Part shown: piece after piece, positions 1 through 64,000 of the stretch
How the letters are laid out: every line of letters begins with the position of its first letter
Position numbering within the stretch: position 1 is the stretch's first letter
Made by a program: the position numbers and the translations under genes
IMG/VR virus record: IMGVR_UViG_3300009183_006007
Span: 11,197 to 75,196 of that record
Origin: a virus
Length of the DNA: 64,000 nucleotides
Reading direction: 5' to 3' (one strand)
Notes under the pieces: generated by a model
The model's input: the letters and a program-made list of their open reading frames with translations, nothing else
The model's database searches: none
Told to the model about the DNA's origin: nothing

Positions 1-171
1 CATTCTTGTGAGGGTGGTACTTTATACCAAACACATTCGCCTTGTAGAGATTGTTCTAAACTTATCTTACAATCAGGAATAAAAAGATTAGTATATAAAG
101 AAGATTACAAAGATACTTCAGGATTAGATTTTCTAAGAGAGGCTAAAATTGAAATAGTAAAATATGGATAA
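1..171 (+). CDS. dCMP deaminase, 3' part (truncated by window edge)
   Basis: Frame 1 reads ...GGTLYQTHSPCRDCSKLILQSGIKRLVY..., containing the PCxxC zinc motif of the dCMP deaminase family. Confidence 0.85.
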   Translation, partial: HSCEGGTLYQTHSPCRDCSKLILQSGIKRLVYKEDYKDTSGLDFLREAKIEIVKYG

Positions 172-847
172 TGAACTAAAATTAATGGTAGAAGATTTTA
201 AGGTTGAACAAATTTATAAAAACTCACTATTCTCTGTAAAAAGTATCTGTGAGCATTTAGAAATTTGGGATAATTATTCAGATGAGGAAAAGTTCAAGTT
301 AGAAAACTTTACAGCCAGAGACTCCAAATTAAATAAGAACTTTACTTATAAAGGTAAGTATGACTCAAATTTAACATATGGTGAGATAACAAAAAAAGGA
401 GTTCAAACAATAATTGAAAAGATAACTAAATATAAAGATATAAAAGAATCTGACGTATTTGCTGATATTGGAAGTGGTTGTGGTAAGTTGGTTTTACAAA
501 TGGCAGTTAAAACAAAATTCAGAAATTTAGTTGGTGTTGAGATTGTTGATATCAGAAATAAATATGCAAAATCAATATTAGAACAAATATCACCAATTGA
601 TGATAAAAAGATTTTTTTTATCAATAAAGATGTAAGAGATTTTGACTTATCTATATGTAAAGTAATATTCACCAATAATGTACTTTTTGATTCTAACCTA
701 AATAATTTAATTTATGATAGACTACCTGAAGGTTGTCATATTATATCAATGTCACCATTTAACAAATGTAAGTTCTTAAAAGACACCTTTGATGTTGAAG
801 TATCATGGTCAGATAAAAAACATAAAATTTATTATTATATAAAATGA
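164..847 (+). CDS. DOT1-like class I SAM-dependent methyltransferase
   Basis: TYGE, DVFADIGSGCGK, GVEI and VIFTNNVLF motifs as in the DOT1 catalytic domain. Confidence 0.7.
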   Translation: MDNELKLMVEDFKVEQIYKNSLFSVKSICEHLEIWDNYSDEEKFKLENFTARDSKLNKNFTYKGKYDSNLTYGEITKKGVQTIIEKITKYKDIKESDVFADIGSGCGKLVLQMAVKTKFRNLVGVEIVDIRNKYAKSILEQISPIDDKKIFFINKDVRDFDLSICKVIFTNNVLFDSNLNNLIYDRLPEGCHIISMSPFNKCKFLKDTFDVEVSWSDKKHKIYYYIK

Positions 848-1338
848 TATTTAGAGAATTTTTACAAAATATTAAAACACAATTAGTTAATGTTGAACCT
901 AAATCAATATCCGTTTACCCAATTGGTGAAAATAACCTAGAAGGTATTAAAGTTTTAATTGATAATTGTTATAGAATGGGTAGTGAAAATAACAACATTA
1001 GAGTTGCAACAATGGACCCGTCATTGTGGTTAGGTCAATTCTTAGATAAACATTGGAATAAAATTTCTTATGTAACATCATTACCAACCTTTATTATAAT
1101 GAAAGTTGAAGATAATAAAATAGTTTCAAAACAATATAATACAGAAATAAGAGAGTTTGAATCTGAAGACTTAATTAATGATTTTTTTGAAAGAGGAAGA
1201 TGGAAAACACTTGTTATATTCTCTATTATAAAACACGTTGACTTAGTTAGTCTAAGTTCAACATATCGAGTAAGATATGCTGATATAACAGAGAAGTATG
1301 AAGAAAGAGATAATATAATAAACGAAATACTTAAATAA
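844..1338 (+). CDS. hypothetical protein with C-terminal RDNIINEIL tag
   Basis: 164-aa ORF with ATGA overlap to the upstream gene. Confidence 0.7.
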   Translation: MIFREFLQNIKTQLVNVEPKSISVYPIGENNLEGIKVLIDNCYRMGSENNNIRVATMDPSLWLGQFLDKHWNKISYVTSLPTFIIMKVEDNKIVSKQYNTEIREFESEDLINDFFERGRWKTLVIFSIIKHVDLVSLSSTYRVRYADITEKYEERDNIINEILK

Positions 1339-1343
1339 AAAAT

Positions 1344-1820
1344 ATGGAATTAGTAACAACAAAAATTTGTATGGCATTTGACTTAGGAGTTCATGGTAAT
1401 TACTTTGGTGGTAATATGATGTCTCTATTAGATGAATCGGCAGCGGCTTACTCTTGTCAAATATGTGACTCGGCTAAAATGGTCACACTAAAAATAGAAG
1501 AAGTGATTTTTCAAAGTCCAGTTAAAGTAGGTAATCTTATTAAGATTTATGCTTCTGTTGATAAATTTGGAACAACTTCAATAACTATTAATCTTGAGGC
1601 AAGAAAACATAATGTTCACACAGGTAAACAAGAATTGGTATGTTCAACAAAAATGATATTTGTTAAACTAGATGAAGAAGGATCTTCCATTCCTATTTCA
1701 GATAGAGTTAAATCAAGATATTCAGATAGATTCAAAAAGTATGGTAGAGGATTACTTCATCCAGAAGAACTTGAAAAAGAAAATGAAGAAAAGAAAATTG
1801 CTAGGCTAGCAACAAAATAA
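1344..1820 (+). CDS. acyl-CoA thioesterase (hotdog fold, YciA-like)
   Basis: DLGVHGNYFGGNMMSLLDESA, VTL, PVKVG and GTTSI motifs. Confidence 0.85.
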   Translation: MELVTTKICMAFDLGVHGNYFGGNMMSLLDESAAAYSCQICDSAKMVTLKIEEVIFQSPVKVGNLIKIYASVDKFGTTSITINLEARKHNVHTGKQELVCSTKMIFVKLDEEGSSIPISDRVKSRYSDRFKKYGRGLLHPEELEKENEEKKIARLATK

Positions 1821-1829
1821 ATAAAAAAA

Positions 1830-2174
1830 ATGGAAAATTTACAATTAATAATGGCAACCGTTTTGATCACTCTAATATCAGGTGCACTGGTGGGTTCTTT
1901 AATCTACTTGGGTGTAGTTGTGAGAAAGTTAAGACGAACTGTTAAAGACAATGTAGTAGACATTACAAATCTACAAAATAACCTAAATGGTGAGGTTATA
2001 AACATATACAACAGAATAGATGAAGTTGAAAAATGTTTATATCAAAAATTAGATCAATTATATACATCATCTGATGATAATTATTCAGAATTGGATAGAA
2101 AAATAGATAGTCGATACGACAAATTGGTAGATAATATCTATAAAGATATGGAACAACTAAGACAAACAAAATAA
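1830..2174 (+). CDS. single-TM coiled-coil protein
   Basis: N-terminal hydrophobic helix followed by basic residues and a heptad-like region. Confidence 0.65.
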   Translation: MENLQLIMATVLITLISGALVGSLIYLGVVVRKLRRTVKDNVVDITNLQNNLNGEVINIYNRIDEVEKCLYQKLDQLYTSSDDNYSELDRKIDSRYDKLVDNIYKDMEQLRQTK

Positions 2175-2191
2175 TAAACTACTAGCCTAGC

Positions 2192-2221
2192 AAAAAAGAG
2201 AGTCAAATGACTCTCTTTTTT
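2192..2221. terminator. bidirectional intrinsic terminator
   Basis: AAAAAAGAGAGTCA-AA-TGACTCTCTTTTTT between convergent genes. Confidence 0.85.
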
Positions 2222-2470
2222 AGTTTAATACTTGTTTTAACTTCCAATCTCTTTCTTTAGAATTATCTTCAAATTGAAGTTCCTCTTCAGCAAATATAAT
2301 AGGAATTAAATGTTGCTTTATTTGATATTGACTTGGATATAAATCTAACTCAACTCTATAAACATTTAAGTCTTGTGTTGATTCCTTACTAGTAACTATA
2401 CTACCTACTCGATACTTAAGATCATCATAAGCTCTTGTTACAATAACAACCCGATCACCCTTTGAGAACT
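2220..2470 (-). CDS. small hypothetical protein (KFSKGDRV..., C-terminal RDWKLKQVL tag); start uncertain
   Basis: 3' part of ORF 2220..2579; the 5' part overlaps uvsE. Confidence 0.55.
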
Positions 2471-3381
2471 TTAAATTGTTGTCTGTATCTGATAACTGCC
2501 AGGTCTTTCGCTTTCGCTTCAATTTCCGTGTCAAAGTCAAGACCAAATGTTTTAATTTCTTCATAAATATAATCTGCATGTGCTGTTTGTTTTCCTGAAT
2601 TATCTTCTAATGTTTTTGGTGAACTCATATGAGTCATTGGTTGAATATCACCCCAAGTAGAACAAGCAAGTTTTAATGCCTCTTCTTGTGAGATATCTTT
2701 TGGTCCATAATTATGATGATGAAAATCATGAGTTATAGGTATTCCAATTTTCTTATAAATTAAATCATATAAAATCTTTGTTGAATATTGATTAGGACCA
2801 TCGTCATTTTCAACAACCAATCTTCTACGACAAGACTCACTTAAATTAAAAAATTGTTTACAGAATCTGTCAGCAGCTTCTTCTCTTGTTGGTTTGGTGG
2901 TATTAACATGTATGTTAATTGGATAATAACGGGTCTGATCTAAACACATTAAATCCATTATTTGAGCATGTTTATCTAATTCATCAATAGCATTTTTAAC
3001 AACAATTGGATTTTCACTAGCTGGAATACAGAAGTGTGTTGGGTGAAAAGAAAGTCTTATTTTTTTAGACTTTGAATAATCACCTATTGACTTTAACTTA
3101 TCTGATATAAGTTTGAAGTTTGGTAAATCTTCTAATTTATAAAAACCAATACATGGAAACATGTCACTTGACATTCTATAAACAAAAATATTATTTTTTA
3201 CATTCCATTGAAGTATTTTTTCAAGATCATTTATATTCTGTATGGCTAACTCAGATACATATCCAAGACCTTTAGTCTCAAATGTCTTTTTAGTCATTCC
3301 TCTATTGACTGTTATTTGGTCTTTTTTCTTTTTACCCTCGTTTATCGAGATATTAATACAACAATATCCTATATTACCCAT
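2455..3381 (-). CDS. uvsE: UV damage endonuclease
   Basis: IGYCCIN, YRMSSDMFP, RLSFHP, RLVVENDD, DFHHH, AHADYI and EAKAKDLA motifs. Confidence 0.92.
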   Translation of the reverse strand: MGNIGYCCINISINEGKKKKDQITVNRGMTKKTFETKGLGYVSELAIQNINDLEKILQWNVKNNIFVYRMSSDMFPCIGFYKLEDLPNFKLISDKLKSIGDYSKSKKIRLSFHPTHFCIPASENPIVVKNAIDELDKHAQIMDLMCLDQTRYYPINIHVNTTKPTREEAADRFCKQFFNLSESCRRRLVVENDDGPNQYSTKILYDLIYKKIGIPITHDFHHHNYGPKDISQEEALKLACSTWGDIQPMTHMSSPKTLEDNSGKQTAHADYIYEEIKTFGLDFDTEIEAKAKDLAVIRYRQQFKVLKG

Positions 3382-3386
3382 AAATA

Positions 3387-3394
3387 CAAATATA
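3387..3394 (-). promoter_or_regulatory. Bacteroidota sigma70-type -7 box (TATATTTG); further copies at 12161, 12981, 16608, 20366, 23871, 53393, 53830, 55400, 56923, 61808
   Basis: Matches TAnnTTTG; each copy lies just upstream of a minus-strand gene or tRNA. Confidence 0.8.
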
Positions 3395-3542
3395 CTAAAA
3401 AATAATATATAGTATATGATAATTTATAGAATTTTTAATAAAATAATATCACACCAAGAAAAGTAACTTGGTGTATTAAAAAGAACAACCTAGATACACC
3501 TGGTAAAAATTATTGGCAAACCAATAAATAGAATTAATTTTT

Positions 3543-3550
3543 AATATATA
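3543..3550 (+). promoter_or_regulatory. putative phage late promoter AATATATA; further copies at 6112, 12181, 16642, 19382, 21460, 23905, 53850, 56971 (+) and 11480 (-)
   Basis: Recurs 4-25 nt before ATGs, including before the neck-protein gene; analogous to the T4 late box TATAAATA. Confidence 0.7.
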
Positions 3551-3554
3551 CAAT

Positions 3555-4121
3555 ATGAGAATTATAAAATACACAGAGTTTATTAAAGAAGAATTTACAG
3601 ACACTCCAGAATCATATATTGAGGTAGCTCTTAAACAAATTAAGAAGAAAATCGACAAGATGTTTGAATTTCAAGAGGCTATTGATACTGAACCATCTGA
3701 TGAAGAAGAAGGTGATAAAGAAATCAGAAAAGCTAAATTAGATAGTAAGAAGAAGTCAGAGATGTCATTCAAAGATTTGGGTGTGAGACTTGAAAGTTCG
3801 GAGATATCAAAATATTCTAAACTTCATGACTCTTTAACTATTAAATTTTCAGATGATGAAGCAACTTATAGCTTACTTATATCAATTGACTTAAAAGATG
3901 CTCTACCAAAAGATCCAAATGGTGACTATTCATATGAAGACATTGAGAAATGTTATATGAAACTAAAGAAATATAATCTTGATACATTTGAAGTTATTGG
4001 TCAAATAACTAAAAATGTTGAGATTAAGAAAATTGACGAAGATTTCCTAATTAGTTTAAAAATTGATATGGATGATAAATTCGGAGATGATGAAGAATTT
4101 GAAATTGAAACCAATGATTAA
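3555..4121 (+). CDS. hypothetical protein with capsid-targeting-like leader (MRIIKYTEFIKEE)
   Basis: 188-aa ORF directly after an AATATATA box. Confidence 0.75.
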   Translation: MRIIKYTEFIKEEFTDTPESYIEVALKQIKKKIDKMFEFQEAIDTEPSDEEEGDKEIRKAKLDSKKKSEMSFKDLGVRLESSEISKYSKLHDSLTIKFSDDEATYSLLISIDLKDALPKDPNGDYSYEDIEKCYMKLKKYNLDTFEVIGQITKNVEIKKIDEDFLISLKIDMDDKFGDDEEFEIETND

Positions 4122-4319
4122 AAAGTATAAAGAATTTTCAATTAACTTGGCATATGTCTTGGAGTAATAGAAGAAATTATGAATTCGACTATGATGTTAA
4201 GTTAGTTGATAATAAGATACATCTTATTTATAAACAGATGTTTCAACTTGATAGACATAATCGCAGAATAGAACCTGAAAATTAATAAAGGAGACATCAT
4301 TTATTTTAATAAATAGTGT

Positions 4320-4838
4320 ATGGTATATAATGTAGTAACAAATGCGATGGTTATGAATGAAGTAAAAAAATGTAGATACTTCAAAATGAATCTTGGTCTC
4401 GCAGCAACAGTCGATAAAGGAGTTAAAAGAGATTACAATGATAAAGATAAGTTCTCTTATAACTATTCAAATACTTATAAAACATTTATTTACGCTCAAG
4501 GTAATGTTGGTGATATAAAATTTTATATTGACCATTATATTAAAGATCCAGTAATGGCAGTTTATTACTCTGATAATTTTGAGGAGTTTTTATTTGATAT
4601 TGATTTTAATCAAATAAAAGAAAAAGGAATAGATGGATTTTTAGGATATATCTTGAAAGAAGTAGATACTCAATATGAGGAAAGACTAAAAGAAAATACT
4701 TTAAAGAAAGCTGAACCTAAAAAATCTGGTAATCCTGATTTAGTTCTTCAAAATCCAGGAGCCGTAACATATGAAGATTTGAAAGCTTATTTAGAAATAG
4801 AAAGATCACAAAGATATAAAAATAATAATCAGTTATGA
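4320..4838 (+). CDS. hypothetical protein
   Basis: 172-aa ORF overlapping the endolysin start. Confidence 0.7.
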   Translation: MVYNVVTNAMVMNEVKKCRYFKMNLGLAATVDKGVKRDYNDKDKFSYNYSNTYKTFIYAQGNVGDIKFYIDHYIKDPVMAVYYSDNFEEFLFDIDFNQIKEKGIDGFLGYILKEVDTQYEERLKENTLKKAEPKKSGNPDLVLQNPGAVTYEDLKAYLEIERSQRYKNNNQL

Positions 4839-5794
4839 AATTAAGTAGAGTGCTAACAATATCGATGTCTGGAGATGATGTAACATTTCTACAGACTAAT
4901 TTAAAAAACTTTGGTTTCTTAAAAGAAAGAATTGATGGTTATTTTGGACAGAATACACTTGTGGCTGTTACAAACTTCCAAAGAAAGATGAACATAAAGG
5001 CCGATGGTGTTGTGGGTTCTTTAACTTGGAGTAAAATGATAAACTATGGTAAACCAGTAGAAGTTAAAGTAGTATCAGTTCCGAAATATGAAGACATACC
5101 ACTTAAAGTTTCTCATATTGGTGAGAGTGGTTTTAAAATATACGATTGTTTATTATCTGATGATGAATATATTAAAACAGAAACTAGAAAAGAAACAATC
5201 TATTTACATCACACCGCTGGTGGTTCTAGACCGGATTGGACTGTAGGTGGTTGGGAAAAAGATACTGATAATAATGGAAATTCATTAAAAGTTGCAACAG
5301 CTTATGTCATAGGTAGAAAGTCATCGTCTTCAAATGAAACCATATGGGATGGTAAGATTATAAGAACATTTGATGATAGATATTGGGCTTATCATTTAGG
5401 TATTAAAAAAGATAATGTTGAATTAAACTCAAAATCAATTGGTATAGAAATTTGTAATTATGGTCCACTTACTAAAAGAGGTGATGTTTTTTATAACTAT
5501 GTTAATAAACCAATTCCTGAAAGTGATGTTGTTAAATTAGATAAACCATTTAGAGGGTATCAATATTATGAGAAATACACAGAATATCAAATAGAAAGTC
5601 TTAGATTGTTACTTCTTTATTTATCAAATAGATGGGGTATAGAATTTGAAAAAGGTATTTATAACGAAGAGTGGTTTGAATATAATGACAAATGGTTTAC
5701 AAATGGTGGATTAAGAAGTCACACACAAGTTAGAAAAGATAAAATTGACGTATTTCCTCAACCAGAGTTAATCCAGATGTTAAATAGTCTTTAA
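4835..5794 (+). CDS. endolysin: peptidoglycan-binding domain plus Amidase_2
   Basis: GDDVTFLQ..IDGYFGQNT..FQ..ADGVVGSLT (PG_binding_1); LHHTAG, WAYHLG, SIGIEI and SHT..RKDKID (zinc amidase). Confidence 0.9.
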   Translation: MKLSRVLTISMSGDDVTFLQTNLKNFGFLKERIDGYFGQNTLVAVTNFQRKMNIKADGVVGSLTWSKMINYGKPVEVKVVSVPKYEDIPLKVSHIGESGFKIYDCLLSDDEYIKTETRKETIYLHHTAGGSRPDWTVGGWEKDTDNNGNSLKVATAYVIGRKSSSSNETIWDGKIIRTFDDRYWAYHLGIKKDNVELNSKSIGIEICNYGPLTKRGDVFYNYVNKPIPESDVVKLDKPFRGYQYYEKYTEYQIESLRLLLLYLSNRWGIEFEKGIYNEEWFEYNDKWFTNGGLRSHTQVRKDKIDVFPQPELIQMLNSL

Positions 5795-6051
5795 TTATAG
5801 ATAATTGCTAAAGTCTTATAGATAATTATTTGATTTTCAGTAGAAAGTTCTTCAAAATCAATAAAGTAGTCTATATCATCATCTTCAAAAATGTGAAGTA
5901 GTATAACCTCTTCTTCTTCTAACCATTCAATAGAATTAAAGGTCATATCCCCGACGTTTATATCAATAACTAACTCATATAAACCTATACCTAATATTTT
6001 AATTAGGTCTCTTACTTTTTCCTTCATTCTTGACGAGATAATTTTTTTCAT
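5791..6051 (-). CDS. small acidic hypothetical protein
   Basis: 86-aa ORF behind a minus-strand AATATATA box. Confidence 0.6.
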   Translation of the reverse strand: MKKIISSRMKEKVRDLIKILGIGLYELVIDINVGDMTFNSIEWLEEEEVILLHIFEDDDIDYFIDFEELSTENQIIIYKTLAIIYN

Positions 6052-6142
6052 TTCTATATATATTATTGTGTTATAATATAAAAAAATATCAATATTGGAA
6101 TTTTCAAAATTAATATATATTGGTAGAAAATAATTTTAAAAT

Positions 6143-7402
6143 ATGTCAATATTAAGATATAATGATTACATCTCGGAGAAAATGGCTTATGAGATGATAC
6201 TTGAGTCAAAAGTTATCTATTCAAAGAAGTTTATTAATTTACTTAGTAAAATGAAAACGAATAAATTAGCAAAAGAATTATTAAACCTTTATTCAAAAGA
6301 TGTTGATGCTCTAACACAAAATTATATCGATATTACTGATGAAAAAGATGCTGTGAGTTTTACACCTGATAGAAAGGTTCAAGAATTAACTAAAGATAAA
6401 CCAGAAACTTGGTCTGTTACGGATTCTCAAAGATACTTAACTAAAAGTGATAGAAATAATAAAATATTTGAAGCTTTAGGATATGATAAAGAAAAATATG
6501 AATGTTGGGCACCAGAAGTAGATACAGTTGGATTAATACTTTCTGAGACAGTTAGTAGATCATCTGGTAAAATATATGTAATGTTTCAAGAGTATAAAGC
6601 AACAGATGAACCTAGAATCGGTGTTATTAACAAAGATGCTTTGGAATTATCAGATGCTGAAGATATGAGAATTTGGTCAACATCAAGAAATCCAATTAAA
6701 ATAGGTAGACTAGTAAGAGCTATTTTAAATGCCGCTAAAATTACATTTGTTGATAAAGACATTGAAGATTTTACAAATACATATAAAGCAACTTATGACT
6801 TTGCTAAAGATGCTCTTAGACAATTTGATATTGTTAAAGGTGATAAGATTGCTTATTGGTATAATCAAGATAATTATGTAGATGGTGGTGGTTCTTTAAA
6901 TAACTCTTGTATGGCTGATGTAGATACTGATGATTATTTTGATATTTATACACAAAATCCTCAAGTATCACTTGTTATTCTTTATGGAGATACTGGTGTT
7001 ATAGATGGTGATAAGTATAGTGCCGATCTTATTAAAGGAAGAGCAATTCTTTGGGATTGTAAATTAGATGGTCAACCCGTTAAATTTATGGATAGAGTAT
7101 ATACTACTCACGATTCTGATGTTGAGTTATTCAAACAATTTGCTGAAAAGAATGGATGGTGGTATAAAAAATCACAATCTATGGAACCAAGTGAAAAATT
7201 AACAAATGGTTCAGATGTTAAAAAAGGAGTAATAATTGCTAATCTTAATGATACTGACTTTAATTATTATCCTTATTGTGACACTATGTGTTATATTGAT
7301 AGTGAATCAGGTGTTGTTTCAAATACATATTGGGATGATTCTAATAAACTTTTAAGAGATACTGGAGGTGAGTATGAAGATTCATATGATATGGAAGATT
7401 AA
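6143..7402 (+). CDS. hypothetical protein, paralog of 56985..58856
   Basis: Shared SRNxxxxGR, SLNNSCM, GRAILW, FMDRVYT and YPYCDT motifs. Confidence 0.8.
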   Translation: MSILRYNDYISEKMAYEMILESKVIYSKKFINLLSKMKTNKLAKELLNLYSKDVDALTQNYIDITDEKDAVSFTPDRKVQELTKDKPETWSVTDSQRYLTKSDRNNKIFEALGYDKEKYECWAPEVDTVGLILSETVSRSSGKIYVMFQEYKATDEPRIGVINKDALELSDAEDMRIWSTSRNPIKIGRLVRAILNAAKITFVDKDIEDFTNTYKATYDFAKDALRQFDIVKGDKIAYWYNQDNYVDGGGSLNNSCMADVDTDDYFDIYTQNPQVSLVILYGDTGVIDGDKYSADLIKGRAILWDCKLDGQPVKFMDRVYTTHDSDVELFKQFAEKNGWWYKKSQSMEPSEKLTNGSDVKKGVIIANLNDTDFNYYPYCDTMCYIDSESGVVSNTYWDDSNKLLRDTGGEYEDSYDMED

Positions 7403-7409
7403 ATAATAA

Positions 7410-7437
7410 AAAAACCCAGTCAAATAACTGGGTTTTT
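7410..7437. terminator. bidirectional terminator (ACCCAGT family)
   Basis: AAAAACCCAGT-CAAATA-ACTGGGTTTTT. Confidence 0.85.
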
Positions 7438-7558
7438 GTTTTTCATACTAATCAATAAACGGGGTTAAAACATCAGGCTCTATGCTTTCGTTTCCTTACC
7501 TTATTACTAATAGGTTTCTGCTCCGTTCCTTTTCCTGACTTACAACCTAATGAAAGTA

Positions 7559-9451
7559 TTACTTAACTTCTTCATAAGATGTATCTTCAACGTCTCCACC
7601 GCCATTACCATTGTCAGTGCTTTCGTTAGAACTTTGTGGTTCTTCTTGAGATTGTTGATATAATCTTGTACTAATTGTTTGCCAAGTTTCATTTAACTTA
7701 TTAGATGTTTCATCAATTGATGTTACATCTTTTTCTGAGTGAGCCTTTTTCAAAGCATCTAAGTCAGTATTAAGTAAAGACTTATCTTCATCAGTCAACT
7801 TATCAGAAAATTCTTTGATTTGTTTTTCTGTTTGGAAGATAAGATTATCAGCCATGTTTACTTTGTCAACCAATTCTCTTTCGAGACGATCAGACTCAGC
7901 ATTTAACTCAGCCTCAGCTTTCATTTTTTCAATTTCCTCTTTAGATAGTTGAGAACCACCTTCAATTCGGATTTTGTTTTCTTTACCACTAGCTTTATCT
8001 TTAGCAGATACAGATAGAATACCATTAGCATCAATATCTAATGTTACTTCTACTTGAGGAATACCTCTCGGAGCTGGCATGATACCATCAAGATGGAATC
8101 TACCTAACGAACGGTTATCCTTAGCCATTGGTCTTTCACCTTGTAGAACGTGAATTTCTACAGATGGTTGATTGTCAGAAGCTGTTGAGAACGTTTCAGA
8201 CTTACGGGTCGGAATTGTTGTATTAGCTTCAATCAACTTAGTCATCACACTACCCATAGTCTCAATACCTAAAGATAGAGGTGTTACATCAAGAAGAAGA
8301 ACATCAGTAATACCACCACTCAAAACAGCTCCTTGAATAGCCGCTCCTAAAGCAACAACTTCATCAGGGTTAACAGATTTGTTTGGTTTCTTACCTAAGT
8401 ACTTCTCAATTGCTTCTTGAATAGAAGGTATTCTTGTAGAACCACCAACAAGAATTACTTCATCAATGTCAGATGGTTTAAGTCCTGCATTCTTCAAAGC
8501 ACTTTTAGCACAAGCGATAGCTCTATCAACAAGACTTGAGGTCATTTGATCAAACTTAGCTTTAGTTAATTGTTTAACGAAGTGTAAAGGAATACCATCT
8601 TTAGCAGTGATGTATGGAAGATTGATTTCTGATTGAGAAGTTGAAGATAATTCAATTTTCGCTTTCTCAGCAGCTTCTTTCAAACGTTGAAGACCCATAG
8701 CATCTTTTGAAAGATCCATTCCGTGTTCAGATTTGAATTCATCAACCATCCAAGTAATGATTGCGTTATCAAAGTCGTCACCACCTAAGTGAGTATCACC
8801 ATCAGTAGATTTAACTTCAAATACACCATCACCAATTTCTAGAACTGATACATCATGAGTACCACCACCACAATCGAATACTAAGATTTTAGAATCTGTA
8901 TTCTTTTTATCTAACCCGTAAGCTAGAGCTGCCGCAGTTGGCTCATTAATGATACGCTCAACTTTCAAACCAGCGATTTCACCAGCTTCAATAGTTGCAG
9001 TTCTTTCAGCGTCCCCGAAGTAAGCAGGAACCGTAATAACAGCTCTTTTTACTTCATATCCTAAATAGTCTTCAGCAGTTTTCTTCATTTTCTGAAGAAT
9101 CATTGCTGAGATTTCTTGTGGAGTGAAAGTTCTATCATCGATTTTAACACCTGGTACATTTTTACCAGCTTTAACAACTTCATAAGGAACTCTCGTTACC
9201 TCATCAGTGCAAGCTGAAAAATCTTTACCAATGAACCTCTTAATAGAGTAAACAGTATTTTTTGGATTGGTAACTGCTTGTCTTTTAGCGGGGTCTCCAA
9301 TTTTTCTATCTTTGTCGGTAAATCCGACAACTGAAGGAGTTGTTCTTTTCCCTTCAGAGTTGGTGATTACGATTGGTTCACCACCTTCAACTACAGCTAC
9401 ACATGAGTTTGTAGTTCCTAAGTCAATTCCAATAATTACGTCTTTTGCCAT
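7559..9451 (-). CDS. dnaK: Hsp70 chaperone DnaK
   Basis: [39 protein letters not shown] and NPDEVVA motifs. Confidence 0.98.
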
Positions 9452-9483
9452 ATTTATTTTTTCTTTTTTTTATTACTATTATA

Positions 9484-9523
9484 TCAATTTACTTGCCAAA
9501 GTTTATTATGTGACATTTTGTCA
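9484..9523 (-). promoter_or_regulatory. sigma54-like -24/-12 promoter plus upstream TGACA-N3-TGTCA palindrome
   Basis: Minus strand TGGC-AAGTAAA-TTGA at 9498..9484 with canonical 7-nt spacing; palindrome at 9511..9523. Confidence 0.6.
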
Positions 9524-9583
9524 TATATTTTTTCTTAACATAAGATTATATTTTTTGATATTAAAAAAGTTTATATATAACTA

Positions 9584-9853
9584 ATGAAATTTATAAAAGA
9601 ATGGTCTGAATGGAATCCTACATTAAATAAGGAAGTTTTAGATTTTGTTGAAACCAATAAAGTGAACTTAAGACATCTTTGGAAAGATGATATGAGTGAA
9701 GAAGAAAATATGAAATTCTTAATAGATTACTTTACTGAATACCCAGATGAAATGACTTCTTCTATAAAGACTGACAAAATTAAATCAGTAACACCTATAT
9801 CCGGTATTAAAAATGCGGTTCCGACTCTTCAAAATATTGGAGGTGTTTGTTAA
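9584..9853 (+). CDS. hypothetical protein
   Basis: 89-aa ORF after a TTATATATA box; MKFIKEW leader variant. Confidence 0.65.
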   Translation: MKFIKEWSEWNPTLNKEVLDFVETNKVNLRHLWKDDMSEEENMKFLIDYFTEYPDEMTSSIKTDKIKSVTPISGIKNAVPTLQNIGGVC

Positions 9854-10116
9854 ATATTAACTAAACTTTTTTCATTCCATTTTTCTAATGGAATTGAAAT
9901 TAAAGATTTTGTAAAATGCTCGTGTGATTTTCTTTGTTCTTCGGTTCCTCTATTAAAGTTCCAAAATTTAGCATCATCAGATGAGCATTGTAAAGTAACT
10001 GATCTTCCACCACCATCTGTTCTATATAGTCTAGAACCACAAATACTACATTTATAATTTGTATTCATTTCATTTAGTTGGTTAAAAAATGATTCATATT
10101 TAGTTAAGTGCTTCAT
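9850..10116 (-). CDS. small zinc-ribbon protein with leader MKHLTKYES
   Basis: CSICG..C motif. Confidence 0.65.
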   Translation of the reverse strand: MKHLTKYESFFNQLNEMNTNYKCSICGSRLYRTDGGGRSVTLQCSSDDAKFWNFNRGTEEQRKSHEHFTKSLISIPLEKWNEKSLVNI

Positions 10117-10142
10117 TATTACTATATATAAAATTAAAATAG

Positions 10143-11474
10143 TTAATTATCATCAGATTCTTCCGGATCTTGAAAGAACAAGGTTTTATCCTTTGTTTGT
10201 AACCATTCTCTAGATAGATTTAATCTCTTAGTTAAATCTCTTAACCAAGTCTTAGCCATTTCATATGGTTCACATCTTTGTAATGATTTCTCATATCTTT
10301 CCATACCACCATAGATTTTAAGAATATCTTCTTTAGATAACTTTCTCATATCATCAGCTTTAACCATAGCCATTACAAAACTAAAGTTTGTGTTATCTTT
10401 TTCCTGTAAGGCATAATCTTTTCTAGAAATACCAGAATTGATATATTGTTTATAAGCCTTTTCAATATCTACTGATTTATCAGTTAAAGCCTTTTTCACA
10501 ATAGAAATAATTTTGTTAATTCTAATATGTGCTTCTTTTTCATCTTCTGGAACTTGTCCTAAGATATCATCTATCTTATCATCTAAGATATAACCAATAA
10601 TAATATGTTCTCTATATAAGTCTTCGGTAAGTAAACCATGACGTTCACAATACCAAGGAGTCTTCAACTTAAAGAAGAAGTCTCTTCCGTGTTCATCTTC
10701 ACAAGTAACAATTGAACCTTCTTTATCTACTTGAGTTGCAGTTAGTTCAATTAACTTGTCTAAGTCATGAATTTCATCTTCAAATGGAGCAACTCTAATA
10801 GAGCCAACTTTATCTAAGTGGTCTCTAATATCAATATGTTTACCAGTAACATTATCTCTTAATCTTAATAAGATTAATTCTTCACTTGGGTATCTTAGAA
10901 CAATACGATTGTTTGGTGCCACATATTCAAAAATTGGCACGATATTATTATTCAAAGCCCAATCAACTAAAGATTTAACTTCTTTATTAGTTTTATAAAC
11001 TCTGTTTATACCATCAGCTTGGTCATTATCAAATCCCATTTTGGATTTACCAATAACTTTACCATTTGGTAGTTTAATGAATGAAGCAATAGAACCATCT
11101 TCTTTGTTATTTACAAATTTGATTTTATAGTTCTTAACAACTGAATATAAAGAGTCAGGTACTTGATTTAAGTTAAAGAACTTTTCAAGTAAAACATATC
11201 TATTGAATAGGGAACCATCTTCATTAAAAACGAAAGTTAGTCCTCTCATTTCATAACCTTTCAATTCTGGTTTATCAGGAATAGGGTTAGAGAAGTCTTT
11301 GTATTGAGCAAGACGATAATTAAACACAGATACATTAAATCCATCAACAACCATCTTAGATTCATAAAATGGTGCTTCCTCACCTGAACATAACTCTACG
11401 GCTTGTTCATATGTTGGGATAGCGTTTATTGAAACACTTTCCTTTATAAACTCTGTATATCTAAATAATTTCAT
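10143..11474 (-). CDS. RNA ligase 1 (T4 RnlA family)
   Basis: FNYRLA, EMRGLTF, KFFNLNQ, motif I KEDGS, FEYVAPNNRIV, EG and FKLKTPWY. Confidence 0.9.
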   Translation of the reverse strand: MKLFRYTEFIKESVSINAIPTYEQAVELCSGEEAPFYESKMVVDGFNVSVFNYRLAQYKDFSNPIPDKPELKGYEMRGLTFVFNEDGSLFNRYVLLEKFFNLNQVPDSLYSVVKNYKIKFVNNKEDGSIASFIKLPNGKVIGKSKMGFDNDQADGINRVYKTNKEVKSLVDWALNNNIVPIFEYVAPNNRIVLRYPSEELILLRLRDNVTGKHIDIRDHLDKVGSIRVAPFEDEIHDLDKLIELTATQVDKEGSIVTCEDEHGRDFFFKLKTPWYCERHGLLTEDLYREHIIIGYILDDKIDDILGQVPEDEKEAHIRINKIISIVKKALTDKSVDIEKAYKQYINSGISRKDYALQEKDNTNFSFVMAMVKADDMRKLSKEDILKIYGGMERYEKSLQRCEPYEMAKTWLRDLTKRLNLSREWLQTKDKTLFFQDPEESDDN

Positions 11475-11486
11475 CTTTGTATATAT

Positions 11487-11720
11487 TCATATTTTCAATC
11501 TAAAAAGATTTAATAATCTTTCACTTTTTTCAAATACCTCACCATCTTCACTAGTGACCATAATCTCACCAGTTTCAAAAACTTCTATCAACCAGTAAAG
11601 TTCTCCATCTTTTTCAGTTCCAAAAAAGGCAGCTTCGTCGGTCTCATAAACAAATTCAAGTTCTAATTCATCAGACTCTTTGAATAGTTTAGTATTTGAT
11701 GCTTTATGTGATAGATTCAT
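11487..11720 (-). CDS. small acidic hypothetical protein
   Basis: 77-aa ORF in an operon. Confidence 0.6.
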   Translation of the reverse strand: MNLSHKASNTKLFKESDELELEFVYETDEAAFFGTEKDGELYWLIEVFETGEIMVTSEDGEVFEKSERLLNLFRLKI

Positions 11721-11721
11721 T

Positions 11722-12138
11722 TTATTTACCTAGAAGTTTATCTAAGTTAGCATTTCTATTAATAATCTTATCTCCACCGATAAGTCTTTTAATATGGTCA
11801 ACTGAAAACTTATATGAGTTTCCGTTTGTGGATATAGCAATTACAGGATACTTTCTATTCTTAGTTTTGATGTCTGTAATTTCATAAACACCATTTGTTC
11901 CATGAAATTGCATACCTATAATATTCTGAGTGAATCCTAATCTTTTACAAACAGATTCGAATATCTTATCAACTCTTTCATTTTTCTCAGTAGTTACTAC
12001 TGACATTGTAGTAGTATATTTTGCAGGATTATAACTAATAGTACCAAATTCTATTTTAACATTTTCATCTTTCTCAATTTGAGCCAATGCTTTTCTAATT
12101 TTGTCTTGTACAGATTTAATTTTAATATCAGTTATCAT
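11722..12138 (-). CDS. hypothetical protein with C-terminal RNANLDKLL tag
   Basis: 138-aa ORF behind a TAnnTTTG box. Confidence 0.7.
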   Translation of the reverse strand: MITDIKIKSVQDKIRKALAQIEKDENVKIEFGTISYNPAKYTTTMSVVTTEKNERVDKIFESVCKRLGFTQNIIGMQFHGTNGVYEITDIKTKNRKYPVIAISTNGNSYKFSVDHIKRLIGGDKIINRNANLDKLLGK

Positions 12139-12193
12139 ATATCTTATTTTGTTTGAAATACAAATATAATAAATTTAATTAATATATACAAGT

Positions 12194-12781
12194 ATGCGAA
12201 ACAGACCAATAACTGATAAAGAAAGAAAAGCTTGGAAATTTGCTAGAGAAGCACATAAAGGTCAAGTAAGAAAGTTTATAAACAAACCATATTTCGGAGC
12301 TCACGTTGTAAAAGTAAATGGTATTGTTAAACAATATACAACTGATGAAGATATACTATGTGCTGCTTTACTTCACGATACAATTGAGGATTGTTTTGAG
12401 GATCCAAAAGTAGGTTATCAGATTATTGAGAGTGAGTTTGGTAAAAGAGTGGCTGATATAGTAATGGAGTTAACTTCTTCAAAAGAAGACATTGAATCAA
12501 AATATGATACAAAAGGTGATTATCTTATATCAAAAATGTCTAGTATGTCAGATGATGCTTTGATTGTGAAATTAGCAGATAGATTACAAAATATATCAGA
12601 TGCTTTTACCGCTTCTGAAAGATTTAGAAATAATTACTTTCAAGAAACTGCTAAAATCATGGGTCAGTTAGAAAAGAATAGAAGATATAATCGAGTTCAA
12701 GGTTTACTTGCAGGACAAATAAAAATGAAACTTGACAATATCGGTACTATATTTAAAATAAAAAGATTTGATGAAATTTAA
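12194..12781 (+). CDS. HD-domain (p)ppGpp hydrolase-like protein (Mesh1/SpoT HD)
   Basis: AHKGQVRK..PY..H, AALLHDTIED and VKLADRLQN motifs. Confidence 0.85.
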   Translation: MRNRPITDKERKAWKFAREAHKGQVRKFINKPYFGAHVVKVNGIVKQYTTDEDILCAALLHDTIEDCFEDPKVGYQIIESEFGKRVADIVMELTSSKEDIESKYDTKGDYLISKMSSMSDDALIVKLADRLQNISDAFTASERFRNNYFQETAKIMGQLEKNRRYNRVQGLLAGQIKMKLDNIGTIFKIKRFDEI

Positions 12782-12966
12782 GAAAGTGAGTTAATGATAG
12801 CTTCATATTGCTTATCACTCAAAATCTTAATTTGTCTATTACCAAAATCAACCTTAGTAAGATACTTACTTGTTTTCAATTGTTTCCGAATAGATAGTAC
12901 AAAAGAATTATCACCTTTGTAAGCTCTAATTTGTTTGTTTAGTTCATTTTTTTCTTCGATAGTCAT
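12778..12966 (-). CDS. small hypothetical protein
   Basis: 62-aa ORF behind a TAnnTTTG box; LSDKQ motif. Confidence 0.6.
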   Translation of the reverse strand: MTIEEKNELNKQIRAYKGDNSFVLSIRKQLKTSKYLTKVDFGNRQIKILSDKQYEAIINSLS

Positions 12967-13018
12967 ATTTCAATTTTTTACAAATATAATAAAAAATCTT
13001 TAAAATGAAATAAGTTGA

Positions 13019-13249
13019 CTAATTTGTCAACTTATTTTCTATTTTTATACTTTTCTCCCATTCGGATACCAGTTTTAGATTTTTTGCATCTAACAGATTT
13101 TTTATATCTCCTATTTTATGATTTACCCATGCGTTCTTTTTTGGGTAGAAGATTTTAGCCATTATGTAACCAAGTTCAGTTACATAAAAATTACATAGAG
13201 TGGCTTTGCCGTCAGGTGTGTCCACTTCCGAATTAACAGATTTTTTCAA
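13019..13249 (-). CDS. hypothetical protein
   Basis: 76-aa ORF with TTG start. Confidence 0.5.
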   Translation of the reverse strand: MKKSVNSEVDTPDGKATLCNFYVTELGYIMAKIFYPKKNAWVNHKIGDIKNLLDAKNLKLVSEWEKSIKIENKLTN

Positions 13250-13398
13250 TAGATTAATGTGATTTTTTATAGCTTATGCTGTGTGCAAAAAGTTAATTAT
13301 ATATTCATGTTTTTTTATAAGTTTGTCAACTTTTTTGATTTTTTTAATAAATTTTTTATAAATTTTTAAGACTAGAAATTAGGTTAAACTTTAATAGA

Positions 13399-13425
13399 AA
13401 ACTTTGTTAGGTTCTGGCTCTATAA
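13399..13425 (+). promoter_or_regulatory. putative phage-sigma promoter [AT]AACTT-N14-16-TATAA; also near 28139, 29888 (+) and 19381, 48940, 53036 (-)
   Basis: Bipartite motif with conserved spacing upstream of operons. Confidence 0.55.
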
Positions 13426-13447
13426 GATAAAAAATAACTATTTTAAA

Positions 13448-13933
13448 ATGACAATCAAAATTTATCCAGAAGATATAGTAAGAATGTGTTTATGGGATAA
13501 CTATGTATATTACATCGTTGGATCAGAGAAAGAAGCAGAAAAAATTCTGAAAGAAAATGCTGAAATGGAAATTACAGAAAGAGATGCACTTGTAATAGGT
13601 TTATTGAAAATTATTGAGACAGATAATCTTATTCATAAATTTAATACTTATGTAATGGAATTTTTAACAAACAAATCTATAAAACATAATGACTATTTAC
13701 TAGTTAGAAAAAAAACATTTGACTTATCAATTGATAAGTTTGTAGATAAATTCCCAGATTATTGGGAACCAAATAGCTACTGGTCTAATTCTTTAAAAGA
13801 CTTAGTAGATTATGTAGAAGTAATGAAAGTAGATATCGAAAAGATTGAGATTCATAAAGTTGTAGATAAAAACGTAACTTATGAGTTTTATAACTCAAAT
13901 AATATAAAAAAACTTTTAAAATTTAATTATTAA
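13448..13933 (+). CDS. hypothetical protein
   Basis: 161-aa ORF heading the grpE-dnaJ operon. Confidence 0.7.
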   Translation: MTIKIYPEDIVRMCLWDNYVYYIVGSEKEAEKILKENAEMEITERDALVIGLLKIIETDNLIHKFNTYVMEFLTNKSIKHNDYLLVRKKTFDLSIDKFVDKFPDYWEPNSYWSNSLKDLVDYVEVMKVDIEKIEIHKVVDKNVTYEFYNSNNIKKLLKFNY

Positions 13934-13935
13934 TT

Positions 13936-14400
13936 ATGGAGGAAAACACAAACCCTGAAGAAACTATTGAAAACACAATAGATCCTATTGAGGATCTAAA
14001 GTTGAAATTATCAGAATCTGAAGATAAGTATGTTAGACTTTTCGCAGAGTTTGATAATTATAAAAAGAGAGTTCAAAAAGAAAAAGAAGATATCAAAAAC
14101 AATACAAAGGTATCTATGATAACATCTATTCTTGATATGGATAATGATATTGCTATTGCTATCAAAAATATCAAAGATGAAGTAACCAGAGAAGGTGTTG
14201 AACTGATTGCTCAAAAGTTAGAAAGATTCTTAAAGAGTCAAGGTATCGAAAGTATTCAAACTGAAACTTATGATGATGAGTTACACGAAGTTATCAGTGT
14301 AGTACCTACTGGCAAGACTGAGGTTATTGATGTCGTTAGTAAAGGTTATATGTTAAATGGTAAACCTTTCAGACACCCAAAAATTGTTATTGGTAAATAA
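13936..14400 (+). CDS. grpE: nucleotide exchange factor GrpE
   Basis: RLFAEFDNYKKR, LHEVI and KGYMLNGKPFRHPKIVI motifs. Confidence 0.92.
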   Translation: MEENTNPEETIENTIDPIEDLKLKLSESEDKYVRLFAEFDNYKKRVQKEKEDIKNNTKVSMITSILDMDNDIAIAIKNIKDEVTREGVELIAQKLERFLKSQGIESIQTETYDDELHEVISVVPTGKTEVIDVVSKGYMLNGKPFRHPKIVIGK

Positions 14401-14972
14401 TGAAAACTAAAAGCTTATTAGAAATTTATAAAGATGTTGACTATAAAAAAACCATCATTGATACATTGTGTCAAGGTATAGGTAGTCAACATATTTATTC
14501 TTTTAAGGCTTTATTAGAGTACGTGATAGATAAAAAATATCATCTATTCGACAGAGAAGAATTCAAAGGTTCTTTATACTCAGATGAAGATGAAACTTTA
14601 GATTTAGTTTTACCAGCAGTTAGGAGAGTTTTTGGAAAAGTTTTCATTGACCAACCACCTCTATTTAAAAGTGGAGGTCCTTTTACAGCTAGATATAAAT
14701 TATTCACTATGTATTTCAATGCTGATGAATTTGTTGATTATCTAATTGATATGTTTATTAAATCAAAAGATTGTCTTCAACACTTTGAACATATTGATAG
14801 AACTGCTGAGACATTATCTTTAATAGTTGATAACTATGTTGCTGATTTAGTTCAACGAGTTCTAAGTATTGAAGATCACCAAGAAGCAATTAATAATATT
14901 TTGAAGCAAATTAAAAGAGAAGAAACTATTGAACAAGTACTTGATGATGAAGAATCAAATGAACTATTATGA
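14400..14972 (+). CDS. hypothetical protein with REETIEQVL tag near the C-terminus
   Basis: 190-aa ORF. Confidence 0.7.
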   Translation: MKTKSLLEIYKDVDYKKTIIDTLCQGIGSQHIYSFKALLEYVIDKKYHLFDREEFKGSLYSDEDETLDLVLPAVRRVFGKVFIDQPPLFKSGGPFTARYKLFTMYFNADEFVDYLIDMFIKSKDCLQHFEHIDRTAETLSLIVDNYVADLVQRVLSIEDHQEAINNILKQIKREETIEQVLDDEESNELL

Positions 14973-15283
14973 TTGATTGGTATGTTGAAATATCCGACTC
15001 AGCTCCAGAAGGATTCAAAGGAGATAGGTATTTAGGAAATGTCATAGATACAGCCTCTCCTTGTATGGATTACTTTTGTAATCGACTGACTGAGATGAAA
15101 GATTGGAAACTAGAAGATGCTAATAATATCTTTAGGGAAATAATAGAAGAACTTCCAATTATGTCAGCCAAAATTTATAACAATGAATTTAGAATAGATT
15201 ATAATAGATGGGTAACTATAAAACTGACAGAAACACCCATACAAATATATAGAGAATCAAAAATAAGACAAATATTAGAATAA
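14969..15283 (+). CDS. hypothetical protein with C-terminal RESKIRQIL tag
   Basis: 104-aa ORF. Confidence 0.7.
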
Positions 15284-15284
15284 G

Positions 15285-16352
15285 ATGAGTAAAGATTATT
15301 ACAAAGTACTAGGCGTAGATAAAAACGCTTCAGATGATGAAATAAAAAAAGCATATAGAAAAAAAGCTATGGAATTTCATCCAGACAAAAATCCGGATAA
15401 TCCAGAAGCAGAGTCTAAATTTAAAGAAGCTGCTGAAGCATATGATACATTATCATCACCGGATAAAAAAGCTAGTTATGATAGATACGGAACAACTGGT
15501 AACCCATTTGGTGGAGGTGGAAATCCATTTGGTGGAGGTGGATTTAATATGGAAGATATTTTTTCACAATTTGGTGATGTATTTGGAAATTCATTTAATC
15601 AAAGATATGGTGGTGGACAAAGACCACAAAGTAAAGGATCTAATCTAAGAATAAAAGTTAGTTTAACTATTGATGAGATTCTAAAAGGAGCAGTTAAGAA
15701 ATTAAAATATAAGAGACAAGATAAATGTAATTCTTGTAATGGTGTAGGTGGAACTGATCCAAGAACTTGTATTCCTTGTAATGGTTCTGGTCAAAGAACA
15801 ATTGTTCAAAACACACCATTCGGTCAAATCAGACAAGTCGCTACTTGTCCAGATTGTTCTGGTAGTGGTAAAGTTGTTGCTGTGAAATGTAACTCTTGTA
15901 GAGGTGAAGGAGTAAGTATTAAAGAACAAGTAGTTGATGTTGAAATCCCCAAAGGAGTTTCTAATGGAATGCAATTAACAATGCAGGGATTTGGTAACTT
16001 TATTAAAAATGGATCGGCTGGTGACTTACAAATTATAATAGAAGAAATAATTGACCACTCTTTTAGAAGAGAAAATAATAATATAGTTGTGGAAAAAACT
16101 ATATCTGTTATAGATGCTATTATTGGATCAAATATTAAAGTCTCAACACCACATGGTGAGATACCAATTGCTATTGAGCCAGGAACAGAACACGGAAAGG
16201 TTTATAGAGTATCAGGTAAAGGAATTCCAGATATTAATTATGGACTTGGTGATCTTTATGTTAAAATCAGTATTAAAATTCCAAAGAAAATTGAGTTGGA
16301 TGAAAAATACACTCTTGAGAAATTAAAATCTTCGAAAAACTTTTCAGTATAA
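15285..16352 (+). CDS. dnaJ: chaperone DnaJ (class A)
   Basis: J domain with HPD, G/F-rich region and four CxxCxGxG repeats. Confidence 0.97.
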
Positions 16353-16356
16353 GAAT

Positions 16357-16386
16357 AAACCTGTTCAAATAAGAACAGGTTTTTTT
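16357..16386. terminator. bidirectional terminator
   Basis: AAACCTGTTC-AAATAA-GAACAGGTTTTTTT. Confidence 0.85.
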
Positions 16387-16387
16387 A

Positions 16388-16567
16388 TTAGATAAAAGAA
16401 AGTTTGTGTTTAGGTTTTCTTGTATAATCTTTAGCAGATTTGTGTGCTTTATGAGTAGATACCCATCCAGTAGAATTTTCTAAAGACATTTCTCTTGAAG
16501 CTTTTTTATTTGCTTTCATAGCGTCTTCTTTTGTGAATTTTCCTAAGTGAATTTTACCGTTTTTCAT
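16388..16567 (-). CDS. 59-aa basic protein not in the ORF track (MKNGKIHL...HKSAKDYTRKPKHKLSFI)
   Basis: Translated by hand; has its own TATCTTTG promoter at 16608 and ends at the terminator. Confidence 0.7.
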   Translation of the reverse strand: MKNGKIHLGKFTKEDAMKANKKASREMSLENSTGWVSTHKAHKSAKDYTRKPKHKLSFI

Positions 16568-16668
16568 TTTATATAGTTTTTTGTAGTGATTTATCTTATT
16601 TGTCTTACAAAGATATAAAAAATAAGTAGATTCTCCAAATTAATATATAAAGAAAATAAACATAATTT

Positions 16669-17475
16669 ATGGCATTAAATGATATAAATGGATATGGTGA
16701 CACTTATGTTCCCTACCAAGGGGGATATACGATAGAAGAAATGGTGGATCTTGTTCAAAATGAATTAACAATTTCTTGTGCATTACCAAAGTCTTTACCT
16801 GATGCAAATATCAGACAGATAATTGAAACAAGAGCTTTACCTTGGTTCTATAGATCTTATCAATTCGCCGTTCAAAAAATGTATTTCTTAATAAAGAAAG
16901 ATGCTTTCTTCTCAGAAGAATTTACAAAATATAATTATGTTAATGTTCCGTGTGAGATTCAATCAGTTGTTTATCTTTATGAGGTTAGAGGAGATAGTTT
17001 ATTTCAATTAGGTATTAACACTCCTAACTTATCAGTAAACTTAGGTGTTACCAATCAACCTTATTTATCATCTTATGTTACAACTATTGGTGAATTAGGT
17101 GTTTATAAAACGGTATTAGACTCGATGTCTGATATGTTAAATCAGTTAAATAAATATACATTAAAGTATCAGTTTAATCAATTGAACCATAGAATTCATA
17201 TCTTAACTAATGTTCAATATGATGTTATTATGGAAGCTTATGCTAATATTCCTGCTGAAAATCTATTCAAAGATGATTTATTCTTTAAGTATGTAACCGG
17301 ATATGCTAAACAACAATTAGGTAATATGATGGGAAGGTACGATTTTCAATTACCGGGTGGTATTAAAATACAGGCTGCTGACTTAGTTTCACAAGGTAAA
17401 GAAGAAGTAAAAGAAGTTGAAGAGGAAATTAAGGGTCAATCGAATTCAACTTGGTTCATTATGGTGAAAAAATAA
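16669..17475 (+). CDS. neck/head-completion protein (T4 gp13-like)
   Basis: C-terminal KYVTGYAKQQLG..QLPGGIKI..GKEEVKEVEEE resembles gp13; late box upstream. Confidence 0.7.
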   Translation: MALNDINGYGDTYVPYQGGYTIEEMVDLVQNELTISCALPKSLPDANIRQIIETRALPWFYRSYQFAVQKMYFLIKKDAFFSEEFTKYNYVNVPCEIQSVVYLYEVRGDSLFQLGINTPNLSVNLGVTNQPYLSSYVTTIGELGVYKTVLDSMSDMLNQLNKYTLKYQFNQLNHRIHILTNVQYDVIMEAYANIPAENLFKDDLFFKYVTGYAKQQLGNMMGRYDFQLPGGIKIQAADLVSQGKEEVKEVEEEIKGQSNSTWFIMVKK

Positions 17476-17482
17476 AAAGTAA

Positions 17483-17878
17483 ATGAAACACTTAAAAAAA
17501 TTTAACGAATCATTAAAAGAACCAATTGATGTTGAATCTGATATTATCGAGTTCAAAGAAAAATTGGGTAAAGCTTATCATAACTTCTTTTTAAAAATGT
17601 ATGTCTATTCACCTGAAGAAGAATATGCTAAAGCAATGAATAATATAGAACACCTTATAGTATCTAATCCAACTATGACTGATGATTGGGATGTTTGGGA
17701 AGTTTATGGAACAGATGATTATGGTAGAAATTCTGGAACAATTATGAATGTTAGAGCTGTTTCTAAATTACATGCTAAAATTAAAGTAGCTACTATTAAA
17801 AATAATTTAGAAATATTAGCTACTGGTTACTACTCAGCATCTAAGACTTCTAAATCCGATTTCCATAGGTATATATAG
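17483..17878 (+). CDS. hypothetical protein with leader MKHLKKFNES
   Basis: 131-aa ORF downstream of the neck gene. Confidence 0.7.
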   Translation: MKHLKKFNESLKEPIDVESDIIEFKEKLGKAYHNFFLKMYVYSPEEEYAKAMNNIEHLIVSNPTMTDDWDVWEVYGTDDYGRNSGTIMNVRAVSKLHAKIKVATIKNNLEILATGYYSASKTSKSDFHRYI

Positions 17879-17894
17879 TGTATCTAATCAAAAT

Positions 17895-17924
17895 AAAAAA
17901 ACCCAGTCGATGACTGGGTTTTTT
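17895..17924. terminator. bidirectional terminator (ACCCAGTC family)
   Basis: AAAAAAACCCAGTC-GAT-GACTGGGTTTTTT. Confidence 0.88.
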
Positions 17925-17971
17925 GCTCTGTTCACACGGAGTGCCAATTGATTTTTAAGAGTCAATATCTC

Positions 17972-18988
17972 TTACTTGTTAAATCGATTAAATGAGTTTT
18001 GACTAATAACTTCCCATCTGACTTCACCTATGAAATCTTCAAGACTTCTACTATCTGTATATGACATAGCAGATTTTAAGTAATCAGTAAAGTTCTCACA
18101 CCAACCTTCTAAAGTATAATCAACCTTATTGTATTTAGTAATACCTTCTCCAGTTTTTAATTCAGATTTGTTCCAAGACTTTTGAACTTCTTTAGTAGAC
18201 ATTCCTCTATAATATTTATAGACATCAATCCCAGTATTAAAATTCAAAGTTGCTATTTCTGGTTCAATTGTGTGATAAACTCCATTAGCATCTTGTAAAA
18301 AGTTATCACCACAACTTTCTAAACATTTGTTAAATACGCCGCCTAACATCACATAGTCAGCTCCCAAAGCAAGTGCCTTTATAATATCAGAGAAGTTTCT
18401 GAATCCACCATCAGCAACTATTTTAGTTGGTTTATCATAAATATGTTTCCAATCAGCACATTCGCTAATAAGTGAAGCCATTGGATAATGGATGGAAACA
18501 TTGGCAGAGGTAGTACAAGCACTACCACCACCAATTCCAACTCTTATATAATCGACGCCTATTTCACAATACTTTCGGTAAGTATCTGGGTTAGCGATAT
18601 TCCCAATCATCAATTCTATATTATATCCGTAAGTTTCTTTAATTTGTTTAGATGTTTCCCATAGTTTCATCATATGACCATTAGCAACATCAATTAGAAC
18701 TCTTTTAGGAAGAGGTTTACCCGATTTAATGATTTCAATGATTTCATCTAATCCATATGAGTAGAAATAGTTATCATTTTTCAAATCATCATATTTGACG
18801 TGTCTTGGAAGACAGACATTAATAAGATTATCATCAAATGATTTAACATTTGTTTCATCGATTACTTTATCCATTGGTGCTGTAAATAATGGTAACCTAC
18901 CATTACTTAATGGATTAATTTCTTTTCTTGAGGCAATCGTACTTAATGTTTCAGGCACAATAGAAACATCATTCCAGTCATATTTCAT
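17972..18988 (-). CDS. GMP reductase / IMPDH-family enzyme
   Basis: APMD, IDVANGH, RVGIGGGSACTT, IVADGG, ALGADYVMLG and YRGMS motifs; no CBS insert. Confidence 0.88.
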   Translation of the reverse strand: MKYDWNDVSIVPETLSTIASRKEINPLSNGRLPLFTAPMDKVIDETNVKSFDDNLINVCLPRHVKYDDLKNDNYFYSYGLDEIIEIIKSGKPLPKRVLIDVANGHMMKLWETSKQIKETYGYNIELMIGNIANPDTYRKYCEIGVDYIRVGIGGGSACTTSANVSIHYPMASLISECADWKHIYDKPTKIVADGGFRNFSDIIKALALGADYVMLGGVFNKCLESCGDNFLQDANGVYHTIEPEIATLNFNTGIDVYKYYRGMSTKEVQKSWNKSELKTGEGITKYNKVDYTLEGWCENFTDYLKSAMSYTDSRSLEDFIGEVRWEVISQNSFNRFNK

Positions 18989-19003
18989 AAATTTGATTTA
19001 TTT

Positions 19004-19318
19004 TTAATAAAAGATATATCTACCTTCTTCTTTGACGCAATAGATAGAGATTGGATAAAGTCTTAACTCTCCTTGAGTTTCATCGACCATAAATCTCATT
19101 GCTCCGTCAACAACCTCTTCATTTATAATTTTAGTTGTTATTCCATTAAGACCTTTGAATATTGTGTAATTTATTTCATCAGATTCTACTATCTTAATGA
19201 AGTGGTCTTCTTTTCGAAGAATTTTACCCATATGGCCTTCTTCAAAATAGGCTTTTTCAATAATAGATTTTAGAACATCTGAGTTACTAAACTCAACTTT
19301 AATTTCGTGTTTAATCAT
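19004..19318 (-). CDS. hypothetical protein
   Basis: 104-aa ORF upstream of the GMP reductase. Confidence 0.65.
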   Translation of the reverse strand: MIKHEIKVEFSNSDVLKSIIEKAYFEEGHMGKILRKEDHFIKIVESDEINYTIFKGLNGITTKIINEEVVDGAMRFMVDETQGELRLYPISIYCVKEEGRYIFY

Positions 19319-19403
19319 TTTTTAAATTATTTTGTTAACATTGATTTACTTTTGTTTTATAGATTAGGGAGTAGAAAGTTTAATATATACTTTATATTTT
19401 TAA

Positions 19404-19480
19404 TCCGACTTAGGGCCGGAATAGTTATAACCCCATCGGGTTACTATTGAGAAACACCGAATTCGCTCCTCGGTGTTCTC
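19404..19480 (+). ncRNA. candidate structured ncRNA (three tandem hairpins); strand inferred from promoter
   Basis: TCCG/CGGA, AATAG..TAACCC/GGGTTA-CTATT and GAGAA-ACACCGA/TCGGTGT-TCTC stems just after AATATATA at 19382, with no + strand ORF. Confidence 0.5.
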
Positions 19481-19484
19481 GCTT

Positions 19485-19676
19485 TTAAATAAGTTTGTTT
19501 AATTGTGATTCTCTATGACATTCTTTACAAACTCTTACATTCATGAACCCATTTATCCCAAGTACGGTTCTTGGGACTTGTATAATACTGGATTCTTTTG
19601 TTGGTGTTTCATTCTTACATAAATGACAATCAACCACCATTATCCATTCTTCCATTGGATTTAACCGACGGTTCAT
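19485..19676 (-). CDS. small zinc-binding protein with C-terminal RESQLNKLI tag
   Basis: CHLC and CKEC pairs. Confidence 0.65.
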   Translation of the reverse strand: MNRRLNPMEEWIMVVDCHLCKNETPTKESSIIQVPRTVLGINGFMNVRVCKECHRESQLNKLI

Positions 19677-20077
19677 ACAAGTTCATTTAATAAGATGTTT
19701 CTTAATTCAGATTTATCTAATTCAGTTTCTTCAAATACAGAAATATCAAATACAACTTTTACATCATCGTTTCTAAACTTAGAAGATATAGTAGCTCTAT
19801 TTAGATATGTTTCCATTTCCCAGAATTCACTGGTCTCAACCACTAACCTATCTCTATCTCTAGACATTTCACCTTTTTGTAGCAATAGTTTGAACCTAAA
19901 AATATCGTTTAGTGTATTGTTAGTATCATCAAGTTTTATATCTAAGAGAATTATATCATATAGTGATCGAGGAATTGTAACCGTTAACTTAACTGGTTCC
20001 ATACTATACCACATATCTCCTTTGATTTGAGTTTTCCACTTACACGGAAAACCTTTACCATTGTAAAAAAACTTCAT
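19673..20077 (-). CDS. hypothetical protein with C-terminal RNILLNELV tag
   Basis: 134-aa ORF with coupled overlaps. Confidence 0.7.
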   Translation of the reverse strand: MKFFYNGKGFPCKWKTQIKGDMWYSMEPVKLTVTIPRSLYDIILLDIKLDDTNNTLNDIFRFKLLLQKGEMSRDRDRLVVETSEFWEMETYLNRATISSKFRNDDVKVVFDISVFEETELDKSELRNILLNELV

Positions 20078-20349
20078 TAGTAAGTATCTTTATTTGAGAA
20101 TGTGATAATAACATTCTTTGGACTTCCAATTTTCATCAAACCTTCTTTGATATTTGGAATATCATTAGGAACATCATCAATTTTTCCCCTGAAAACTACT
20201 TTATCAATTAAGTGATAATTAGTTAAAAACCAGGAGTTATAAGACATCATGTCATCCTGATGTAACATTAGGATTCCGTTATCTGATTGTAGTTGTGTTT
20301 TGTTTTTAAAAATGCCCAACTCACGCATTTTTTTAATTTGAATTTCCAT
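20077..20349 (-). CDS. hypothetical protein
   Basis: 90-aa ORF behind a TAnnTTTG box. Confidence 0.65.
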   Translation of the reverse strand: MEIQIKKMRELGIFKNKTQLQSDNGILMLHQDDMMSYNSWFLTNYHLIDKVVFRGKIDDVPNDIPNIKEGLMKIGSPKNVIITFSNKDTY

Positions 20350-20449
20350 ATTTTTAATATATAAACAAATATATGAAGTTTAATTAAATAATCCAAAAAC
20401 TAAACAAACTTAATTTATTTACTATAAAAATAACAAACTAATTTAAAAT

Positions 20450-21406
20450 ATGGAACATATATTACAAGAAAACAAAGACCGTTTTGTAATGTTTCCCTTA
20501 AAATATCACGATATTTGGGAAATGTATAAAACTCAACAACATTCATTTTGGACTGCAGAAGAAATTGACTTAGCTCAAGATTTAACTGATTGGAATGAAA
20601 AATTAAATGAGAATGAACAACATTTTATTAAAATGGTTCTGGCTTTCTTTGCGGCATCTGATGGTATCGTAAATGAAAATTTGGCTGAGAACTTTTTGAA
20701 AGAGGTTCAGTATCCAGAGGCTAAATCATTTTATGGATTCCAAATTGCTATGGAGAATATTCATTCTGAAACATATTCTTTATTAATTGATACTTATATC
20801 AAAGATTCGGAAGAAAAAGATAGATTGTTTCACGCAATTGATAACTTTCCTTCTATTAAAGAAAAAGCTGATTGGGCTTTGAAATGGATTGAATCTGATT
20901 CACTTGATGAGAGATTAATTGCTTTTGCAGCAGTTGAAGGCATCTTCTTCTCAGGTTCATTCTGTTCTATCTTTTGGTTAAAGAAAAGAGGTTTAATGCC
21001 TGGTCTAGCATTTTCTAATGAGTTAATCTCTAGAGATGAGGCTTTACATTGTCAGTTTGCTTGTTTATTACATAATAGATATATTAAAGATAAAGTATCA
21101 GAGGAAAGAATCAAAGAAATCATCTGTTCAGCAGTTGATATTGAAAGATTATTTATTACAGAATCTTTACCGGTTTCTTTAATTGGAATGAATGGTAAAT
21201 TAATGGAACAATACATTGAGTTTACTGCAGACTTTTGGTTACAAGCATTAGGATGTTCAAAAGTTTACAATGTAGAAAATCCTTTCGACTTTATGGATAT
21301 GATTTCATTACAAGGTAAAACTAACTTCTTTGAAAAAAGAGTTGCTGAGTATCAAAAAGTATCAGACAAAGCAATTGACTTTGACAAATTAGATGATGAT
21401 TTTTAA
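20450..21406 (+). CDS. nrdB: ribonucleotide reductase class Ia beta subunit
   Basis: [40 protein letters not shown] and KTNFFE motifs. Confidence 0.96.
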
Positions 21407-21426
21407 TTAAATTATCTTAAAAAATT

Positions 21427-21455
21427 AAACCCACTTCAAAAGAGTGGGTTTTTTT
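21427..21455 (+). terminator. intrinsic terminator
   Basis: AAACCCACTT-CAAA-AGAGTGGGTTTTTTT. Confidence 0.8.
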
Positions 21456-21471
21456 ATTTAATATATATGTT

Positions 21472-21990
21472 ATGAAAATTATTAGGACACGATTGAAACC
21501 TTTTGGAGGGTCAGCTGAATTCATTTCTATGAAAGGAAAGATTAAATCCATCATTGAAAAAAACAAAGGAGATGTATTTCATTTTGTAATGGAAGATAGT
21601 GGTGTTAAAACCGTAAAAGAATTTGGACCGGAAAATATTAATCCAGAATTAGTAGGTCAATCTATTATTATCTGTGATGGACCTTGGATGGCACAATTTA
21701 ATGATGATGGTACAATTGATGTTGTAATTGGGACTAATGAATCATTACCTCGTCAACAATCTGTTGATCAACTTAAAAGAGTTATGAAGATGTCAGCAAA
21801 AACTGATATTGGTAATAGAATATCTGATATGAATAAACAAGGAGCTAATGTTCAATATATTCAGAATCCAATTGATTCAGGAATTGAATCATATGAAGAC
21901 TTTGAAAAAAAGAATAAATCATTTGTACCTTCTTGGAATCTTAAACATTTATTAAGTCCATTTTCAGGAGAATCAAAAAAGAAGAAATAG
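21472..21990 (+). CDS. hypothetical protein
   Basis: 172-aa ORF directly after a late box. Confidence 0.7.
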   Translation: MKIIRTRLKPFGGSAEFISMKGKIKSIIEKNKGDVFHFVMEDSGVKTVKEFGPENINPELVGQSIIICDGPWMAQFNDDGTIDVVIGTNESLPRQQSVDQLKRVMKMSAKTDIGNRISDMNKQGANVQYIQNPIDSGIESYEDFEKKNKSFVPSWNLKHLLSPFSGESKKKK

Positions 21991-22011
21991 AAAAAAAGAA
22001 ATAAAAAAAAT

Positions 22012-22728
22012 ATGAAACATTTAAAAACTTATAATCAAATGAATGAGGAAATATCCTTTAAAGGATTAGCCCCAATTTTAACATCTTTAATTATGACACT
22101 AAGTTCTTCAGATGTTGCTGCATTTGGTGGTGCATTTGGTGGACATGGTGGATTTGGTGGACATGGATTTGGTAATCCATATGCTAATAGAGGAGGTGGA
22201 CAAATTGGCAACGGAGAAGGAAACGGACAAATTGGTATCGGACAAATTAGTGATCCCGGATACAAAAGACAGGCATCTAGTATAATTCAATCTCAATCAA
22301 GAAATATAATTAATGATTTGGAAAAGATGAAATCAGTAACTGATGATCCTCAATTACTATCCTTAATTAGCTCAATTAGTGAGTTATCAAATTGGCAATA
22401 TTCTGAGGGTGTTGAACCGATTAATTTGGTTCTTGGTAAGTTGAGAGGTTATATTAAATCACATGATGTAAATGATGATGTAATAAATAGCACTTTAGAT
22501 CATTTATCAAAGGGTGATATTGATAATATTAAATCTGACTATAACAGATTGTTGACAGAATATGATGATATTATCGGACATGGTACTGGTAATGCTAGAT
22601 CTGGAAATGTTAGTGGATTTGTTACTGCTATAGATGTTTTAAATATTATTTTATGCTTGTTATTATCAGTTTTAGTATTAGTTGTGGGTAAAGGATTCTG
22701 GGATTTATGGAGAACTAAATCCTATTAA
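22012..22728 (+). CDS. Gly-rich membrane protein with leader MKHLKTYNQMNEE
   Basis: Hydrophobic segment after the leader, GGxFGGHG repeats and a C-terminal TM helix. Confidence 0.7.
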   Translation: MKHLKTYNQMNEEISFKGLAPILTSLIMTLSSSDVAAFGGAFGGHGGFGGHGFGNPYANRGGGQIGNGEGNGQIGIGQISDPGYKRQASSIIQSQSRNIINDLEKMKSVTDDPQLLSLISSISELSNWQYSEGVEPINLVLGKLRGYIKSHDVNDDVINSTLDHLSKGDIDNIKSDYNRLLTEYDDIIGHGTGNARSGNVSGFVTAIDVLNIILCLLLSVLVLVVGKGFWDLWRTKSY

Positions 22729-22741
22729 AAAATAAATAATT

Positions 22742-23350
22742 ATGAAATACTTAAAAAGATTTAACGAAAGTAATAGTACACCATTTAGAAGTAAACTTCT
22801 TTATAAAGATTCTAATATTGGTAAATATGAACTATATGTTGATGGTTCTACTGGATGGGGAATAATATTCCCTAATGGTTATATGGAAATTGAAGAGGGT
22901 CCACACGAGTCTGTTGGTTTTATGAATGGTGAAATAAATGGAGTTAGTATAGGAGCAAGAGGAAATGATGTACCTAGAATACCTGGAAAATATTGGGAAG
23001 GTAATATGTCAAGTGATGAATTGTCAAGATTTTTTGATAGGGTTATTAGCAAATACAATAATATCACTGAATCATCTGATGATTATAAAGATTTAAGTAT
23101 GTATAATCCATACTATAGTGATAAAGATGAAAGTGATAAAGATAATCTATTGAAATGGTATATGAAAGGATTTAATGATGAGTTAAGAGGAACAACCACA
23201 ATTGAATCAGACAATAAAATAGATATGGTTGCTTATAACTTAGGAGCACAACACGCCATAATTGGTGATGATGTTTCTAGTATTGATAATCTATCTGATG
23301 AAGAAATAATATCTATGATTGAAGATATTTATAATAAAAATCAAAAATAA
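22742..23350 (+). CDS. hypothetical protein with leader MKYLKRFNES
   Basis: 202-aa ORF. Confidence 0.72.
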   Translation: MKYLKRFNESNSTPFRSKLLYKDSNIGKYELYVDGSTGWGIIFPNGYMEIEEGPHESVGFMNGEINGVSIGARGNDVPRIPGKYWEGNMSSDELSRFFDRVISKYNNITESSDDYKDLSMYNPYYSDKDESDKDNLLKWYMKGFNDELRGTTTIESDNKIDMVAYNLGAQHAIIGDDVSSIDNLSDEEIISMIEDIYNKNQK

Positions 23351-23353
23351 GAT

Positions 23354-23644
23354 ATGAAATATTTAAAAACATTTGAATCATATGATAATGATATCGCTAC
23401 TCAGATAGCTGAAGACCTTTTACCAAAACTTCAAAAGCTTAGACAAGAGAAAGGTAAGTTTACCGTAGGCATGTTTGATAACTATATGGAAGAAAGAGGT
23501 GGTAATATGAAACTAACTGATGAAATTATGAGTATACTTGTAAGTATGGGATTTGATTTTGATCCATATGATGATGAAGATGATAATGAATATGGTGATG
23601 ATGATTTAGATGATCATCCACTTTTTTCATATAATAAGAATTAA
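23354..23644 (+). CDS. acidic hypothetical protein with leader MKYLKTFES
   Basis: 96-aa ORF. Confidence 0.7.
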   Translation: MKYLKTFESYDNDIATQIAEDLLPKLQKLRQEKGKFTVGMFDNYMEERGGNMKLTDEIMSILVSMGFDFDPYDDEDDNEYGDDDLDDHPLFSYNKN

Positions 23645-23674
23645 AAAAGAGAGACCAATTGGTCTCTCTTTTTT
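23643..23674. terminator. bidirectional terminator
   Basis: AAAAAAGAGAGACC-AATT-GGTCTCTCTTTTTT. Confidence 0.88.
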
Positions 23675-23846
23675 ATTTTAATACCATATACTTAACACCG
23701 TCAACAATCTTCACTTTATACTTTCCAGTATCTTCTGATTTGACTTTCTTCTCAGCTCTTTTGGTAGCCTTAGTTCCTTTGGTGCTTTTATCTACTTCAC
23801 CAAATTTATTCTTTAATACCTCTCTCATTGAAAATCTCTCAGTCAT
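23673..23846 (-). CDS. 57-aa basic protein not in the ORF track (MTERFSMREVLKNKF...KIVDGVKYMVLK)
   Basis: Translated by hand; TATATTTG promoter at 23871 and terminator at its end. Confidence 0.7.
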   Translation of the reverse strand: MTERFSMREVLKNKFGEVDKSTKGTKATKRAEKKVKSEDTGKYKVKIVDGVKYMVLK

Positions 23847-23916
23847 ATTTTTTAGTTTTTGTTTGTCTTACAAATATAAGGAATCTTTTTGAATAACAAT
23901 ATTAAATATATACAAT

Positions 23917-24357
23917 ATGAAATATCTTAAAGGATTTAACGAATCAATGGAAGAACAAATCTATAAACAAGTTCTTGATTCTATAAAAGATTGTTTTCAA
24001 GAGTTTGAGGATAATGGTTGGTATTGGATAGCGGATTCTTATTCAGGTACTTATCCAGGTATATCTATTTGGCAAAATCCAAACTTTAATTGTAGAATGA
24101 TGAATAAAGAAGAATCTGATCCAAGAAACTGGACTCTAAATAAAAATCCTTACGAAAAAAACATTGATATTACTGGTGAAATTAAATCAGATGGTTCTAT
24201 TAATTGGGAAATGAATGAAGACGAAACAGATAGTGAAGATGGTAAAGATTTTTTAGTTGCTGTAAAAAGATTACATGATGAAACTGGACTTGATTTCAAT
24301 TTCTCATATAATAATAGAGGTGGTGAAAGAAGAATAATAATACAAGGTAGAATATGA
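23917..24357 (+). CDS. hypothetical protein with leader MKYLKGFNES
   Basis: 146-aa ORF after a late box. Confidence 0.72.
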   Translation: MKYLKGFNESMEEQIYKQVLDSIKDCFQEFEDNGWYWIADSYSGTYPGISIWQNPNFNCRMMNKEESDPRNWTLNKNPYEKNIDITGEIKSDGSINWEMNEDETDSEDGKDFLVAVKRLHDETGLDFNFSYNNRGGERRIIIQGRI

Positions 24358-24752
24358 AAAGACTAAGAAAATTTAATGAGAGTGTATCTCAAATAGATTA
24401 TGATTATGTATATAGTTGTTTTGCTGAACTTATAGATGATAATAAAGCTGAGATAGAATTGATGCAAGGTGAATATGTTAAAGTACCATACATAACTATT
24501 AGATTAAAAACTATTCCTAAAATAGATCCTAGAACTACTAGTCAAGCAAAACCTATTGAAAATAAAAAGTCCTCTATCTATAATTATATTACAGGACATA
24601 ATAGTAATAATGAGTTATTACAAGAATTAGAAGTTAGTATAAATAGATTATCGGAAGAATATCCTGATTATAAATTACAATTTAATGATTGGGGTACTTC
24701 CATATTTATGGAAATATTTAAAAATACAGAAGAAGAAAAATATCCATTTTAA
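24354..24752 (+). CDS. hypothetical protein with leader MKRLRKFNES
   Basis: 132-aa ORF. Confidence 0.72.
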   Translation: MKRLRKFNESVSQIDYDYVYSCFAELIDDNKAEIELMQGEYVKVPYITIRLKTIPKIDPRTTSQAKPIENKKSSIYNYITGHNSNNELLQELEVSINRLSEEYPDYKLQFNDWGTSIFMEIFKNTEEEKYPF

Positions 24753-25291
24753 TGAAAATAAAGAATTATATACAATTTATAAAAGAATCATCTGGATATC
24801 AATACGGATGTGTAATGGTTGAAGTACCAGTAAGTAATTGGAATGAGATAACTAGTTATATCGATCCAGAAGATGTTTATACAGGAGGTGATGATACTCA
24901 CGGAATTCAAGAAAATCCACATGTTACTATATTATATGGTTTACATAAAGAAGTAACATCAGAGATGGTTAAATCAGTATTTGAAGGGTTTACAAAAGAC
25001 ATTAATATAGAAGTTAATGGTATTGACATCTTTGAAAATAAAGACTATGATGTTGTCAAGTTTAATGTTAATCCTGATGGTGCTCTTCAAGAACTACATG
25101 ATAAACTTTCTGAGTTTCCTAATTCAAATGATTTTCCGGATTACAAACCACATATAACAATTTCGTATGTTAAAAGTGGAACAGGTAAAAAATATGTTAA
25201 ACCAGATTATAAATATGAAGTTAAGAATGTTGATAAGATAACTTATTCAATGGTTGATGGTAATAAAATAAAATTCAAATATACTAAATAA
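24752..25291 (+). CDS. 2H phosphoesterase (Acb1/LigT-like) with leader MKIKNYIQFIKES
   Basis: Two HxT motifs: PHVTILYG and YKPHITISY. Confidence 0.82.
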   Translation: MKIKNYIQFIKESSGYQYGCVMVEVPVSNWNEITSYIDPEDVYTGGDDTHGIQENPHVTILYGLHKEVTSEMVKSVFEGFTKDINIEVNGIDIFENKDYDVVKFNVNPDGALQELHDKLSEFPNSNDFPDYKPHITISYVKSGTGKKYVKPDYKYEVKNVDKITYSMVDGNKIKFKYTK

Positions 25292-26547
25292 TGAAACATC
25301 TAACTCCATATAAAATATTTGAATCGATGTTTAAGTTAGACACTATAGCTAATCAGTTTATTACTGATATGTCTAAAGTTTATAATCTTAGATTTGGAGA
25401 ATCATTTGATAAAAATAAAGCCAATTGTGCTTGGTTTACTGGTGAGTTTTACAAATGGGCAAAATCAAAAGATTTGAATGTTAAAGTAGTTTACTTTGAT
25501 TCTAATATTGAAGCTCATATTGCTCCTATGATAGATGATAAAGTTATAGATTTTGCTATTAAACAATTTACTAAAAATCCTAATGATAATTATTTAATAC
25601 TTATACCAGAAGACTATAAGAAATATGGATATGATAAGTTTGAAATATATGATGAGATGCCTAAATTAGAAACTATTTTTTCGGCTGATAAAATTCAAGA
25701 ATCTAATCAAATGTATTATAGTATCTATGATTGGTTTGAAGATCTAAAAAGATATCAATGGTCAAAAAATCAAAAGTCAATGGTAAATGAATCATCACTA
25801 AATAAATGGTGTGATTATTTTGTTGGTGATGGTTATTGGGGAAAGATTAAAGATTTAGTTGATAAAATATTTATTTCTTTATCTAAAGTTGATACTGAGT
25901 ATATAAATGACAGAATGTATGATGTTTATGATGAGATACCTTCTGGTAAAGAAAAATGGACAATGTGTTGTGTTGCTTATGGTGGTTATGAAAATCATGA
26001 TAAACCAAATAAAGTAAAATACAATGGTGCGATTTATATTAAAAATCCTAAAGACGGTGATAAATTAGATATAATCATACACATTCTAAAAGAAATAGTT
26101 AGTCCAACATTAACAATTGGTTACCCTTCTTATGTAATAAGACAAAGTGATGAACAATTTTATGTTACTGATAAGAAATGGCAATGTAAAAACTTTAACA
26201 TCGATGACTATGGTATACAAGATGGATTTGAATATAAAACAGATGATAGAAGAGGTAAAGGTAATGTATATTCATCCGATATTAAAAATAAAAAAGATTA
26301 TTCTATTGATAAGATATTAGATATGTATAAACCTTGTATCGCTATTAACATAGGAGGATATCAAGATGCACACTCAACTGGTAAAATGAATATGAGAAAA
26401 TTAGAGTCCGATATAGATGAAGTTTTACCTTCTATTTTACCAACCTTAGATTATGAAGAAGTTATATTTGATTCTTCAAGAGGTGATAGAAGATTTGATG
26501 ATGATATAGATATTTATGAATACACAATTAAAATATTACTAAAATGA
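25291..26547 (+). CDS. multidomain hypothetical protein with leader MKHLTPYKIFES
   Basis: 418-aa ORF; N-terminal part has NC...H...D spacing like a papain/transglutaminase-fold triad. Confidence 0.7.
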   Translation: MKHLTPYKIFESMFKLDTIANQFITDMSKVYNLRFGESFDKNKANCAWFTGEFYKWAKSKDLNVKVVYFDSNIEAHIAPMIDDKVIDFAIKQFTKNPNDNYLILIPEDYKKYGYDKFEIYDEMPKLETIFSADKIQESNQMYYSIYDWFEDLKRYQWSKNQKSMVNESSLNKWCDYFVGDGYWGKIKDLVDKIFISLSKVDTEYINDRMYDVYDEIPSGKEKWTMCCVAYGGYENHDKPNKVKYNGAIYIKNPKDGDKLDIIIHILKEIVSPTLTIGYPSYVIRQSDEQFYVTDKKWQCKNFNIDDYGIQDGFEYKTDDRRGKGNVYSSDIKNKKDYSIDKILDMYKPCIAINIGGYQDAHSTGKMNMRKLESDIDEVLPSILPTLDYEEVIFDSSRGDRRFDDDIDIYEYTIKILLK

Positions 26548-27041
26548 AAATAAAAACATTCGAATCTTTTAATGATGAGTTCTCAGGTGAATGGGATGGA
26601 CCGAGATGGCAACAACATTTTAAAAGGTTGAAAGAAGATCCTGATTATAAGATTAGATGGATAGAACACCGAGATTCACAAGTTAAGGAATATTGGATGA
26701 GTCTTAAACCATTTGAAAAGGAATCTGATGTGCCTGATTTACCAAATCCATTAAACGACTTTTATAAACAAAGAATTATAGAACTAGGTGGTATTCCTAA
26801 ATCCGAGTTAGAAGATGGTCAATGGTATTATGGTAACTTTAGAAATTCAGACTTAGGTAAGTGGGATTCTGAGAAACAAGAATTTGGACATTGGAGATAT
26901 AAATTTGGACACAGATGGGACACTTGTAATCATTTCGAAGATGATAATAGATATGCACTTTTTGTTCCATTAAGAAAAGCTAACAATGAAGAGTTAGAAT
27001 CAATTAAAAAAATAGAAAATGAAGCATCTAAAAACATATAA
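26544..27041 (+). CDS. Trp-rich hypothetical protein with leader MKIKTFES
   Basis: 165-aa ORF. Confidence 0.7.
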   Translation: MKIKTFESFNDEFSGEWDGPRWQQHFKRLKEDPDYKIRWIEHRDSQVKEYWMSLKPFEKESDVPDLPNPLNDFYKQRIIELGGIPKSELEDGQWYYGNFRNSDLGKWDSEKQEFGHWRYKFGHRWDTCNHFEDDNRYALFVPLRKANNEELESIKKIENEASKNI

Positions 27042-27288
27042 AATATTTGAGTGGGTTGAAGTTAGTAATAAACTTGAGAAGAAATTTGAATTTAAGGATT
27101 TCTTACAAGCTCTTAAATTCATAAATGAACTTTCTAAAATTTGTGAAGAGCAAAATCATCACCCCGAAATAAATTGGATTTATAATAAAGTGAAACTTAC
27201 TTTATCTACACACGATGCTGGTGATATTGTTACAAAAAAAGATTTAAAATTATCAAAGTCAATTGATGAAATACTTAAAAACATATAA
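27019..27288 (+). CDS. pterin-4-alpha-carbinolamine dehydratase with leader MKHLKTYKIFE
   Basis: FKDFLQALKF, NHHPEI and LSTHDAG motifs. Confidence 0.9.
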   Translation: MKHLKTYKIFEWVEVSNKLEKKFEFKDFLQALKFINELSKICEEQNHHPEINWIYNKVKLTLSTHDAGDIVTKKDLKLSKSIDEILKNI

Positions 27289-27976
27289 ACTATTCGAATC
27301 AGTTATTACTGAATTTGAATTTCCTACAGAATTGGATATTCAAGAACTATTCTATGATCTAACAGATGAAGATACAAACTCTAAATGTAAATTATATTCA
27401 TCAGGTTATCAGTTTTTTACAACAGATAATATAACAAGATCTATTAGAAGTCAATTATTCTCCGATATGAGTTTTGAAGAAAACTGGATAAATAAAGAAT
27501 GTGAAGATACTCAAGATACTTGGAAAAATATGTTTATTGATTTATCTAAACCTGTATCAAATGATATGATTAAATTGGCTGTTAGAAATTATAATGATGT
27601 TTATTTTTTAGAGGTTGAAGAATCAAAAAATAGTGCTGGTAAAAGTTATCTTGAAAGATTACAAGAAAATATATTAAATGATATTATTCCGGCTTATCCA
27701 ATTATTTATTTAAATCTAGGTCTTTTTCATCCAGATAAATTACCAGTAGTTGTAGAGTGTTTACAAAGATTATATGAAGTAACTGGGTTTAGACCAACTT
27801 CATCAGTTTGGGCTGAAGATTATGTAGATGAGGAAACAGGAGATCTTGTTACTTTTTATGGAGCTGACTTACAACTTTATAAAGTAAATGATATAGAATA
27901 TCAGAATCTATGTAAGATTGTTGGAAGAATAAATCCAAATAATAAAACACAAGAAGTAACTAAACATTTTTTATGA
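27266..27976 (+). CDS. hypothetical protein with leader MKYLKTYKLFES
   Basis: ORF 27263..27976; second Met preferred as start. Confidence 0.72.
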   Translation: MKYLKTYKLFESVITEFEFPTELDIQELFYDLTDEDTNSKCKLYSSGYQFFTTDNITRSIRSQLFSDMSFEENWINKECEDTQDTWKNMFIDLSKPVSNDMIKLAVRNYNDVYFLEVEESKNSAGKSYLERLQENILNDIIPAYPIIYLNLGLFHPDKLPVVVECLQRLYEVTGFRPTSSVWAEDYVDEETGDLVTFYGADLQLYKVNDIEYQNLCKIVGRINPNNKTQEVTKHFL

Positions 27977-28110
27977 CAGACTTAGCAAAAGAAATAATTC
28001 AAACTAACATTGATGTATGGGGTGAGAACTTTCTTATCGGTGGATTGATAACTATGTTAGTAGTTGGAGTTGTAATTACTCTAGTTCTTATTAAGAGAAA
28101 TAAGATATAA
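27973..28110 (+). CDS. 45-aa single-TM protein not in the ORF track
   Basis: ATGA overlap; FLIGGLITMLVVGVVITLVLI followed by KRNK. Confidence 0.55.
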   Translation: MTDLAKEIIQTNIDVWGENFLIGGLITMLVVGVVITLVLIKRNKI

Positions 28111-28221
28111 ACTATTTTTCAAATAAACAAGAAATCTTAAAACTTTTTCACACACAATTAATATAAATACTAATCAGATACACAAAGTATTTGATATAAA
28201 CAAAAAAAATATAAAGCAATT

Positions 28222-29187
28222 ATGGCAAATGAATTTGACGATTTATTTAATGGTAGTCTAGATACAAAGATGGACTTCCTTAATGATCAAAAAGCAGTAA
28301 ACAATGACGGTATTTACCGTGTAGATCTTTCTAAAGTGAAAGACAAAAAAAGAGGTTGGAGATCTGTAGTAAGATTAATTCCTAACTTAACTAAAGATGG
28401 TAAAGTAGGACAATCAGCTATTGAGAAAATCACTCACTATGTTGATATTAAACAACCAAGAGAATTAGCAGGTTGGTTCGACTCACCAAAGAATTTCAAC
28501 GAGAAATGTCCTTTGACTGATTTGTATTACACAATGCAGAATTCAAAAAATGCAATCTTAATCGAGAAATCAAAACAATTAAAATATTCTAAGAAATATT
28601 ACTCTTATGTATTGGTTCTAGAAGACGAACAACAACCAGAATTAGTTGGTAAGATTTTAATCTTCCAATACGGTAAAACTATTAAAGATAAAATCATGGC
28701 TGAAAAGAATGGTGAAATCTCTGGAGTTGGTTGTAACGTATTTGATTTAGCAGCTGGTAAAGATTTCGTTTTAGTTGTTAAAGAAATTCAAACAGGTGAC
28801 GAAACATATCCTGATTACAAAATGAGTATGTTCAAACCAGAAGTATCTTCTTTACCTATCTATTTCAAAGAGAAACAAGCTTTCAAAAACGCACCTCTTA
28901 ACGATGGTAAAATTGAAGCTTCAGTTCAAGGTAAAATTAGAGAGTTCTTATTAGACCGTGAACACGACTTAGAAGAATTTTCACCAAAACATCTTGATGA
29001 AAAACAACAAGCTAAAATCACAGAAATTACAAACTTCTTAACTGGTAAAGCTTCTTCTTCATTCTCTGGAGCAAAAGAATCAAAACCAACTTCTAGTGAC
29101 TTTGAATTTGAAGATAACTTCACAAAAGAAGCATCTACAACAACAAGTGAGTCTGAAGATGAAGACGATTTCTTTTCTGGGTTGTAA
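28222..29187 (+). CDS. single-stranded DNA-binding protein (T4 gp32-like)
   Basis: VVRLIP, CP, YYSYVLVLED, GKILIFQYGKTIKDKI, VFDL..GKDF and acidic tail DEDDFFSGL. Confidence 0.85.
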   Translation: MANEFDDLFNGSLDTKMDFLNDQKAVNNDGIYRVDLSKVKDKKRGWRSVVRLIPNLTKDGKVGQSAIEKITHYVDIKQPRELAGWFDSPKNFNEKCPLTDLYYTMQNSKNAILIEKSKQLKYSKKYYSYVLVLEDEQQPELVGKILIFQYGKTIKDKIMAEKNGEISGVGCNVFDLAAGKDFVLVVKEIQTGDETYPDYKMSMFKPEVSSLPIYFKEKQAFKNAPLNDGKIEASVQGKIREFLLDREHDLEEFSPKHLDEKQQAKITEITNFLTGKASSSFSGAKESKPTSSDFEFEDNFTKEASTTTSESEDEDDFFSGL

Positions 29188-29210
29188 AATTCTTATAATA
29201 AATTAATTAC

Positions 29211-29250
29211 AAAATAAGAGTTCTTTTTTCAGGGAACTCTTATTTTTTTT
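29211..29250 (+). terminator. intrinsic terminator
   Basis: AAAATAAGAGTTC...GAACTCTTATTTT. Confidence 0.8.
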
Positions 29251-29262
29251 TATATATACTTT

Positions 29263-29904
29263 ATGATAAAGATATGTATAAAATGCAAGAAGGAAAAAGA
29301 GTTGGAACTTTTTGTAAAAGCTAAAAACTCTTGTAAAGAATGTGAGAAGGAATATAAGAGAAATCACAGAGAAAAAAATAAAGAAAAAATAAAAGAAAGT
29401 GCTTCTAAATATTATGAGAGTAATAAAGATTCTATCTTAGAAAGAGTTGCTAATAATTATTCCAACAACAAAGAGAAAAAACTTAAGTATCAAAAGGAAT
29501 ATGCATCCTTAAATAAAGAGAAGATTTCTGCTTACAAGATGGAATATCAGAGAAATAGAAGACTTAGTGATCCTGTTTACAAATTGAAATATGTTGTTGG
29601 TCGTTTAATAAGAAACTCACTTAAATGTAAGGGGTTATCTAAAAATAAACGTTCTAAAGACATTTTGGGATGTTCTATAGAATTTTTTAAAGTTTATATA
29701 GAAGAGAAGTTTATAGATGATATGTCTTGGGATAATTATGGTACTAATTGGGATATAGACCATAAAATACCATTAGCAACTGCAATAACAGAGGAAGATG
29801 TATTAAAATTAAATCACTATACAAATCTACAACCATTGGATTCATACATAAATAGAAATGTTAAACGTGATAAAGTAGATTTCTATAAAACTTTTAATAA
29901 ATAA
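29263..29904 (+). CDS. HNH homing-endonuclease-like protein
   Basis: N-terminal CxxC...CxxC; MSWDNYG, WDIDHKIPL and HYTNLQPL..N motifs. Confidence 0.82.
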   Translation: MIKICIKCKKEKELELFVKAKNSCKECEKEYKRNHREKNKEKIKESASKYYESNKDSILERVANNYSNNKEKKLKYQKEYASLNKEKISAYKMEYQRNRRLSDPVYKLKYVVGRLIRNSLKCKGLSKNKRSKDILGCSIEFFKVYIEEKFIDDMSWDNYGTNWDIDHKIPLATAITEEDVLKLNHYTNLQPLDSYINRNVKRDKVDFYKTFNK

Positions 29905-29942
29905 AAAATATAATCAATAGATATAAAAATAAAAACAAAGAG

Positions 29943-30872
29943 ATGAGTCTTAAAGATAAAATATTTAAAAATAATAAAACTGGAGAAGTTGTAAAAGTTA
30001 TCGATTCGTTTGAAAACATTGCTATTCTTGAAAATAGAGATAAAGCTGATGTTAGTAGACTTATGAATCCGGAATTTTATACCGAACAAATAGATCCATC
30101 AACTTTCTTTAATAACCAAGGTTCTTATAACTTACTAGCAGATAAAATTAAAAATATACCAGCTGATAAAATCAGAGATGATGAAGGTGGAGAAGTTATG
30201 ATTAATATAGATGGTAATAATTCATCAAGTTCTGTTAGACCATCTACTGATGAAAGTGCTATAGTTATGGTATCTGAAGAAGATGAAAGAGCTGAGTTAG
30301 CTAGAAAGTATAATGTTGATACCTCTCAAAATGAGGTTGCTAAACAAAATCAAGCCTTTGCTAAACTATTAGGTGAAGAAGAGGAAGTTCAAACTATTGA
30401 AGTAAATAGAGAACAACCTCAACCAGTTCAACAAAGACCTCAGGTTCAATCACAACCTATTCAACCAGTTGCTCAAGTAGAAGATCCTATTATTACAATG
30501 TTTAAGAATGTTAAAAGAATAAAAGATTTTTCAATATCTCTTGAAATAAAAAATAAAATTCCAAGACCTGACTTTATTGAAATGATGGAAGATTCATATA
30601 ATACAAGTATTATTGATTTCCTGGCATCTGAATTTACAGATAACTTACTTAGAAATCCACAAATCATAGAAGATATGATTAGACAGAAGATTAAAGAGGT
30701 TGTTTACGGTGCTGAAGTTGGAGTTAAAGATGTTAATCCACAGATTACTGATTCAGTTACTCAGGTTGAACACGAACCTCTTAGTATTGAAAAGGAACCT
30801 GTTTTATCAAAAGACCTTCCTAAAAAAACAACTACTAGAAAACCTAGAGCTAAAAAAGAAGTTTCTAAATAA
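29943..30872 (+). CDS. hypothetical protein with Q/P-rich linker and basic tail
   Basis: 309-aa ORF. Confidence 0.72.
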   Translation: MSLKDKIFKNNKTGEVVKVIDSFENIAILENRDKADVSRLMNPEFYTEQIDPSTFFNNQGSYNLLADKIKNIPADKIRDDEGGEVMINIDGNNSSSSVRPSTDESAIVMVSEEDERAELARKYNVDTSQNEVAKQNQAFAKLLGEEEEVQTIEVNREQPQPVQQRPQVQSQPIQPVAQVEDPIITMFKNVKRIKDFSISLEIKNKIPRPDFIEMMEDSYNTSIIDFLASEFTDNLLRNPQIIEDMIRQKIKEVVYGAEVGVKDVNPQITDSVTQVEHEPLSIEKEPVLSKDLPKKTTTRKPRAKKEVSK

Positions 30873-31267
30873 TGATTGATGAAAAATATCTAAAAGTAGC
30901 TATAAATATAAGAAGAACATATTTAAAACTAATTAATAATCTAGATTTATATAAAAAAATAGCAGACTCAATTTCTAAAAAATTAATCGAGACAGTAAAA
31001 GATATTGAAGATATCGAAAAAGATTACATTGATAAAAAAATTAATGATGAGCAATCTTTACAAAAAGCTTTATCTATTTTAAGTAGTGTTGAGAAAGAAG
31101 GTAAAAGATTGGAAGAAGCTATAGATCCAATAAATATAGAGATAGAAAAATTAGCAAAAGAAGAACAAGAATTATTTCGACAAATAGTTGAACGACATTC
31201 TAACTTATCACAAGACCAAATAGTCTCAATAGTAAGAGATAGATTAATAAAAGAGGGACTTTCTTAA
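30872..31267 (+). CDS. coiled-coil hypothetical protein
   Basis: 131-aa ORF. Confidence 0.68.
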   Translation: MIDEKYLKVAINIRRTYLKLINNLDLYKKIADSISKKLIETVKDIEDIEKDYIDKKINDEQSLQKALSILSSVEKEGKRLEEAIDPINIEIEKLAKEEQELFRQIVERHSNLSQDQIVSIVRDRLIKEGLS

Positions 31268-31317
31268 TAAGAAGGTTTCTTTTTTTTATATATAATTCAA
31301 AAGATTCTATCTCATAA

Positions 31318-33279
31318 ATGGCAAAAATTTCCAAATATATTAAACTGGACAAGAATATTCTTTTAGAATATATTTATAATGAAGGTAACTTACTTAGCGA
31401 ACCATATAACATACTTGTAGATTCTAGAGATAGAAGACAATCATATATGGCTGCTGGTGATTCAGCAACCGGAAATGGCGTAGGTAATCAATTATTTAAA
31501 GTTGATAGTGTATCTGGTAAATATGCTAAAGTAAATCCAGACTATTATTCATTTTTACAAGTTAAAGATTACACATCAGGAACCCCAGTTAGACACGATA
31601 CTTTAAAGTTTCACTTACCTATTAACTGGACATTTGGAGAGTATTTAGGATTCTATGTTAGAATCTATGGATTCGATACATCAAATACAAGAATATATGA
31701 CTTATGTAACTTTTACTTTGATATGACTGATATTAGTCAACAATATTTATTGAACTTTACATCACCACCTCTTTTATTTCAAGAAAAATTATGGGGTAAA
31801 AATGTTCAAATTGATATACCTGCATTAAATGATTTATCATCACAGAGAGTAAATAACTCACCTAAAGAGAATAGTATAAATGCTAACTTAACAGGAGGTG
31901 TTGGGTTAAATATGACTTCTCCCGTTTTTATAGATTTTCATTTTGTTAAAAATATTCAGACTATAAATGCAGTTACTAGTTATTTATTAACACCTAAGGT
32001 AACATCAACAATACCACAAACTCCAGAGTTTGAAAGACTAGGACTTGTAATTCAACATTCTCCAAATGGTGACTTCTTTGAAATATTTGGAACCTATAAT
32101 AATACGATTTCAGGATTTAATCAATTTATAGATGAGTCTTATAATATTGGTCATAGATACTATGTTCAATATAATGTAACAATGTATGAGCAAAATATTA
32201 GAGGTAAGACTACAACAGTTACTCAACATGAGAATTTTAATGAAACAGTTGAATACAGACCTATTATAAAATATTCAACAACAACAGCTATAATTGATGT
32301 AGAGATGAGATTAATAGATGCTGTTGATGATTCTTATATTTTAAGAAGAGCTTCTTATGGTATGTTACAGGATGAAGTTGCTAAGTATTCATTAAGAATG
32401 ATGAAGATTAATTTAGTAAATGCTTCTAAACCAAAGATTTATAATATTAAAGCTAGTATTGATCCGTCACTAGTTGGATTCTCAAACTCAATGGGTAGAA
32501 TAACAAAACCAATTTCTCAGTCAAAAGCTGTGAGTGGTATTATCGCAGGTGGTGGGAATGGTTCAAATGGAAATGGAACAGGAAATGGAACAGGAAATGG
32601 AACAGGAAATGGGTCAGGATCATCTAATGTTACTATTCAAACTGTTAAGGTTCCTTTCCCGGTTCTTACTGAGAAATTTAATATTATAGGTAAGTCGGAT
32701 AACGCAATTGTTAATAAAACAACTTTCTTTGGACTAGGCAAAATAACTATAGTAATATATCCATTTGATAATGTTATCAAATTTGTATTGGCTGATGGAA
32801 CACCAACAACTCCAAACTATCTTAATATGACAGGGTTAGGTGAGATAAGATTAGTATTTAAAAATACAACTGATATTGTTGAAATACCATTATATTCAGA
32901 AACTGAAATAAATTTAGAGATAGGTCAAATTGCATTTAAAATAACAGAAAGTAAAATATCAACTTTAAGAAAAATAGAAAACTCAGGAATTAACATATTC
33001 TATATAACTGCAACTAATCAAGGGTTATCAACTGCTATCTATACAGGATTGTATAAATTATATGATAGTATAAATAATGCTAGTCAACTTAATGCTGAAG
33101 CTCCTTCAAGTAGCTCGAATCCAAGTATTATTAAAGATCCTAATTTACCATCAGAAACTGCAATAGTTACTAGAAGAAAAATAGGAACTGAAAGCAAGCC
33201 TGTTGTTAAACCAGGTTCTATTTCAAGTTCTGTTAAAAATACAATTAGTACAGCCATTAATAAAAATAATAATTTATAA
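31318..33279 (+). CDS. probable virion structural protein (beta-rich)
   Basis: 653 aa, N/T/S-rich, GNGT linker, TATATA box upstream, adjacent to a tube-like gene. Confidence 0.55.
   Translation: MAKISKYIKLDKNILLEYIYNEGNLLSEPYNILVDSRDRRQSYMAAGDSATGNGVGNQLFKVDSVSGKYAKVNPDYYSFLQVKDYTSGTPVRHDTLKFHLPINWTFGEYLGFYVRIYGFDTSNTRIYDLCNFYFDMTDISQQYLLNFTSPPLLFQEKLWGKNVQIDIPALNDLSSQRVNNSPKENSINANLTGGVGLNMTSPVFIDFHFVKNIQTINAVTSYLLTPKVTSTIPQTPEFERLGLVIQHSPNGDFFEIFGTYNNTISGFNQFIDESYNIGHRYYVQYNVTMYEQNIRGKTTTVTQHENFNETVEYRPIIKYSTTTAIIDVEMRLIDAVDDSYILRRASYGMLQDEVAKYSLRMMKINLVNASKPKIYNIKASIDPSLVGFSNSMGRITKPISQSKAVSGIIAGGGNGSNGNGTGNGTGNGTGNGSGSSNVTIQTVKVPFPVLTEKFNIIGKSDNAIVNKTTFFGLGKITIVIYPFDNVIKFVLADGTPTTPNYLNMTGLGEIRLVFKNTTDIVEIPLYSETEINLEIGQIAFKITESKISTLRKIENSGINIFYITATNQGLSTAIYTGLYKLYDSINNASQLNAEAPSSSSNPSIIKDPNLPSETAIVTRRKIGTESKPVVKPGSISSSVKNTISTAINKNNNL
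32569..32612 (+). repeat. 12-bp tandem repeat GGAAATGGAACA x3.7 (GNGT linker)
   Basis: Read directly from the sequence. Confidence 0.9.
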
Positions 33280-33878
33280 TGAGATTAAGTAGTCAGGGTA
33301 GTCAGTTCGTTTTTAATCTTCCAAGTGATTTTCTCAAACCAGAGGTACTTGCAACATATACTCCAATTTTAGAAAAGAATTGGGTTCAATATGAGAATGT
33401 TATAGATTATATTAATTCGACAATTAAGTCGGTTAATTTCCCAGGTATCTCATTTGATATGCCTAAACAAACATTAATCAGAGGTAAGGAAAGACAATAC
33501 AAACCAGCAAAGAATGTTCAGGATATCACAACTACACACGATTTAACAATTACTTTTAGATCAGTAGATTCTGATTTAAATTATTGGTTAGTTTTTGATA
33601 TTATTAATAAACATTATTTAGATGTTGAAAACTCATTTGTATTTCCATTTACAATTACTTGTGTTGATATACATAGAGATGGTATTTATGTTATTAGATT
33701 TTATGAAATTATATTAAAATCATTATCTGAGAATAACTTTAATTACTCTCAACAAAAGGTGAGCTCTAAAGAATTCACAATGACATTTCATTTTAACTTC
33801 TATGATATTGAATTCTTACTTAATAGAAGTAAGATATTGGAATTGGGCACATTACCAATAATTATTCAGAAGCTCTAA
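33279..33878 (+). CDS. tail-tube-fold protein (T4 gp19/gp3/gp54-like)
   Basis: SVNFPGISF, DLTITF, LSENNFNY and FTMTFHFN pattern. Confidence 0.55.
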   Translation: MRLSSQGSQFVFNLPSDFLKPEVLATYTPILEKNWVQYENVIDYINSTIKSVNFPGISFDMPKQTLIRGKERQYKPAKNVQDITTTHDLTITFRSVDSDLNYWLVFDIINKHYLDVENSFVFPFTITCVDIHRDGIYVIRFYEIILKSLSENNFNYSQQKVSSKEFTMTFHFNFYDIEFLLNRSKILELGTLPIIIQKL

Positions 33879-34086
33879 ATATTTTATTAATAGAGTTCTT
33901 TCTTCTTTTATTTCTTGATTCTAATCCTAAGCTTTTTAGAATTTCCATGTCAATAGATTTTGATAATTCATCTGATAACATTTTACTCAGTTCATCAACA
34001 ACATCAAGTCCATAATGTTCACTTAATTTATCTGCTTCCGAATTTGAGTAGATTTCACCACCGGATCCTGTTTTAATTTGATTCAT
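33862..34086 (-). CDS. small hypothetical protein with RKNSINKIF tag
   Basis: 74-aa ORF at the end of the glycan operon. Confidence 0.6.
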   Translation of the reverse strand: MNQIKTGSGGEIYSNSEADKLSEHYGLDVVDELSKMLSDELSKSIDMEILKSLGLESRNKRRKNSINKIFRASE

Positions 34087-35179
34087 TTGATAGTTCTTTT
34101 TTTACTCTACTTAGAGATGATCCAATTATCTGATGCATGTCATAATATTTATACTCAGATAATCTACCTCCAAATATTATATTTGGATACTGTTCACTTA
34201 ATTTTTTATATTGGTTATAAATTTTATTATTTTTATCATCATTTATTGGATAAAATGGAACACAACTTCTATTATAATCTAAAGGATATTCTTTTGTTAT
34301 CCAAGTAACATTTGATTTTGAATTTTCAAAATGTTTATGTTCTGTAATTCTTGTATATGGTACTTCCTCTGATGTATAATTTACAATTGAACATCCTTGA
34401 AAATCTTCTTTATCTAATTTCTCATTAATAAATCTAAGAGATCTATATTCCAATTCACCAAATTGATAGTCAAAAAACTCATCAATCTTACCAGTGAATA
34501 CTATTTTTTTAGCCATAGAATTAAAATATTCTTTATTAGAGAAATAATTATTACTTAATCTAACTTCAATCCCTTCAAGTAGTTTTTCAAATATTTTTGT
34601 ATATCCACCAATCGGTATACCCTGATATTTATCAAAGAAGTAATTATCATCAAAGTTAGTTCTGATAGGTAGTCTTTTAATAATTGAAGATGGTAAATTC
34701 TTAGGATGTTTACCCCATTGTTTTTTAGTATATCCTTTTATAAATATTTCATAAATATCTCTACCAACTTGTGATAATATCCAATCTTCAAGATTATAAG
34801 GACTTTCACAAGGAATTGAAACTTCTTTAAGTTTTTCTTTTGCTTCTTCAGGTGTATTAACACCCCATATCTGATTTAGAGTTAAAAGATTAATAGGAAA
34901 TGAATATACTTTATCTTCAAATTTAACCTTTGGGTTGTGTTTATAAGGATGGAATTCACAAAATTGATTTATCCAATTCCATATTACTTTATCATTTGTA
35001 TGAAAAATATGAGGACCATAAGTATGTATGTTTATATTATCCTTTTCTTCTGTATAGCAGTTACCAGCAATATGGTCTCTACCTTCAATAACTAAACATT
35101 TTTTACCTAACTTATTCATCTCATAAGCAAATGTTGATCCAAATAATCCAGATCCAACTATTAAATAATCATACATCAT
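34073..35179 (-). CDS. glf: UDP-galactopyranose mutase
   Basis: IVGSGLFG, YGPHIFHT, YTKKQWG, LEYRSL and GRLSEYKYYDMHQ motifs. Confidence 0.96.
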   Translation of the reverse strand: MMYDYLIVGSGLFGSTFAYEMNKLGKKCLVIEGRDHIAGNCYTEEKDNINIHTYGPHIFHTNDKVIWNWINQFCEFHPYKHNPKVKFEDKVYSFPINLLTLNQIWGVNTPEEAKEKLKEVSIPCESPYNLEDWILSQVGRDIYEIFIKGYTKKQWGKHPKNLPSSIIKRLPIRTNFDDNYFFDKYQGIPIGGYTKIFEKLLEGIEVRLSNNYFSNKEYFNSMAKKIVFTGKIDEFFDYQFGELEYRSLRFINEKLDKEDFQGCSIVNYTSEEVPYTRITEHKHFENSKSNVTWITKEYPLDYNRSCVPFYPINDDKNNKIYNQYKKLSEQYPNIIFGGRLSEYKYYDMHQIIGSSLSRVKKELSNESN

Positions 35180-35786
35180 ATTTTGTTTTAAAATTTTTAT
35201 TGAATAGGTATGTCCAAACTCTCTCCATTACCCAAGGCATTTTATTACCTTGAGTACCACCACCTCCACCGGTGTTAATGTTATCAATATCTGTTCTATC
35301 AAATTCTTTTAATAAGTCTTCATAGAATTCTTTTTTTCTTCTTAAAATTGCTGACTTTTTAACAATAAACTGAGCACCTACAACAAATACTAAATACTCT
35401 GGATAATTATTAAAAAACTTATCAAATATTATTTCTCTAACTTCCAACTTTGGATGGTGAGGATTACCATCTAAATCACATTGTAATAAATAACTTAAAG
35501 GGTAAAATTCAACATCTTCATTAAAATTTTGAATAAAGTCAGTATCTTTATTCAAATGTCCTTTTACACCATCGAATGGGTTTCCTTGTAAAAAACAAGT
35601 ATAATCAGATAGATTATCATAATTTTCTATTATATGTGTTAGGTATGTATGTGCTTCTCTTCCAAAATTTGGTAAGTTTATAAAACCATTATCTTCACCA
35701 CTTTTATCGTATATAAATAACCTAGACTTATCAAACTTGGATACCCAAGACATATCTTCTTTATATTTAGCAACTACTATATCCAC
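35169..35786 (-). CDS. DUF3431-like putative glycosyltransferase
   Basis: IVVAKYKED, NFGREAHTYLTHII, FLQGNPF, GAQFIV and ERVW motifs. Confidence 0.75.
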   Translation of the reverse strand: MDIVVAKYKEDMSWVSKFDKSRLFIYDKSGEDNGFINLPNFGREAHTYLTHIIENYDNLSDYTCFLQGNPFDGVKGHLNKDTDFIQNFNEDVEFYPLSYLLQCDLDGNPHHPKLEVREIIFDKFFNNYPEYLVFVVGAQFIVKKSAILRRKKEFYEDLLKEFDRTDIDNINTGGGGGTQGNKMPWVMERVWTYLFNKNFKTKYDV

Positions 35787-35797
35787 TTTTCCACAAA

Positions 35798-36484
35798 TTA
35801 TTTTTTTTCATATAACTCTTTAGGATAACTTTGTTGATAGTGATCCACATTTGAACGCCAAGCATTATGATATTTAGCATCCGGTAATTGACAAAGCCAC
35901 ATCTCAGCCATCATCCTCCATCTCACACAATCACTATCAGGTAACCAATTATAGGGACTTGGTAGATTCTTAATGTGAGAAGATTTACTCCACCAGAAGT
36001 TACCACTATAATGAACAGGAGCTTTTCCATAACCCCACCAAGATGGATGTGAGTTTATGTCATCAGGATTACCACCTAAATTAACACCTGAGGTATCATT
36101 AGATTCTAAATCTTTAACTCTATCACTCCACTTATTAATATTAAAGTATGATAAGTAATTAGTCCAGTCTTCTATTGTTTTAACACCCGGTTTAGTTACT
36201 CCTTTTGTGTGTAGATATAAAATATCAAATTCTTCATTTTTTGAATGTTCATGTATGATATCCAATGTGGGAAATTCACATTTAGATATATCTGAGTTAG
36301 AATCAATTATAACATATTTCTCACTAACTAGATTAAATGATAACAGGCTTCTATCACCATTAAAAACTAAATATATCTTATTAGCAGAATCATATAAACC
36401 ACTTTGTTTAATTCTTGTTAATAAGTTCCAAAGAACTTGATTAACACTTCCAACCATTGATACATTTATATAAATATTAATCAT
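35798..36484 (-). CDS. putative glycosyltransferase (YLHTKG family)
   Basis: EFPTL, LYLHTKG, HYSGNFWW and AEMW motifs; start moved to MINIY to limit overlap. Confidence 0.65.
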   Translation of the reverse strand: MINIYINVSMVGSVNQVLWNLLTRIKQSGLYDSANKIYLVFNGDRSLLSFNLVSEKYVIIDSNSDISKCEFPTLDIIHEHSKNEEFDILYLHTKGVTKPGVKTIEDWTNYLSYFNINKWSDRVKDLESNDTSGVNLGGNPDDINSHPSWWGYGKAPVHYSGNFWWSKSSHIKNLPSPYNWLPDSDCVRWRMMAEMWLCQLPDAKYHNAWRSNVDHYQQSYPKELYEKK

Positions 36485-37247
36485 TCTCTGTAATATATTT
36501 CTCAACTCTATTATATCTCTCAATATTCGGTAGACCCCAAACATCCATATCGGAATTCCATTGTCTAGTATACCACATATGTATTCCAATATCTTCAGAA
36601 TCTTCAGTTAATCTTGGATTTGTAGATTTAAATCTCTCATCAAAGTGTGGGTATAGATAATCAAATTTACAACCTAAATCTTTCATTAACCATAAAAATG
36701 CATAATATGGTTCTTGTTCTGATTCAAAATTTGAATCAGCAAACTTTCTATGATTATATACAAAATCATTTTTATACTCTTCTTTAAATTTCAAATTTGC
36801 ATTATTAAACCATAAATAATTTTTACCATCATAGGTTCCTAATTGATATTTCAGACTCTTTAAGTCTATATTTATTCTTTTTATATCAGAGACTCTACCA
36901 CACATAAAAAATGTATTAATAGCAACTCCATTAGCTCCTCTGAAATGATGGTATCCATCAGAGCATCCAATTAAGTCTATATTATTAGACTCCATTGAAT
37001 TAATAACTTTTAAAACTTCATCCTTACTTGTTATGAAGAAGTCTTCGTCTATGTGTATGTAATATTTTTTATTTGATTTTTTAACCTCATCTATCCAATA
37101 AAACCAAGAGTTGGGCCAATTTCCACTACCATTAACTATTATATGTTGGCTTTCTGGGAATAAATTTTTAATTATACCAGATTGGTGTTCTAACCATTTT
37201 GTATATAAAGTGGTTGTTACAAAAACTATATCTTTATCTTTTATCAT
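36477..37247 (-). CDS. putative GT-A fold glycosyltransferase
   Basis: IHIDED (DxD) and late HMWY motif; operon context. Confidence 0.6.
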   Translation of the reverse strand: MIKDKDIVFVTTTLYTKWLEHQSGIIKNLFPESQHIIVNGSGNWPNSWFYWIDEVKKSNKKYYIHIDEDFFITSKDEVLKVINSMESNNIDLIGCSDGYHHFRGANGVAINTFFMCGRVSDIKRINIDLKSLKYQLGTYDGKNYLWFNNANLKFKEEYKNDFVYNHRKFADSNFESEQEPYYAFLWLMKDLGCKFDYLYPHFDERFKSTNPRLTEDSEDIGIHMWYTRQWNSDMDVWGLPNIERYNRVEKYITEND

Positions 37248-38035
37248 ATTTTTATCCAGTTACTTGGTAATATATCACTTTCATTTAGATTAGTTTGAAA
37301 TCCAAACCAATTATTAGGAGCAATAACCTTTTTATTTGGATTCGAGTTTAACCAAGCACCCCACCAACTAAATGATGAGTTTGCTATTATATTATTCTTA
37401 CACATTGACATAAGCCAAAGGTCTTCAACATCATCAAATCCTTCCATAAATATCATATTATTAAATGTTAGATTGTCTTTACACCATTGAATATCATCTG
37501 AGAATACAAATATGTAATCATACTCTCCAATAATATCTAATGCTTTTTTATAATACTCAATGGATTGAACTGGATGATACCCATTTGATGTTACATAGTC
37601 TGTTCTTCTAACATGAAGTGAAACTACATTTGTATCTATAAAGGGTGTTAGGTTTAACTTTTTTAATATCTCATCAGAAGGAGATAAATCTTTTCTTATC
37701 AAATCAGATGATTCTAAAAAGTATTTTTCAGATTGCCAATATCCATCTAAGTAATAATTATAATTATTATCATAACTCAACTCATTAAATTTAAAATTAT
37801 CACTTAGTTTTTGAAAGTTTTTGCCATTTGATAAATTAGATGGATTGAATGCTGATGTATTAATATTAGGAAACTTGGATAATGAATAGTTTCTTTTTGT
37901 AGTTCCTGGTATATGTTGATTATAAAAACTCAAATCAATGTATAATTCAACATTATATTTATTTGATAGATTTCTACCATAAGCCCATTGGAATAACTGG
38001 TTTGCTAATCCACCTTGTAATTTAGTTATTATCAT
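37244..38035 (-). CDS. alpha-1,2-fucosyltransferase (GT11)
   Basis: GGLANQLFQ, GYWQSEKYF, HVRRTDY, FSDDIQWC and ANSSFSWWGAWL motifs. Confidence 0.93.
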   Translation of the reverse strand: MIITKLQGGLANQLFQWAYGRNLSNKYNVELYIDLSFYNQHIPGTTKRNYSLSKFPNINTSAFNPSNLSNGKNFQKLSDNFKFNELSYDNNYNYYLDGYWQSEKYFLESSDLIRKDLSPSDEILKKLNLTPFIDTNVVSLHVRRTDYVTSNGYHPVQSIEYYKKALDIIGEYDYIFVFSDDIQWCKDNLTFNNMIFMEGFDDVEDLWLMSMCKNNIIANSSFSWWGAWLNSNPNKKVIAPNNWFGFQTNLNESDILPSNWIKI

Positions 38036-38040
38036 TTTAA

Positions 38041-38667
38041 TTAGTTAATTTTAGTAGCTATGCTATTATGTGGTGTATAACTTGTACCATTTGATACCTT
38101 ATATCCTAAATTTTCTAAAAAGTTAGACATATCTACTGCATCGATATGCATGTTCTCATAGTATATTTTACTAACATTAAAATTATCAAAGTCAATGCTT
38201 TTAATGATTTTAGAATCAAATCCTTCAGCATCAATAAAAAGAATATCAATATTTTTTAACTCATACTTATTAAAGAGTTCATTTATTGTAGAACAATTAA
38301 CTTCCATTTCTATCAATTGTACATCATATGGCTTATCGGATGTATATTCTGGTCTATTAAAAACTTTATTTATATGAGATTTTAACAGAGAAGCTTGTTC
38401 AACATTTTCATCCATTTTTTCATGTAAGTAAAATACTTCACTTTTTTTATCTACATCATCTGTTATTGCTATATTTTCAATAGATAAATTATCTATATCT
38501 TCATAACACTTCAAAAGACTTTCATTAAATTTACTCATAGGTTCTACTAATATAAGTTTACTAACAGAAATATCTTTTATTATACTTGTCAATTCATCAT
38601 TTCCTCTATTTGCTCCAATTTGTACTACTATCATTTCTTTTATTATTTTTTTGCTAAAATCCAACAA
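38041..38667 (-). CDS. FkbM-family methyltransferase
   Basis: QIGANRG, LVEP and IDAEGFD motifs. Confidence 0.85.
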   Translation of the reverse strand: MLDFSKKIIKEMIVVQIGANRGNDELTSIIKDISVSKLILVEPMSKFNESLLKCYEDIDNLSIENIAITDDVDKKSEVFYLHEKMDENVEQASLLKSHINKVFNRPEYTSDKPYDVQLIEMEVNCSTINELFNKYELKNIDILFIDAEGFDSKIIKSIDFDNFNVSKIYYENMHIDAVDMSNFLENLGYKVSNGTSYTPHNSIATKIN

Positions 38668-39350
38668 TTAACAACATTTCTTTCCTCATTTTTAATACCA
38701 TATTCTGATAAGTCTTTATAACCTGGCCACTGATGATTTGAAAATAATTTTGTTATATATTCATAATTACCCCATTGACCAACTTCTAAAACTTCAAATC
38801 CACATGACTTAAATAACATTGTTAAACCTATAGGTGTAAATCCATTAAAATATATAGGCATTGAATGTGGTATATTTATTGTCGGAACACTTGTAAAAAC
38901 ATATCCACCTTTAACTAAACTATTATAAATATTTTTAACTGCTATAAATGGATTATATAGATGCTCTAATGTTTGATTAAATAAAAAGAAGTCATACTTT
39001 TCAATATCATTAATCTCATGTAAATCACCAGAAAAATCAGATGTGTTATATTCAATTAATTTCGAATTAGAATATTTTAATAATTTTATCTCAGGATCAT
39101 CATCGTATGTATATGCTAAATTTTCGGAAATTATATTATACTTTTCAATCCAATCTTTGAAGTCTAAAATTGTTCTAACTCTAGTATAATCACGAGTGTC
39201 CCATTTATAATATGGGTGTGAAAAAATCTCATCTAAAAAATTAATTACATTAGAATCTAAAATATCATATTTTGATAAGTAATTATTATTCTTTTTTACT
39301 AAGTTGTATATTTCTTTAATTTCTTTTTCTGTAAATTTTTTAAATTCCAT
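38643..39350 (-). CDS. class I SAM methyltransferase-like protein
   Basis: QTLEHLYNP..LVKGGYVFTSVP. Confidence 0.7.
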   Translation of the reverse strand: MEFKKFTEKEIKEIYNLVKKNNNYLSKYDILDSNVINFLDEIFSHPYYKWDTRDYTRVRTILDFKDWIEKYNIISENLAYTYDDDPEIKLLKYSNSKLIEYNTSDFSGDLHEINDIEKYDFFLFNQTLEHLYNPFIAVKNIYNSLVKGGYVFTSVPTINIPHSMPIYFNGFTPIGLTMLFKSCGFEVLEVGQWGNYEYITKLFSNHQWPGYKDLSEYGIKNEERNVVNCWILAKK

Positions 39351-40164
39351 TATTTATATTTATAATTTTATTATAACAACCATCATAAGAAAAAAAATTG
39401 TTATATATTGATTTACCATTTATAATATAATTATCTATTTCAGAATCACTTTTTGACTTTAATATGTCATCAATTTTATCTAATTCACTTTCATGTATTA
39501 AAATTCCTATATTATTAAATTCAAATTCATTTTCAAATGGTATTAATGGATCATCATAAATATAAACTGGAATACTACCAGATTGTAAGGCCTCACAAAT
39601 TCTAAATGATGTTAGTCCATATCCACGAGGACAAAGAGAAAAAACACTTCTAGACATAACATCCTTAAATGTGTTATAATCAACTGAGTCTGAAATAAAA
39701 AAATCACCTTTTTTAAGATTTTGAAAAATAAAATCTCTTATTTTATGAGTTTTTCTTCCTATAAAAGAAGCAAAGATATTCTTTTCTCTACTCACAACTT
39801 CTCCTTGACAAATCAACGGAATTGCATAAGATTTTTCTTTGTAGTTACCCCAACCACCTTGACAAAATATTAAAATATCTAAATCAGATAAGTCGTTTAA
39901 TATATTATCATCATATTGAACAATTGTAAAATACTTTTTACTCCTATCAAGTCCATTTAATAAATTCTGTAACTCAGAAATATCTCCTTTTCCATAGTCT
40001 TTAGAAATATAATAGTTTGTCCAAAAAATAGGAATATAGATTCTATCTGATAATATATCAGATATTGAGTATTTATCATAAAAATATTCCTCAAATGTTT
40101 GATTATTACCAGGTGGATAAATTAAAATATTTCTTGGTCTAAGATTCTCACTAATTTCTAACAT
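39340..40164 (-). CDS. exostosin-family glycosyltransferase (GT47)
   Basis: SVFSLCPRGYGLTSFRICEALQSGSIPVYI. Confidence 0.85.
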   Translation of the reverse strand: MLEISENLRPRNILIYPPGNNQTFEEYFYDKYSISDILSDRIYIPIFWTNYYISKDYGKGDISELQNLLNGLDRSKKYFTIVQYDDNILNDLSDLDILIFCQGGWGNYKEKSYAIPLICQGEVVSREKNIFASFIGRKTHKIRDFIFQNLKKGDFFISDSVDYNTFKDVMSRSVFSLCPRGYGLTSFRICEALQSGSIPVYIYDDPLIPFENEFEFNNIGILIHESELDKIDDILKSKSDSEIDNYIINGKSIYNNFFSYDGCYNKIININNGI

Positions 40165-40167
40165 AAT

Positions 40168-40887
40168 TTATGACCATTTTTTAACATCCTCAACTATTTC
40201 ATTGATGAAAATATCACTACCTGGTCCACTAGTCACAAAATAACTTGATGAGTGTAATCGGTGTTTATATTCTAAATTAGGAACAACTTCAAATTTTGAA
40301 CCATCTATATTCTTAAATAATAAATAAATAATATAATAAGCATCTGCGGCAAAAGGATCTTTAACTGGTTCTTCCTTTTCAATACATTCTAAATATGTTT
40401 CTTTATTAAAGAAGTAGTTACCAGTATTAAAAATACAATCCCAAATACTTCTACCAGCAGAAATATTATTTCTATAATCTTCTTTATGTAAGACACCTAT
40501 ATAGTTTTTATAGTTTAATATTGGTGAATCACATATAGCATGTGATGGACAATAGATAGTTTTAATATCTTTTTTGTCAATTATATTATCTATATAATCA
40601 GTGTCAATTATATTATCAGAATCTAATAGTATAATCCAATCATTACTTGATAAAGTAACAGCCTTTTTTTTATTTAAAAAAGCACCTAGATTACTATCAT
40701 TCCTATATAGTTTAATTTTTGGATTTTTAAGATTATCTATTCTATTTTTTAAATCATTGTATATGTCTATACTAGAGAAGTCATCTACTATAACTATCTC
40801 ATCTATTCTATCATCAGTTAGTACTTTATTAAAGCTCTCTATTACTAATTCTGATCTGTTATAGTTGGTTATCGAAAGTGTTATCAT
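40168..40887 (-). CDS. glycosyltransferase family 2
   Basis: ITNYNR, IVIVDDFS and ILLDSDN motifs. Confidence 0.88.
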   Translation of the reverse strand: MITLSITNYNRSELVIESFNKVLTDDRIDEIVIVDDFSSIDIYNDLKNRIDNLKNPKIKLYRNDSNLGAFLNKKKAVTLSSNDWIILLDSDNIIDTDYIDNIIDKKDIKTIYCPSHAICDSPILNYKNYIGVLHKEDYRNNISAGRSIWDCIFNTGNYFFNKETYLECIEKEEPVKDPFAADAYYIIYLLFKNIDGSKFEVVPNLEYKHRLHSSSYFVTSGPGSDIFINEIVEDVKKWS

Positions 40888-41809
40888 AATATTTTAATGT
40901 TTTTTTAATTCCATCTTCTATACAGAATTTGTATTCTATTTTACTTTCAGATACTCTATAGTACACCCCTTTTGGTTTATCATTCAAGACTTTTATCTCT
41001 GGGTTGTATCCATATATATTTGAAGCAATTTTAGCTAACTCTGAAAAGGATGTTGCTATTGAAGTTCCTATGTTTAATGATCTACCATCATTTATAGTGT
41101 ACATTGTATTATTAACATACTCAACAATATCATCAATATAAACAAAGTCTCTAATAGAATCACTCCATATTACCAAAGGATCTTCTTTATCTACTATTCT
41201 TTTTATTATAGCTGGGAAAGGATATGCTGTATTTTGGTCTTCACCATATCCTGAAAATGGCCTATAACTAATAACATTTAGACCAGTATTTTGATGAGCT
41301 ATTTTACAAAGATACTCACCTGTCATTTTAGCCCAACCATATGTTAAATCAGGCAATCCTATATTGTTATCATAATCCAATAATGATTCATTTAATTTAA
41401 TCTTCTCATCATTATCCATTTGATGTTTAACTGGATAAACAGCGCTTGATGAAAAGAAAACCAATCTATCTACTTTTTTATCAGAACACCATTTTATAAC
41501 ATGTGAGTCTATAATTAAATCAGTTGCTACATCGAGAGGACTTTCTTCAATTTTTGTTCTACCACCAACAATAGCTGCTAAGTGAATAACAATATCGTAT
41601 TTAGTCTCATCTACATTCAAGAATTCAATTATATCTTTTTCAATAAATTTAAAATCACATTTAAGTCTATCTTGCCATTGGTCTGGATATAAAGAACTTT
41701 CAGATGACATATTATCAACTCCTATTATTATATACTTATCAGAGAAAAATTTACAAAAGTGTCGACCAACAAATCCACAACACCCAGTTATTAACATTTT
41801 TTTATTCAT
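40859..41809 (-). CDS. NAD-dependent nucleotide-sugar epimerase/dehydratase
   Basis: TGCCGFVG, HLAA, SSSAVY and YGWAK motifs. Confidence 0.9.
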   Translation of the reverse strand: MNKKMLITGCCGFVGRHFCKFFSDKYIIIGVDNMSSESSLYPDQWQDRLKCDFKFIEKDIIEFLNVDETKYDIVIHLAAIVGGRTKIEESPLDVATDLIIDSHVIKWCSDKKVDRLVFFSSSAVYPVKHQMDNDEKIKLNESLLDYDNNIGLPDLTYGWAKMTGEYLCKIAHQNTGLNVISYRPFSGYGEDQNTAYPFPAIIKRIVDKEDPLVIWSDSIRDFVYIDDIVEYVNNTMYTINDGRSLNIGTSIATSFSELAKIASNIYGYNPEIKVLNDKPKGVYYRVSESKIEYKFCIEDGIKKTLKYYDNTFDNQL

Positions 41810-42704
41810 ATATTTTTTTAAATTTTTTAATAAAATTCTGAGCTAGTTGAAAATAAGTACCTTGTTTTTTTAAGTAATCATATCCATCTTGTTGAACCTT
41901 TGTAAATAAATCTAGATTATTTTTGTATAAATTTATATAGTGTTGAACATCTTCAAATGTAGATACATATTTTACTATTCCATTTGTACATTCTTCCGCT
42001 GATTTATTATCACTTAGAACAATACATCCGTAAGCCATTCCCTCAAATACTCTTTCTACAACACAAGAATTTTCAATATTAGGATCACTATGAAAACCTA
42101 AACAAACTCTACTATTTAAGTAAGCTTTTACTTTTTCTTCTTCTGATAAAAATACATCAGATGAGTTGCTATAATATTTAAAGCAGTTATTTAGAGAAGA
42201 TACCCAACTTGTTTTATATGGAGCACCAATAAAACAAGAATCATATGTTATATTCTTTTCTAATTTACCAATATCATCTGGATGAATAGAACTAGAAAAA
42301 ACAAAGGGTATCCATTCTTTACAATTCATTGAAAATTTATAAGCATCAATATGTTGTTGTGATGATCTTGGTTCATTTCTATAATATTCACCGGTTATTA
42401 AATATTTCTTAAATGGCATATTCTCTATCATTTTACTTTCAAAATTAAAATGCCAACATATAAAATATGCTTTGTCTAATTTTTTACCTATATCATAAAC
42501 CACATTAATATCACCCATTGTAATAAAATGATTTGATAACAGAAATATATTTTCATCACTGTTATATTGCTCAATATTATTCAAAGTAGTAAGTTCAATA
42601 AATTCATAACCATTTTGTTTAAAACCATTACAAAATTTAGTTGATGTATAATGATGACTACCAGGACAAGGAATTTCAGGAGTATTTAAATTTATTATTT
42701 TCAT
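41802..42704 (-). CDS. GT-B fold glycosyltransferase (CgeB-like)
   Basis: CFIG and ERVFEGMAYGCIVLSD motifs. Confidence 0.75.
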   Translation of the reverse strand: MKIINLNTPEIPCPGSHHYTSTKFCNGFKQNGYEFIELTTLNNIEQYNSDENIFLLSNHFITMGDINVVYDIGKKLDKAYFICWHFNFESKMIENMPFKKYLITGEYYRNEPRSSQQHIDAYKFSMNCKEWIPFVFSSSIHPDDIGKLEKNITYDSCFIGAPYKTSWVSSLNNCFKYYSNSSDVFLSEEEKVKAYLNSRVCLGFHSDPNIENSCVVERVFEGMAYGCIVLSDNKSAEECTNGIVKYVSTFEDVQHYINLYKNNLDLFTKVQQDGYDYLKKQGTYFQLAQNFIKKFKKIYE

Positions 42705-42706
42705 TT

Positions 42707-43336
42707 TTAAATATTTTTATTTATATAAAGAGCATCACCCCATTCAAATTCAGTCATTGATGTTTCAACTCTTTTGAATCCATAGTTTCCTAAATACTCA
42801 TCTATTTCATTTAATAAAGCACAATCTTTATAAAGTGTGTCTGTATTCACTTCAGTATAGATATATTTAAAGTTACTAATCGTATCACCAAACCCTTTTA
42901 TAGCCAACAATTCAGCTCCTTGTATATCAATATTAACGAAATCATATTTAGAAGTATCTATATTATTCTCTTTGAATAAAGTGTCAACTCTTTTTGACAT
43001 AACTTCTATTGTCTCAGTAACATAAATATGAGGATGATGTATTTTATGTTTATCCAATTCTAATATTGATGAGGATTGTCCATTATTTGTTACATTTAGA
43101 CTGAAAACTTGATTATCTGAATCAGAAATAGCATAGTTAAAAACCATCTCAGAATAGGATCCATCATTTATAAAGTCTATATTTTTATACACATTGGGAT
43201 TTGCTTCAATCCAAATTGTATTATTTAATCCTTGTGAGATATAATCCTCTCTTTCTTCCATTAAATGGGCACCAATATGGATTATACCTTTTGGTTTTCC
43301 ATATTTATTTACTATGTCATTAAATTTTATTAGCAT
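42707..43336 (-). CDS. FkbM-family methyltransferase
   Basis: HIGAH, IEANP and NIDIQGAEL motifs. Confidence 0.88.
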   Translation of the reverse strand: MLIKFNDIVNKYGKPKGIIHIGAHLMEEREDYISQGLNNTIWIEANPNVYKNIDFINDGSYSEMVFNYAISDSDNQVFSLNVTNNGQSSSILELDKHKIHHPHIYVTETIEVMSKRVDTLFKENNIDTSKYDFVNIDIQGAELLAIKGFGDTISNFKYIYTEVNTDTLYKDCALLNEIDEYLGNYGFKRVETSMTEFEWGDALYINKNI

Positions 43337-43339
43337 ATA

Positions 43340-43984
43340 TTATAATATTTTTCTTAAATCAAATTTTTTTGTATTAAAATTACTATTACTATGTAATCTA
43401 TGTAATACTAGTTCCGAAGGAACATTTATAAACTTTTTACCTTTTCTCATTAGTCTTAACCAGAAATCATAATCTTCAGGATCAATATCTCTCCACCCAT
43501 TTATATCTAAGGCATCTTGTTTTTTAAATACGACACTACTATTAGCTATCTGATTAAGACCTTTCATTGAAAGATGTTCTATTTGAGTTGGATGAGTTGA
43601 TAGATTTGGTCTACCAATTATATTACCCTCCTCATTAATATAAGATATTAGTGTTCCAACAACATCATATTTATCAAAATATGGAATCTGACTTTCCAAT
43701 TTATTAGACAACCAAATATCATCATCATCTTGAATTGCTACCCAATCATACTTAGCCTCTTCAATCATTTTATTTAGTGTCTTGTATTTACCTTTATCAT
43801 CACCAAAATCAAAAACTCTTATTCTCGGATCATTATACCTATAAACAATTCCTTTTGAACTATCTGTAGTTCCATTAAATCCAATTAATAATTCAAAATC
43901 TTTAAATGATTGGTTTAAAACAGATTCAATTGCTAGTGAAATATATTTCTCACCATTATAGGTCGCTAGTAGTATTGATATCAT
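43340..43984 (-). CDS. glycosyltransferase family 2
   Basis: ILLATYNGEKY, QDDDDIW and EDYDFW motifs. Confidence 0.9.
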   Translation of the reverse strand: MISILLATYNGEKYISLAIESVLNQSFKDFELLIGFNGTTDSSKGIVYRYNDPRIRVFDFGDDKGKYKTLNKMIEEAKYDWVAIQDDDDIWLSNKLESQIPYFDKYDVVGTLISYINEEGNIIGRPNLSTHPTQIEHLSMKGLNQIANSSVVFKKQDALDINGWRDIDPEDYDFWLRLMRKGKKFINVPSELVLHRLHSNSNFNTKKFDLRKIL

Positions 43985-44580
43985 TTACTTTTTATTTTTA
44001 TCATAGCTTCTTCCCAAATAGAAGAATTATTCCAATCTCCTTTTTCTTCTGGAAAACAAGTTATTATTTCATCACTCTCAAAATAAACACCAGGTCCAGC
44101 AACAATATATTTTATATTTTCTTTATTGAATTTACTTTTGGTGATATTTTTAAATTTTTCTATATTTCCTATAGACCCTCTATATAATACAATTAAATCC
44201 GTCTCACTTTTTAATATATCAATAAATCGATTTATTCTTCTATTATATTTTTCCAGATTCATTTCAATGTAATCTTCCCAATTATCGTTAATTACTTTTT
44301 CACCAAACACACCAGTGCCTATATTTTCAAAATCGATTACTTCACTATTGGGATAATCATGTGGATACTCAAAACCATAGTGGTCTATAACTCTTGTTTT
44401 CGAAGAATTCAATCTTAAATTTTTATGAAAGTTAATGAAGTCCTCAGATATACAATCTACTATTCTACTCAAATCACTAACCATCCAATCAAATGGTAGT
44501 GATTTTGTTCTTAAATTCATATTTTTTAGTGCGGAAGATGTTGAACAGTCATTTCCTAATGTTATATAATTATAATCCAT
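43981..44580 (-). CDS. DUF1796 papain-like protein
   Basis: LGNDC, LPFDW, PHD and YNRRINRF motifs. Confidence 0.75.
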   Translation of the reverse strand: MDYNYITLGNDCSTSSALKNMNLRTKSLPFDWMVSDLSRIVDCISEDFINFHKNLRLNSSKTRVIDHYGFEYPHDYPNSEVIDFENIGTGVFGEKVINDNWEDYIEMNLEKYNRRINRFIDILKSETDLIVLYRGSIGNIEKFKNITKSKFNKENIKYIVAGPGVYFESDEIITCFPEEKGDWNNSSIWEEAMIKIKSK

Positions 44581-44581
44581 A

Positions 44582-45271
44582 TTATTCTTCTAATCTTATT
44601 TCTGAGTGATTTTTATCCAACGCTAATAGTCTTCTACCAAATGGACAATCAATCCACCATTCAATACAACAATAAGACGGATCTAAAATTTTAGTTGGTT
44701 TATTATCAATCATATATCTATTTAAATGACTTTCATCATGCCAAATAGCAATTAAATCCTTTGAGTAGTCTATGTCAATATTATTTGATATATGACTAGC
44801 CATTTTTAAGTATTCATTAGAAGTTCCTCCATTAAATCCACCAGCAAAATATTGCATTTCTTCGTGGTCATAAACACAAGCTAGTGATAAAGGATTAGTT
44901 TCTGGTGTTCCTCTTCTGTCGTAATAACCAGGATGTTGTGTAGCAACTCTTTCACTTAAGATTTCATTTCCGACATACCCTACAAATCTCATATCAGCAT
45001 CACAATAATATAAATAATCCATTTCTGATAATTTATCTGAACTCTCGGTAAATATCTTATATCTACCTAAAGTCATCCAAGGCCATTCTTTATGATTGAC
45101 ATCTATTTTAACAATATTTCTACTTGATTGTATATCAATATCTTTATTTGTAAAAATAAAATATGTAACTTCACAATCCTTTAAGAAGAATTCATCAGCA
45201 CTTGATATAAGTGGTTGTAGAAATCGAGTATATTTATTTGTTGCTATTACTAGCAGTCCTACTTTTTTCAT
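44582..45271 (-). CDS. glycosyltransferase family 6 (ABO-like alpha-1,3-Gal/GalNAc transferase)
   Basis: IATNKY, WPWMTLGRY, DADM, HPGY, YFAGGFNGG and WHDESHLNRY motifs. Confidence 0.92.
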   Translation of the reverse strand: MKKVGLLVIATNKYTRFLQPLISSADEFFLKDCEVTYFIFTNKDIDIQSSRNIVKIDVNHKEWPWMTLGRYKIFTESSDKLSEMDYLYYCDADMRFVGYVGNEILSERVATQHPGYYDRRGTPETNPLSLACVYDHEEMQYFAGGFNGGTSNEYLKMASHISNNIDIDYSKDLIAIWHDESHLNRYMIDNKPTKILDPSYCCIEWWIDCPFGRRLLALDKNHSEIRLEE

Positions 45272-46191
45272 TTAAAAACTTTATTACATTTTATACAAAA
45301 TACAGACTTTTGTTTTACAATTACAGAATCTATAACTTTTGTTTTAATAGTTATAGATAATTCACCACCACATTTACAAATCTGAACTTGTGGTACATGT
45401 TCTAATATCTTATCAATAGTTTTGGTGGCTTCTTTAGTTTTGATGGCTTCTTCATCAGATAAAATTTTATCAATAAACTCTTTACTTAATCCTAAATTAG
45501 AAAGCATATTTTTATCACTCTCTAATGCTATCTTAATATCTTCTATTTTTCTTGATTTTGTTGTTATTTGCTCACTATGTATTCTATAAAATAATAAAAA
45601 ATCTTCACATATATAAAATTTAAATTTACCAGAAGTTCTTTTCCATAATTCCCAATCTTCTTTAGGTATTTCACTTGGAATATATTTGTTCTTATTAATG
45701 AAATTCCTACTATAACAAACAGATGGATGTCCAATTATATTATCAAATTCTAACTTTTCTGAAATGTTTTCACCGTTATATTTAAATTCATCTTGACCCC
45801 CCCATCCATTAAATTTAATATCACCAATATATTTAAAATTAGAACTAACTATATCATATCCCTCTTTAATTTTAACTAATTGTATATCAAACCTATTTAA
45901 ATCATAACAATCATCTAAGTTAATATTGAATACGCAATCTATATCATCTTCGATACATTTATCAAATAAATAATTCATAGCTTCTGCATGATTTTCTAAA
46001 TTCTCTGAGAAAAATTTATAATTACTCCCAAAGTGATTTGAGAAGTTAAAATCATCACCACCATAATTCAAATCATATACAAAATAGTCTTTGTAAGTTT
46101 GATTAACTATCGATTGAATACACTCTTCAATCCATTCGGACTTATAGATTTTATTTATATTTTTATGATATAGTATTACAGCGGATTTCAT
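45268..46191 (-). CDS. glycosyltransferase family 2 with C-terminal zinc ribbon
   Basis: NLDD, HPSV and EDWELW motifs; CKCGG...CIKC tail. Confidence 0.8.
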   Translation of the reverse strand: MKSAVILYHKNINKIYKSEWIEECIQSIVNQTYKDYFVYDLNYGGDDFNFSNHFGSNYKFFSENLENHAEAMNYLFDKCIEDDIDCVFNINLDDCYDLNRFDIQLVKIKEGYDIVSSNFKYIGDIKFNGWGGQDEFKYNGENISEKLEFDNIIGHPSVCYSRNFINKNKYIPSEIPKEDWELWKRTSGKFKFYICEDFLLFYRIHSEQITTKSRKIEDIKIALESDKNMLSNLGLSKEFIDKILSDEEAIKTKEATKTIDKILEHVPQVQICKCGGELSITIKTKVIDSVIVKQKSVFCIKCNKVFK

Positions 46192-46919
46192 TGTTTTACA
46201 CTAAATTTTGGTTTTGCAAAAATCTCATCAGCGACAGATTTTTGTAGTGTTGGATCAACAAAGTGATCGTTTTGTTGATGTATTCTATAATAGTAGACCG
46301 GATCAGGATTAAACTTAACTCTTTCAAATCCAGCAATCTCCATTAGTGGTGTCATTATAGCAACATCGTAAGTTATTGTATAGAAATTACCATCTTTATC
46401 TTTATAACAAGATAACTCAGGATCTTGATTCATTAATTCCTTATAGAGTTTGTATTTGAATGTTCTTATATGAGAGGCCCAATATCCACCAGTTCTTAAT
46501 TTCTCAAAGCTTTCTTTTGTGTATGCAATGCAGTGACCAGGTTGACCATTTGGTAAAATATACTGACCATAAGTTAAAAGAGTCTCATCTTGATAAAGAT
46601 TGTTAATTATATCTACTGCATCTTTTCTAATTAGAAAATCATCACCATCTAACAAACAGATGATATCTTCATCTTCTAAATTAGATTCAACTATTCCAAA
46701 GTGAATATTAGGAAGAGCTGTTATTCTTTTTTCATTTCTTCTAATAATAAATCTATCATCTTTCGGTATTCTACTTATAGTACCATCATTTGACTCATCA
46801 TCACAAAAGATTGCAATCCAGTTTTTATTATCTTGTTTAAGAAGTGTATCAGCACATTGTGATATAAAATCTTTAACATTTCTAAATGGAATTATAAATA
46901 CGAATCTATTGTTTTTCAT
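46188..46919 (-). CDS. glycosyltransferase family 2
   Basis: IIPFRN, DDESNDGT and LDGDDFL motifs. Confidence 0.88.
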   Translation of the reverse strand: MKNNRFVFIIPFRNVKDFISQCADTLLKQDNKNWIAIFCDDESNDGTISRIPKDDRFIIRRNEKRITALPNIHFGIVESNLEDEDIICLLDGDDFLIRKDAVDIINNLYQDETLLTYGQYILPNGQPGHCIAYTKESFEKLRTGGYWASHIRTFKYKLYKELMNQDPELSCYKDKDGNFYTITYDVAIMTPLMEIAGFERVKFNPDPVYYYRIHQQNDHFVDPTLQKSVADEIFAKPKFSVKQ

Positions 46920-46926
46920 TGGTTTT

Positions 46927-48909
46927 TTATATATTTTTTATATCACTCTCCATCATGATTTTTACCAATTCATTAAACTTAACTTTTGGTTTCCATCCTA
47001 ATTCCTTTCTGGCTTTAGAAGAGTCTCCTAAAAGAATATCTACTTCTGCTGGTCGATAATATCTACTATCAATCTCTACAAGTACTATTCCTTCTTTAGT
47101 AATACCTTTCTCTGACTCTCCTTCACCAACCCAGATAATATCCCATCCACATTCTTTTCCAGCTAATTCTATAAACTCTTTAATTGAATGTGTTTCATTT
47201 GTTGAAAGAACATAATCATCTGGTTTGTCTTGTTGCATCATTAACCACATACCATAAACATAATCTTTAGCATATCCCCAATCTCTTTTAGAATAAAGAT
47301 TTCCTAATTTAAGAGTTTCAAAATTGGTATACTCTGCATCAAGATTAAGTTTTATTTTAGAAAAGGCTTTTGTTATTTTACGAGTAACAAATGTCTCACC
47401 TCTTCTTTCACCTTCGTGGTTAAAAAGTATTCCGTTACAAACAAACATATTATAAGATTCTCTATAATTCTTTGATATCCAAAGACCATACATCTTAGCA
47501 CAACCATAAGGACTTCTAGGGTGCATTTTAGACTCTTCAGTATATCCCGTTTCAGGCATGTTTTCAGCGATACCTCCATATAACTCTGAGGTAGAAGCTT
47601 GATAAACTTTACAACTTGGACAATGATTTTTAACAGCCTCTAAAATAACTAAAGTTCCTAATCCATCAACTTGACCAGTATAATATGGAATTTCAAAGGA
47701 AACTCTTACATGTGATTGAGCTGCTAAATTATAAATTTCATCAGGTTGTATTTCATTTATAATATTTGAAATAACTAATGGGTCGGTAAGATCACCATAG
47801 TGTAGTTTTAATTTATCAAAAATGTGGTCTATTCTATCAGTATTAAAAGTTGATGTTCTTCTTATGATACCGTGTACTTCATAACCCTTATCTAAGAGTA
47901 ATTCAGCTAAATGACTACCGTCCATTCCTGTAATACCTGTAATCAAAGCTATTTTTTTACTTAAATTCATTTTTTCATTTGATTTTTTCAAATTAACATA
48001 ATCATTATATGTCTTTTCTATTCCATCTTTCAAAGATGTTTTATATTCCCAGCCAAGACCTTTCAACTTAGAAACATCTAAAAGTTTTCTTGGTGTACCA
48101 TCTGGCATTTCAGTATTGAAGTAAATATCTCCTTCAAAGCCAACTATATTTTTAATACCAACTGCAAGTTCAGCAATTGTAACATCTTGACCAGTTCCAA
48201 TATTTACTATTTCAGAGTCATTATAATTTAACATAAGGTGATGACAAGCATCAGCCAAGTCATCAACGTAAAGAAACTCTCTTTTAGGTGTTCCTGTTCC
48301 CCAGATTTCAACCTTGTCTTTTCCTTCTAACTTAGCTTCGTGAAATTTACGAATCATTGCTGGTAAAACATGAGAGTTATTCAAATCATAATTATCATTT
48401 GGACCATAAAGATTTGTAGGCATTACAGAGATAAAGTTAGTACCATATTGTTGATTAAATGATTGACACATTTTAATACCAGCAATCTTAGCAATAGCAT
48501 AAGCATCATTTGTTGGTTCTAATAAACCAGTTAATAAATATTCTTCTTTAATTGGTTGTTCTGAAAACTTAGGATAAATACAAGATGATCCTAAGAATAG
48601 TAATTTTTTAACATTGTAATCTTTTGAGCTTTTGATAATATTTGATTGAATCATAAGATTTTCATAAATAAAATCTCCTTTCATTTCGTTGTTGGCTTTT
48701 ATACCACCTACTTTAGCGGCACAAAGAAAAACATATTCAGGTTTTTCAGATGAAAAAAATGATTGAACGTCTGTCTGATTTAATAGATTTAATTCTTTTC
48801 TAGATGTTGTTATAATATTTTTATAACCTAACTCTTTAAGTTTTCTAACTATTGATGATCCAACCATACCGTTATGACCAGCAACATATATTTTCGATTC
48901 TAAATTCAT
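46927..48909 (-). CDS. fused GDP-L-fucose synthase (Fcl) / GDP-mannose 4,6-dehydratase (Gmd)
   Basis: N half: [29 protein letters not shown] half: [35 protein letters not shown]. Confidence 0.93.
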
Positions 48910-48920
48910 ATTTATTATAT

Positions 48921-48956
48921 AAAAAAAAAGAGAGAAGTTAACCTTCTCTCTTTTTT
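48921..48956 (-). terminator. terminator after clpC
   Basis: A9-GAGAGAAG-TTAAC-CTTCTCTC-T6. Confidence 0.8.
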
Positions 48957-48958
48957 AA

Positions 48959-51088
48959 TTACTCAGAATCTTTCTTTTTTCTTGTAGCTTTCTTCTTTGG
49001 TGGAGAAGTAATTACAACAAACATATTATCATCTTCTTTGTTATAATCCAATAATAATTTAGAATTTTTCTCAGGATTCTGTTGAATGATTTCCTCTGTT
49101 AGAACATCTTCAACATATTTCTGAATAGCTCTCTTCAAAGGTCTTGCTCCATATTCTGGATCAAACCCTTGAGTAGCGATATATTCAGATGCTCCTTCTG
49201 TGATTTCTAATTCAAATTCCATCTTTTTAACTCTTTCTACCAAGCCACCCAACTCAATATCAATGATTTTGTTGATATCTTCTTTGTTTAAAGAGTTAAA
49301 CATTACAACATCATCAATACGATTTAAGAACTCAGGTGCAAATTTCTTCTTCAATTCTTTTTCAATTACTGAATTAGTTTCTTCGGTTGATTTGCTTTCT
49401 TTATTCTTAGTAGAGAATCCAACACCTGTTCCGAATTCTTTCAACTGACGTGAACCAGTATTAGAAGTCATAATGATAATTGTATTCTTAAAGTTTACTT
49501 TTCTACCAAGTGAATCTGTTAACTGACCATCATCAAGTACTTGAAGTAACAAGTTGAATACTTCTGGATGAGCTTTCTCAATCTCATCTAAAAGAATTAC
49601 TGAGTAAGGTTTACGTCTAACTTTTTCAGTTAACTGACCACCTTCATCGTGTCCAACATATCCTGGAGGAGCTCCAATCAAACGAGATACTGCGAATTTC
49701 TCCATATATTCAGACATATCAATTCTAATTAAAGAATCTTCTGACTCGAATAAGTATCTAGCAAGAATCTTAGCCAATTGAGTTTTACCAACTCCTGTAG
49801 GTCCCAAGAACATAAATGAACCAATTGGTTTACTTGGATCTTTCAAACCAACACGACCTCTTTGAATAGCTTTTACAATCTTCTTAACAGCTTCATCTTG
49901 ACCAATAACTTTACCAATGATACTTTCTTGCATTTTGGCTAATTTACTAGTTTCGTTTAGAGATACTTTTTGAAGAGGAATGCCAGTCATCATCGAAACA
50001 ACTTCAGCAACATTATCTTCTGTAACCGTTTGTTTGTTGTTAGAACATTCTTCTTCCCATTTCTTTCTCTCTTTTTCCAAAGACTCGTTAAGTTGTCTTT
50101 CAACGTCTCTTAACTTAGCAGCTTCTTCATATTTCTGAGAACGAATAACTCCATTTTTCTTTTCTTTAATCTCAACTATCTTATTTTCAATATCAGTGAT
50201 TTCTTTCGGAACAACGATATTAGAAATGTGAACACGAGATCCAGCTTCGTCTAAAGCATCAATAGCCTTGTCTGGTAAGAATCTATCAGCAACATATCTG
50301 TCAGTTAAGTCAACACAAGCCTTGATAGCTTCTTCTGTGTAAATCACATTATGGTGTGATTCATACTTATCTTTAATGTTGTTGATAATTTGGAATGTTT
50401 CATCTGGTGATGCAGGTTCAACAATAACTTTTTGAAAACGTCTTTCCAAAGCTCCATCCTTTTCAATATGCTTACGATATTCATCTAAAGTAGTAGCACC
50501 AATGATTTGGATTTCTCCACGAGCTAAAGCCGGTTTGAACATATTAGAAGCATCTAAAGATCCTGAAGCACCACCTGCACCGATAATTGTATGAATTTCA
50601 TCGATGAAAAGTATCACATCTGGTTCTTTTTCAAGTTCAGCCATTAAAGCTTTAATTCTTTCTTCAAATTGACCACGATATTTAGTTCCAGCAACCATAG
50701 AAGCCAAATCCAACATAACGATTCTTTTATTAAAAAGAATTCTACTAACTTTTCTTTGAATGATTCTCAATGCTAATCCTTCAGCGATTGAAGATTTACC
50801 AACACCAGGTTCACCAATTAAAATAGGGTTATTCTTTTTTCTACGAGATAGAATTTGAGATACTCTTTCGATTTCTTTTTCTCTACCTACGATAGGGTCA
50901 AGACGACCTTCTTCCCCCATTTTGGTTAAGTCTCGACTATAAGTGTCTAAAACCGGAGTTTTAGATTTAGAATCAGACTTTTTAGAAGAACCAAAAGATG
51001 AATCATCTTCATCATCTTCAATAGCGGATCTAATATCAGGTATTGTGTAATTTCCCTCTTCAATTTTTTTATTATCCATAGTATTCAT
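48959..51088 (-). CDS. clpC: ClpC-type AAA+ chaperone lacking the N-terminal Clp-repeat domain
   Basis: GEPGVGKS and GPTGVGKT Walker A motifs, UVR-like YEEAAKLRD middle domain, VGF ClpP-binding loop. Confidence 0.9.
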
Positions 51089-51099
51089 TATTTTATTAT

Positions 51100-51444
51100 T
51101 TAATTTATATTATTTTTATTGTCATTGTTTAGTAAATCATCTATAATTTCATCACGTCTTTCAGAAATATTTGATGGGTTTAATAAATCACATCTTAAAG
51201 ATATATTCATTCTGGATGAATTGCAATCAATAGATTTTATTTGAGTTCCTTTTCCATCGAATTCTTTTCCTATTAAATCGAATTTAGTTTTATTCTCATA
51301 CATATTAAAAAAGAAATCAGAATATGTTGGGTATTTCTTCAAATCGATTTCTATATTAATTGTTGCGTGTGCCATAACAGATAATTGAACAACACAATCT
51401 TTAATAAAATAAATCTCATTTTCTATTTTTACCCAATCACTCAT
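51100..51444 (-). CDS. hypothetical protein with RDEIIDDLL tag
   Basis: 114-aa ORF. Confidence 0.68.
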   Translation of the reverse strand: MSDWVKIENEIYFIKDCVVQLSVMAHATINIEIDLKKYPTYSDFFFNMYENKTKFDLIGKEFDGKGTQIKSIDCNSSRMNISLRCDLLNPSNISERRDEIIDDLLNNDNKNNIN

Positions 51445-52037
51445 GCTAATCTGAAATTTCTAAGAAAGTCTATTAAAAATACATTCTTCTCACCACCAAC
51501 AAAATTTACCCAAGTTTTATAAACTTTTTGGTCTTCTTTATTAGTTGATTCTCTTAATTTATTAATTATTGATTTTCTTGTTTCGTATGGATCATCTGTA
51601 ATAAGTAAATCTCCATAGTTATCTATAACCCAGTCTCCAAAATCAGGATACTTTTTCCTATTAAAAACTCTTTCATCTACAACAAAAACAATTGCAGACA
51701 ACATATCATTTAGATCGGGTTCATAAAAGGTAGCAACCTCAACATTATTCTGTTCTAATGTAATTAGATTTGACTCCATTGAACCAACAAATGGCTCATC
51801 AGTTGAATGATATCTATTTATAGAGTGATTAGAAGTTCCACCATTTAGTATAATAAATGTTTTCCAGTTATCAGCCCAATCATTATACTGAGTATTTAGT
51901 GATTGATTGTGTTCACCAAGATACTTCATTTTTTGACCATATTCAACTACAGCATGTCCAAACTGAATAGCCTGTTGAATTGGTGAGATATTGTATGGAA
52001 CTAATCCATACATTCTTAGTTCTAATTTATTTTCCAT
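51441..52037 (-). CDS. phage peptidyl-tRNA hydrolase II-like protein
   Basis: IQFGHAV, KTFIILNGG and FYEPDLND pattern. Confidence 0.55.
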   Translation of the reverse strand: MENKLELRMYGLVPYNISPIQQAIQFGHAVVEYGQKMKYLGEHNQSLNTQYNDWADNWKTFIILNGGTSNHSINRYHSTDEPFVGSMESNLITLEQNNVEVATFYEPDLNDMLSAIVFVVDERVFNRKKYPDFGDWVIDNYGDLLITDDPYETRKSIINKLRESTNKEDQKVYKTWVNFVGGEKNVFLIDFLRNFRLA

Positions 52038-52047
52038 ATTTTTTATA

Positions 52048-52530
52048 TTAGATTTTATTGGAAAGGTTTTTATTACTGAATTGTTTTATTCCAGTAACTT
52101 CAATTATAACTATATTTTTGATATAATCAGGAATTACAACTTCAAAATCTTGACTAGGTATTTCAATTTCGGCAATAATTAAATGACCTTCAAATTTATC
52201 AACTTCCCATTTTAATTTACCTTGTGGATAGATACATCTTTTTTTAGATATACTTCTAGATTCTACTTCTTCTTTTTTACAATTCTCAACAAATAGGTTA
52301 AACTCCTCTTTTGTTAGAGGATGTTCATCTTCCATATTCACACCTTTTGAAATTGTTGTTTTGATGGTATGTATATAATACTTACCTTTAATATTAGAGT
52401 TACAATATCGAGCTCGTTCCCAAATACCTTCTTGATTTTTAAAATACCATTGTTCAATTTTAATAACCTCAGTTGGTTTTACATCTGGCATTGATTTGAG
52501 TAAAAATTTTCTCTCTATTTCTAATTCCAT
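52048..52530 (-). CDS. CYTH-domain triphosphate tunnel metalloenzyme
   Basis: EIERKFL, ISKKR, WEVD and AEIE motifs. Confidence 0.88.
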   Translation of the reverse strand: MELEIERKFLLKSMPDVKPTEVIKIEQWYFKNQEGIWERARYCNSNIKGKYYIHTIKTTISKGVNMEDEHPLTKEEFNLFVENCKKEEVESRSISKKRCIYPQGKLKWEVDKFEGHLIIAEIEIPSQDFEVVIPDYIKNIVIIEVTGIKQFSNKNLSNKI

Positions 52531-52547
52531 TTATTATACTATTTATC

Positions 52548-53003
52548 TTATTTTTTAATGAATCTTTCGACTCTTTCAAAGTACGAAGATATGAATAAAA
52601 GTCCAATTGTTAAAATAATTGGCATTAATACTGTACCCATTCCACATAAAATACCTATTCCTGATATTACCCATATAAATGCTGCTGTTGTTACACCAAT
52701 TATCTTATCATCGTGTTTCATAATAACACCACCTCCTAAAAATCCTATACCTGTTACGATATTTGATATTATTCTTGTTGGATCACCACCTCCATAATAT
52801 TTAGATGCCAAAAAAGATGCAATTGTAAAAATACAAGATCCAACACATATTAAAACAATAGTTCTAAGTCCAGCTACTTTATTTTTAAGTTCTCTTTCCC
52901 ATCCGATAATTAATCCACATATGGTTGCTATGAGTATTTTTGGAAGAATAAATTTCATTAATTTAATTTCATATCCAAAGTTTAATATTTCTAATAATTT
53001 CAT
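52548..53003 (-). CDS. MgtC/SapB-family membrane protein
   Basis: IGWERE, AGLRT, DPTRI, GIGFLGGG and GVTTAA motifs. Confidence 0.92.
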   Translation of the reverse strand: MKLLEILNFGYEIKLMKFILPKILIATICGLIIGWERELKNKVAGLRTIVLICVGSCIFTIASFLASKYYGGGDPTRIISNIVTGIGFLGGGVIMKHDDKIIGVTTAAFIWVISGIGILCGMGTVLMPIILTIGLLFISSYFERVERFIKK

Positions 53004-53050
53004 TAAGTATTATATAAAAATTAAATTCAAAGTTATGAATTAATTTAAAT

Positions 53051-53078
53051 AAAAAAAACCCAGTCATTGACTGGGTTT
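53051..53078 (-). terminator. terminator after the tRNA cassette (ACCCAGTC family)
   Basis: AAACCCAGTC-ATT-GACTGGGTTT. Confidence 0.85.
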
Positions 53079-53082
53079 GTTG

Positions 53083-53183
53083 TAGCCCGTAGAGGATTCG
53101 AACACTCTGTTACCTAACCGAAAAGTTAGACGTCCTAAACAGATAAATCTGTTTCCCTTACGGGTCCTGTAGACGAACGGGCC
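53083..53183 (-). tRNA. atypical tRNA-Glu-like gene with D-loop insertion and enlarged anticodon arm
   Basis: GGCCCGT/ACGGGCT acceptor, TCGTCTA..AGGAC D arm, GTTCGAATC T loop; 101 nt. Confidence 0.7.
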
Positions 53184-53190
53184 ATTTAGT

Positions 53191-53250
53191 GTGGAGTTTG
53201 GTACCCACCCTGTCTTTGACAGACCCCCTAATTAAAGGGAAGTTAACCAC
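53191..53250 (-). ncRNA. candidate structured RNA between two tRNAs
   Basis: GC-rich; GTGG/CCAC closing helix with TTCCCT/AGGGGG and CTGTC/GACAG hairpins. Confidence 0.4.
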
Positions 53251-53263
53251 TACGAAAACTTTG

Positions 53264-53335
53264 TAGCGGGGGAAGGATTCGAACCTCCGACCTCTAGGTT
53301 ATGAGCCTAGCGAGCTACCCCTGCTCTACCCCACA
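53264..53335 (-). tRNA. tRNA-Met(CAT), initiator-like
   Basis: Cloverleaf; CTAGG-CTCATAA-CCTAG anticodon arm; unpaired T1:T72. Confidence 0.92.
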
Positions 53336-53411
53336 ATGTTTTTAATATATTTTCGTTTTCAGTTTTTGTTTAATCATTTCTGATTTCTTTTACAAATATA
53401 AGAAGACTTTT

Positions 53412-53825
53412 TTAATCTACCAAATTTTTTCGTAAAATTTCTTTACAAGTTTCTTTCCACTCAAAATGTTCTACATTAACTGGAAAACATTTAACCTCAG
53501 TGGAACGATTACTTTCTAATATATCCATTAACTCAATATCATCATCATCTAAATGAAAAATAAATCCTTTACCTTCTAAAAATAAAGATTTAGATTCCAT
53601 ATTTGTAAAGTGAATATTTTCTACTTTAATACCACAATCTTTAGCAACATCAAATAGTTTTTGATTTTGTCCTTCTATCCAATGCCATTTCTTATCCTTA
53701 GCAGCTTCGTCACTAAATCGAGAAGTAACTATCCAAACTTCATATCCTTCACTCACCAAATCCTTGGCAAGTTTCTGGACATCTTTTCGAGATAATGTGC
53801 CATCAAAATCAAAACTTACTTTCAT
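53412..53825 (-). CDS. HAD-superfamily phosphatase
   Basis: SFDFDGTL, IVTSR, K and HLDDD motifs. Confidence 0.85.
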   Translation of the reverse strand: MKVSFDFDGTLSRKDVQKLAKDLVSEGYEVWIVTSRFSDEAAKDKKWHWIEGQNQKLFDVAKDCGIKVENIHFTNMESKSLFLEGKGFIFHLDDDDIELMDILESNRSTEVKCFPVNVEHFEWKETCKEILRKNLVD

Positions 53826-53861
53826 ACTACAAATATAGTCAATTTATTTAATATATACAAT

Positions 53862-54719
53862 ATGATTATAAGAAAGTTGGGAGACAAAAAGCCAAAGATT
53901 TTAATATTTCAAGGTTCGCCTAGAGATAAAGACACATGTGCAAACATGGAATCAAAAACCCATAAAGTAGTTGAGTATATGATTTCTAAGTGGTCACCAT
54001 TCATAAATTTTAATGTTATTGACCTTTCTGTTAATCAGTCTAAAAGACCTATTATCCAACCTTGTAAAGGATGTGTTTCAACAGCAGGTGGATATCATTG
54101 TCACTTTGAATGCTCATGTTATTTCAAAGGAGATAATAAGAAGCCTGATTTGTTAAAAGAATTAGATGTTTATAATCTATTACAAGAATGTGATGCTTTT
54201 ATTATTGTTTCTCCAATTCACTGGCATTCATTATCAGCTCAAGTAAAAACCCTTTTTGATAGATTAGTTTGTGTGAATCAAACTTTAACAATAGACGATG
54301 CAAAGAAATTAATGGGTGATGGTAATATTAAAAACTCTGATATCACAGGAAAATTCGCTAAGTCTGGAAAATATAATGATATGTTAAGAAACCACTTAGA
54401 AGGAAAAGTAGCTGGATTCTATGTACATGGTGATGATGGTGCAAATGATTATACTGGTAAAGAATTACCAGATTCTTACTCTGATGTATTAGATGATGGA
54501 TTTTCTAATAATCCAAAAAGTGTTGTGATGCCTTTTGTGATGCAATTAAAATACTCTGGAGTATATGTACCAGATAATTTAATACAATCATTTTATATAA
54601 ATAAAGGAGTTGATTATTACACAGCAAATAAAACTATGAATAAGGAAAAAGAGTTTTTTGAAAGAGCTGATATGTTATTAAACAACTTGTTAGATTACTT
54701 AGATCAATCTAAATCGTAA
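53862..54719 (+). CDS. flavodoxin-family / NADPH-FMN reductase-like protein
   Basis: GSPR, PCKGCVS..CH..CSC, SPIHW and KTLFDRL motifs. Confidence 0.82.
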   Translation: MIIRKLGDKKPKILIFQGSPRDKDTCANMESKTHKVVEYMISKWSPFINFNVIDLSVNQSKRPIIQPCKGCVSTAGGYHCHFECSCYFKGDNKKPDLLKELDVYNLLQECDAFIIVSPIHWHSLSAQVKTLFDRLVCVNQTLTIDDAKKLMGDGNIKNSDITGKFAKSGKYNDMLRNHLEGKVAGFYVHGDDGANDYTGKELPDSYSDVLDDGFSNNPKSVVMPFVMQLKYSGVYVPDNLIQSFYINKGVDYYTANKTMNKEKEFFERADMLLNNLLDYLDQSKS

Positions 54720-55024
54720 CCAACGAAAAGTATATTTTTATCTTTAAGCAACTTTTCTAATTTTATTTTATCTTCTGATTCAATAAGATAGCCATCCTTC
54801 TCAGTATAAACAAGAAAGTAAAACTTCTCACCTTCTATTTCAACATCATATTTTCTTACTGGTTCTGGTTGGTACTCTGATAAGTCAACATTTCTTGTCC
54901 AAGAGAAAATAAAACTAAACTCTTCATTTGTTTGGAAGTGTATGGCTTTTATGTAAAAAATCTCCACGAGTTCTTTAACCCACCAACTACCATAATAATC
55001 TTTATTAGAATAAACTTTATTCAT
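54704..55024 (-). CDS. hypothetical protein
   Basis: 106-aa ORF. Confidence 0.62.
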   Translation of the reverse strand: MNKVYSNKDYYGSWWVKELVEIFYIKAIHFQTNEEFSFIFSWTRNVDLSEYQPEPVRKYDVEIEGEKFYFLVYTEKDGYLIESEDKIKLEKLLKDKNILFVGYDLD

Positions 55025-55377
55025 TAATTTAAGTTATTTTTTACCACTTTCTCTAGAGTTCGCTTCATTTCTTTAGTCAACTCAACATCGTAATCATCAA
55101 TGTAGACTTCGGTAATAGTAACATCAGTATCAGTAATATCAACATCTGTATAAGGTGGTGTCCAATAATCTCCAGGATCATGGTCAACTCTACCACTTAC
55201 ATATAATTCAAAGTTGACATTAACTTCTATACCATCACAATCGAATATCATATATTGACAATCTCTAGTGAAAGAGCCTTCATTTTCACATATTAAATCT
55301 TCCCAATCATCAACAACATCTTTGTCTTTAATTTTTAAGTTATTTAGATTAACTGAGTATGTAGAAATAAAAGTCAT
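55024..55377 (-). CDS. acidic hypothetical protein (DPGDYWTPP motif)
   Basis: 117-aa ORF behind a TAnnTTTG box. Confidence 0.7.
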   Translation of the reverse strand: MTFISTYSVNLNNLKIKDKDVVDDWEDLICENEGSFTRDCQYMIFDCDGIEVNVNFELYVSGRVDHDPGDYWTPPYTDVDITDTDVTITEVYIDDYDVELTKEMKRTLEKVVKNNLN

Positions 55378-55428
55378 GTATATATCGTATTTGTTAATAC
55401 AAATATAGTAAACATATACGAAAAAACA

Positions 55429-55461
55429 AAAAAATAGACGGTTTTATTCCGTCTATTTTTT
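55429..55461 (-). terminator. intrinsic terminator
   Basis: AAAAATAGACGG-TTTTATT-CCGTCTATTTTT. Confidence 0.82.
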
Positions 55462-55765
55462 ATCCTGCAATTTTTGTAATCTCAGAGAATACTGACTTCC
55501 TAGGTTGTCTTACTTTAACTTGGTTATGAGAAGAGTCTGAGTAGTCAACAATTGAAGAAAGATGTTTTCTATCTTCTTTAGCCGGTTTTTTATTTTCTGG
55601 TTCAAATTTATCCTGCAATTGTGCATATAAGTTATTCCACATATTTCTAGGAACACCTTCTTTATCAAAGAATGAGAATATTACATTTTGTGGAATTTCC
55701 ACAAACTTTTTTTGAGATGCTACAACAGCATCAATCATTGAGTTAATTATTTTTTTAGTATCCAT
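55460..55765 (-). CDS. hypothetical protein
   Basis: 101-aa ORF. Confidence 0.62.
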   Translation of the reverse strand: MDTKKIINSMIDAVVASQKKFVEIPQNVIFSFFDKEGVPRNMWNNLYAQLQDKFEPENKKPAKEDRKHLSSIVDYSDSSHNQVKVRQPRKSVFSEITKIAG

Positions 55766-55778
55766 TTTTTATTTTTAA

Positions 55779-56264
55779 TTATAGTGAAATTACTTTATTG
55801 AAACCTTCATCATGTGTTATTGGTTGATAAGAGGAAATCATAGACTTAACAATTTTCATCGGAAGGTCTTTATTTTCTTCTTCAATTCTTTTTTTATTTC
55901 GTCTTTCATATTCATCATCTGATAAAATAGGAAAAATAACACCTAACTTATAATAGTCGTCAGTGAAATAATTTAGATTTTGTTTTCTTCTTTTAGAAGC
56001 CATGTGTGTCATATCAACAATCACATTTTTCTTTTCTTTATTAGCATCTAAAAATCTTTGAGATAAAACTCTATCTACTTCTTTTTGGTCTACATTGTTA
56101 AATGCGGCTGTATAGTCTCTTGAACCATATACTTCCATAACAATTTCATCACGACTAATTACTTCAGTCGTTGGAAAGTTTTCTCTAATCCAAGTTGATT
56201 TACCTGACAATGGCGGTCCAACAAGTATAATAACAAAAGGTTCTTTTAAGTGTTTAAGATTCAT
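55779..56264 (-). CDS. polynucleotide-kinase-like P-loop kinase (AAA_33)
   Basis: GPPLSGKSTW, ISRDEI, IVDMT..R and EGF motifs. Confidence 0.85.
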   Translation of the reverse strand: MNLKHLKEPFVIILVGPPLSGKSTWIRENFPTTEVISRDEIVMEVYGSRDYTAAFNNVDQKEVDRVLSQRFLDANKEKKNVIVDMTHMASKRRKQNLNYFTDDYYKLGVIFPILSDDEYERRNKKRIEEENKDLPMKIVKSMISSYQPITHDEGFNKVISL

Positions 56265-56265
56265 A

Positions 56266-56898
56266 TTAAATTGATTGAACTGATTTTTTAATTATTTCTG
56301 CGTGGTCAAATGCCATATCAACGGTTACATCACCATCATAACTTACATCGTTCCAAGTACATTCTGTAGCATCATCACCAGCTATAGCTTCAGGAATTTC
56401 ATCAAGAATAGTAGCGAAAGCATAACTAACACAATTTTTACTTCGTGGGTCACGATAAGGTTTATCAAAAACACCAACCGGAGTCAAATATCCACTTTTA
56501 TTACTTGATGTTAAATTCATACCCTTTAAAACAATACCTGTTTCTTCTTCTAACTCACGGACTGCTGCATCTATTGGATGTTCTCCCTCATCGATGTTAC
56601 CACCTGGATTAGCCCACATACCAACAAATGGTGGTCGACCTCTTTTAATAGAAAGTACTTTGTAATTTGTCCCAGTATCTACTAAAACAATTAAATCAAC
56701 ACAAGACATTCCTGTATCAACGATTTCATTATCAACAACTCTTAAAATATAAGAGTATCCTATAGTTAATTTGTTTTCTGATTTATTAAAGAAGTTACCA
56801 AAGTTGGTATAAACTATATTCTCTTTAATATCAAGAACCTTCAAGGGTCCTATCCACTCAGATGTGTTGAATTGATTAAATTTTTTTATAGTCGCCAT
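56266..56898 (-). CDS. Nudix hydrolase
   Basis: PGGNIDEGE..AAVRELEEETG, RDPR, AGDDA and AFDH motifs. Confidence 0.92.
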   Translation of the reverse strand: MATIKKFNQFNTSEWIGPLKVLDIKENIVYTNFGNFFNKSENKLTIGYSYILRVVDNEIVDTGMSCVDLIVLVDTGTNYKVLSIKRGRPPFVGMWANPGGNIDEGEHPIDAAVRELEEETGIVLKGMNLTSSNKSGYLTPVGVFDKPYRDPRSKNCVSYAFATILDEIPEAIAGDDATECTWNDVSYDGDVTVDMAFDHAEIIKKSVQSI

Positions 56899-56984
56899 TA
56901 TCGAATATTATTTTTCGTCTTACAAATATACTAATTATTTATTAAATGTAGAAAATAAAAGTATAAATATAATATATAGATTAT

Positions 56985-58856
56985 ATGATTTCAAAGTATA
57001 ATAGTTTCAGTTTAGATTTATTATTAGAAAAGGCCATCAATGAGTCTTTCTTATATTATTCTCCAGGTGTTAGAAAAGCACTTGATAGAATAAAAAGTAA
57101 TGATATTGCTTCGAGTCTATTAGGTTCAGAGGGAACTGATGTAAAACCAGATATGACCTTTATCGATTTAGGTAAAGAAGGTTATTTTTCTTTTATTACA
57201 ATGAGAAATGCTAAACCTTTAATTGTTGCTAAATATCCAAATAATGACTGGGCTGAAAATATTGATACTAAACGAATGCCAAACCCACAAGCATATTCAG
57301 ATGATTTACATGAATTTGATATGGAAGGCGGTAGTGATGTTAGTGGAGTATTTATAAGATCAAGAAATGAAGTTGGTTTAGGTAGATTTGTTAATAAACT
57401 ATTTCCAGGTAAATTTAGTTCAAAAGAAGTTGAAGAGTTTGTAAATTCATTCAAAGCTTCTTTGGAAAAATCTGGAGAACATTTTGAATTAGTTGAAGGT
57501 GAAGATATTGCATTTTGGTATAGGTCTGAAAATTATAAAGAGAACTCAGGTACACTTGGTAATTCTTGTATGGCTCAAAAGAGAAATCTATTTGGAATCT
57601 ATACTCAGAATCAGGATGTTTGTAAATTATTAATTCTAAGAGAAGATGATAAAATTATAGGTAGAGCCTTAGTTTGGAAGTTAGCATCTATAAAACATAT
57701 CAGAAAAGATGTTGAAGGTATTGAATATTTTATGGACAGACAATATACTATTAAAGAATCAGATGTTCAAAAGTTTAAAAACTATGCTAAAGAACAAGGT
57801 TGGTGTTATAAATCTTATAACAATCATCATAGTCTTAATACCGTAACAATAGGTGGTGAAGAGAAAAATGTTGACATGACTATTAAAGTAGCCACTAAAG
57901 ATTATAACAGATACCCTTATATGGATACATTTAAAAGATATGATGTTAATAATGGTATTCTTCACAATGATGACGAACAAGAAGAACGATATGAAGGTCA
58001 ATATATCTTAGAAGATACTGGTGGTGGATACTCTGAAATTGAAGGTGGTGTTTGGTCTGAATGGTATGATAGAAGAATTCCTGACGATGAAGCTGTTTGG
58101 TCTGATCCTCTTGGTGATCACTTAGTTGCTGATAGCGCAGTGCAGGTAGTAAGAGGTTATAGTAGAAGAAGAGGATGGTATCCAGATGATTATGATGATA
58201 TATTCTTTGATGAAGATCATGATGAATACTTCCACGTTGATGATGGAGTTTATTCTGAAATCGAAGATAGAATGTTATGGGATGAAACTGCTGTTTTAGT
58301 TGTTGTAGAAATTTTTGAAGATGGTGATGTTCCTAGTACAGATGGTCAATATATGTATGAAAATGATAGAGATATTAAAGAAATAAATACTGATTGGTTA
58401 TGGTATGATAAAATTTCTGATACTCATAGAGACTGGAGAGACTATAGTTACATTAGTCAAAAGTTATTAGTTGTTGATTATAAAGGCAATTACATTCCTA
58501 AGAAATTTGCTATTGAAGTTTATAAGATTGAACCAAGAGATAATGCAGTCGATATAACAGGAGTTGAGTATTTAACTAAAGTAGATTCTTTAGGATTAGG
58601 ATATAATATTGTTGAGTCTGAAAAAAGATTAACTGATTGGTTTACTTATACTCAAGACATTGCTGAATATACAGATATTCTTTTAGAAAGGTTACCTAAG
58701 TTGATGAATAGATACAATGATGTTCTAAATAATAAAGGTCAATTACAATTTCAATTCAAAGGTGATGAAGAACAAGAATATAGAGATAAGGTTTCTATGA
58801 ATAGAGCTCTTTGTCAAGATAGAATAGAACATTTAGAAGAAGGAACTTGGGACTAA
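56985..58856 (+). CDS. large acidic hypothetical protein, paralog of 6143..7402
   Basis: GTLGNSCM, GRALVW, FMDRQYT and YPYMDTF motifs; VWS..D repeats in the C-terminal half. Confidence 0.8.
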   Translation: MISKYNSFSLDLLLEKAINESFLYYSPGVRKALDRIKSNDIASSLLGSEGTDVKPDMTFIDLGKEGYFSFITMRNAKPLIVAKYPNNDWAENIDTKRMPNPQAYSDDLHEFDMEGGSDVSGVFIRSRNEVGLGRFVNKLFPGKFSSKEVEEFVNSFKASLEKSGEHFELVEGEDIAFWYRSENYKENSGTLGNSCMAQKRNLFGIYTQNQDVCKLLILREDDKIIGRALVWKLASIKHIRKDVEGIEYFMDRQYTIKESDVQKFKNYAKEQGWCYKSYNNHHSLNTVTIGGEEKNVDMTIKVATKDYNRYPYMDTFKRYDVNNGILHNDDEQEERYEGQYILEDTGGGYSEIEGGVWSEWYDRRIPDDEAVWSDPLGDHLVADSAVQVVRGYSRRRGWYPDDYDDIFFDEDHDEYFHVDDGVYSEIEDRMLWDETAVLVVVEIFEDGDVPSTDGQYMYENDRDIKEINTDWLWYDKISDTHRDWRDYSYISQKLLVVDYKGNYIPKKFAIEVYKIEPRDNAVDITGVEYLTKVDSLGLGYNIVESEKRLTDWFTYTQDIAEYTDILLERLPKLMNRYNDVLNNKGQLQFQFKGDEEQEYRDKVSMNRALCQDRIEHLEEGTWD

Positions 58857-58860
58857 ATTC

Positions 58861-59577
58861 CTAGTTCCTTCCAATTAAAAGTTTAATCATCATATTCTCT
58901 GATGTTGATGAACGGTGATAACCATCAATTAATCTCAACTTATCTCCTTTAGACAAAGCAACACCTCTAATACCCGTATAATTCTTATCAGAATAATGGT
59001 CAAGACTTTTAGTATTTACTTTTCTATAATGTTCATCTGAACCAAAGATAATACTATCTCTTTCTACTTCAGTTATCTTATAACTAACTCCCTTTAATTC
59101 AGGTAGAATCTTACCATATTCTAGCATTAAAAGATACTCAATTCTTTCAGTTAAATCAATTATATCAAATGCTTTATCAAGTTGGTCTTCAACTTTTCTA
59201 GCAACAGAATCATCTAAGATAACATCGTCAATTTCTTGACCATAATATCCACCACAAACTTGAACTTCCCAATTTGTTGGTTCGTAAACTTTATTAATCC
59301 TTAAAATTCTATCAATAGTATAAATATCAATTTCTTTAGAAACTCCACCTAATATGTTATTAATAGTAGAGTTTCTTTTAGTAGCCAAAGTATTATCAAA
59401 ATAGTTTGCGTGTATCTCATTCACCATATTTGGTATGTTTACCGAAACAACGTGAGCATCCTCTATAGTACCACAACGACAAATTCCTTCATCATCACAT
59501 CCATGAGCACTACAATCTCTGTAATCACTATAATCATATTCTGTGTTATATCTGAAATTTGTTCCTACAATTTTCAT
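58861..59577 (-). CDS. hypothetical protein with Cys cluster and ParB/Srx-like C-terminus
   Basis: CSAHGC..ICRC and LIDGYHR motifs. Confidence 0.6.
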   Translation of the reverse strand: MKIVGTNFRYNTEYDYSDYRDCSAHGCDDEGICRCGTIEDAHVVSVNIPNMVNEIHANYFDNTLATKRNSTINNILGGVSKEIDIYTIDRILRINKVYEPTNWEVQVCGGYYGQEIDDVILDDSVARKVEDQLDKAFDIIDLTERIEYLLMLEYGKILPELKGVSYKITEVERDSIIFGSDEHYRKVNTKSLDHYSDKNYTGIRGVALSKGDKLRLIDGYHRSSTSENMMIKLLIGRN

Positions 59578-59876
59578 CTTTTTTTAATCCTTACTTTATG
59601 ACTTTTACCTGATATATTTTTATAGATATAAAAGTCGTTACTTTTTAATTTTTCAAAAACTTCAATTAAAGCAACCCCATCGATACCATAAAAGGTATGA
59701 GGTAGTACATTATCTTTTATATAGGGATTCCACCTATTCACTCTATCTATTATTGACTTACCATTTTTTATTGGTGTATCAAAATAAAAAAAGTGATCGT
59801 GTTTAAGAACATTTTGTTTTTCCTTTATCTGTTCATAAACTTTCTGAATGATATGTTGTTTAATAAAATTGCTCAT
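59574..59876 (-). CDS. hypothetical protein
   Basis: 100-aa ORF with coupled overlaps. Confidence 0.62.
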   Translation of the reverse strand: MSNFIKQHIIQKVYEQIKEKQNVLKHDHFFYFDTPIKNGKSIIDRVNRWNPYIKDNVLPHTFYGIDGVALIEVFEKLKSNDFYIYKNISGKSHKVRIKKR

Positions 59877-60295
59877 ACTGCTACTCCATTTAAAATTCCA
59901 TTATGAAAATATCTAAAATCAGACAAGTCATAATCTTCTACATTTTTAAGATAACTATTAATAGATCCAATAATGTTGTATCTACCAGATGTGTTATCTG
60001 TGTGAGCATACCAACTAGGAAATTTCTTATTGTGATCTAAACAATAATTAATTAAATAATCAGCAGCTGTTTTACCTGTGTACTCTACACCATTTTTATA
60101 ACAAGCCAAGTCATGGTCAAATGAAACCAAGTCAATATCATCAAAATGATTGTTGATAATATCAACAAATTCAAAATAATCTCGAGCAATAACCCACTTA
60201 TCTTCTGAAGAATAAGCACTTCCTAATCCTTTACCAGATTTGTGTGCCATATCTGGAGTTCTGATATCATCTAAAAAAAGATTAATATTTTTCAT
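59873..60295 (-). CDS. cyclic-phosphate-processing receiver-domain protein
   Basis: LFLDDIRTP, VSFDHDL, TG and HTDN motifs. Confidence 0.78.
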   Translation of the reverse strand: MKNINLFLDDIRTPDMAHKSGKGLGSAYSSEDKWVIARDYFEFVDIINNHFDDIDLVSFDHDLACYKNGVEYTGKTAADYLINYCLDHNKKFPSWYAHTDNTSGRYNIIGSINSYLKNVEDYDLSDFRYFHNGILNGVAV

Positions 60296-61070
60296 ATCTT
60301 ATAATATTTGTTTTATTCTTATTAGTTCCATTTAACATCATTAATAAAGTGGTTTCCTTTATATTAATTGACTTACAAACATCTTTTAGTTTGTTGAAAG
60401 TTTCTCCAGTTGTGGTATTTTTATAAATGAAATTTGTATGTTTTGATGATTTTTTTATTTTTTTATAATTTTTGTTGATATCATAAGAATCTATAAAAGA
60501 CCAATAAAATCCACCTGCCGAATTTAGAACATTTCTACAACAAGCTGAAATATTTTGTCTACTTATACTTGTACTTTCCTCAGCTTCTTTAATTGAATTA
60601 AATTTATTTAAAATGATACCATCTTCGGATATTTGAAGAACCTTCTTATATTGAGATTCTATTATTTTCAAATGTGCCTCTTTACTTCTTTTATTACCAA
60701 TGTGTGATATTTTCAAATTTTCTATGTGTTCATCACTGAACTTCATTCCAAGATTAGTATCACATACTATTCTTTTATTATATCCATACTTAGTATCATT
60801 AGCCTTATAGAATTTTATATTAAACTCTTCCCTTTCTTTTATTAGGTTCTTATCAATAAATTTTAAATCTTCTAATATTTCAAATTTGAAATTTGAAATT
60901 CCATACTTATTAAATGATGATTGTAAATGTTTATTAAAATGTATATTTCCTATTAATAGTCTTTTATGTGTTGAAAATCTATTCATTATAGATATTGAAC
61001 TACCTATATAAACTTTATTATTAATTAAATTTTCTATTTTATAAATTCCTATTATTTTTTTATACGGCAT
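60282..61070 (-). CDS. GIY-YIG homing endonuclease with NUMOD-type repeats
   Basis: GIYKIEN..KVYIGSS, R..H, E and GYN motifs; FNSIKEA..ISACC..SAGGFYW. Confidence 0.9.
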   Translation of the reverse strand: MPYKKIIGIYKIENLINNKVYIGSSISIMNRFSTHKRLLIGNIHFNKHLQSSFNKYGISNFKFEILEDLKFIDKNLIKEREEFNIKFYKANDTKYGYNKRIVCDTNLGMKFSDEHIENLKISHIGNKRSKEAHLKIIESQYKKVLQISEDGIILNKFNSIKEAEESTSISRQNISACCRNVLNSAGGFYWSFIDSYDINKNYKKIKKSSKHTNFIYKNTTTGETFNKLKDVCKSINIKETTLLMMLNGTNKNKTNIIRYEKY

Positions 61071-61136
61071 AATACTCTTTTTATTTTTATATATTAAAAA
61101 AGGGTGTTTCTGTCTAAAAATAAGTTCATGTTTTGT

Positions 61137-61313
61137 TTAGTTTAAGTAAATTCCGTGTTGTTCGCACCATAGGTCTAAATAAAGACCTTGTGAAAACCAA
61201 ATTTCAAATTCATCACTTCCAAGTGAATCATTTAGTTTTTCAATTATAAAGTCAGCATATCTCTGAGATATGGATGTAATAATTTTTGTTTTAATCTCTG
61301 CAAGTCTTTTCAT
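61137..61313 (-). CDS. 58-aa protein not in the ORF track (MKRLAEIK...WCEQHGIYLN)
   Basis: Translated by hand; fills the gap in a minus-strand gene run. Confidence 0.55.
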   Translation of the reverse strand: MKRLAEIKTKIITSISQRYADFIIEKLNDSLGSDEFEIWFSQGLYLDLWCEQHGIYLN

Positions 61314-61335
61314 ATTAATTCTATTAAAAGTGTTA

Positions 61336-61788
61336 TTAAAAGTTATAGTTATTTAAAAATTCTTTTTCTATCTTTCTAAGATGCCTAATTCCAACCTCTG
61401 AAATCCTATCCAATACTATGTCAATATCAAGATTAGAATATACCCATTCGTCTAAATAATCCAAAAAGAAAGAAAATCTAACAGCATTAATTGGATTAAC
61501 ATTTTCTGATATGGATTCAATATCGAATTTACCTTTTAGTATATCCTCAGATATATCATTCATTTCATAATAAATAAAATTATCATTAAGTATTTTACTA
61601 TACGATTTAAATTCTACCGCATCAACAATTATAAAAAAGTTATATCTATCGAAATCATCATCAAAATCAAAAAATGCTTCAGAATTAATATCTGATATTT
61701 TTTCTTTATCAATATCAGAAAGCTGGTCGTAATCATCTTCTAATTTGAAGGATGACTTAAAAAACTTTACATGATAGATCGAAGACAT
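61336..61788 (-). CDS. acidic hypothetical protein
   Basis: 150-aa ORF ending in LDIDIVLDRISEVGI..L..EKEFL, a DUF6576-like helical tail. Confidence 0.65.
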   Translation of the reverse strand: MSSIYHVKFFKSSFKLEDDYDQLSDIDKEKISDINSEAFFDFDDDFDRYNFFIIVDAVEFKSYSKILNDNFIYYEMNDISEDILKGKFDIESISENVNPINAVRFSFFLDYLDEWVYSNLDIDIVLDRISEVGIRHLRKIEKEFLNNYNF

Positions 61789-61858
61789 TTACTATATATT
61801 ATTTATACAAATATACAAAAACTTTTGAACATTAATAGTATTATTTATATAAATTTAT

Positions 61859-62242
61859 ATGGAACAAAAGAAAATGCCTGATAGTTTTGTAGAAAATCGA
61901 TTATCTAAAAGATATCCAACAGAAGTTGGTGCTCCAAAGTTTGAACCTGATAATATTTCACTTTTCAAAATTGAGAAAACAGCAAAAGTTAAAAAATACT
62001 ATTCGTCAAAATTTGAAGAAATGACAAAAGAGTATGAAAATCTAATGTCTGAAATTCAAGTTAATGAAAGACTTTATATGGCTTCTCATAATTTCGAACC
62101 AATCTCCGGTGAAATTTATCATTTATATAAAAAGGAATCTGGTGAAGAATTCCTTTCTTTAATATCTCCAGACCAATGGAAGAGATTTGAGTTTATTGGC
62201 TCTTATAGATTTTTATCTGATGGAAGATGGGTTGGAATTTAA
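61859..62242 (+). CDS. DUF2452-like protein
   Basis: YPTEVGAPKF, FEPISGEIYHLY and FLSLISPDQW motifs. Confidence 0.7.
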   Translation: MEQKKMPDSFVENRLSKRYPTEVGAPKFEPDNISLFKIEKTAKVKKYYSSKFEEMTKEYENLMSEIQVNERLYMASHNFEPISGEIYHLYKKESGEEFLSLISPDQWKRFEFIGSYRFLSDGRWVGI

Positions 62243-63873
62243 CCTACCCATCCTTCTTTCAAACTTACCGTTTTATTGAAACTTTTACCGTCTTTATCTA
62301 AAATATAATAACCCATTCTCATCATTTGAACTGGTTCCTTTACATTCAAAACGTGTGGTTCAAAGATTGCCTTATCATTAATTATAAGTGAATCTGGGTT
62401 GATATAATTGATAAAATCATCTTCATTTTTATCTGGTGACTCATCACTAAATAATTTATCATATTCATTTACATTCATTCTAACTCCGTGTTCAACAGAT
62501 ACCCAATGAATAGTTCCTTTAATCTTTCTTTCAAAAGTCATACCTGATCTTGTTAAAGGATCATAAGTACATCTAATTTCAATAACTTCCCCACTATCAT
62601 TCTTGATAACTTCATTCGCTTTAATAACATAAGCACCTTTCAATCTTACTTCACCACCCAACTTTAATCTGTGGAATTTGTTATTAGCTTCTTCTCTGAA
62701 ATCTTCTGATTCAATAAATAATTCACCACTAAAAGGAATCATTCTAGTACCGACACTTTCATCACCAGGATTGTTTTCAACTTCAACCATTTCAGTTCCA
62801 TTATCCCAATTAGTAATAACTAACTTAACAGGATTCATTACACCCATCAATCTATTAGCAACTACATTCAAATCAGTTCTCAAACATTCTTCTAAAAGCA
62901 AGTAAGAAACAACTGACTCTTTTCTGGTAACAGAAATTCTATCACAAAAATCTTTAATAGCATTTGGTGTGAAACCTCTTCTTCTTAAACCAGAAATAGT
63001 TGGCATTCTTGGATCATCCCATCCAGTAACATAACCTTCTTCAACTAATCTTTTTAATTTTCTCTTTGACATAACCGTATAGTCAATGTTCAAACGAGCA
63101 AACTCAGTTTCTTCTGGTAAAGGATTCTCTAAATCACAATTTTCTAACACCCACATATATAAAGGTCTATGAACTTCAAATTCTAAAGTACATAAAGAAT
63201 CAGTAATACCTTCTTTATAATCAGAAAGTGGATGAGCAAAGTCATACATTGGATAAATCTTCCAAGTGTCACCAGTTCTGTGATGTGACTTAGATATGAT
63301 TCTATAAATAACTGGATCTCTTAAAATCATATTTGAGGAAGTCATATCAATATTAGCTCTCAAGATTTTAGAACCTTCAACAAATTCACCTAATCTCATT
63401 CTATTAAATAAGTCTAAGTTTTCTTCTATACTTCTAGATTTATAAGGTGAGTCTTTACCAACTGAAGTAGGAGTTCCTTTTAAGTTAGCAATTTCTTCAG
63501 AGGTTGAATCATCAACATAAGCTAATCCTTTCTTAATTAAAGTAACAGCACATTCATAAAGAAAATCAAAATAATCAGATGTGTATCTGATTTCACTTGG
63601 CGTATAACCAAGCCACTTGATATCTTCAATCATTGAATCTACAAACTCTTTTCTTTCAGTTGTTGGATTTGTATCATCAAACCTTAACACACATGGAGCA
63701 TTATACTTTTCTGCTAATCCAAAATTTAATATAATGGATTTAGCGTGACCTAAGTGAAGACCACCGACAACTCTACCATCGTTTAGTATAGCCCCATTTG
63801 GTTCTGGTGGAAAACGAAGTTTTAACTTATCAAGATTTCCTTTTTCTAATATTTTTTCTTCTATGAAATTCAT
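62239..63873 (-). CDS. glnS: glutamine--tRNA ligase
   Basis: RFPPEPNG..LHLGHAKS, RFDDTNP, IYPMYDFAH, CTLEF, MSKRKL and GWDDPRMPT motifs. Confidence 0.96.
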   Translation of the reverse strand: MNFIEEKILEKGNLDKLKLRFPPEPNGAILNDGRVVGGLHLGHAKSIILNFGLAEKYNAPCVLRFDDTNPTTERKEFVDSMIEDIKWLGYTPSEIRYTSDYFDFLYECAVTLIKKGLAYVDDSTSEEIANLKGTPTSVGKDSPYKSRSIEENLDLFNRMRLGEFVEGSKILRANIDMTSSNMILRDPVIYRIISKSHHRTGDTWKIYPMYDFAHPLSDYKEGITDSLCTLEFEVHRPLYMWVLENCDLENPLPEETEFARLNIDYTVMSKRKLKRLVEEGYVTGWDDPRMPTISGLRRRGFTPNAIKDFCDRISVTRKESVVSYLLLEECLRTDLNVVANRLMGVMNPVKLVITNWDNGTEMVEVENNPGDESVGTRMIPFSGELFIESEDFREEANNKFHRLKLGGEVRLKGAYVIKANEVIKNDSGEVIEIRCTYDPLTRSGMTFERKIKGTIHWVSVEHGVRMNVNEYDKLFSDESPDKNEDDFINYINPDSLIINDKAIFEPHVLNVKEPVQMMRMGYYILDKDGKSFNKTVSLKEGWVG

Positions 63874-63901
63874 AATTTTTATATTTTTATATGTTGTTTA
63901 G

Positions 63902-63973
63902 TTGTCTCGCCAGGATTCGAACCTGGACTCTTTCCGTTCAAAGCGGCTTGTGTTGCCCTTACACCACGAGACA
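63902..63973 (-). tRNA. tRNA-Gln(TTG)
   Basis: TGTCTCG/CGAGACA acceptor, CCG-CTTTGAA-CGG anticodon arm, CCAGG-TTCGAAT-CCTGG T arm. Confidence 0.88.
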
Positions 63974-63980
63974 TTGTTTG

Positions 63981-64000
63981 TTGCTCCACTTGGACTCGAA
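63981..64000 (-). tRNA. 3' end of another tRNA (truncated by window edge)
   Basis: Minus strand TTCGAGTCCAAGTGGAGCAA, i.e. T loop plus 3' acceptor strand. Confidence 0.65.

Follow-up and report, generated by a model that had tools for sequence, protein, structure and literature searches.

Why do many small and mutually unrelated proteins of a single phage end in the same short helix? The window analyzed here, a 64,000-nt stretch of an uncultured giant phage (IMG/VR record IMGVR_UViG_3300009183_006007, positions 11,197 to 75,196), raises this question because about one tenth of the proteins of this fragment carry the C-terminal helix tag R-[D/E/N]-x-K-[I/L]-x-x-[I/L]-L. The original prediction, made from the sequence of the window, had described such a helix on about nine proteins and one internal copy, and all ten peptides that it cites are present in the reading frames to which they were assigned. 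We found no published description of the tag, in agreement with that prediction. It has the behavior of an address label, so far undescribed, for the presumed early proteins of the phage.

The recurrence of the motif and its position within proteins far exceed chance. In the complete 75-kb contig (~105 ORFs), the strict motif matches 7–8 times against ~0.5 (0.52) expected from residue shuffles, and 6–7 of these copies fall within 12 residues of the stop, where shuffling predicts 0.04 and never gave more than 2 in 2000 rounds. The 11 kb of contig upstream of the window add two clearly tagged ORFs and one weak candidate of the R-K type. The megaphage LR745206.1, which served as an independent test genome, contains 107 strict matches against 4.7 expected; 89 of them are C-terminal (0.34 expected), 18 (~17%) are internal, and none lies within the first 12 residues of its protein. 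Enrichment at C-termini over internal positions, on which the original prediction had staked its claim, is thus strong. That prediction had also proposed a motif search of C-termini against shuffled controls; a de novo search of this kind returns RxxKI as its top signal, with 71 C-terminal windows containing it where 5.6 were expected (p = 4e-53). The lysine at position 4, absent from the predicted pattern, occurs in 59 of the 89 C-terminal tags of LR745206.1. The same tag is found in dozens of IMG/VR contigs of 17–476 kb, and in two complete 0.64-Mb relatives small, unrelated, tagged orphans make up 14–21% of the reading frames.

The resulting consensus reads K(-4)..[hydrophobic or Y](-1)-R1-[D/E/N]2-x-K4-[I/L]5-[N/D/K]6-x-[I/L/V]8-L9-[D/K/N]10, with 0–12 further residues (mode 1–2) before the stop, so that the tag has no fixed distance from the carboxyl end. 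Plotted on a helical wheel, R1, K4, I5, I8, and L9 share one face.

A PSSM derived from another genome served to score the tags in the window. On the plus strand, RDNIINEIL (1306..1332; 17.0 bits) ends one residue before the stop of ORF 844-1338 (164 aa), whose LR756502.1 orthologue (54% identity) keeps it as RDNKINSIL. Two further plus-strand tags lie between grpE and dnaJ, both assigned by Pfam: REETIEQVL (14916..14942; 21.8 bits), with a 9-residue tail in ORF 14400-14972 (190 aa) and kept in the LR745206.1 orthologue, and RESKIRQIL (15251..15277; 24.7 bits) in ORF 14969-15283 (104 aa). The family of the latter comprises 127 clusters in metagenomes, and Q92, I93, Y94, R95, and K98 are invariant in its 33 aligned members. 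On the minus strand, RDWKLKQVL (2226..2252; 20.3 bits) ends one residue before the stop of ORF 2220-2579 (119 aa from the first ATG), the true start of which is uncertain because the first-ATG reading overlaps ORF 2455-3381 by 125 nt. RNANLDKLL (11731..11757; 14.9 bits) in minus-strand ORF 11722-12138 (138 aa) is retained by orthologues as RNANI[DE][KR]LI. Two minus-strand tags occupy the very ends of their proteins, namely RESQLNKLI (19488..19514; 14.0 bits) in ORF 19485-19676 (63 aa) and RNILLNELV (19676..19702; 13.5 bits) in ORF 19673-20077 (134 aa), the LR745206.1 orthologue of which has RDLIINDLF. Finally, RDEIIDDLL (51130..51156, minus strand; 20.8 bits) precedes a 9-residue tail in ORF 51100-51444 (114 aa), a gene directly upstream of clpC in an adjacency conserved in three genomes; E-R-R-D and I-I-D are invariant in 12 homologues.

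Eight of the nine predicted C-terminal cases therefore score 13.5–24.7 bits. The ninth, RKNSINKIF (33877..33903, minus strand) near the end of ORF 33862-34086 (74 aa), is present as cited and conserved in the LR745206.1 orthologue, but it is a weaker R-K...I..I-F subtype that reaches only 0.7 bits with the main PSSM. The body of this protein matches Pfam Gp23 positions 162–199 below threshold (E = 4.5e-4). The internal copy is genuine: RNSTINNIL (59350..59376, minus strand), at residues 68–76 of ORF 58861-59577 (238 aa), scores 18.3 bits and sits at the corresponding internal site in both orthologues.

A recurrent gene end might be read as nucleic acid, the peptide being a by-product of a promoter, terminator, recombination site, or reinitiation signal. 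In favor of this, genes are tightly packed, 63% of the tagged ones beginning within 5 nt of the upstream gene, and the K-I-D codons spell AAAATTGA. Synonymous codons, however, follow genome usage at every fixed position of the tag, positions 5 and 8 switch between I and L, and matches to the back-translated pattern number 107 in frame and 33 across the remaining five frames plus non-coding sequence. A DNA- or RNA-level signal is thus already contradicted, and we give it practically no weight; because codon usage is ordinary, selection acts at the level of the peptide.

That peptide sits on proteins with little else in common. Tagged proteins range from 41 to 731 aa, and 89 of them fall into 88 BLAST clusters (E < 1e-3); 3 of 100 match Pfam and 10 of 100 match PHROGs. 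Such clustering makes it improbable that the tagged genes are one ancient, massively duplicated family of which only the C-terminal helix is still recognizable. The 39 adjacencies between tagged genes would suit descent by duplication, as would LR756504.1, where 70–100-aa genes stand in tandem arrays with the common longer end F-x-T-x-x-E-[YH]-R-K-x-I-I-E-x-L-[LI]; the spread of lengths, the presence of the tag inside larger proteins, and the different folds of the two bodies that were modeled (below) argue against it.

Between LR745206.1 and LR756502.1, tagged proteins form 52 reciprocal-best pairs, of which 41 keep a strong tag and 7 a variant. Within these tags R1 is 100% identical against 43% overall, a figure to be read with the search patterns themselves requiring Arg; identity is 63% at position 2, 71% at K4, 68% at position 5, 63% at position 8, and 78% at L9, and the x positions stay at the background level of 34–44%. 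Conservation of the arginine and of the hydrophobic positions, the second point on which the original prediction made its case depend, is therefore observed. AlphaFold (AF2) models of two tagged proteins leave the helix unpacked: ORF 51100-51444 has a beta, beta-barrel-like body with pLDDT ~90 and a helix at residues 90–106 with pLDDT 53–58, and ORF 14969-15283 has an alpha/beta body with pLDDT 82–92 and a helix at residues 90–103 with pLDDT 46. The tag is the best-conserved segment in both families, yet its pLDDT is 46–58; it is a conserved helix that, in these models, is unpacked against its own protein. Conservation among orthologues, unrelated carriers, and a place outside the folded core, which mark a generic portable short linear motif, are all found here.

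The tag also changes between lineages in a concerted way. Position 2 is D/E/N in 77% of LR745206.1 tags and K/R in 54% of LR756504.1 tags (chi-square p = 4e-31); LR756504.1 carries R-K at this position genome-wide, a change that spans more than 100 proteins. LR756501.1 has a different tag, DPYGEExW.

This lineage of phages also possesses an N-terminal leader resembling the capsid-targeting sequence (CTS) of T4, and the two signals avoid each other, as the original prediction had noticed among its own examples. None of the 77 leader proteins of LR745206.1 carries the tag (10.9 expected, p = 9e-6), and a single LR756502.1 protein combines both, against 13 expected. Adjacencies between tagged and leader genes number 2, against ~14 estimated by chance. 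Tagged and leader proteins are two disjoint classes.

These observations bear on a reading that is, in our judgment, unlikely, in which the helix is an intrinsic structural element, a self-association module or stabilizing cap gained repeatedly through an AT-rich code and having no common reader. K, I, L, N, and D are the commonest residues of the AT-rich proteome, which would make a convergent origin of a merely stabilizing helix easier; the variable tail of 0–12 residues, the internal copies, and the prediction of a helix in both models fit such an element as well. Several features are harder to accommodate: arginine makes up only 3.7% of residues yet is 100% identical in orthologues (under search patterns that require it), R1 plus K4 is unneeded in a generic helix, position 2 shifts across more than 100 proteins at once, leader proteins exclude the tag, and the helix is unpacked in both models.

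Promoter-like motifs divide the same two classes. One of them, TAnnTTTG, corresponds to the Bacteroidota sigma-A -7 consensus (PMC9723704). With promoter classes, and the early or late assignment, resting on such motifs only, a tagged gene occurs in 43% of TAnnTTTG units versus 7% of AATATATA units (p = 1e-10), and in LR756502.1, a replicate, in 36% versus 7% (p = 2e-7). Leader genes show the reverse, with 40 AATATATA units versus 2 TAnnTTTG units (47 versus 2 in the replicate), and the capsid gene and all genes encoding more than 900 aa lie behind AATATATA. The division is partial: ~30% of tagged genes with an assignable promoter lie behind AATATATA, 37–47% of tagged genes have no assigned motif, and in LR756504.1 the link between tag and promoter is not significant. 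In the window, a TATATTTG box of the TAnnTTTG type heads the minus-strand unit whose first gene is the tagged 11722-12138 (12161..12168), and another (20366..20373, minus strand) heads unit 20349-19485 with the tagged genes 19485-19676 and 19673-20077. A TAAGTTTG box (13318..13325, plus strand) heads unit 13448-16352, which comprises ORF 13448-13933, grpE, the two tagged genes, and dnaJ, and a TAACTTTG box (53028..53035, minus strand) heads the unit containing both clpC and the tagged gene 51100-51444. This split between tagged and leader or capsid genes suggests early versus late expression; tagged proteins are presumably early because they are encoded mainly in units with host-type promoters.

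A role in packaging becomes highly improbable on this evidence. The tag would then be a C-terminal counterpart of the T4 CTS or of an encapsulin cargo-loading peptide, and would bind the interior of an HK97-fold shell or its scaffold. In its favor, the capsid protein of the phage is of the T4 type, a few of the tagged mini-proteins look like pieces of a capsid protein, and C-terminal shell-binding peptides have precedent in encapsulins and scaffolding proteins. Tagged genes are, however, depleted behind AATATATA, the promoter type of capsid, large, and nearly all leader genes; the tag is never combined with the leader in LR745206.1; and no ORF beside the capsid gene of that genome, including the 707-aa ORF upstream, ends in a tag, for which reason a cargo-loading peptide or coat-binding scaffold helix was rejected.

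Which protein, then, might read the tag? The window encodes a ClpC-type unfoldase (48959..51088, minus strand; Pfam AAA, AAA_lid_9, UVR, AAA_2, and ClpB_D2-small) that keeps a VGF ClpP-docking loop at residues 555–557 and in which a Pfam search finds no Clp N-domain. The ClpC N-domain is the usual docking site of adaptors. Besides this loop, the conserved tagged gene upstream of clpC speaks for ClpC as a candidate. Every near-complete tag-rich record encodes a ClpC orthologue; one tag-rich record, 83% complete, is without it, two near-complete tag-rich relatives are without a phage ClpP, and LR756501.1 has a ClpC-like gene and no R-[D/E/N]-type tag. This co-occurrence follows phylogeny and, being inseparable from shared ancestry, is not independent evidence. 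The original prediction had taken the placement of tags in chaperone operons as a hint of the partner. This argument is not supported, in that grpE and dnaJ are adjacent in LR756502.1 with no tagged gene between them, and where at least 14% of genes are tagged, a tagged neighbor is often expected by chance. The link of the tag to chaperone genes is therefore weak, and ClpC is a tentative candidate reader to which we attach a rather low probability. The UVR motif (Pfam PF02151) was rejected as the identity of the tag, since only 1 of 100 tagged proteins matches it, even at E up to 5.

We think it somewhat probable that the tag is a docking, address-label helix on presumed early proteins, a portable C-terminal amphipathic helix placed on many unrelated, fast-evolving orphans. 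The helix would not fold onto its own protein but would dock all carriers onto one common partner, and the existence of one such shared reader seems to us slightly favored. The leading candidate for this partner would be proteostasis machinery encoded by the phage itself: its ClpC-type unfoldase, which has no N-domain and could receive early proteins for unfolding or timed removal. We infer that TAnnTTTG units are early, that the reader is single, and that it may be ClpC. Of the original proposal of an amphipathic docking helix, the portable amphipathic helix on unrelated carriers stands, with selection on the peptide; a degron of the ssrA type at the carboxyl end is improbable, given the variable spacing to the stop and the internal copies.

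A bolder and doubtful extension would have two mutually exclusive addresses sort at least one fifth of the proteome, the N-terminal leader marking late, packaged proteins and the C-terminal helix marking early ones. The machine reading the helix would be encoded by the phage, for example ClpC without an N-domain working with a host or phage ClpP, and would collect, use, or clear the early set at a defined time. If true, co-evolution of this reader with the tag would go along with the shift from D/E/N to K at position 2 and with the DPYGEExW tag of LR756501.1.

Several known systems invite comparison with the tag. PIP-boxes (Q-x-x-[ILM]-x-x-[FY]-[FY]), and likewise the gp45-binding tails of T4, are C-terminal clamp-binding peptides. 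The tag shares with the PIP-box the register of key positions (2, 5, 8, and 9), a usually C-terminal place, and unrelated clients, but it is without Gln and aromatics, an invariant Arg precedes it, and its carriers are orphans rather than DNA enzymes and far outnumber any set of clamp clients; with D/E/N (K in LR756504.1) and then I/L/V and L at the equivalent positions, where a PIP-box has Q at position 1 and two aromatics at positions 7–8, a PIP-box was rejected.

Clp unfoldases are supplied with cargo or retargeted by short terminal peptides or small proteins, among them the ssrA tag, the C-terminal ClpX-binding peptide of SspB, and MecA for ClpC. An ssrA-type degron is recognized by its last residues and free carboxylate and needs a fixed end position, to which the varying tails and internal copies of the tag do not conform. 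SPO1 Gp53, which acts on ClpC, is a precedent for a phage early protein directed at this unfoldase (PMC6873191). The present phage encodes a ClpC with a ClpP-docking loop, in keeping with such systems, but its ClpC is without the N-domain that binds known adaptors, and the tag is a helix at variable distance from the carboxyl end, also internal, on 14–21% of ORFs rather than on a few.

In the poxvirus ankyrin/PRANC (F-box-like) families, a variable target-binding body is joined to a short, conserved C-terminal helical module for docking on a single component of the cellular machinery. The tagged phage proteins have no sequence relation to these and no Pfam match, their host is bacterial, and their bodies are unrelated orphans rather than repeat proteins; by analogy, however, they may share the design of a variable body with a C-terminal helical module in a multiplied set of viral genes.

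The T4 internal proteins IPI, IPII, and IPIII show how a short conserved CTS gives diverse, fast-evolving phage proteins a common destination (PMC3012670). A T4-type CTS was itself rejected as the identity of the tag, given the absence of N-terminal copies and the scarcity of tagged genes in AATATATA relative to TAnnTTTG units (motif-inferred classes). The N-terminal CTS functions during head assembly and is cleaved away by the prohead protease, whereas the tag is C-terminal and its genes mostly lie behind another promoter type than head genes; in both cases, a short conserved peptide is the only common part of a diverse and fast-evolving set of phage proteins.

The C-terminal peptide tag is real. 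All ten peptides quoted in the original prediction, which had described one helix shared by the ends of unrelated small proteins, were found at their ORFs. The tag has the consensus R-[D/E/N]-x-K-[I/L]-x-x-[I/L]-L, with R1, K4, I5, I8 and L9 on one face of the helix. A strict pattern for it, R[DEN]xx[IL]xx[ILV]L, matches the gene set of the contig (the entire IMG/VR record) 7 times against 0.52 expected from residue shuffles, with one extra copy in ORF 2220-2579(-), which the gene caller left out. Six strict matches lie no more than 12 residues from the stop against 0.04 expected, the maximum in any of 2000 shuffles being 2. A PSSM trained on another genome places eight C-terminal cases in the window at 13.5-24.7 bits and returns ORF 33862-34086(-) as a weak variant, R-K...I..I-F. 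Read from its first ATG, ORF 2220-2579(-) overlaps the end of an upstream 308-aa ORF, 2455-3381(-), by 125 nt; it may begin elsewhere, perhaps at a non-ATG codon. The mini-proteins (50-75 aa) at 33862-34086(-) in the window and at 440182-440361 and 255010-255367 in the related megaphage LR745206.1 each match a separate stretch of the Gp23 capsid profile below threshold and end in the tag subtype R-K-x-x-I-x-x-I-F.

The source of the 64-kb window is an uncultured giant phage. The contig (75,196 bp, 28% G+C, about 95% coding with table 11) has as its nearest records two complete metagenomic megaphages, LR745206.1 (634,780 bp) and LR756502.1 (642,428 bp), both with a T4-type capsid protein (Pfam Gp23). 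By this protein, more distant kin are LR756504.1 (53% identity to the LR745206.1 capsid protein), the equally distant LR756501.1, LR756500.1, the Lak phages of Prevotella, Sphingomonas phage PAU and cultured jumbo phages of Tenacibaculum, Chryseobacterium and Flavobacterium. Genes for DnaK, GrpE, DnaJ, a ClpC-type ATPase, an RNA ligase, a Glu/Gln-tRNA synthetase and a sugar-nucleotide enzyme lie in the window.

Because the strict pattern had been derived from proteins of the window itself, it was retested on sequence to which the original prediction had no access. The 11 kb of contig upstream of the window hold one more perfect terminal copy. The complete genome of LR745206.1 contains 107 strict copies against 4.7 expected from shuffles, 89 of them no more than 12 residues from the stop (0.34 expected), and LR756502.1 contains 112, of which 82 are C-terminal. 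Lysine at position 4, which the pattern does not demand, occurs in 59 of the 89 LR745206.1 copies near the stop. A pattern-blind search that set residue triplets from the final 20 residues against internal sequence gave RxxKI (71 observed against 5.6 expected, p=4e-53), RDxK and RxxxIxxxL as its top signals, ranking the tag first among C-terminal motifs. With the PSSM threshold set at 12 bits, LR745206.1 has 137 tagged ORFs out of 972 and LR756502.1 has 135 out of 989; a loose pattern without position 2 finds about 200 ORFs in each, against roughly 21-23 expected.

The tag is also conserved between orthologues. Among 52 tagged LR745206.1 proteins with a reciprocal best hit in LR756502.1, the partner keeps a strong tag in 41 cases, carries a weaker variant, often ...L-G-[IL]-stop, in 7 and lacks the tag in 4. 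Against 43% overall in these pairs, identity is 100% at R1, 78% at L9, 71% at K4, 68% at position 5 and 63% at both position 2 and position 8, while the x positions do not rise above background (34-44%). Both features on which the original prediction had staked itself, enrichment at C-termini and conservation of the arginine and hydrophobic residues in homologs, are thus observed. Eight of nine well-scoring proteins of the window and contig that have an orthologue keep the tag; the ninth, 30872-31267, was probably called in error. A sub-variant ...K-L-x-x-L-G-I-stop, with G in place of L9 followed by I or L and the stop, makes up 15-23% of tags and occurs beside the main form in the same genomes (LR745206.1, LR756502.1 and IMG/VR loci L048, L085 and L087).

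The tag is selected as a peptide and is portable. The rival reading as a nucleic-acid signal is rejected on codon usage and frame counts. Synonymous codons at each fixed position track genome usage (for example AGA 73% versus 76%, GAT 94% versus 91%), Ile and Leu interchange freely, and back-translation of the pattern gives 107 matches in the frame of called genes against 33 in the remaining frames and non-coding DNA combined; selection therefore acts on the peptide. A second rival holds that the tag is the relic of one ancient family. Paralogy of the tagged bodies is ruled out at the BLAST level, as the 89 strictly tagged LR745206.1 proteins, with the tag removed, form 88 clusters. The 100 longest tagged proteins include 3 with Pfam matches and 10 with PHROGs matches that carry no informative annotation, and no family of either database covers the tag in these proteins. 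A resemblance to half of a UVR motif was rejected on 1 match in 100 tagged proteins, and a search of the ESM Atlas with the tag tail gave no usable match.

Closer examination of two tagged proteins by AlphaFold2 gives different bodies with a common end. ORF 51100-51444(-) has a confidently modelled, beta-rich body, for which a fold search returned Hcp and phage tail-tube proteins as best but weak matches (E 5e-3 and weaker), and ORF 14969-15283 has an unlike, alpha/beta body. In both models the tag forms a terminal helix with pLDDT of 46-58 against mostly 76-94 for the body, and in each of the two families it is the best-conserved segment. A self-contained helix that stabilises or oligomerises its own protein is the rival reading here; judged from these models, a segment that is conserved yet unpacked is what would be expected of a peptide that binds something else.

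Of two disjoint classes of protein, the tag marks one. The other class carries an N-terminal leader, M-K-x-[L/I]-[K/R/T]-x-[F/Y]-(N/E)-E, which resembles the T4 capsid-targeting sequence, MKTYQEFIAE. The leader is present on 9 ORFs of the contig (for example 9850-10116(-), 17483-17878 and 22012-27976 in the window), and the complete relatives have 77-95 such ORFs each; PMC3012670 describes the concept of a capsid-targeting sequence. In agreement with the original prediction that tagged proteins lack the leader, LR745206.1 has 77 leader ORFs, 137 tagged ORFs and none with both (10.9 expected, p=9e-6), and LR756502.1 has a single double carrier against 13 expected (p=1e-5). Leader and tagged genes also seldom neighbour each other on the same strand, with 2 adjacencies against about 14 estimated by chance. 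A packaging signal is a further rival reading of the tag; no tag was found on scaffold or capsid-module proteins.

The two classes tend to stand behind different promoter-like motifs. Most prominent between the genes of LR745206.1 are TTTAATATATA and TATATTTGTA. The first, about 23 nt upstream of the start codon, precedes the capsid gene and all genes longer than 900 codons, and the second matches TAnnTTTG, the -7 box of Bacteroidota sigma-A (PMC9723704). Counted by gene in LR745206.1, 26 tagged genes stand behind AATATATA versus 58 behind TAnnTTTG, the corresponding figures being 52 versus 2 for leader genes (p=1e-15) and 296 versus 168 for all other genes. Counted by transcription unit, a tagged gene is present in 43% of TAnnTTTG units versus 7% of AATATATA units (p=1e-10), and in 36% versus 7% in LR756502.1 (p=2e-7); the link to the tag is not significant by unit counts in LR756504.1. 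Units with leader genes number 40 for AATATATA versus 2 for TAnnTTTG, and 47 versus 2 and 28 versus 0 in the other two genomes. In the window, where TAnnTTTG boxes lie at 12161-12168(-), 13318-13325(+), 20366-20373(-) and 53028-53035(-), 6 of 9 PSSM-called tagged genes fall within four units headed by such a box, including the grpE-dnaJ and clpC units; a promoter-like site of the TTTAATATATA class lies at 21460-21467(+). With T4 as the model, the host-type TAnnTTTG box would be early and AATATATA phage-specific and late, the classes being defined by their motifs.

A degenerate DNA pattern for the commonest tag form detected 106 stretches in IMG/VR; among those listed, the match lies mostly at the end of an ORF, and adjacent ORFs often end alike. 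Whole-record counts rise clearly above a reversed-pattern control in records of 116-476 kb (51 versus 11, 49 versus 5 and 37 versus 5 among them). There is no excess in LR756501.1, LR756500.1 or Lak-A1, nor in five cultured jumbo phages (Tenacibaculum PTm1 and pT24, Sphingomonas PAU, Chryseobacterium MA9V-2 and Flavobacterium MaF61). The searches turned up the tag in none of the phages in culture, tblastn with ClpC gave no cultured relative, and tblastn of two tagged proteins against phage records matched the two megaphages only.

Between lineages the peptide changes on many proteins together. In LR756504.1 about 171 of 947 ORFs close with R-K-x-[K/I/R]-I-[E/N/D]-x-L-[L/I], a variant form of the tag, and position 2 is D, E or N in 77% of LR745206.1 tags versus K or R in 54% of LR756504.1 tags (chi-square p=4e-31). 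LR756501.1 (735 kb; loci L222-L258) has no R-D-x-K-I tag and carries a near-invariant D-P-Y-G-E-E-x-W on 88 ORFs (for example 554211-556034 and 474651-476339), which on about 45 of them starts 8-12 residues, usually 10, before the stop. Such a switch on a hundred proteins at once speaks for a constraint that they have in common, the simplest being one shared reader. For the LR756504.1 variant, many of whose carriers are tandem paralogues, concerted evolution of gene arrays may be responsible instead. The remaining D-P-Y-G-E-E-x-W copies in LR756501.1 stand just after the N-terminal leader or within large proteins. Long tandem arrays of 70-100-aa genes occupy 221-5571 and 20537-26944 of LR756504.1 (loci L190-L221), with F-x-T-x-x-E-[Y/H]-R-K-x-I-I-E-x-L-[L/I]-stop or N-[D/N]-R-K-N-R-I-x-N-L-N as common ends.

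As to the identity of a shared reader, the original prediction had taken the placement of tagged genes in chaperone operons as a clue, which did not survive comparison. The window and LR745206.1 share two tagged genes between grpE and dnaJ. LR756502.1 lacks them, its grpE and dnaJ adjoining each other, and the placement is therefore incidental. A tagged gene immediately upstream of clpC, 51100-51444(-) in the window, is kept in all three genomes. The ClpC-type ATPase (48959-51088(-)) lacks a Clp N-domain, has a short UVR-type middle domain and bears a VGF loop where the ClpP-docking loop sits. ClpP homologues number two or three in each of LR745206.1, LR756502.1 and LR756504.1 and are absent from LR756501.1. 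All near-complete tag-rich IMG/VR records have a ClpC orthologue (72-90% identity); two of them lack ClpP, on which ground a phage ClpP is rejected as required partner, and one tag-rich record, 83% complete, lacks ClpC. This distribution is compatible with ClpC as the reader and equally with shared descent. Of the Clp genes, clpC was matched to neither promoter motif, and one clpP stands behind TAnnTTTG. A phage protein that retargets ClpC is known in SPO1 Gp53 (PMC6873191). ClpC is the first, if improbable, candidate for the shared partner.

The best-supported mechanism is that of a docking helix directed toward one shared partner. Such a helix would present a basic-hydrophobic face (R1, K4, I5, I8 and L9) to that partner and would mark mainly early-class orphan proteins. 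Literature searches directed at the tag and at phage Clp systems gave no description of it, in line with the original prediction, whose author knew of none. The small orphan genes of huge phages, which number in the hundreds, are the largest unexplained portion of their genomes. A label common to 14-21% of reading frames splits this dark matter into groups and gives experiments a point of entry, in that a single tagged reporter or synthetic peptide could capture the common partner and thereby hint at what a whole gene class is for. If the reader were a phage-encoded unfoldase or protease, the virus would be running a programmed handling of its own early proteins. The tag could in addition be used as a portable protein-targeting tool in Bacteroidota. 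That the label is complementary to the leader and tracks promoter type suggests that peptide addresses order the proteomes of giant phages, a principle so far known mainly from the T4 head.

Follow-up and report, generated by a model that had tools for sequence, protein, structure and literature searches.

A short N-terminal leader on many unrelated proteins of a Mahaphage-like huge phage resembles the capsid-targeting sequence of T4

About 16 unrelated genes in the stretch of 64,000 nucleotides analyzed here (the window) start with a common peptide of 9-13 residues. The window is a piece of an uncultivated, Mahaphage-like huge phage from freshwater, the host of which probably belongs to the Bacteroidota. 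The best explanation for the common peptide is a greatly expanded version of a propeptide like the capsid-targeting sequence (CTS) of phage T4, which would target proteins to the prohead and would be removed after assembly. We assign a probability of about one half to this reading. Residues 1-7 of the main form (type A) would mediate docking to the scaffold core while the prohead assembles, as would the second form (type B, M-x2-4-Y-x-[E/Q]-F-I-x-E), and a gp21-type prohead protease would cut after the Glu of the adjoining [F/L/I/N]-E-[S/N]. The cut would release the cargo inside the head, and the freed cargo would enter the host along with the DNA. Docking, cleavage, packaging, and injection are steps that we infer from the sequences. 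Since the leader looks like the head-loading tag of T4, the phage may bring exceptionally many finished enzymes into its host, which, if the reading is true, would be injected together with the phage DNA. A search of the literature found no published description of the leader.

The original prediction had named about 17 members, 15 listed ORFs and a weaker pair. All 15 carry the predicted peptide, and their start codons and coordinates were correct. The weaker pair was dropped, because the scores of the ORFs at 9584..9853 (+; MKFIKEWSEW, 4.9 bits) and 56985..58856 (+; MISKYNSFSL, 5.0 bits) are those of the background. Two members had been overlooked, a NUDIX hydrolase (56266..56898, -; 210 aa, MATIKKFNQFNTSE, 11.8 bits, Pfam NUDIX 5e-16) and, just upstream of the window, a 508-aa ORF (L001:6485-8011, MNYIQKYNEWENISE). 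Chance is excluded as the source of the pattern, which occurs far above simulated and control expectations. The regular expression MK[HYR]L[KRT].[FY] matched 10 times in all six frames of the 75-kb contig that contains the window, compared to 0.07 matches in Markov-2 simulations, and all 10 matches are the first ATG of a long ORF. The type-B expression M..Y.[EQD][FY]I.E matched four times, versus none in the simulations. A leader HMM identified 15 first-ATG N-termini on the contig with at least 10 bits, in contrast to none of 384 internal Met sites. This HMM was built mainly on type A and type-B leaders can score low, as is the case for the ORFs starting at 11474 and 6143. Control sequences were nearly free of the pattern: one weak leader match was found in 40 kb of Lak-A1, a Prevotella phage that is just as rich in AT, and none in 49 kb of T4.

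A AATATATA box had been predicted upstream of nearly all members, and this is true at the operon level only. Each of the 15 solid members in the window belongs to a unit headed by a box, but only five have a box of their own, and the other ten are internal genes of these units. The first member (3555..4121, +; 188 aa, type-B MRIIKYTEFIKEE, 10.5 bits) has its own ATATATA box at 3544-3550, 4 nt 5' of the ATG, and gave no Pfam or PHROG match. The box of the second (6143..7402, +; 419 aa, divergent type-B MSILRYNDYISE, 5.9 bits) is at 6113-6119, 23 nt 5' of the ATG; its probable counterpart in a relative with a 476-kb genome has 410 aa and starts with MSVLKYGDFISEK (16.2 bits). Two members on the opposite strand have own boxes, an 88-aa ORF (9850..10116, -; type-A MKHLTKYES, 13.1 bits; box 10123-10129) and an Rnl1-type RNA ligase (10143..11474, -; 443 aa, type-B MKLFRYTEFIKES; Pfam RNA_lig_T4_1 8.9e-20 over residues 76-275; box 11480-11486). 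A 131-aa ORF (17483..17878, +; MKHLKKFNES, 22.8 bits) is the second gene of a unit with a box at 16643-16649.

The remaining listed members form two units. The first (21472-23644) is headed by a box at 21461..21467 (+), directly 3' of a terminator-like hairpin (21427-21451), and contains three tagged genes, encoding proteins of 238 aa (22012..22728, +; MKHLKTYNQMNEE, 20.9 bits), 202 aa (22742..23350, +; MKYLKRFNES, 23.2 bits), and 96 aa (23354..23644, +; MKYLKTFES, 22.5 bits), the last of which is followed by a terminator-like hairpin at 23642-23675. The second unit (23917-28110; box 23906..23912, +) contains seven tagged genes, the stop and start codons of which overlap. It begins with ORFs of 146 aa (23917..24357, +; MKYLKGFNES, 17.2 bits) and 132 aa (24354..24752, +; MKRLRKFNES, 17.8 bits), and continues with a LigT/Acb1-like 2H phosphoesterase (24752..25291, +; 179 aa, type-B MKIKNYIQFIKES; Pfam 2_5_RNA_ligase2 9.2e-11, Acb1 2.1e-9), the model of which matched Acb1, LigT, and Usb1 in Foldseek. 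A 418-aa ORF (25291..26547, +; MKHLTPYKIFES, 10.2 bits) and a 165-aa protein of phrog_18490, function unknown (26544..27041, +; short leader MKIKTFES, 12.6 bits), precede a pterin-4a-carbinolamine dehydratase (27019..27288, +; 89 aa, MKHLKTYKIFEW, 24.3 bits; Pfam Pterin_4a 9.4e-24). In the dehydratase, residues 11-85 match profile positions 17-91, and the leader replaces the first 16 profile positions. The unit's last tagged ORF has 236 aa from the ATG at 27266 (27266..27976, +; MKYLKTYKLFES, 25.2 bits).

The leader is an N-terminus-specific, portable, two-part tag. BLASTP among 17 tagged proteins without residues 1-15 gave no match at E<=0.01, and the 304 distinct tagged proteins found across relatives fall into 143 families with at least seven different Pfam folds and no detected mutual similarity. 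Among orthologs of the gene located two genes downstream of the capsid gene, about 12 of about 48 full-length proteins have a leader-bearing extension and the rest lack it. Nearly all of the 120 listed homologs of the 2H protein retain the leader, and one has type A in place of type B. It is very improbable that the shared N-terminus is a functionless relic of common descent or of exon-like duplication within one large paralogous family. The tandem arrays and the size of some tagged families (the largest have 33, 17, and 16 members across loci) would fit such a history, but not the number of mutually dissimilar families and folds, the gain and loss of the leader among orthologs, its persistence down to a cargo identity of 56%, or the retention of the Glu in 99% of leaders.

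This Glu belongs to the second part of the tag. The type-A pattern of residues 1-7 is M-K-[Y/H]-[L/I]-K-x-[F/Y], with L or I at position 4 in 152 of 157 leaders (97%) and F or Y at position 7 in 151 of 157 (96%); type B has a shifted register. Among 163 leaders selected on positions 1-7 only, 161 (99%) have a Glu at positions 8-14, compared to 39% of controls. The terminal Glu occupies three registers (8, 9, and 11). It is followed by Ser (47%), Asn (18%), or otherwise E, A, or G; P2, P3, or both are hydrophobic, and most residues at these two positions are F, L, I, Y, or N. In the AF2 model of the 2H protein residues 1-14 have a pLDDT below 50, while the fold starting at residue 19 is mostly above 90, so that the leader is modeled as a flexible extension in front of an enzyme fold that is complete without it.

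In T4 a CTS is present on IPI, IPII, IPIII, and Alt (Mullaney and Black, 1996, as reviewed in PMC9026906 and PMC5694885), and in the T4 record IPII and IPIII begin with MKTYQEFIAE and IPI with MKTFKEF. Residues 4 and 7, which were mapped in IPIII, are responsible for targeting and residues 8 and 10 for processing (PMC9026906). The prohead protease site of T4, with Glu at P1, reads L/I-x-E. The leader resembles the T4 CTS (10-19 residues) as a short N-terminal peptide common to otherwise unrelated proteins, in its hydrophobic or aromatic residues at positions 4 and 7, in its x-x-Glu end, and in the clustering of the tagged genes in variable arrays. The likeness is closest for type B, in which Y-T-E-F-I-K-E-S corresponds to Y-Q-E-F-I-A-E-A of T4. 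In contrast, the main form MK[YH]LKx[FY] is in another register than the T4 CTS, and the Glu is found at three alternative distances.

The leader might also be a propeptide that the head protease, or a different protease with Glu specificity, removes by a cut behind the Glu and that times or activates late enzymes in the cytoplasm, with neither packaging nor injection. The two-part structure with its nearly invariant Glu, the late-type promoter common to the tagged genes, and the leader's position directly before, or in place of, the beginning of catalytic domains (residue 19 for the 2H fold, position 17 for the pterin dehydratase profile) would all agree with this proposal. Nevertheless we regard it as unlikely. 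It leaves the conservation of residues 1-7 without a reason, a flexible peptide of 9-13 residues would be an improbable inhibitor of 143 different folds, and T4-type prohead proteases are not known to become active outside assembled proheads.

The 75-kb contig is a fragment of the phage genome on which no head genes were found, and the link to a protease depends on relatives; a cultured relative of the clade was looked for, but none was found. In the 476-kb relative, the clade's head module is of the T4 type, with a terminase, a gp20 portal (Portal_T4 4.7e-59), a gp23 capsid protein (5.8e-27), and a gp21-like protease. The candidate for the last, a 720-aa protein, is encoded directly upstream of the Gp23-type capsid gene. 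Its N-terminal 170 residues align with T4 gp21, with GE..HP and VSSR kept and LIE/IIE near the N-terminus. It scored 20.5-22.9 bits with Pfam S77, below the curated cut-off of 27; 5jbl_A ranked first in a PDB profile search, albeit with an E of 0.16; and the sole significant Foldseek matches of its low-confidence AF2 model (pLDDT 57) were three chains of 5JBL, T4 gp21 (E 4e-5 to 1e-4). We refer to the protein as a gp21-like protease-scaffold candidate. While genes 21 and 22 are separate in T4 (gp21, PDB 5JBL; scaffold gp22, Pfam PF03420), the relatives' protein appears to fuse the protease to a repeat-rich, acidic, scaffold-like region. Its candidate cleavage sites read N-E-S and [LI]-A-E-N: five N-E-S sites are 84-100% conserved, with 0.16 expected (P 8e-7), LNE|S169 aligns with ITE|S188 of T4 gp21, and about ten 14-residue repeats contain [L/I]-A-E-[N/H]. 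The propeptide of the capsid protein has a conserved S-I-N-E-N. The end of the leader resembles the conserved Glu-Ser/Asn motifs, of the form x-N-E-S/N, of both the protease-scaffold protein and the capsid propeptide. However, the depletion of cleavage-like motifs expected inside the tagged proteins was absent (observed/expected 1.0).

The scale of the tagging is a point against the CTS-like reading. In the 476-kb relative, the leader HMM gave a minimum of 72 tagged genes among 643 (range 72-100), about 11% of the genes, far beyond any documented packaged set. T-even phages have at least 10 CTS carriers across the group, and three to four in T4 (PMC12373910). The giant phages phiKZ, 201phi2-1, and SPN3US package proteins of tens of kinds, amounting to more than 40 MDa in SPN3US, have long N-terminal propeptides on ejection or inner-body proteins, and use a gp21-homologous protease that cuts after Glu and removes propeptides thought to be prohead-targeting (PMC5694885, PMC7411985). 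They resemble the arrangement proposed here, i.e., many packaged proteins with an N-terminal propeptide and gp21-type Glu cleavage. However, their propeptides are mostly 79-275 residues long and have no shared short consensus, while the leader of 9-13 residues can be read from the sequence; their cleavage motif is S/A/G-x-E; and only about 8-19 of their proteins are processed.

The nature of the cargo is a further difference. The internal proteins of T4 are small and basic. The tagged proteins do not have this small, basic, DNA-associated, anti-restriction profile of IP-type cargo; they are more acidic than the other proteins (median pI 5.07 versus 5.97; 69% have a pI below 6) and include enzymes, namely RNA ligase, 2H phosphoesterase, NUDIX, CCA-adding-type, kinase, pterin dehydratase, and DeoC aldolase. 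For pterin dehydratase, DeoC aldolase, and NUDIX there is no obvious reason for injection, which also counts against the CTS-like reading. The original prediction of capsid targeting holds in part: leader positions, head module, box, and flexible add-on fit a T4 CTS-like cleavable tag, but the acidic, enzyme-rich cargo and the missing motif depletion do not.

A doubtful but possible alternative is that the leader tags proteins for sorting, docking, or turnover by phage machinery that is not the prohead, e.g., the phage's own DnaK/DnaJ, a ClpS-type adaptor acting after N-terminal processing, tail or other late assembly, or an unrecognized compartment, and that the Glu motif would serve that system. 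The peptide-level, N-terminal, portable character of the leader would suit this, many cargoes are acidic, cytoplasmic-type enzymes, and 72-100 is a high count if the tagged proteins are carried in the capsid. Moreover, the contig encodes DnaJ (15285-16352) and a probable DnaK (7559-9451, -), both assigned from their N-terminal sequences alone, and the 476-kb relative encodes what we take to be, from its ClpS motif, a ClpS-like protein (40370-40654, -). However, nothing ties the leader specifically to DnaK or ClpS: it lacks the contiguous hydrophobic core of DnaK-binding peptides, and proteins beginning with M-K retain their Met, so that no N-degron is exposed. The recurrence of the Glu-Ser/Asn end in the protease-scaffold protein and the capsid propeptide, together with the T4 CTS likeness, is explained by the prohead reading alone.

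The tagged genes also share a mode of expression. An own ATATATA box was found for 51% of the tagged versus 23% of the untagged genes (P 1e-6), and at the operon level 88% versus 40% are behind a box (P 1e-14). In the 476-kb relative the box is located before the genes of the capsid protein, the protease, the portal, and the terminase. Host-type promoter motifs are rarer before tagged genes (10%, versus 33% of untagged genes). Nevertheless, the roughly 10% of tagged genes behind such motifs are another point against the CTS-like reading, and they include the NUDIX gene of the window (56266..56898, -), which is behind a host-type TAnnTTTG promoter-like motif instead of an ATATATA box.

Many boxes are located just 4-6 nt 5' of the ATG, which suggests leaderless mRNAs. 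This spacing would be in line with a shared start that is a nucleic-acid feature devoid of a peptide role, be it an optimum for translation initiation or for leaderless mRNAs, or a recombination cassette for gene shuffling, as would the terminator-plus-box cassettes that border the tagged arrays in the window and the breakpoints at leader gene starts that a low-stringency search revealed in the relatives' metagenome contigs. Such an origin is hardly credible, however. The leader is conserved at the peptide and not at the DNA level: the upstream DNA is not conserved, the Leu codons vary (TTA/CTT/CTA), and codon choice at the conserved positions follows genome usage. The register of the Glu shifts while the amino acid pattern stays, a near-spaced box is also found before 49 untagged genes, and seven of the ten operon-internal window members have a start that overlaps the upstream gene. 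In the window, variable gene arrays are bordered by terminator-like hairpins with a promoter-like box directly behind them, an arrangement that resembles the PeSL promoter-terminator cassettes of T4-like phages (PMC2839356, PMC4122927). Unlike in PeSL, the box belongs to the late-gene type and the ATG follows it after 4-6 nt; gene shuffling is a candidate function of the arrangement here.

The leader, a peptide of 9-13 residues at the N-termini of about 16 unrelated proteins, was present at the start of all 15 solid members of the original list. The two members listed as weaker, at 9584 and 56985, score at background level. The proposed profile scan of the contig, performed with an HMM trained on 157 leaders of relatives, yielded 15 first-ATG N-termini at 10 bits or more, compared to none of 384 internal Met sites. 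The pattern MK[HYR]L[KRT].[FY] matched ten times in the six-frame translation, in every case where a long ORF has its first ATG, versus 0.07 matches in simulated sequence, and a second form, M..Y.[EQD][FY]I.E, matched four times versus none in simulation. Extra members are a NUDIX gene (56266-56898, minus strand), which was missing from the earlier list, and a leader-bearing 508-aa ORF directly upstream of the window. AT-richness is not the cause of the leader, since a 40-kb sample of Lak-A1 (25% G+C, same host phylum) contained a single weak match and 49 kb of T4 contained none.

The upstream DNA is dissimilar among the members, the Leu codons vary (TTA, CTT, and CTA), and the codon use at conserved leader positions follows that of the genome. 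Therefore, the constraint acts on the peptide. An explanation on the level of the mRNA is rejected on this codon usage and on the members that lie within operons, and it is highly improbable. The explanation that the leader is a relic of common ancestry, or paralogy, is likewise rejected and equally improbable. A BLASTP comparison among the 17 tagged (leader-bearing) proteins without residues 1-15 revealed zero similarity, and the 304 distinct tagged proteins of all fetched loci belong to 143 families, including 106 singletons.

Two forms of the leader can be distinguished. Type A reads M-K-[Y/H]-[L/I]-K-x-[F/Y], followed by E-S, N-E-S, or K-[L/I]-F-E-S, and type B reads M-x2-4-Y-x-[E/Q/D]-[F/Y]-I-x-E-[S/E]. 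In 161 of 163 distinct type-A leaders, which had been picked by residues 1-7 only, a Glu is present at positions 8-14, compared to 39% of untagged proteins. It occurs in three registers (8, 9, and 11), is preceded at P2 and P3 mostly by F, L, I, Y, or N, and is followed at P1' by Ser (47%), Asn (18%), or mostly E, A, or G. The leader thus has two parts, a head that is constant and a tail that ends in Glu. Among the 120 listed matches to the LigT/Acb1-like 2H phosphoesterase (24752..25291, plus strand), with identities down to 56%, nearly all have kept the type-B leader, and one carries the type-A leader MKYLKKYKLFE in its place; the two types are interchangeable. In the AlphaFold model of the 2H protein residues 1-14 form a short free helix (pLDDT below 50), and the fold, which matches Acb1, LigT, and Usb1, begins at residue 19 with pLDDT values mostly above 90.

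In the 97% complete 476-kb genome of a relative (G001), 72 of the 643 genes reach at least 10 bits and 100 reach at least 6 bits. About 60 of the 70 tagged proteins examined in this genome are without a Pfam family. The assigned cargo, i.e., the part behind the leader, includes a PolyA_pol head domain of the CCA-adding type, a kinase of the AAA_33/zeta type, and NUDIX, DeoC, RNase_T, OmpA-like, and Toprim_2 domains. Identifiable cargo in the window is an Rnl1-type RNA ligase, the 2H phosphoesterase, a pterin-4a-carbinolamine dehydratase, and the NUDIX protein; searches with unannotated tagged ORFs (eleven against Pfam, eight against PHROGs), and with the tagged ORF that precedes the window, gave almost no matches. 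A conserved gene of 451 aa that lies two genes downstream from the capsid gene (G001 64612-65967, with orthologues in the relatives' loci L101-L180), has a leader-bearing extension of 18-45 residues (MDKLLKYNQLFES..., MNLLKYSQIFEAG...) in about 12 of about 48 full-length orthologues and lacks it in the others, which indicates that the leader has been gained and lost on one gene. Shorter paralogues of the C-terminal two-thirds of this gene are found nearby, with N-termini such as TFLSLT.KTYPHGHEEEVL. More distant genomes of 636 and 735 kb contain leader variants, e.g., MRNIKKFNEF and MKGYIKLFEE, and a search for exact matches to a degenerate DNA pattern encoding MK[HY]LKxFNE retrieved at least 100 stretches from IMG/VR, many of them on contigs of 100-676 kb.

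The closest known system is the capsid-targeting sequence (CTS) carried by T4's internal proteins, which is MKTYQEFIAE in IPII and IPIII and MKTFKEFTSTTTPVSTITE in IPI according to the T4 record. Ten residues are enough for targeting in T4, positions 4 and 7 being important for targeting and positions 8 and 10 for processing, and the CTS is possibly a general route by which T4-like phages load varied proteins (PMC9026906). The T-even phages together contain at least 10 such proteins (PMC12373910). The original prediction, that the leader is a CTS-like prohead address, is the best available interpretation. The leader agrees with the CTS at positions 4 and 7 and in ending with a Glu, and type-B leaders closely resemble the CTS sequence itself. 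The interpretation is unproven, and for an address of this kind with Glu-specific removal we estimate a probability of about 0.5. In contrast to T4, there are 20-30 times more carriers per genome, and the cargo consists of acidic proteins (median pI 5.07 versus 5.97) and enzymes. A literature search on CTS-like leaders in huge phages and megaphages retrieved no description of the leader.

The head genes are known from relatives and are absent from the 75-kb contig itself, which weakens the capsid interpretation. The relative G001 encodes a T4-type large terminase, a portal protein (Portal_T4, 4.7e-59), and a Gp23 capsid protein (5.8e-27); a phmmer search with the relatives' capsid protein against the PDB gave no match. 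Directly upstream of the capsid gene lies the gene for a gp21-like protease-scaffold protein of 720 aa (G001 59876-62038, locus L071). Its first 170 residues can be aligned to T4 gp21 (KPVLIIE/EPQLLIE, GEFDHP/GELNHP, VSSR/VSSR), the Pfam S77 match is sub-threshold, and T4 gp21 ranks first in a PDB profile search (E 0.16). Only the three 5JBL chains match an AF2 model of the protease domain at E<=1e-4, and the matches below them are mostly herpesvirus proteases with non-significant E-values; due to the low confidence of the model (pLDDT 57) the fold match is regarded as supporting evidence only. The remainder of the protein is scaffold-like and contains a 14-residue unit (I-x-Y-S-E-Y-[L/I]-A-E-N-L-D-K-N) repeated about ten times in tandem, an acidic tract rich in His, Glu, and Asp, and a helical tail. 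The gp21-like and the scaffold-like region are fused in the relatives, while T4 has the separate genes 21 and 22.

Five N-E-S sites of the 720-aa protein are 84-100% conserved in 63 orthologues, compared to 0.16 predicted from the proteome rate (P 8e-7), and it is the only G001 protein with at least four such sites. The first site, K-T-L-N-E|S169, aligns with K-E-I-T-E|S188 of T4 gp21, where the protease domain ends. A T4-like propeptide (K-K-W-x-P-V-L-E-N) is present at the N-terminus of the capsid protein and includes H-S-I-N-E-N-A-Y, which is conserved and located about 40 residues ahead of the conserved core, and the T4 gp22 sequence contains S-I-F-E-S and E-L-F-E-S. The protease-scaffold and the capsid protein are the two proteins known to be processed by T4-type proteases. 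In view of these conserved sites, the commonest leader endings, F-N-E-S and [L/I]-F-E-S, are of the same kind as the Glu sites of the head proteins.

Several observations weaken the capsid interpretation. Depletion of NES, NE[SN], and [FLIYM].E[SN] inside tagged proteins, sought as a footprint of exposure to the protease, is absent (observed/expected 1.0), so that cleavage-like motifs are not avoided within the cargo. The pattern Y.[EQD][FY][ILV].E[SNHEA], which was chosen after both groups had been seen, was matched in the scaffold repeats (10 times), at N-termini (11 times), and at a single other place among 140,000 residues. However, an unbiased HMM from type-B leaders only gave the repeats 2.5 bits, which is within the background, and a mimicry of the scaffold repeats by type-B leaders is therefore a lead only. 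For some of the cargo, e.g., pterin dehydratase and DeoC, injection would bring no evident benefit. A processing of pro-enzymes in the cytoplasm is improbable. About one tenth of the tagged genes look early, including the NUDIX gene of the window. That the leader is a peptide tag for another phage machinery is unlikely; even then it would be an undescribed tag on about 11% of the proteins of a phage clade.

A promoter-like box, ATATATA (extended T-T-A-A-T-A-T-A-T-A-[C/A]), is found within 35 nt upstream of 168 of the 643 G001 genes (expected 7). Among these are the head genes (terminase, portal, protease-scaffold, capsid) and many others that exceed 900 codons. Leader and box tend to co-occur: 51% of the tagged genes have their own box versus 23% of the untagged (P 1e-6), and, with a crude assignment of units, 88% of the tagged versus 40% of the untagged genes are in box-headed units (P 1e-14). 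In the window, the claim that nearly all members follow a box holds for units rather than for genes, as five members have their own box and the other ten lie inside units headed by a box. Two units make up the array of ten genes, one that starts with a hairpin (21427-21451) and the box behind it (21461-21467) and ends at a hairpin at 23642-23675, and one behind a box at 23906-23912 with seven tagged genes, the stops and starts of which overlap. The box is absent upstream of the contig's gp32 and dCMP deaminase genes, the probable DnaK gene, and ORF 20450-21406, which we take to be ribonucleotide-reductase-like. Box enrichment on tagged genes and its lack at several replication-type genes argue against a leader that is equally common on early genes, as the refuting condition of the original prediction would require. 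Motifs of the form TAnnTTTG (e.g., TAGTATATTTGTAAGAC) precede the minus-strand window genes ending at 3381, 12138, 12966, 23846, 53825, 55377, and 56898. They resemble the -7 element of Bacteroidota housekeeping promoters and probably mark early genes read by the host polymerase; 10% of the tagged genes versus 33% lie behind them (P 2e-5, again with crude unit assignment).

The spacing between box and ATG in G001 is bimodal, 4-6 nt or 20-25 nt, and because many spacings are 4-6 nt, late mRNAs may in large part be leaderless. At 21427-21471 and 29211-29262, and also in relatives, a G+C-rich terminator-like hairpin is directly followed by the box and, 4 nt on, the ATG, which recalls the PeSL cassettes of T4-like phages. 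The only RNA run among the public sequencing runs contained contigs of relatives alone, mostly below 95% identity, and gave no evidence of transcription or its starts; joints at leader starts in these contigs have short flanks and are possibly artefacts of the shared leader.

Judged by gene content, gp32 identities, and related IMG/VR loci, the window is a fragment of a Mahaphage-type huge phage. It covers 64 kb of a viral contig that is 75,196 bp long and has a G+C content of about 28%, and it encodes gp32 (28222-29187) and further T4-type replication proteins (topoisomerase II large subunit, dCMP deaminase, 5'-3' exonuclease) as well as NusG and UvdE. The gp32 is 80-81% identical to that of LR745206 and LR756502 (genomes of 635-642 kb), 35-45% to that of phage genomes of 636-735 kb, and about 27% to that of Prevotella Lak phages. 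Related loci in IMG/VR number 69, the longest of their contigs reaching 508 kb, and in public sequencing runs the stretch occurs in freshwater and lake metagenomes of 17 studies. The TAnnTTTG motifs and a secretion sorting domain point to a host in the Bacteroidota.

It is conceivable, at somewhat less than even odds, that Mahaphage-type phages use a capsid-address code that can be read from the sequence, and that about one tenth of the proteome is loaded into the head and delivered with the DNA. The code would have descended from the T4 CTS or be convergent with it, and among the injected proteins would be enzymes of RNA repair (Rnl1-type ligase, kinase, CCA-adding-type enzyme), the 2H/Acb1-like phosphoesterase, and NUDIX hydrolases. 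If true, this would be the largest known phage arsenal of pre-formed proteins for host takeover and counter-defence, and the injected proteins of uncultivated huge phages could be predicted from sequences or metagenomes alone, with hundreds of candidate early-acting effectors (143 families already in the fetched loci). It would help to account for the extra capsid volume and genes of huge phages, would provide a short tag of natural origin with which foreign proteins could be loaded into phage heads beyond T4 and E. coli, and would mean that the CTS principle is old and widespread among phages with T4-type heads.

Several other genes were observed. A DOT1-like methyltransferase domain is encoded at 164-847 (plus strand, 1.9e-20), the UvdE UV-damage endonuclease at 2455-3381 (minus strand, 1.3e-48), and a tRNA-Met (CAT) and a tRNA-Gln (TTG) at 53263-53335 and 63901-63973 (both minus strand). 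A probable Hsp70 (DnaK; 7559-9451, minus strand) and a probable DnaJ (15285-16352, plus strand) were assigned from N-terminal sequences typical of their families. About 20 consecutive genes on the minus strand (34073-51088) have a very low G+C content of 24-27% and probably form a cluster for glycans or nucleotide sugars; the N-terminus of one product is similar to that of a flavin-dependent sugar mutase (MMYDYLIVGSGLFGS), and that of another to a sugar epimerase or dehydratase of the Rossmann type. In the part of the contig that directly precedes the window (L001:3546-6397), two proteins have signal-peptide-like N-termini; the gene of the first is preceded by the box, and one of the two proteins carries a C-terminal sorting domain of type IX secretion (Por_Secre_tail, 5.4e-7). 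Lastly, a box also precedes a 94-aa ORF of G001 (40370-40654, minus strand) with YKLILHNDDHNTFDWV, which we take to be the hallmark ClpS motif and thus the sign of an N-degron adaptor-like protein.

Follow-up and report, generated by a model that had tools for sequence, protein, structure and literature searches.

Several stable, tRNA-shaped RNAs that do not decode, including the species 1 and 2 RNAs of T4, the tRNA-like RNA of T5 and the tRNA-like domain of YrlA, are processed and lie among tRNA genes. We know of none among them that is built as a tRNA-Glu body with an expansion arm in the D loop. The class II tRNAs (Leu, Ser, Tyr) carry an added helical arm at positions 44-48. The cage structure of the RNA GOLLD has been solved. 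GOLLD is known from tRNA islands; in env-38 it follows tRNA-Met, and tRNAs are sometimes embedded in it (10.1101/2024.12.08.627333; PMC12990946). Phage tRNAs with altered anticodon loops that evade host anticodon nucleases are described by van den Berg et al. (2023, PMC10264068), and for Lak megaphages 'enigmatic' introns within tRNA genes were predicted by tRNAscan with eukaryote settings, their position not being stated and no processing evidence being given (Devoto et al. 2019, PMC6784885).

We analyzed a 64-kb stretch of viral DNA (the window; positions 11,197 to 75,196 of IMG/VR record IMGVR_UViG_3300009183_006007) that encodes, on the minus strand (53183-53083), a 101-nt tRNA-Glu-derived RNA here labeled P2. 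The source record measures 75 kb at a CheckV completeness of ~17%, and the source, a freshwater phage, is therefore a jumbo phage; contigs of relatives are 260-635 kb. Compared with canonical tRNA-Glu(UUC) (RF00005), P2 has the same acceptor stem (GGCCCGU/ACGGGCU) as the 71-76-nt phage genes in L113, L116, L119 and L121-L127, and shares U11-A24, U13.G22, A46, the 4-nt variable loop, G18 G19, UUCGAAU and a loop UUC; it differs in that the D loop bears an arm of 28 nt (to 137 nt), the anticodon arm has either a hexaloop on a 6-bp stem or an 8-nt loop, and the T stem is bulged. P2 would resemble the T4 and T5 tRNA-like RNAs and YrlA in being a stable, tRNA-shaped, non-decoding RNA encoded among tRNA genes. 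As in the class II tRNAs, a helical arm is added that projects from the core, but the arm of P2 stands at D-loop position 20 and comprises two helices.

The tRNAs of van den Berg et al. (PMC10264068) resemble P2 in being phage tRNA-derived RNAs with a loop unlike the host type and with end-repair genes nearby; they are otherwise normal decoders with 7-nt loops, whereas P2 has a changed loop geometry and an extra domain. The Lak introns (PMC6784885) likewise concern large Bacteroidota phages whose tRNA genes are interrupted by conserved extra sequence, but the extra sequence of P2 lies in the D loop, forms a covarying helix pair and accompanies a non-canonical anticodon arm. The P2 homologue, together with tRNA-Met, lies on the same strand within ~1 kb of GOLLD in 58 related loci, in contrast to the GOLLD-less locus of the window; the GOLLD papers (10.1101/2024.12.08.627333; PMC12990946) describe ordinary tRNAs near or inside GOLLD and contain neither tRNA-Glu mimics with D-loop arms nor E, the neighboring RNA described below. 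A limited literature search found no published account of a tRNA-Glu body with a D-loop arm, and the P2 family is apparently undescribed.

Sequence and predicted structure of P2

The assignment of 53083..53183 (minus strand) as a tRNA-Glu-derived RNA draws on sequence, fold, homologues, covariation and a family model. The acceptor stem has 7 bp, including G1.U72, and is followed by discriminator A; U8 C9 precede the D stem (GUCU/GGAC) and G26 follows it. The D loop (ACAGGA, the insert and A21) measures 35 nt, of which the insert takes 28, against the canonical ~7-11 nt. After G18 G19 A20 comes hairpin 1 (CCC-GUAA-GGG, with a GNRA loop; 53155..53164, minus strand), the middle pair of which covaries. 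Hairpin 2 (AAACAGA-UUUA-UCUGUUU; 53137..53154, minus strand) is the arm that is enlarged in relatives, and 4 of its 7 pairs change on both sides; it is counted as seven pairs with a UUUA loop, as an eighth pair would shrink the loop to 2 nt, which is sterically impossible.

The anticodon arm (UCUAA-CUUUUCGG-UUAGG; 53113..53130, minus strand, loop 53118-53125; 4 of 6 pairs covary) can be drawn either as 5 bp with an 8-nt loop or as 6 bp, closed by C-G, with the hexaloop UUUUCG, which contains UUC; the canonical 7-nt loop on a 5-bp stem is absent. The variable loop is UAAC (4 nt). In the T arm (AGAG(U)G-UUCGAAU-CCUCU; 53091..53108, minus strand) the loop UUCGAAU is canonical and the 5-bp stem is interrupted by a bulged U at 53104. 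The minimum-energy fold (-31.7 kcal/mol) is this same cloverleaf with the two D-loop hairpins (z = -2.29; 4 of 200 shuffles fold equally well).

ARAGORN makes no call for P2 and Rfam RF00005 returns nothing there even at E <= 10; ARAGORN and the Rfam tRNA model do detect the adjacent tRNA-Met and a tRNA-Gln in the window. In-silico removal of the insert alone still yields no tRNA by ARAGORN. Once insert and bulged U are both deleted, the program recognizes the tRNA body and assigns it a 2-nt 'anticodon', which corresponds to a 6-nt loop. Weak Rfam E-value matches (rimP, rnk leader, SpF41 and others) were discarded as chance; they rest on the terminator hairpin.

The original prediction, made from the letters alone, had placed this RNA on the minus strand, and its reading was borne out letter for letter at 53183..53083. 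The likeness of the acceptor and D stems to tRNA-Glu holds, these being the same as in ordinary phage tRNA-Glu(UUC) genes, and the T-stem bulge it had noticed is the U at 53104, also seen in 20 of 34 parsed members of the family. The D-loop insert does consist of two hairpins, one with a GNRA loop, and counts 28 nt instead of the ~27 given. An 8-nt anticodon loop had been described; the extra base is there, and the arm is equally a 6-bp stem with UUUUCG, the closing pair of which covaries in homologues. The ARAGORN check that had been proposed was run, and P2 was not called.

Conservation and covariation of the P2 family

At least 46 distinct, insert-bearing P2 homologues (100-209 nt) were found in IMG/VR viral contigs and in metagenome contigs, mostly from freshwater lakes. 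The search used a degenerate pattern of the 5' part of P2, and the acceptor stem is invariant among the homologues because the pattern fixed it; among P1 paralogues (see below) the acceptor stem does covary. Ordinary 71-76-nt phage tRNA-Glu(UUC) genes with an identical acceptor stem were retrieved by the same pattern. A degenerate pattern was required: an exact 19-mer from the window matched no viral contig, the first 89 related loci (reached via two flanking proteins), searched with the 101-nt RNA by nhmmer and short-word blastn, gave no P2, though E repeats were present, and in the phage collection megablast hit nothing but tRNA-Met, from Cellulophaga phages. Of the deposited phage genomes, only that of the uncultured phage LR745206.1 (635 kb) gave a match, with the order P3, P1, tRNA-Met, GOLLD, P1, E, P2. 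The pattern scan of bacterial genomes found no P2 RNA, its two matches being chance ones inside high-GC coding sequence of unrelated MAGs, without tRNA shape. Against a covariance model built from relatives, the window P2 scores 121.9 bits (E = 1e-28), the window copy being among the training sequences; relatives outside the model score 61-122 bits, and the model finds a single P2 copy in the 64-kb window.

The main covariation set comprises 25 sequences of the window's class, in which 97.4% of cells are paired in the proposed structure (slid controls, 25-52%). Eleven pairs are changed on both sides, which none of 500 shuffles matches: one in hairpin 1, four in hairpin 2, four in the anticodon stem and two in the T stem. 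The middle pair of hairpin 1 is U-A in 15 sequences and C-G in 10, and the sixth, loop-closing pair of the anticodon arm (positions 32/38) is C-G in 21, U-A in 3 and U-G in 1. Both positions of the 15-48 pair are pyrimidines in the alignment of this class. In a second class, of 13 sequences, hairpin 1 is CUCU-UAAA-AGAG, hairpin 2 is different and the anticodon loop is the 7-nt CUUUUCA; RNAalifold recovers the same architecture for it, with compensatory changes in 8 pairs.

Feature counts per member are based on 34 members that could be parsed automatically. U8, A14, G18 G19, U11-A24, U13.G22, A46 and the 4-nt variable loop are found in all 34, and the canonical tertiary nucleotides (U8, A14, G18 G19, T54 Psi55 C56, A58) are present and invariant in the alignments. 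The anticodon loop reads CUUUUCGG in 27 parsed members, CUAUUCGG in 3, UUUUUCGA in 3 and UUUUUCGG in 1. The family hexaloop is U(U/A)UUC(R), with UUC and the following purine conserved; an ordinary 7-nt loop occurs in 12 members and is CUUUUCA in 11 of those. Loop sequence is constant while stems vary, in P2 as in P1. The T-stem bulge is present in 20/34 and a GNRA loop on hairpin 1 in 26/34. Inserts are 28 nt in 18 parsed members, 34 nt in 7, 37 nt in 1, 52 nt in 1, 87 nt in 3, 91 nt in 2 and 137 nt in 2; their location in the D loop is constant, and growth extends hairpin 2 to a long stem topped by a junction of several hairpins.

P2 is almost certainly a real, selected structured RNA. Judged from the alignments, its anticodon arm, the D-loop arm inserted at the variable pocket and the often bulged T stem are non-canonical features under selection. 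The argument of the original prediction that a perfectly paired insert speaks against random decay is strengthened by the 46 distinct homologues and by covariation in both inserted hairpins; the comparison across related phages that it had suggested was carried out and revealed compensatory changes in both inserted stems. 'Remodelled' also proves an apt description, as the body keeps the acceptor and D arm of ordinary phage tRNA-Glu(UUC).

Organization and expression of the RNA unit

P2 is the last gene of a minus-strand RNA unit with the order promoter-like site, tRNA-Met, E, P2, terminator. The promoter-like site (53393..53424, minus strand) was found by pattern match, is of the Bacteroidota type (TTTG-N20-TATATTTG) and lies ~58 nt upstream of tRNA-Met; a near-identical string (TTTGGTAGATTAAAAAAG...TA..TTTG) occurs immediately upstream of the P2 homologue in L138, L139, L145 and L172, and we infer that 53393..53424 is a promoter. 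The first gene, tRNA-Met(CAU) (53264..53335, minus strand; ARAGORN; Rfam RF00005, 61.6 bits), is part of the module in most related loci. An intrinsic terminator (53056..53078, minus strand), identified in a terminator scan as a hairpin of 10 pairs, 5 of them G-C, and a U run (TTTTTATTTA), starts 5 nt past the P2 discriminator base. From promoter to terminator, tRNA-Met, E and P2 thus apparently form one transcription unit.

The E element (53191..53261, minus strand) is a 71-nt four-hairpin RNA, with a P1 stem of its own (AAGUU/AACUU) and an invariant 12-nt loop (UUCGUAGUGGUU) followed by hairpins H1, H2 and H3. An exact 17-mer of E is present in 15 viral contigs. Across 45 distinct aligned copies, compensatory changes affect 9 of 21 predicted pairs, and H1-H3 vary in sequence with compensation; no Rfam family was matched by E. 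In the closest protein-level relatives (L016, L017), E is repeated in tandem here, with two or three copies. When E was considered as a pseudoknotted tRNA-end mimic, no testable pairing was found, the candidate loop sequences being invariant.

Expression data consisted of assembled contigs from lake metatranscriptome libraries, in which ends and strand are not shown and DNA carry-over is possible, and their matches are weakly compatible with transcription of the unit. A 137-nt contig corresponds exactly to 53180-53316, spanning the 3' part of tRNA-Met, the whole of E and 3 nt of P2, and a second corresponds exactly to 53307-53506. In a third, the 3' half of P2 from a relative is continuous with tRNA-Met (order P2, tRNA-Met). 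Contig cover extends to tRNA-Met, E and the leader, and for P2 only to the 3' half of a relative's copy. Neither the flanking genes nor the P2 insert are covered, from which nothing follows; no joined form of P2 was seen, nor could these contigs have revealed one.

Linkage to GOLLD and gene neighborhood

GOLLD RNA (RF02032, Rfam, 265-292 bits) lies beside a P2 homologue in 6 of 7 loci tested. A profile built from those Rfam hits and run on ~72 related loci identifies GOLLD in 58, always on the same strand and within ~1 kb. Recurring orders are tRNA-Met, GOLLD, (E), (P1), E, P2; P1, P2, tRNA-Met, GOLLD; P1, tRNA-Met, P2, GOLLD; and P2, GOLLD. The GOLLD-less order tRNA-Met, E, P2 occurs in the window and in L134, L137, L159 and L187. 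No GOLLD was found in the 64-kb window or the 75-kb record; as the record represents only ~17% of the genome, it does not follow that the phage lacks GOLLD.

The P1 paralogue is a 72-77-nt tRNA-Glu-like RNA without the insert (some copies have one). Its anticodon arm combines a 6-bp stem with the hexaloop U(U/A)UUC(A/G/C), and the closing pair is C-G, U-A or G-C depending on the member; ARAGORN names P1 'tRNA-???', with an anticodon of 2 or 4 nt. A third look-alike, a class-II-like tRNA with a closed loop, lies upstream of tRNA-Met in some loci. A kissing interaction of the hexaloop with GOLLD was sought as co-variation: loop position 2 of P1 (U or A) was set against every column of the 3' domain of GOLLD and against complementary k-mers in the full-length RNA, and no complementary change was found.

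The window and the GOLLD-bearing loci share a protein neighborhood that includes a CYTH-like protein, a 198-aa hydrolase, a ClpC-like ATPase, a Pnk-like kinase and a Nudix enzyme; the Pnk-like, Nudix and CYTH-like genes are the RNA end-healing genes near P2. Pfam and NCBIfam scans of the neighboring proteins revealed neither a GluRS nor any other enzyme acting on tRNA-Glu. A synthetase encoded at 62239-63873, beside tRNA-Gln, is a true GlnRS and was rejected as a GluRS.

P2 as a probable tRNA-Glu mimic

The explanation we favor, with a probability of roughly 55%, is that P2 is a functional, conserved, non-coding and non-decoding mimic of tRNA-Glu. The covarying loop-closing pair, the bulged T stem and the failure of tRNA finders count for it. 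The narrower statement that P2 is not an ordinary decoder is probable. Relatives are rich in tRNA genes, with 23-59 in each of four genomes (G001-G004) and 61 in the P2-bearing LR745206.1; P2 is present in G001, G002 and G004, and G003 has tandem E copies and no P2 in the stretches searched. Each of the four relatives has 1-3 canonical tRNA-Glu(UUC) genes elsewhere in the genome (among the clusters fetched), and P2 is therefore not what the phage ordinarily uses to read GAA. The identity set of E. coli-type tRNA-Glu consists of U11-A24, U13.G22..A46, a missing residue 47 and U34 U35 C36. All 34 parsed P2 members keep the D-arm set as well as a variable loop of 4 nt, and UUC is present, in a non-canonical loop.

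As a mimic, P2 would be excised from its transcript by RNase P and 3' processing, in the fashion of a tRNA, and would adopt an L-shaped fold. Position 20 of tRNA faces solvent in known structures, which leaves room for two stacked hairpins to project with the fold intact; those of P2 are predicted to stack into a rod beside the elbow. The closed anticodon loop and the bulged T stem would exclude P2 from normal decoding, and its tRNA-Glu-like body and UUC loop would be offered to a factor that recognizes tRNA-Glu, most likely a host tRNA-targeting defense nuclease or, alternatively, a tRNA-Glu enzyme. P2 would act as a decoy or competitive binder of that factor, the D-loop arm would serve as a variable handle, and in most relatives P2 may belong to one pathway with the neighboring GOLLD RNA.

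Decoy or binder as the specific mechanism is a tentative proposal. A decoy for a host tRNA-cleaving defense is our first choice because RNA end-healing genes lie nearby and because the idea that phages escape tRNA nucleases through altered anticodon loops has been published (PMC10264068); the end-healing genes fit a setting of tRNA damage. Among the three functions named in the original prediction (nuclease decoy, frameshift suppressor and precursor with a removable insert), the nuclease decoy, or more broadly a tRNA-Glu mimic, fits best on present sequence evidence. Several observations count against the mimic. The conserved UUC and purine also fit a real 8-nt anticodon loop that would pair with GAA, and a few known tRNAs tolerate an extra base 5' of the anticodon in decoding. 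Twelve members have an ordinary 7-nt loop, the test for co-variation of the loop with GOLLD was null, and the window has no GOLLD.

tRNA is among the most constrained RNA folds, and here a sizeable, clearly selected family keeps the tRNA-Glu body together with a D-loop domain of 28-137 nt and a closed anticodon loop, which shows a new way for phages to repurpose the tRNA scaffold. These RNA genes are wholly missed by standard annotation in jumbo phages of freshwater Bacteroidota. If P2 is a decoy for a tRNA-cleaving defense, it would represent RNA-based counter-defense of a new design.

Alternative explanations

P2 could still be a working tRNA-Glu, either a GAA-reading isoacceptor made resistant to host anticodon nucleases by its altered anticodon loop and extra arm or a +1 frameshift (quadruplet, GAAA) decoder with the 8-nt loop C-U-U-UUC-R-G, and we consider this unlikely. 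UUC and the purine are conserved in both paralogue families, every elbow and tRNA-Glu D-arm identity nucleotide is kept, the acceptor stem does not differ from the one in ordinary phage tRNA-Glu(UUC) genes, and ARAGORN still calls Lys, Glu and Gln tRNAs with extra arms in relatives; nuclease-evading phage tRNAs with anticodon-loop changes are also on record (PMC10264068). Set against these points is the covarying Watson-Crick pair at positions 32/38, which leaves a 6-nt loop on a 6-bp stem: the 8-nt loop of a +1 suppressor is formally present if a 5-bp stem is assumed, but its outer positions pair (C-G 21, U-A 3, U-G 1). The T stem is bulged in 20/34, both 15-48 positions are pyrimidines in the window's class, D-loop domains of up to 137 nt would need to pass through the ribosome, and the same genomes contain canonical tRNA-Glu genes. 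The frameshift suppressor originally suggested is weakened by the closing pair, the bulge and the 1-3 normal tRNA-Glu genes of relatives.

P2, P1 and E might instead be dedicated partners of the GOLLD nanocage, as cargo, assembly cofactors or adaptors that dock via the GNRA-capped D-loop arm or the UUC hexaloop. We regard this role as distinctly doubtful. The tight linkage to GOLLD makes them concrete candidate partners to test; if the role is real, the module would give a first handle on what GOLLD does, and the GOLLD-less operon would be a minimal or trans-acting version.

It is improbable that P2 is essentially a processing or stabilizing device, which would recruit RNase P and RNase Z to a polycistronic RNA (tRNA-Met, E and, in relatives, GOLLD) or would be a tRNA scaffold displaying the D-loop arm as payload. 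P2 is indeed always co-oriented with a closely packed row of RNA genes, very short spacers separating them, its D-loop arm is the most variable and most expandable part, and an RNA-library contig that stops 3 nt into its 5' end points weakly the same way. Pure punctuation, however, would require neither a hexaloop that stays invariant while its stem covaries freely nor the D-arm set specific to tRNA-Glu, and in L138, L145 and L172 P2 is the first gene after its own promoter, so that no RNA precedes it that could be processed.

We give still less credence to the 28-nt insert as an intervening sequence that is removed, the halves being rejoined by phage RNA repair enzymes (RNA ligase, kinase/phosphatase) into a ~73-nt RNA; this is highly improbable. 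RNA end-healing genes do lie nearby, insert-less paralogues with the same body exist, and megaphage tRNA genes have 'enigmatic introns' (PMC6784885). Yet the junctions (GGA | AGGAC) form no helix with 3-nt bulges, and a bulge-helix-bulge is accordingly absent; at 28 nt the insert is too short for a group I core, and it matches no Rfam intron family. Covarying helices and a conserved GNRA loop type point to a role in the mature RNA, the insert always grows at one position and through a single hairpin, and the RNA is still not a standard tRNA after in-silico removal of the insert. Structural selection, growth to 137 nt at one site and the lack of an intron motif thus weaken the excision proposed at the outset.

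A decaying tRNA-Glu pseudogene, to which the failure of tRNA finders and the co-occurrence of three defects might point, has a negligible chance of being correct, since compensatory changes in every variable helix across 46 distinct homologues, invariant loops and a conserved promoter and terminator speak against it, and the covariation can be taken to exclude it for practical purposes.

The RNA operon and its flanking genes

The operon includes E, a conserved 71-nt RNA with four hairpins (window 53191-53261, minus strand), in which the loop UUCGUAGUGGUU is invariant and three hairpins covary. E had no match in Rfam. Jumbo-phage contigs carry one copy or 2-3 in tandem, usually with the RNA GOLLD or P1 (the paralogue lacking the D-loop insert) on one side and P2, the tRNA-Glu mimic with the insert, on the other; further sites are L016:3680-3925 and L017:3690-3850.

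A promoter-like site, TTTG-N20-TATATTTG, lies on the minus strand at 53393-53424, and near-identical sites directly precede the tRNA-Glu mimic in other loci. Because the window site resembles the Bacteroidota -33/-7 consensus, its sequence hints at Bacteroidota as the host phylum.

Directly downstream of the operon is a gene for an MgtC-family membrane protein (52548-53003, minus strand; Pfam PF02308, 126 bits), a position kept in several relatives. The flanks also encode, all on the minus strand, a Pnk-like P-loop kinase (AAA_33; 55779-56264), a Nudix hydrolase (56266-56898) and, as a weak match, a CYTH-like protein (52048-52530), which together look like a set of RNA end-healing enzymes.

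Unusual tRNAs and tRNA look-alikes in related loci

Some P2 relatives have much larger D-loop domains, of 87-137 nt (L143:1319-1527; L179, L160, L112, L135, L150), each a long stem bearing small conserved hairpins that are common to them, either CCAGYAGUUGG and GGGAGCRUCACCC, or CCAAGGUGG. The 137-nt form is predicted to fold into a cloverleaf-like junction nested within the D loop.

In relatives, tRNA-Met and GOLLD are preceded by a third tRNA look-alike, labelled 'tRNA-???' by ARAGORN (L144:5938-6025; L164; L182; L108; L194:2506-2593; L016:3530-3625). This look-alike, of which the window showed no copy, has a class-II shape with a long variable arm and a closed anticodon loop of 6 or 8 nt.

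Separately, several tRNA genes for Lys(UUU), Lys(CUU), Glu(UUC) and Gln(UUG) in the main tRNA clusters of three relatives, G001-G003 (L195, L198, L201, L202), are 82-89 nt long with a long, class II-like extra arm, and are accompanied by copies of normal length.

Other genes in the window

The phage encodes a glutamine-tRNA ligase (62239-63873, minus strand; glnS equivalog, 631 bits), whose gene directly adjoins tRNA-Gln(UUG) (63902-63973, minus strand). An ORF at 60282-61070 (minus strand) matches a group I intron endonuclease family of GIY-YIG type (TIGR01453, 70 bits) and is possibly a free-standing homing endonuclease.
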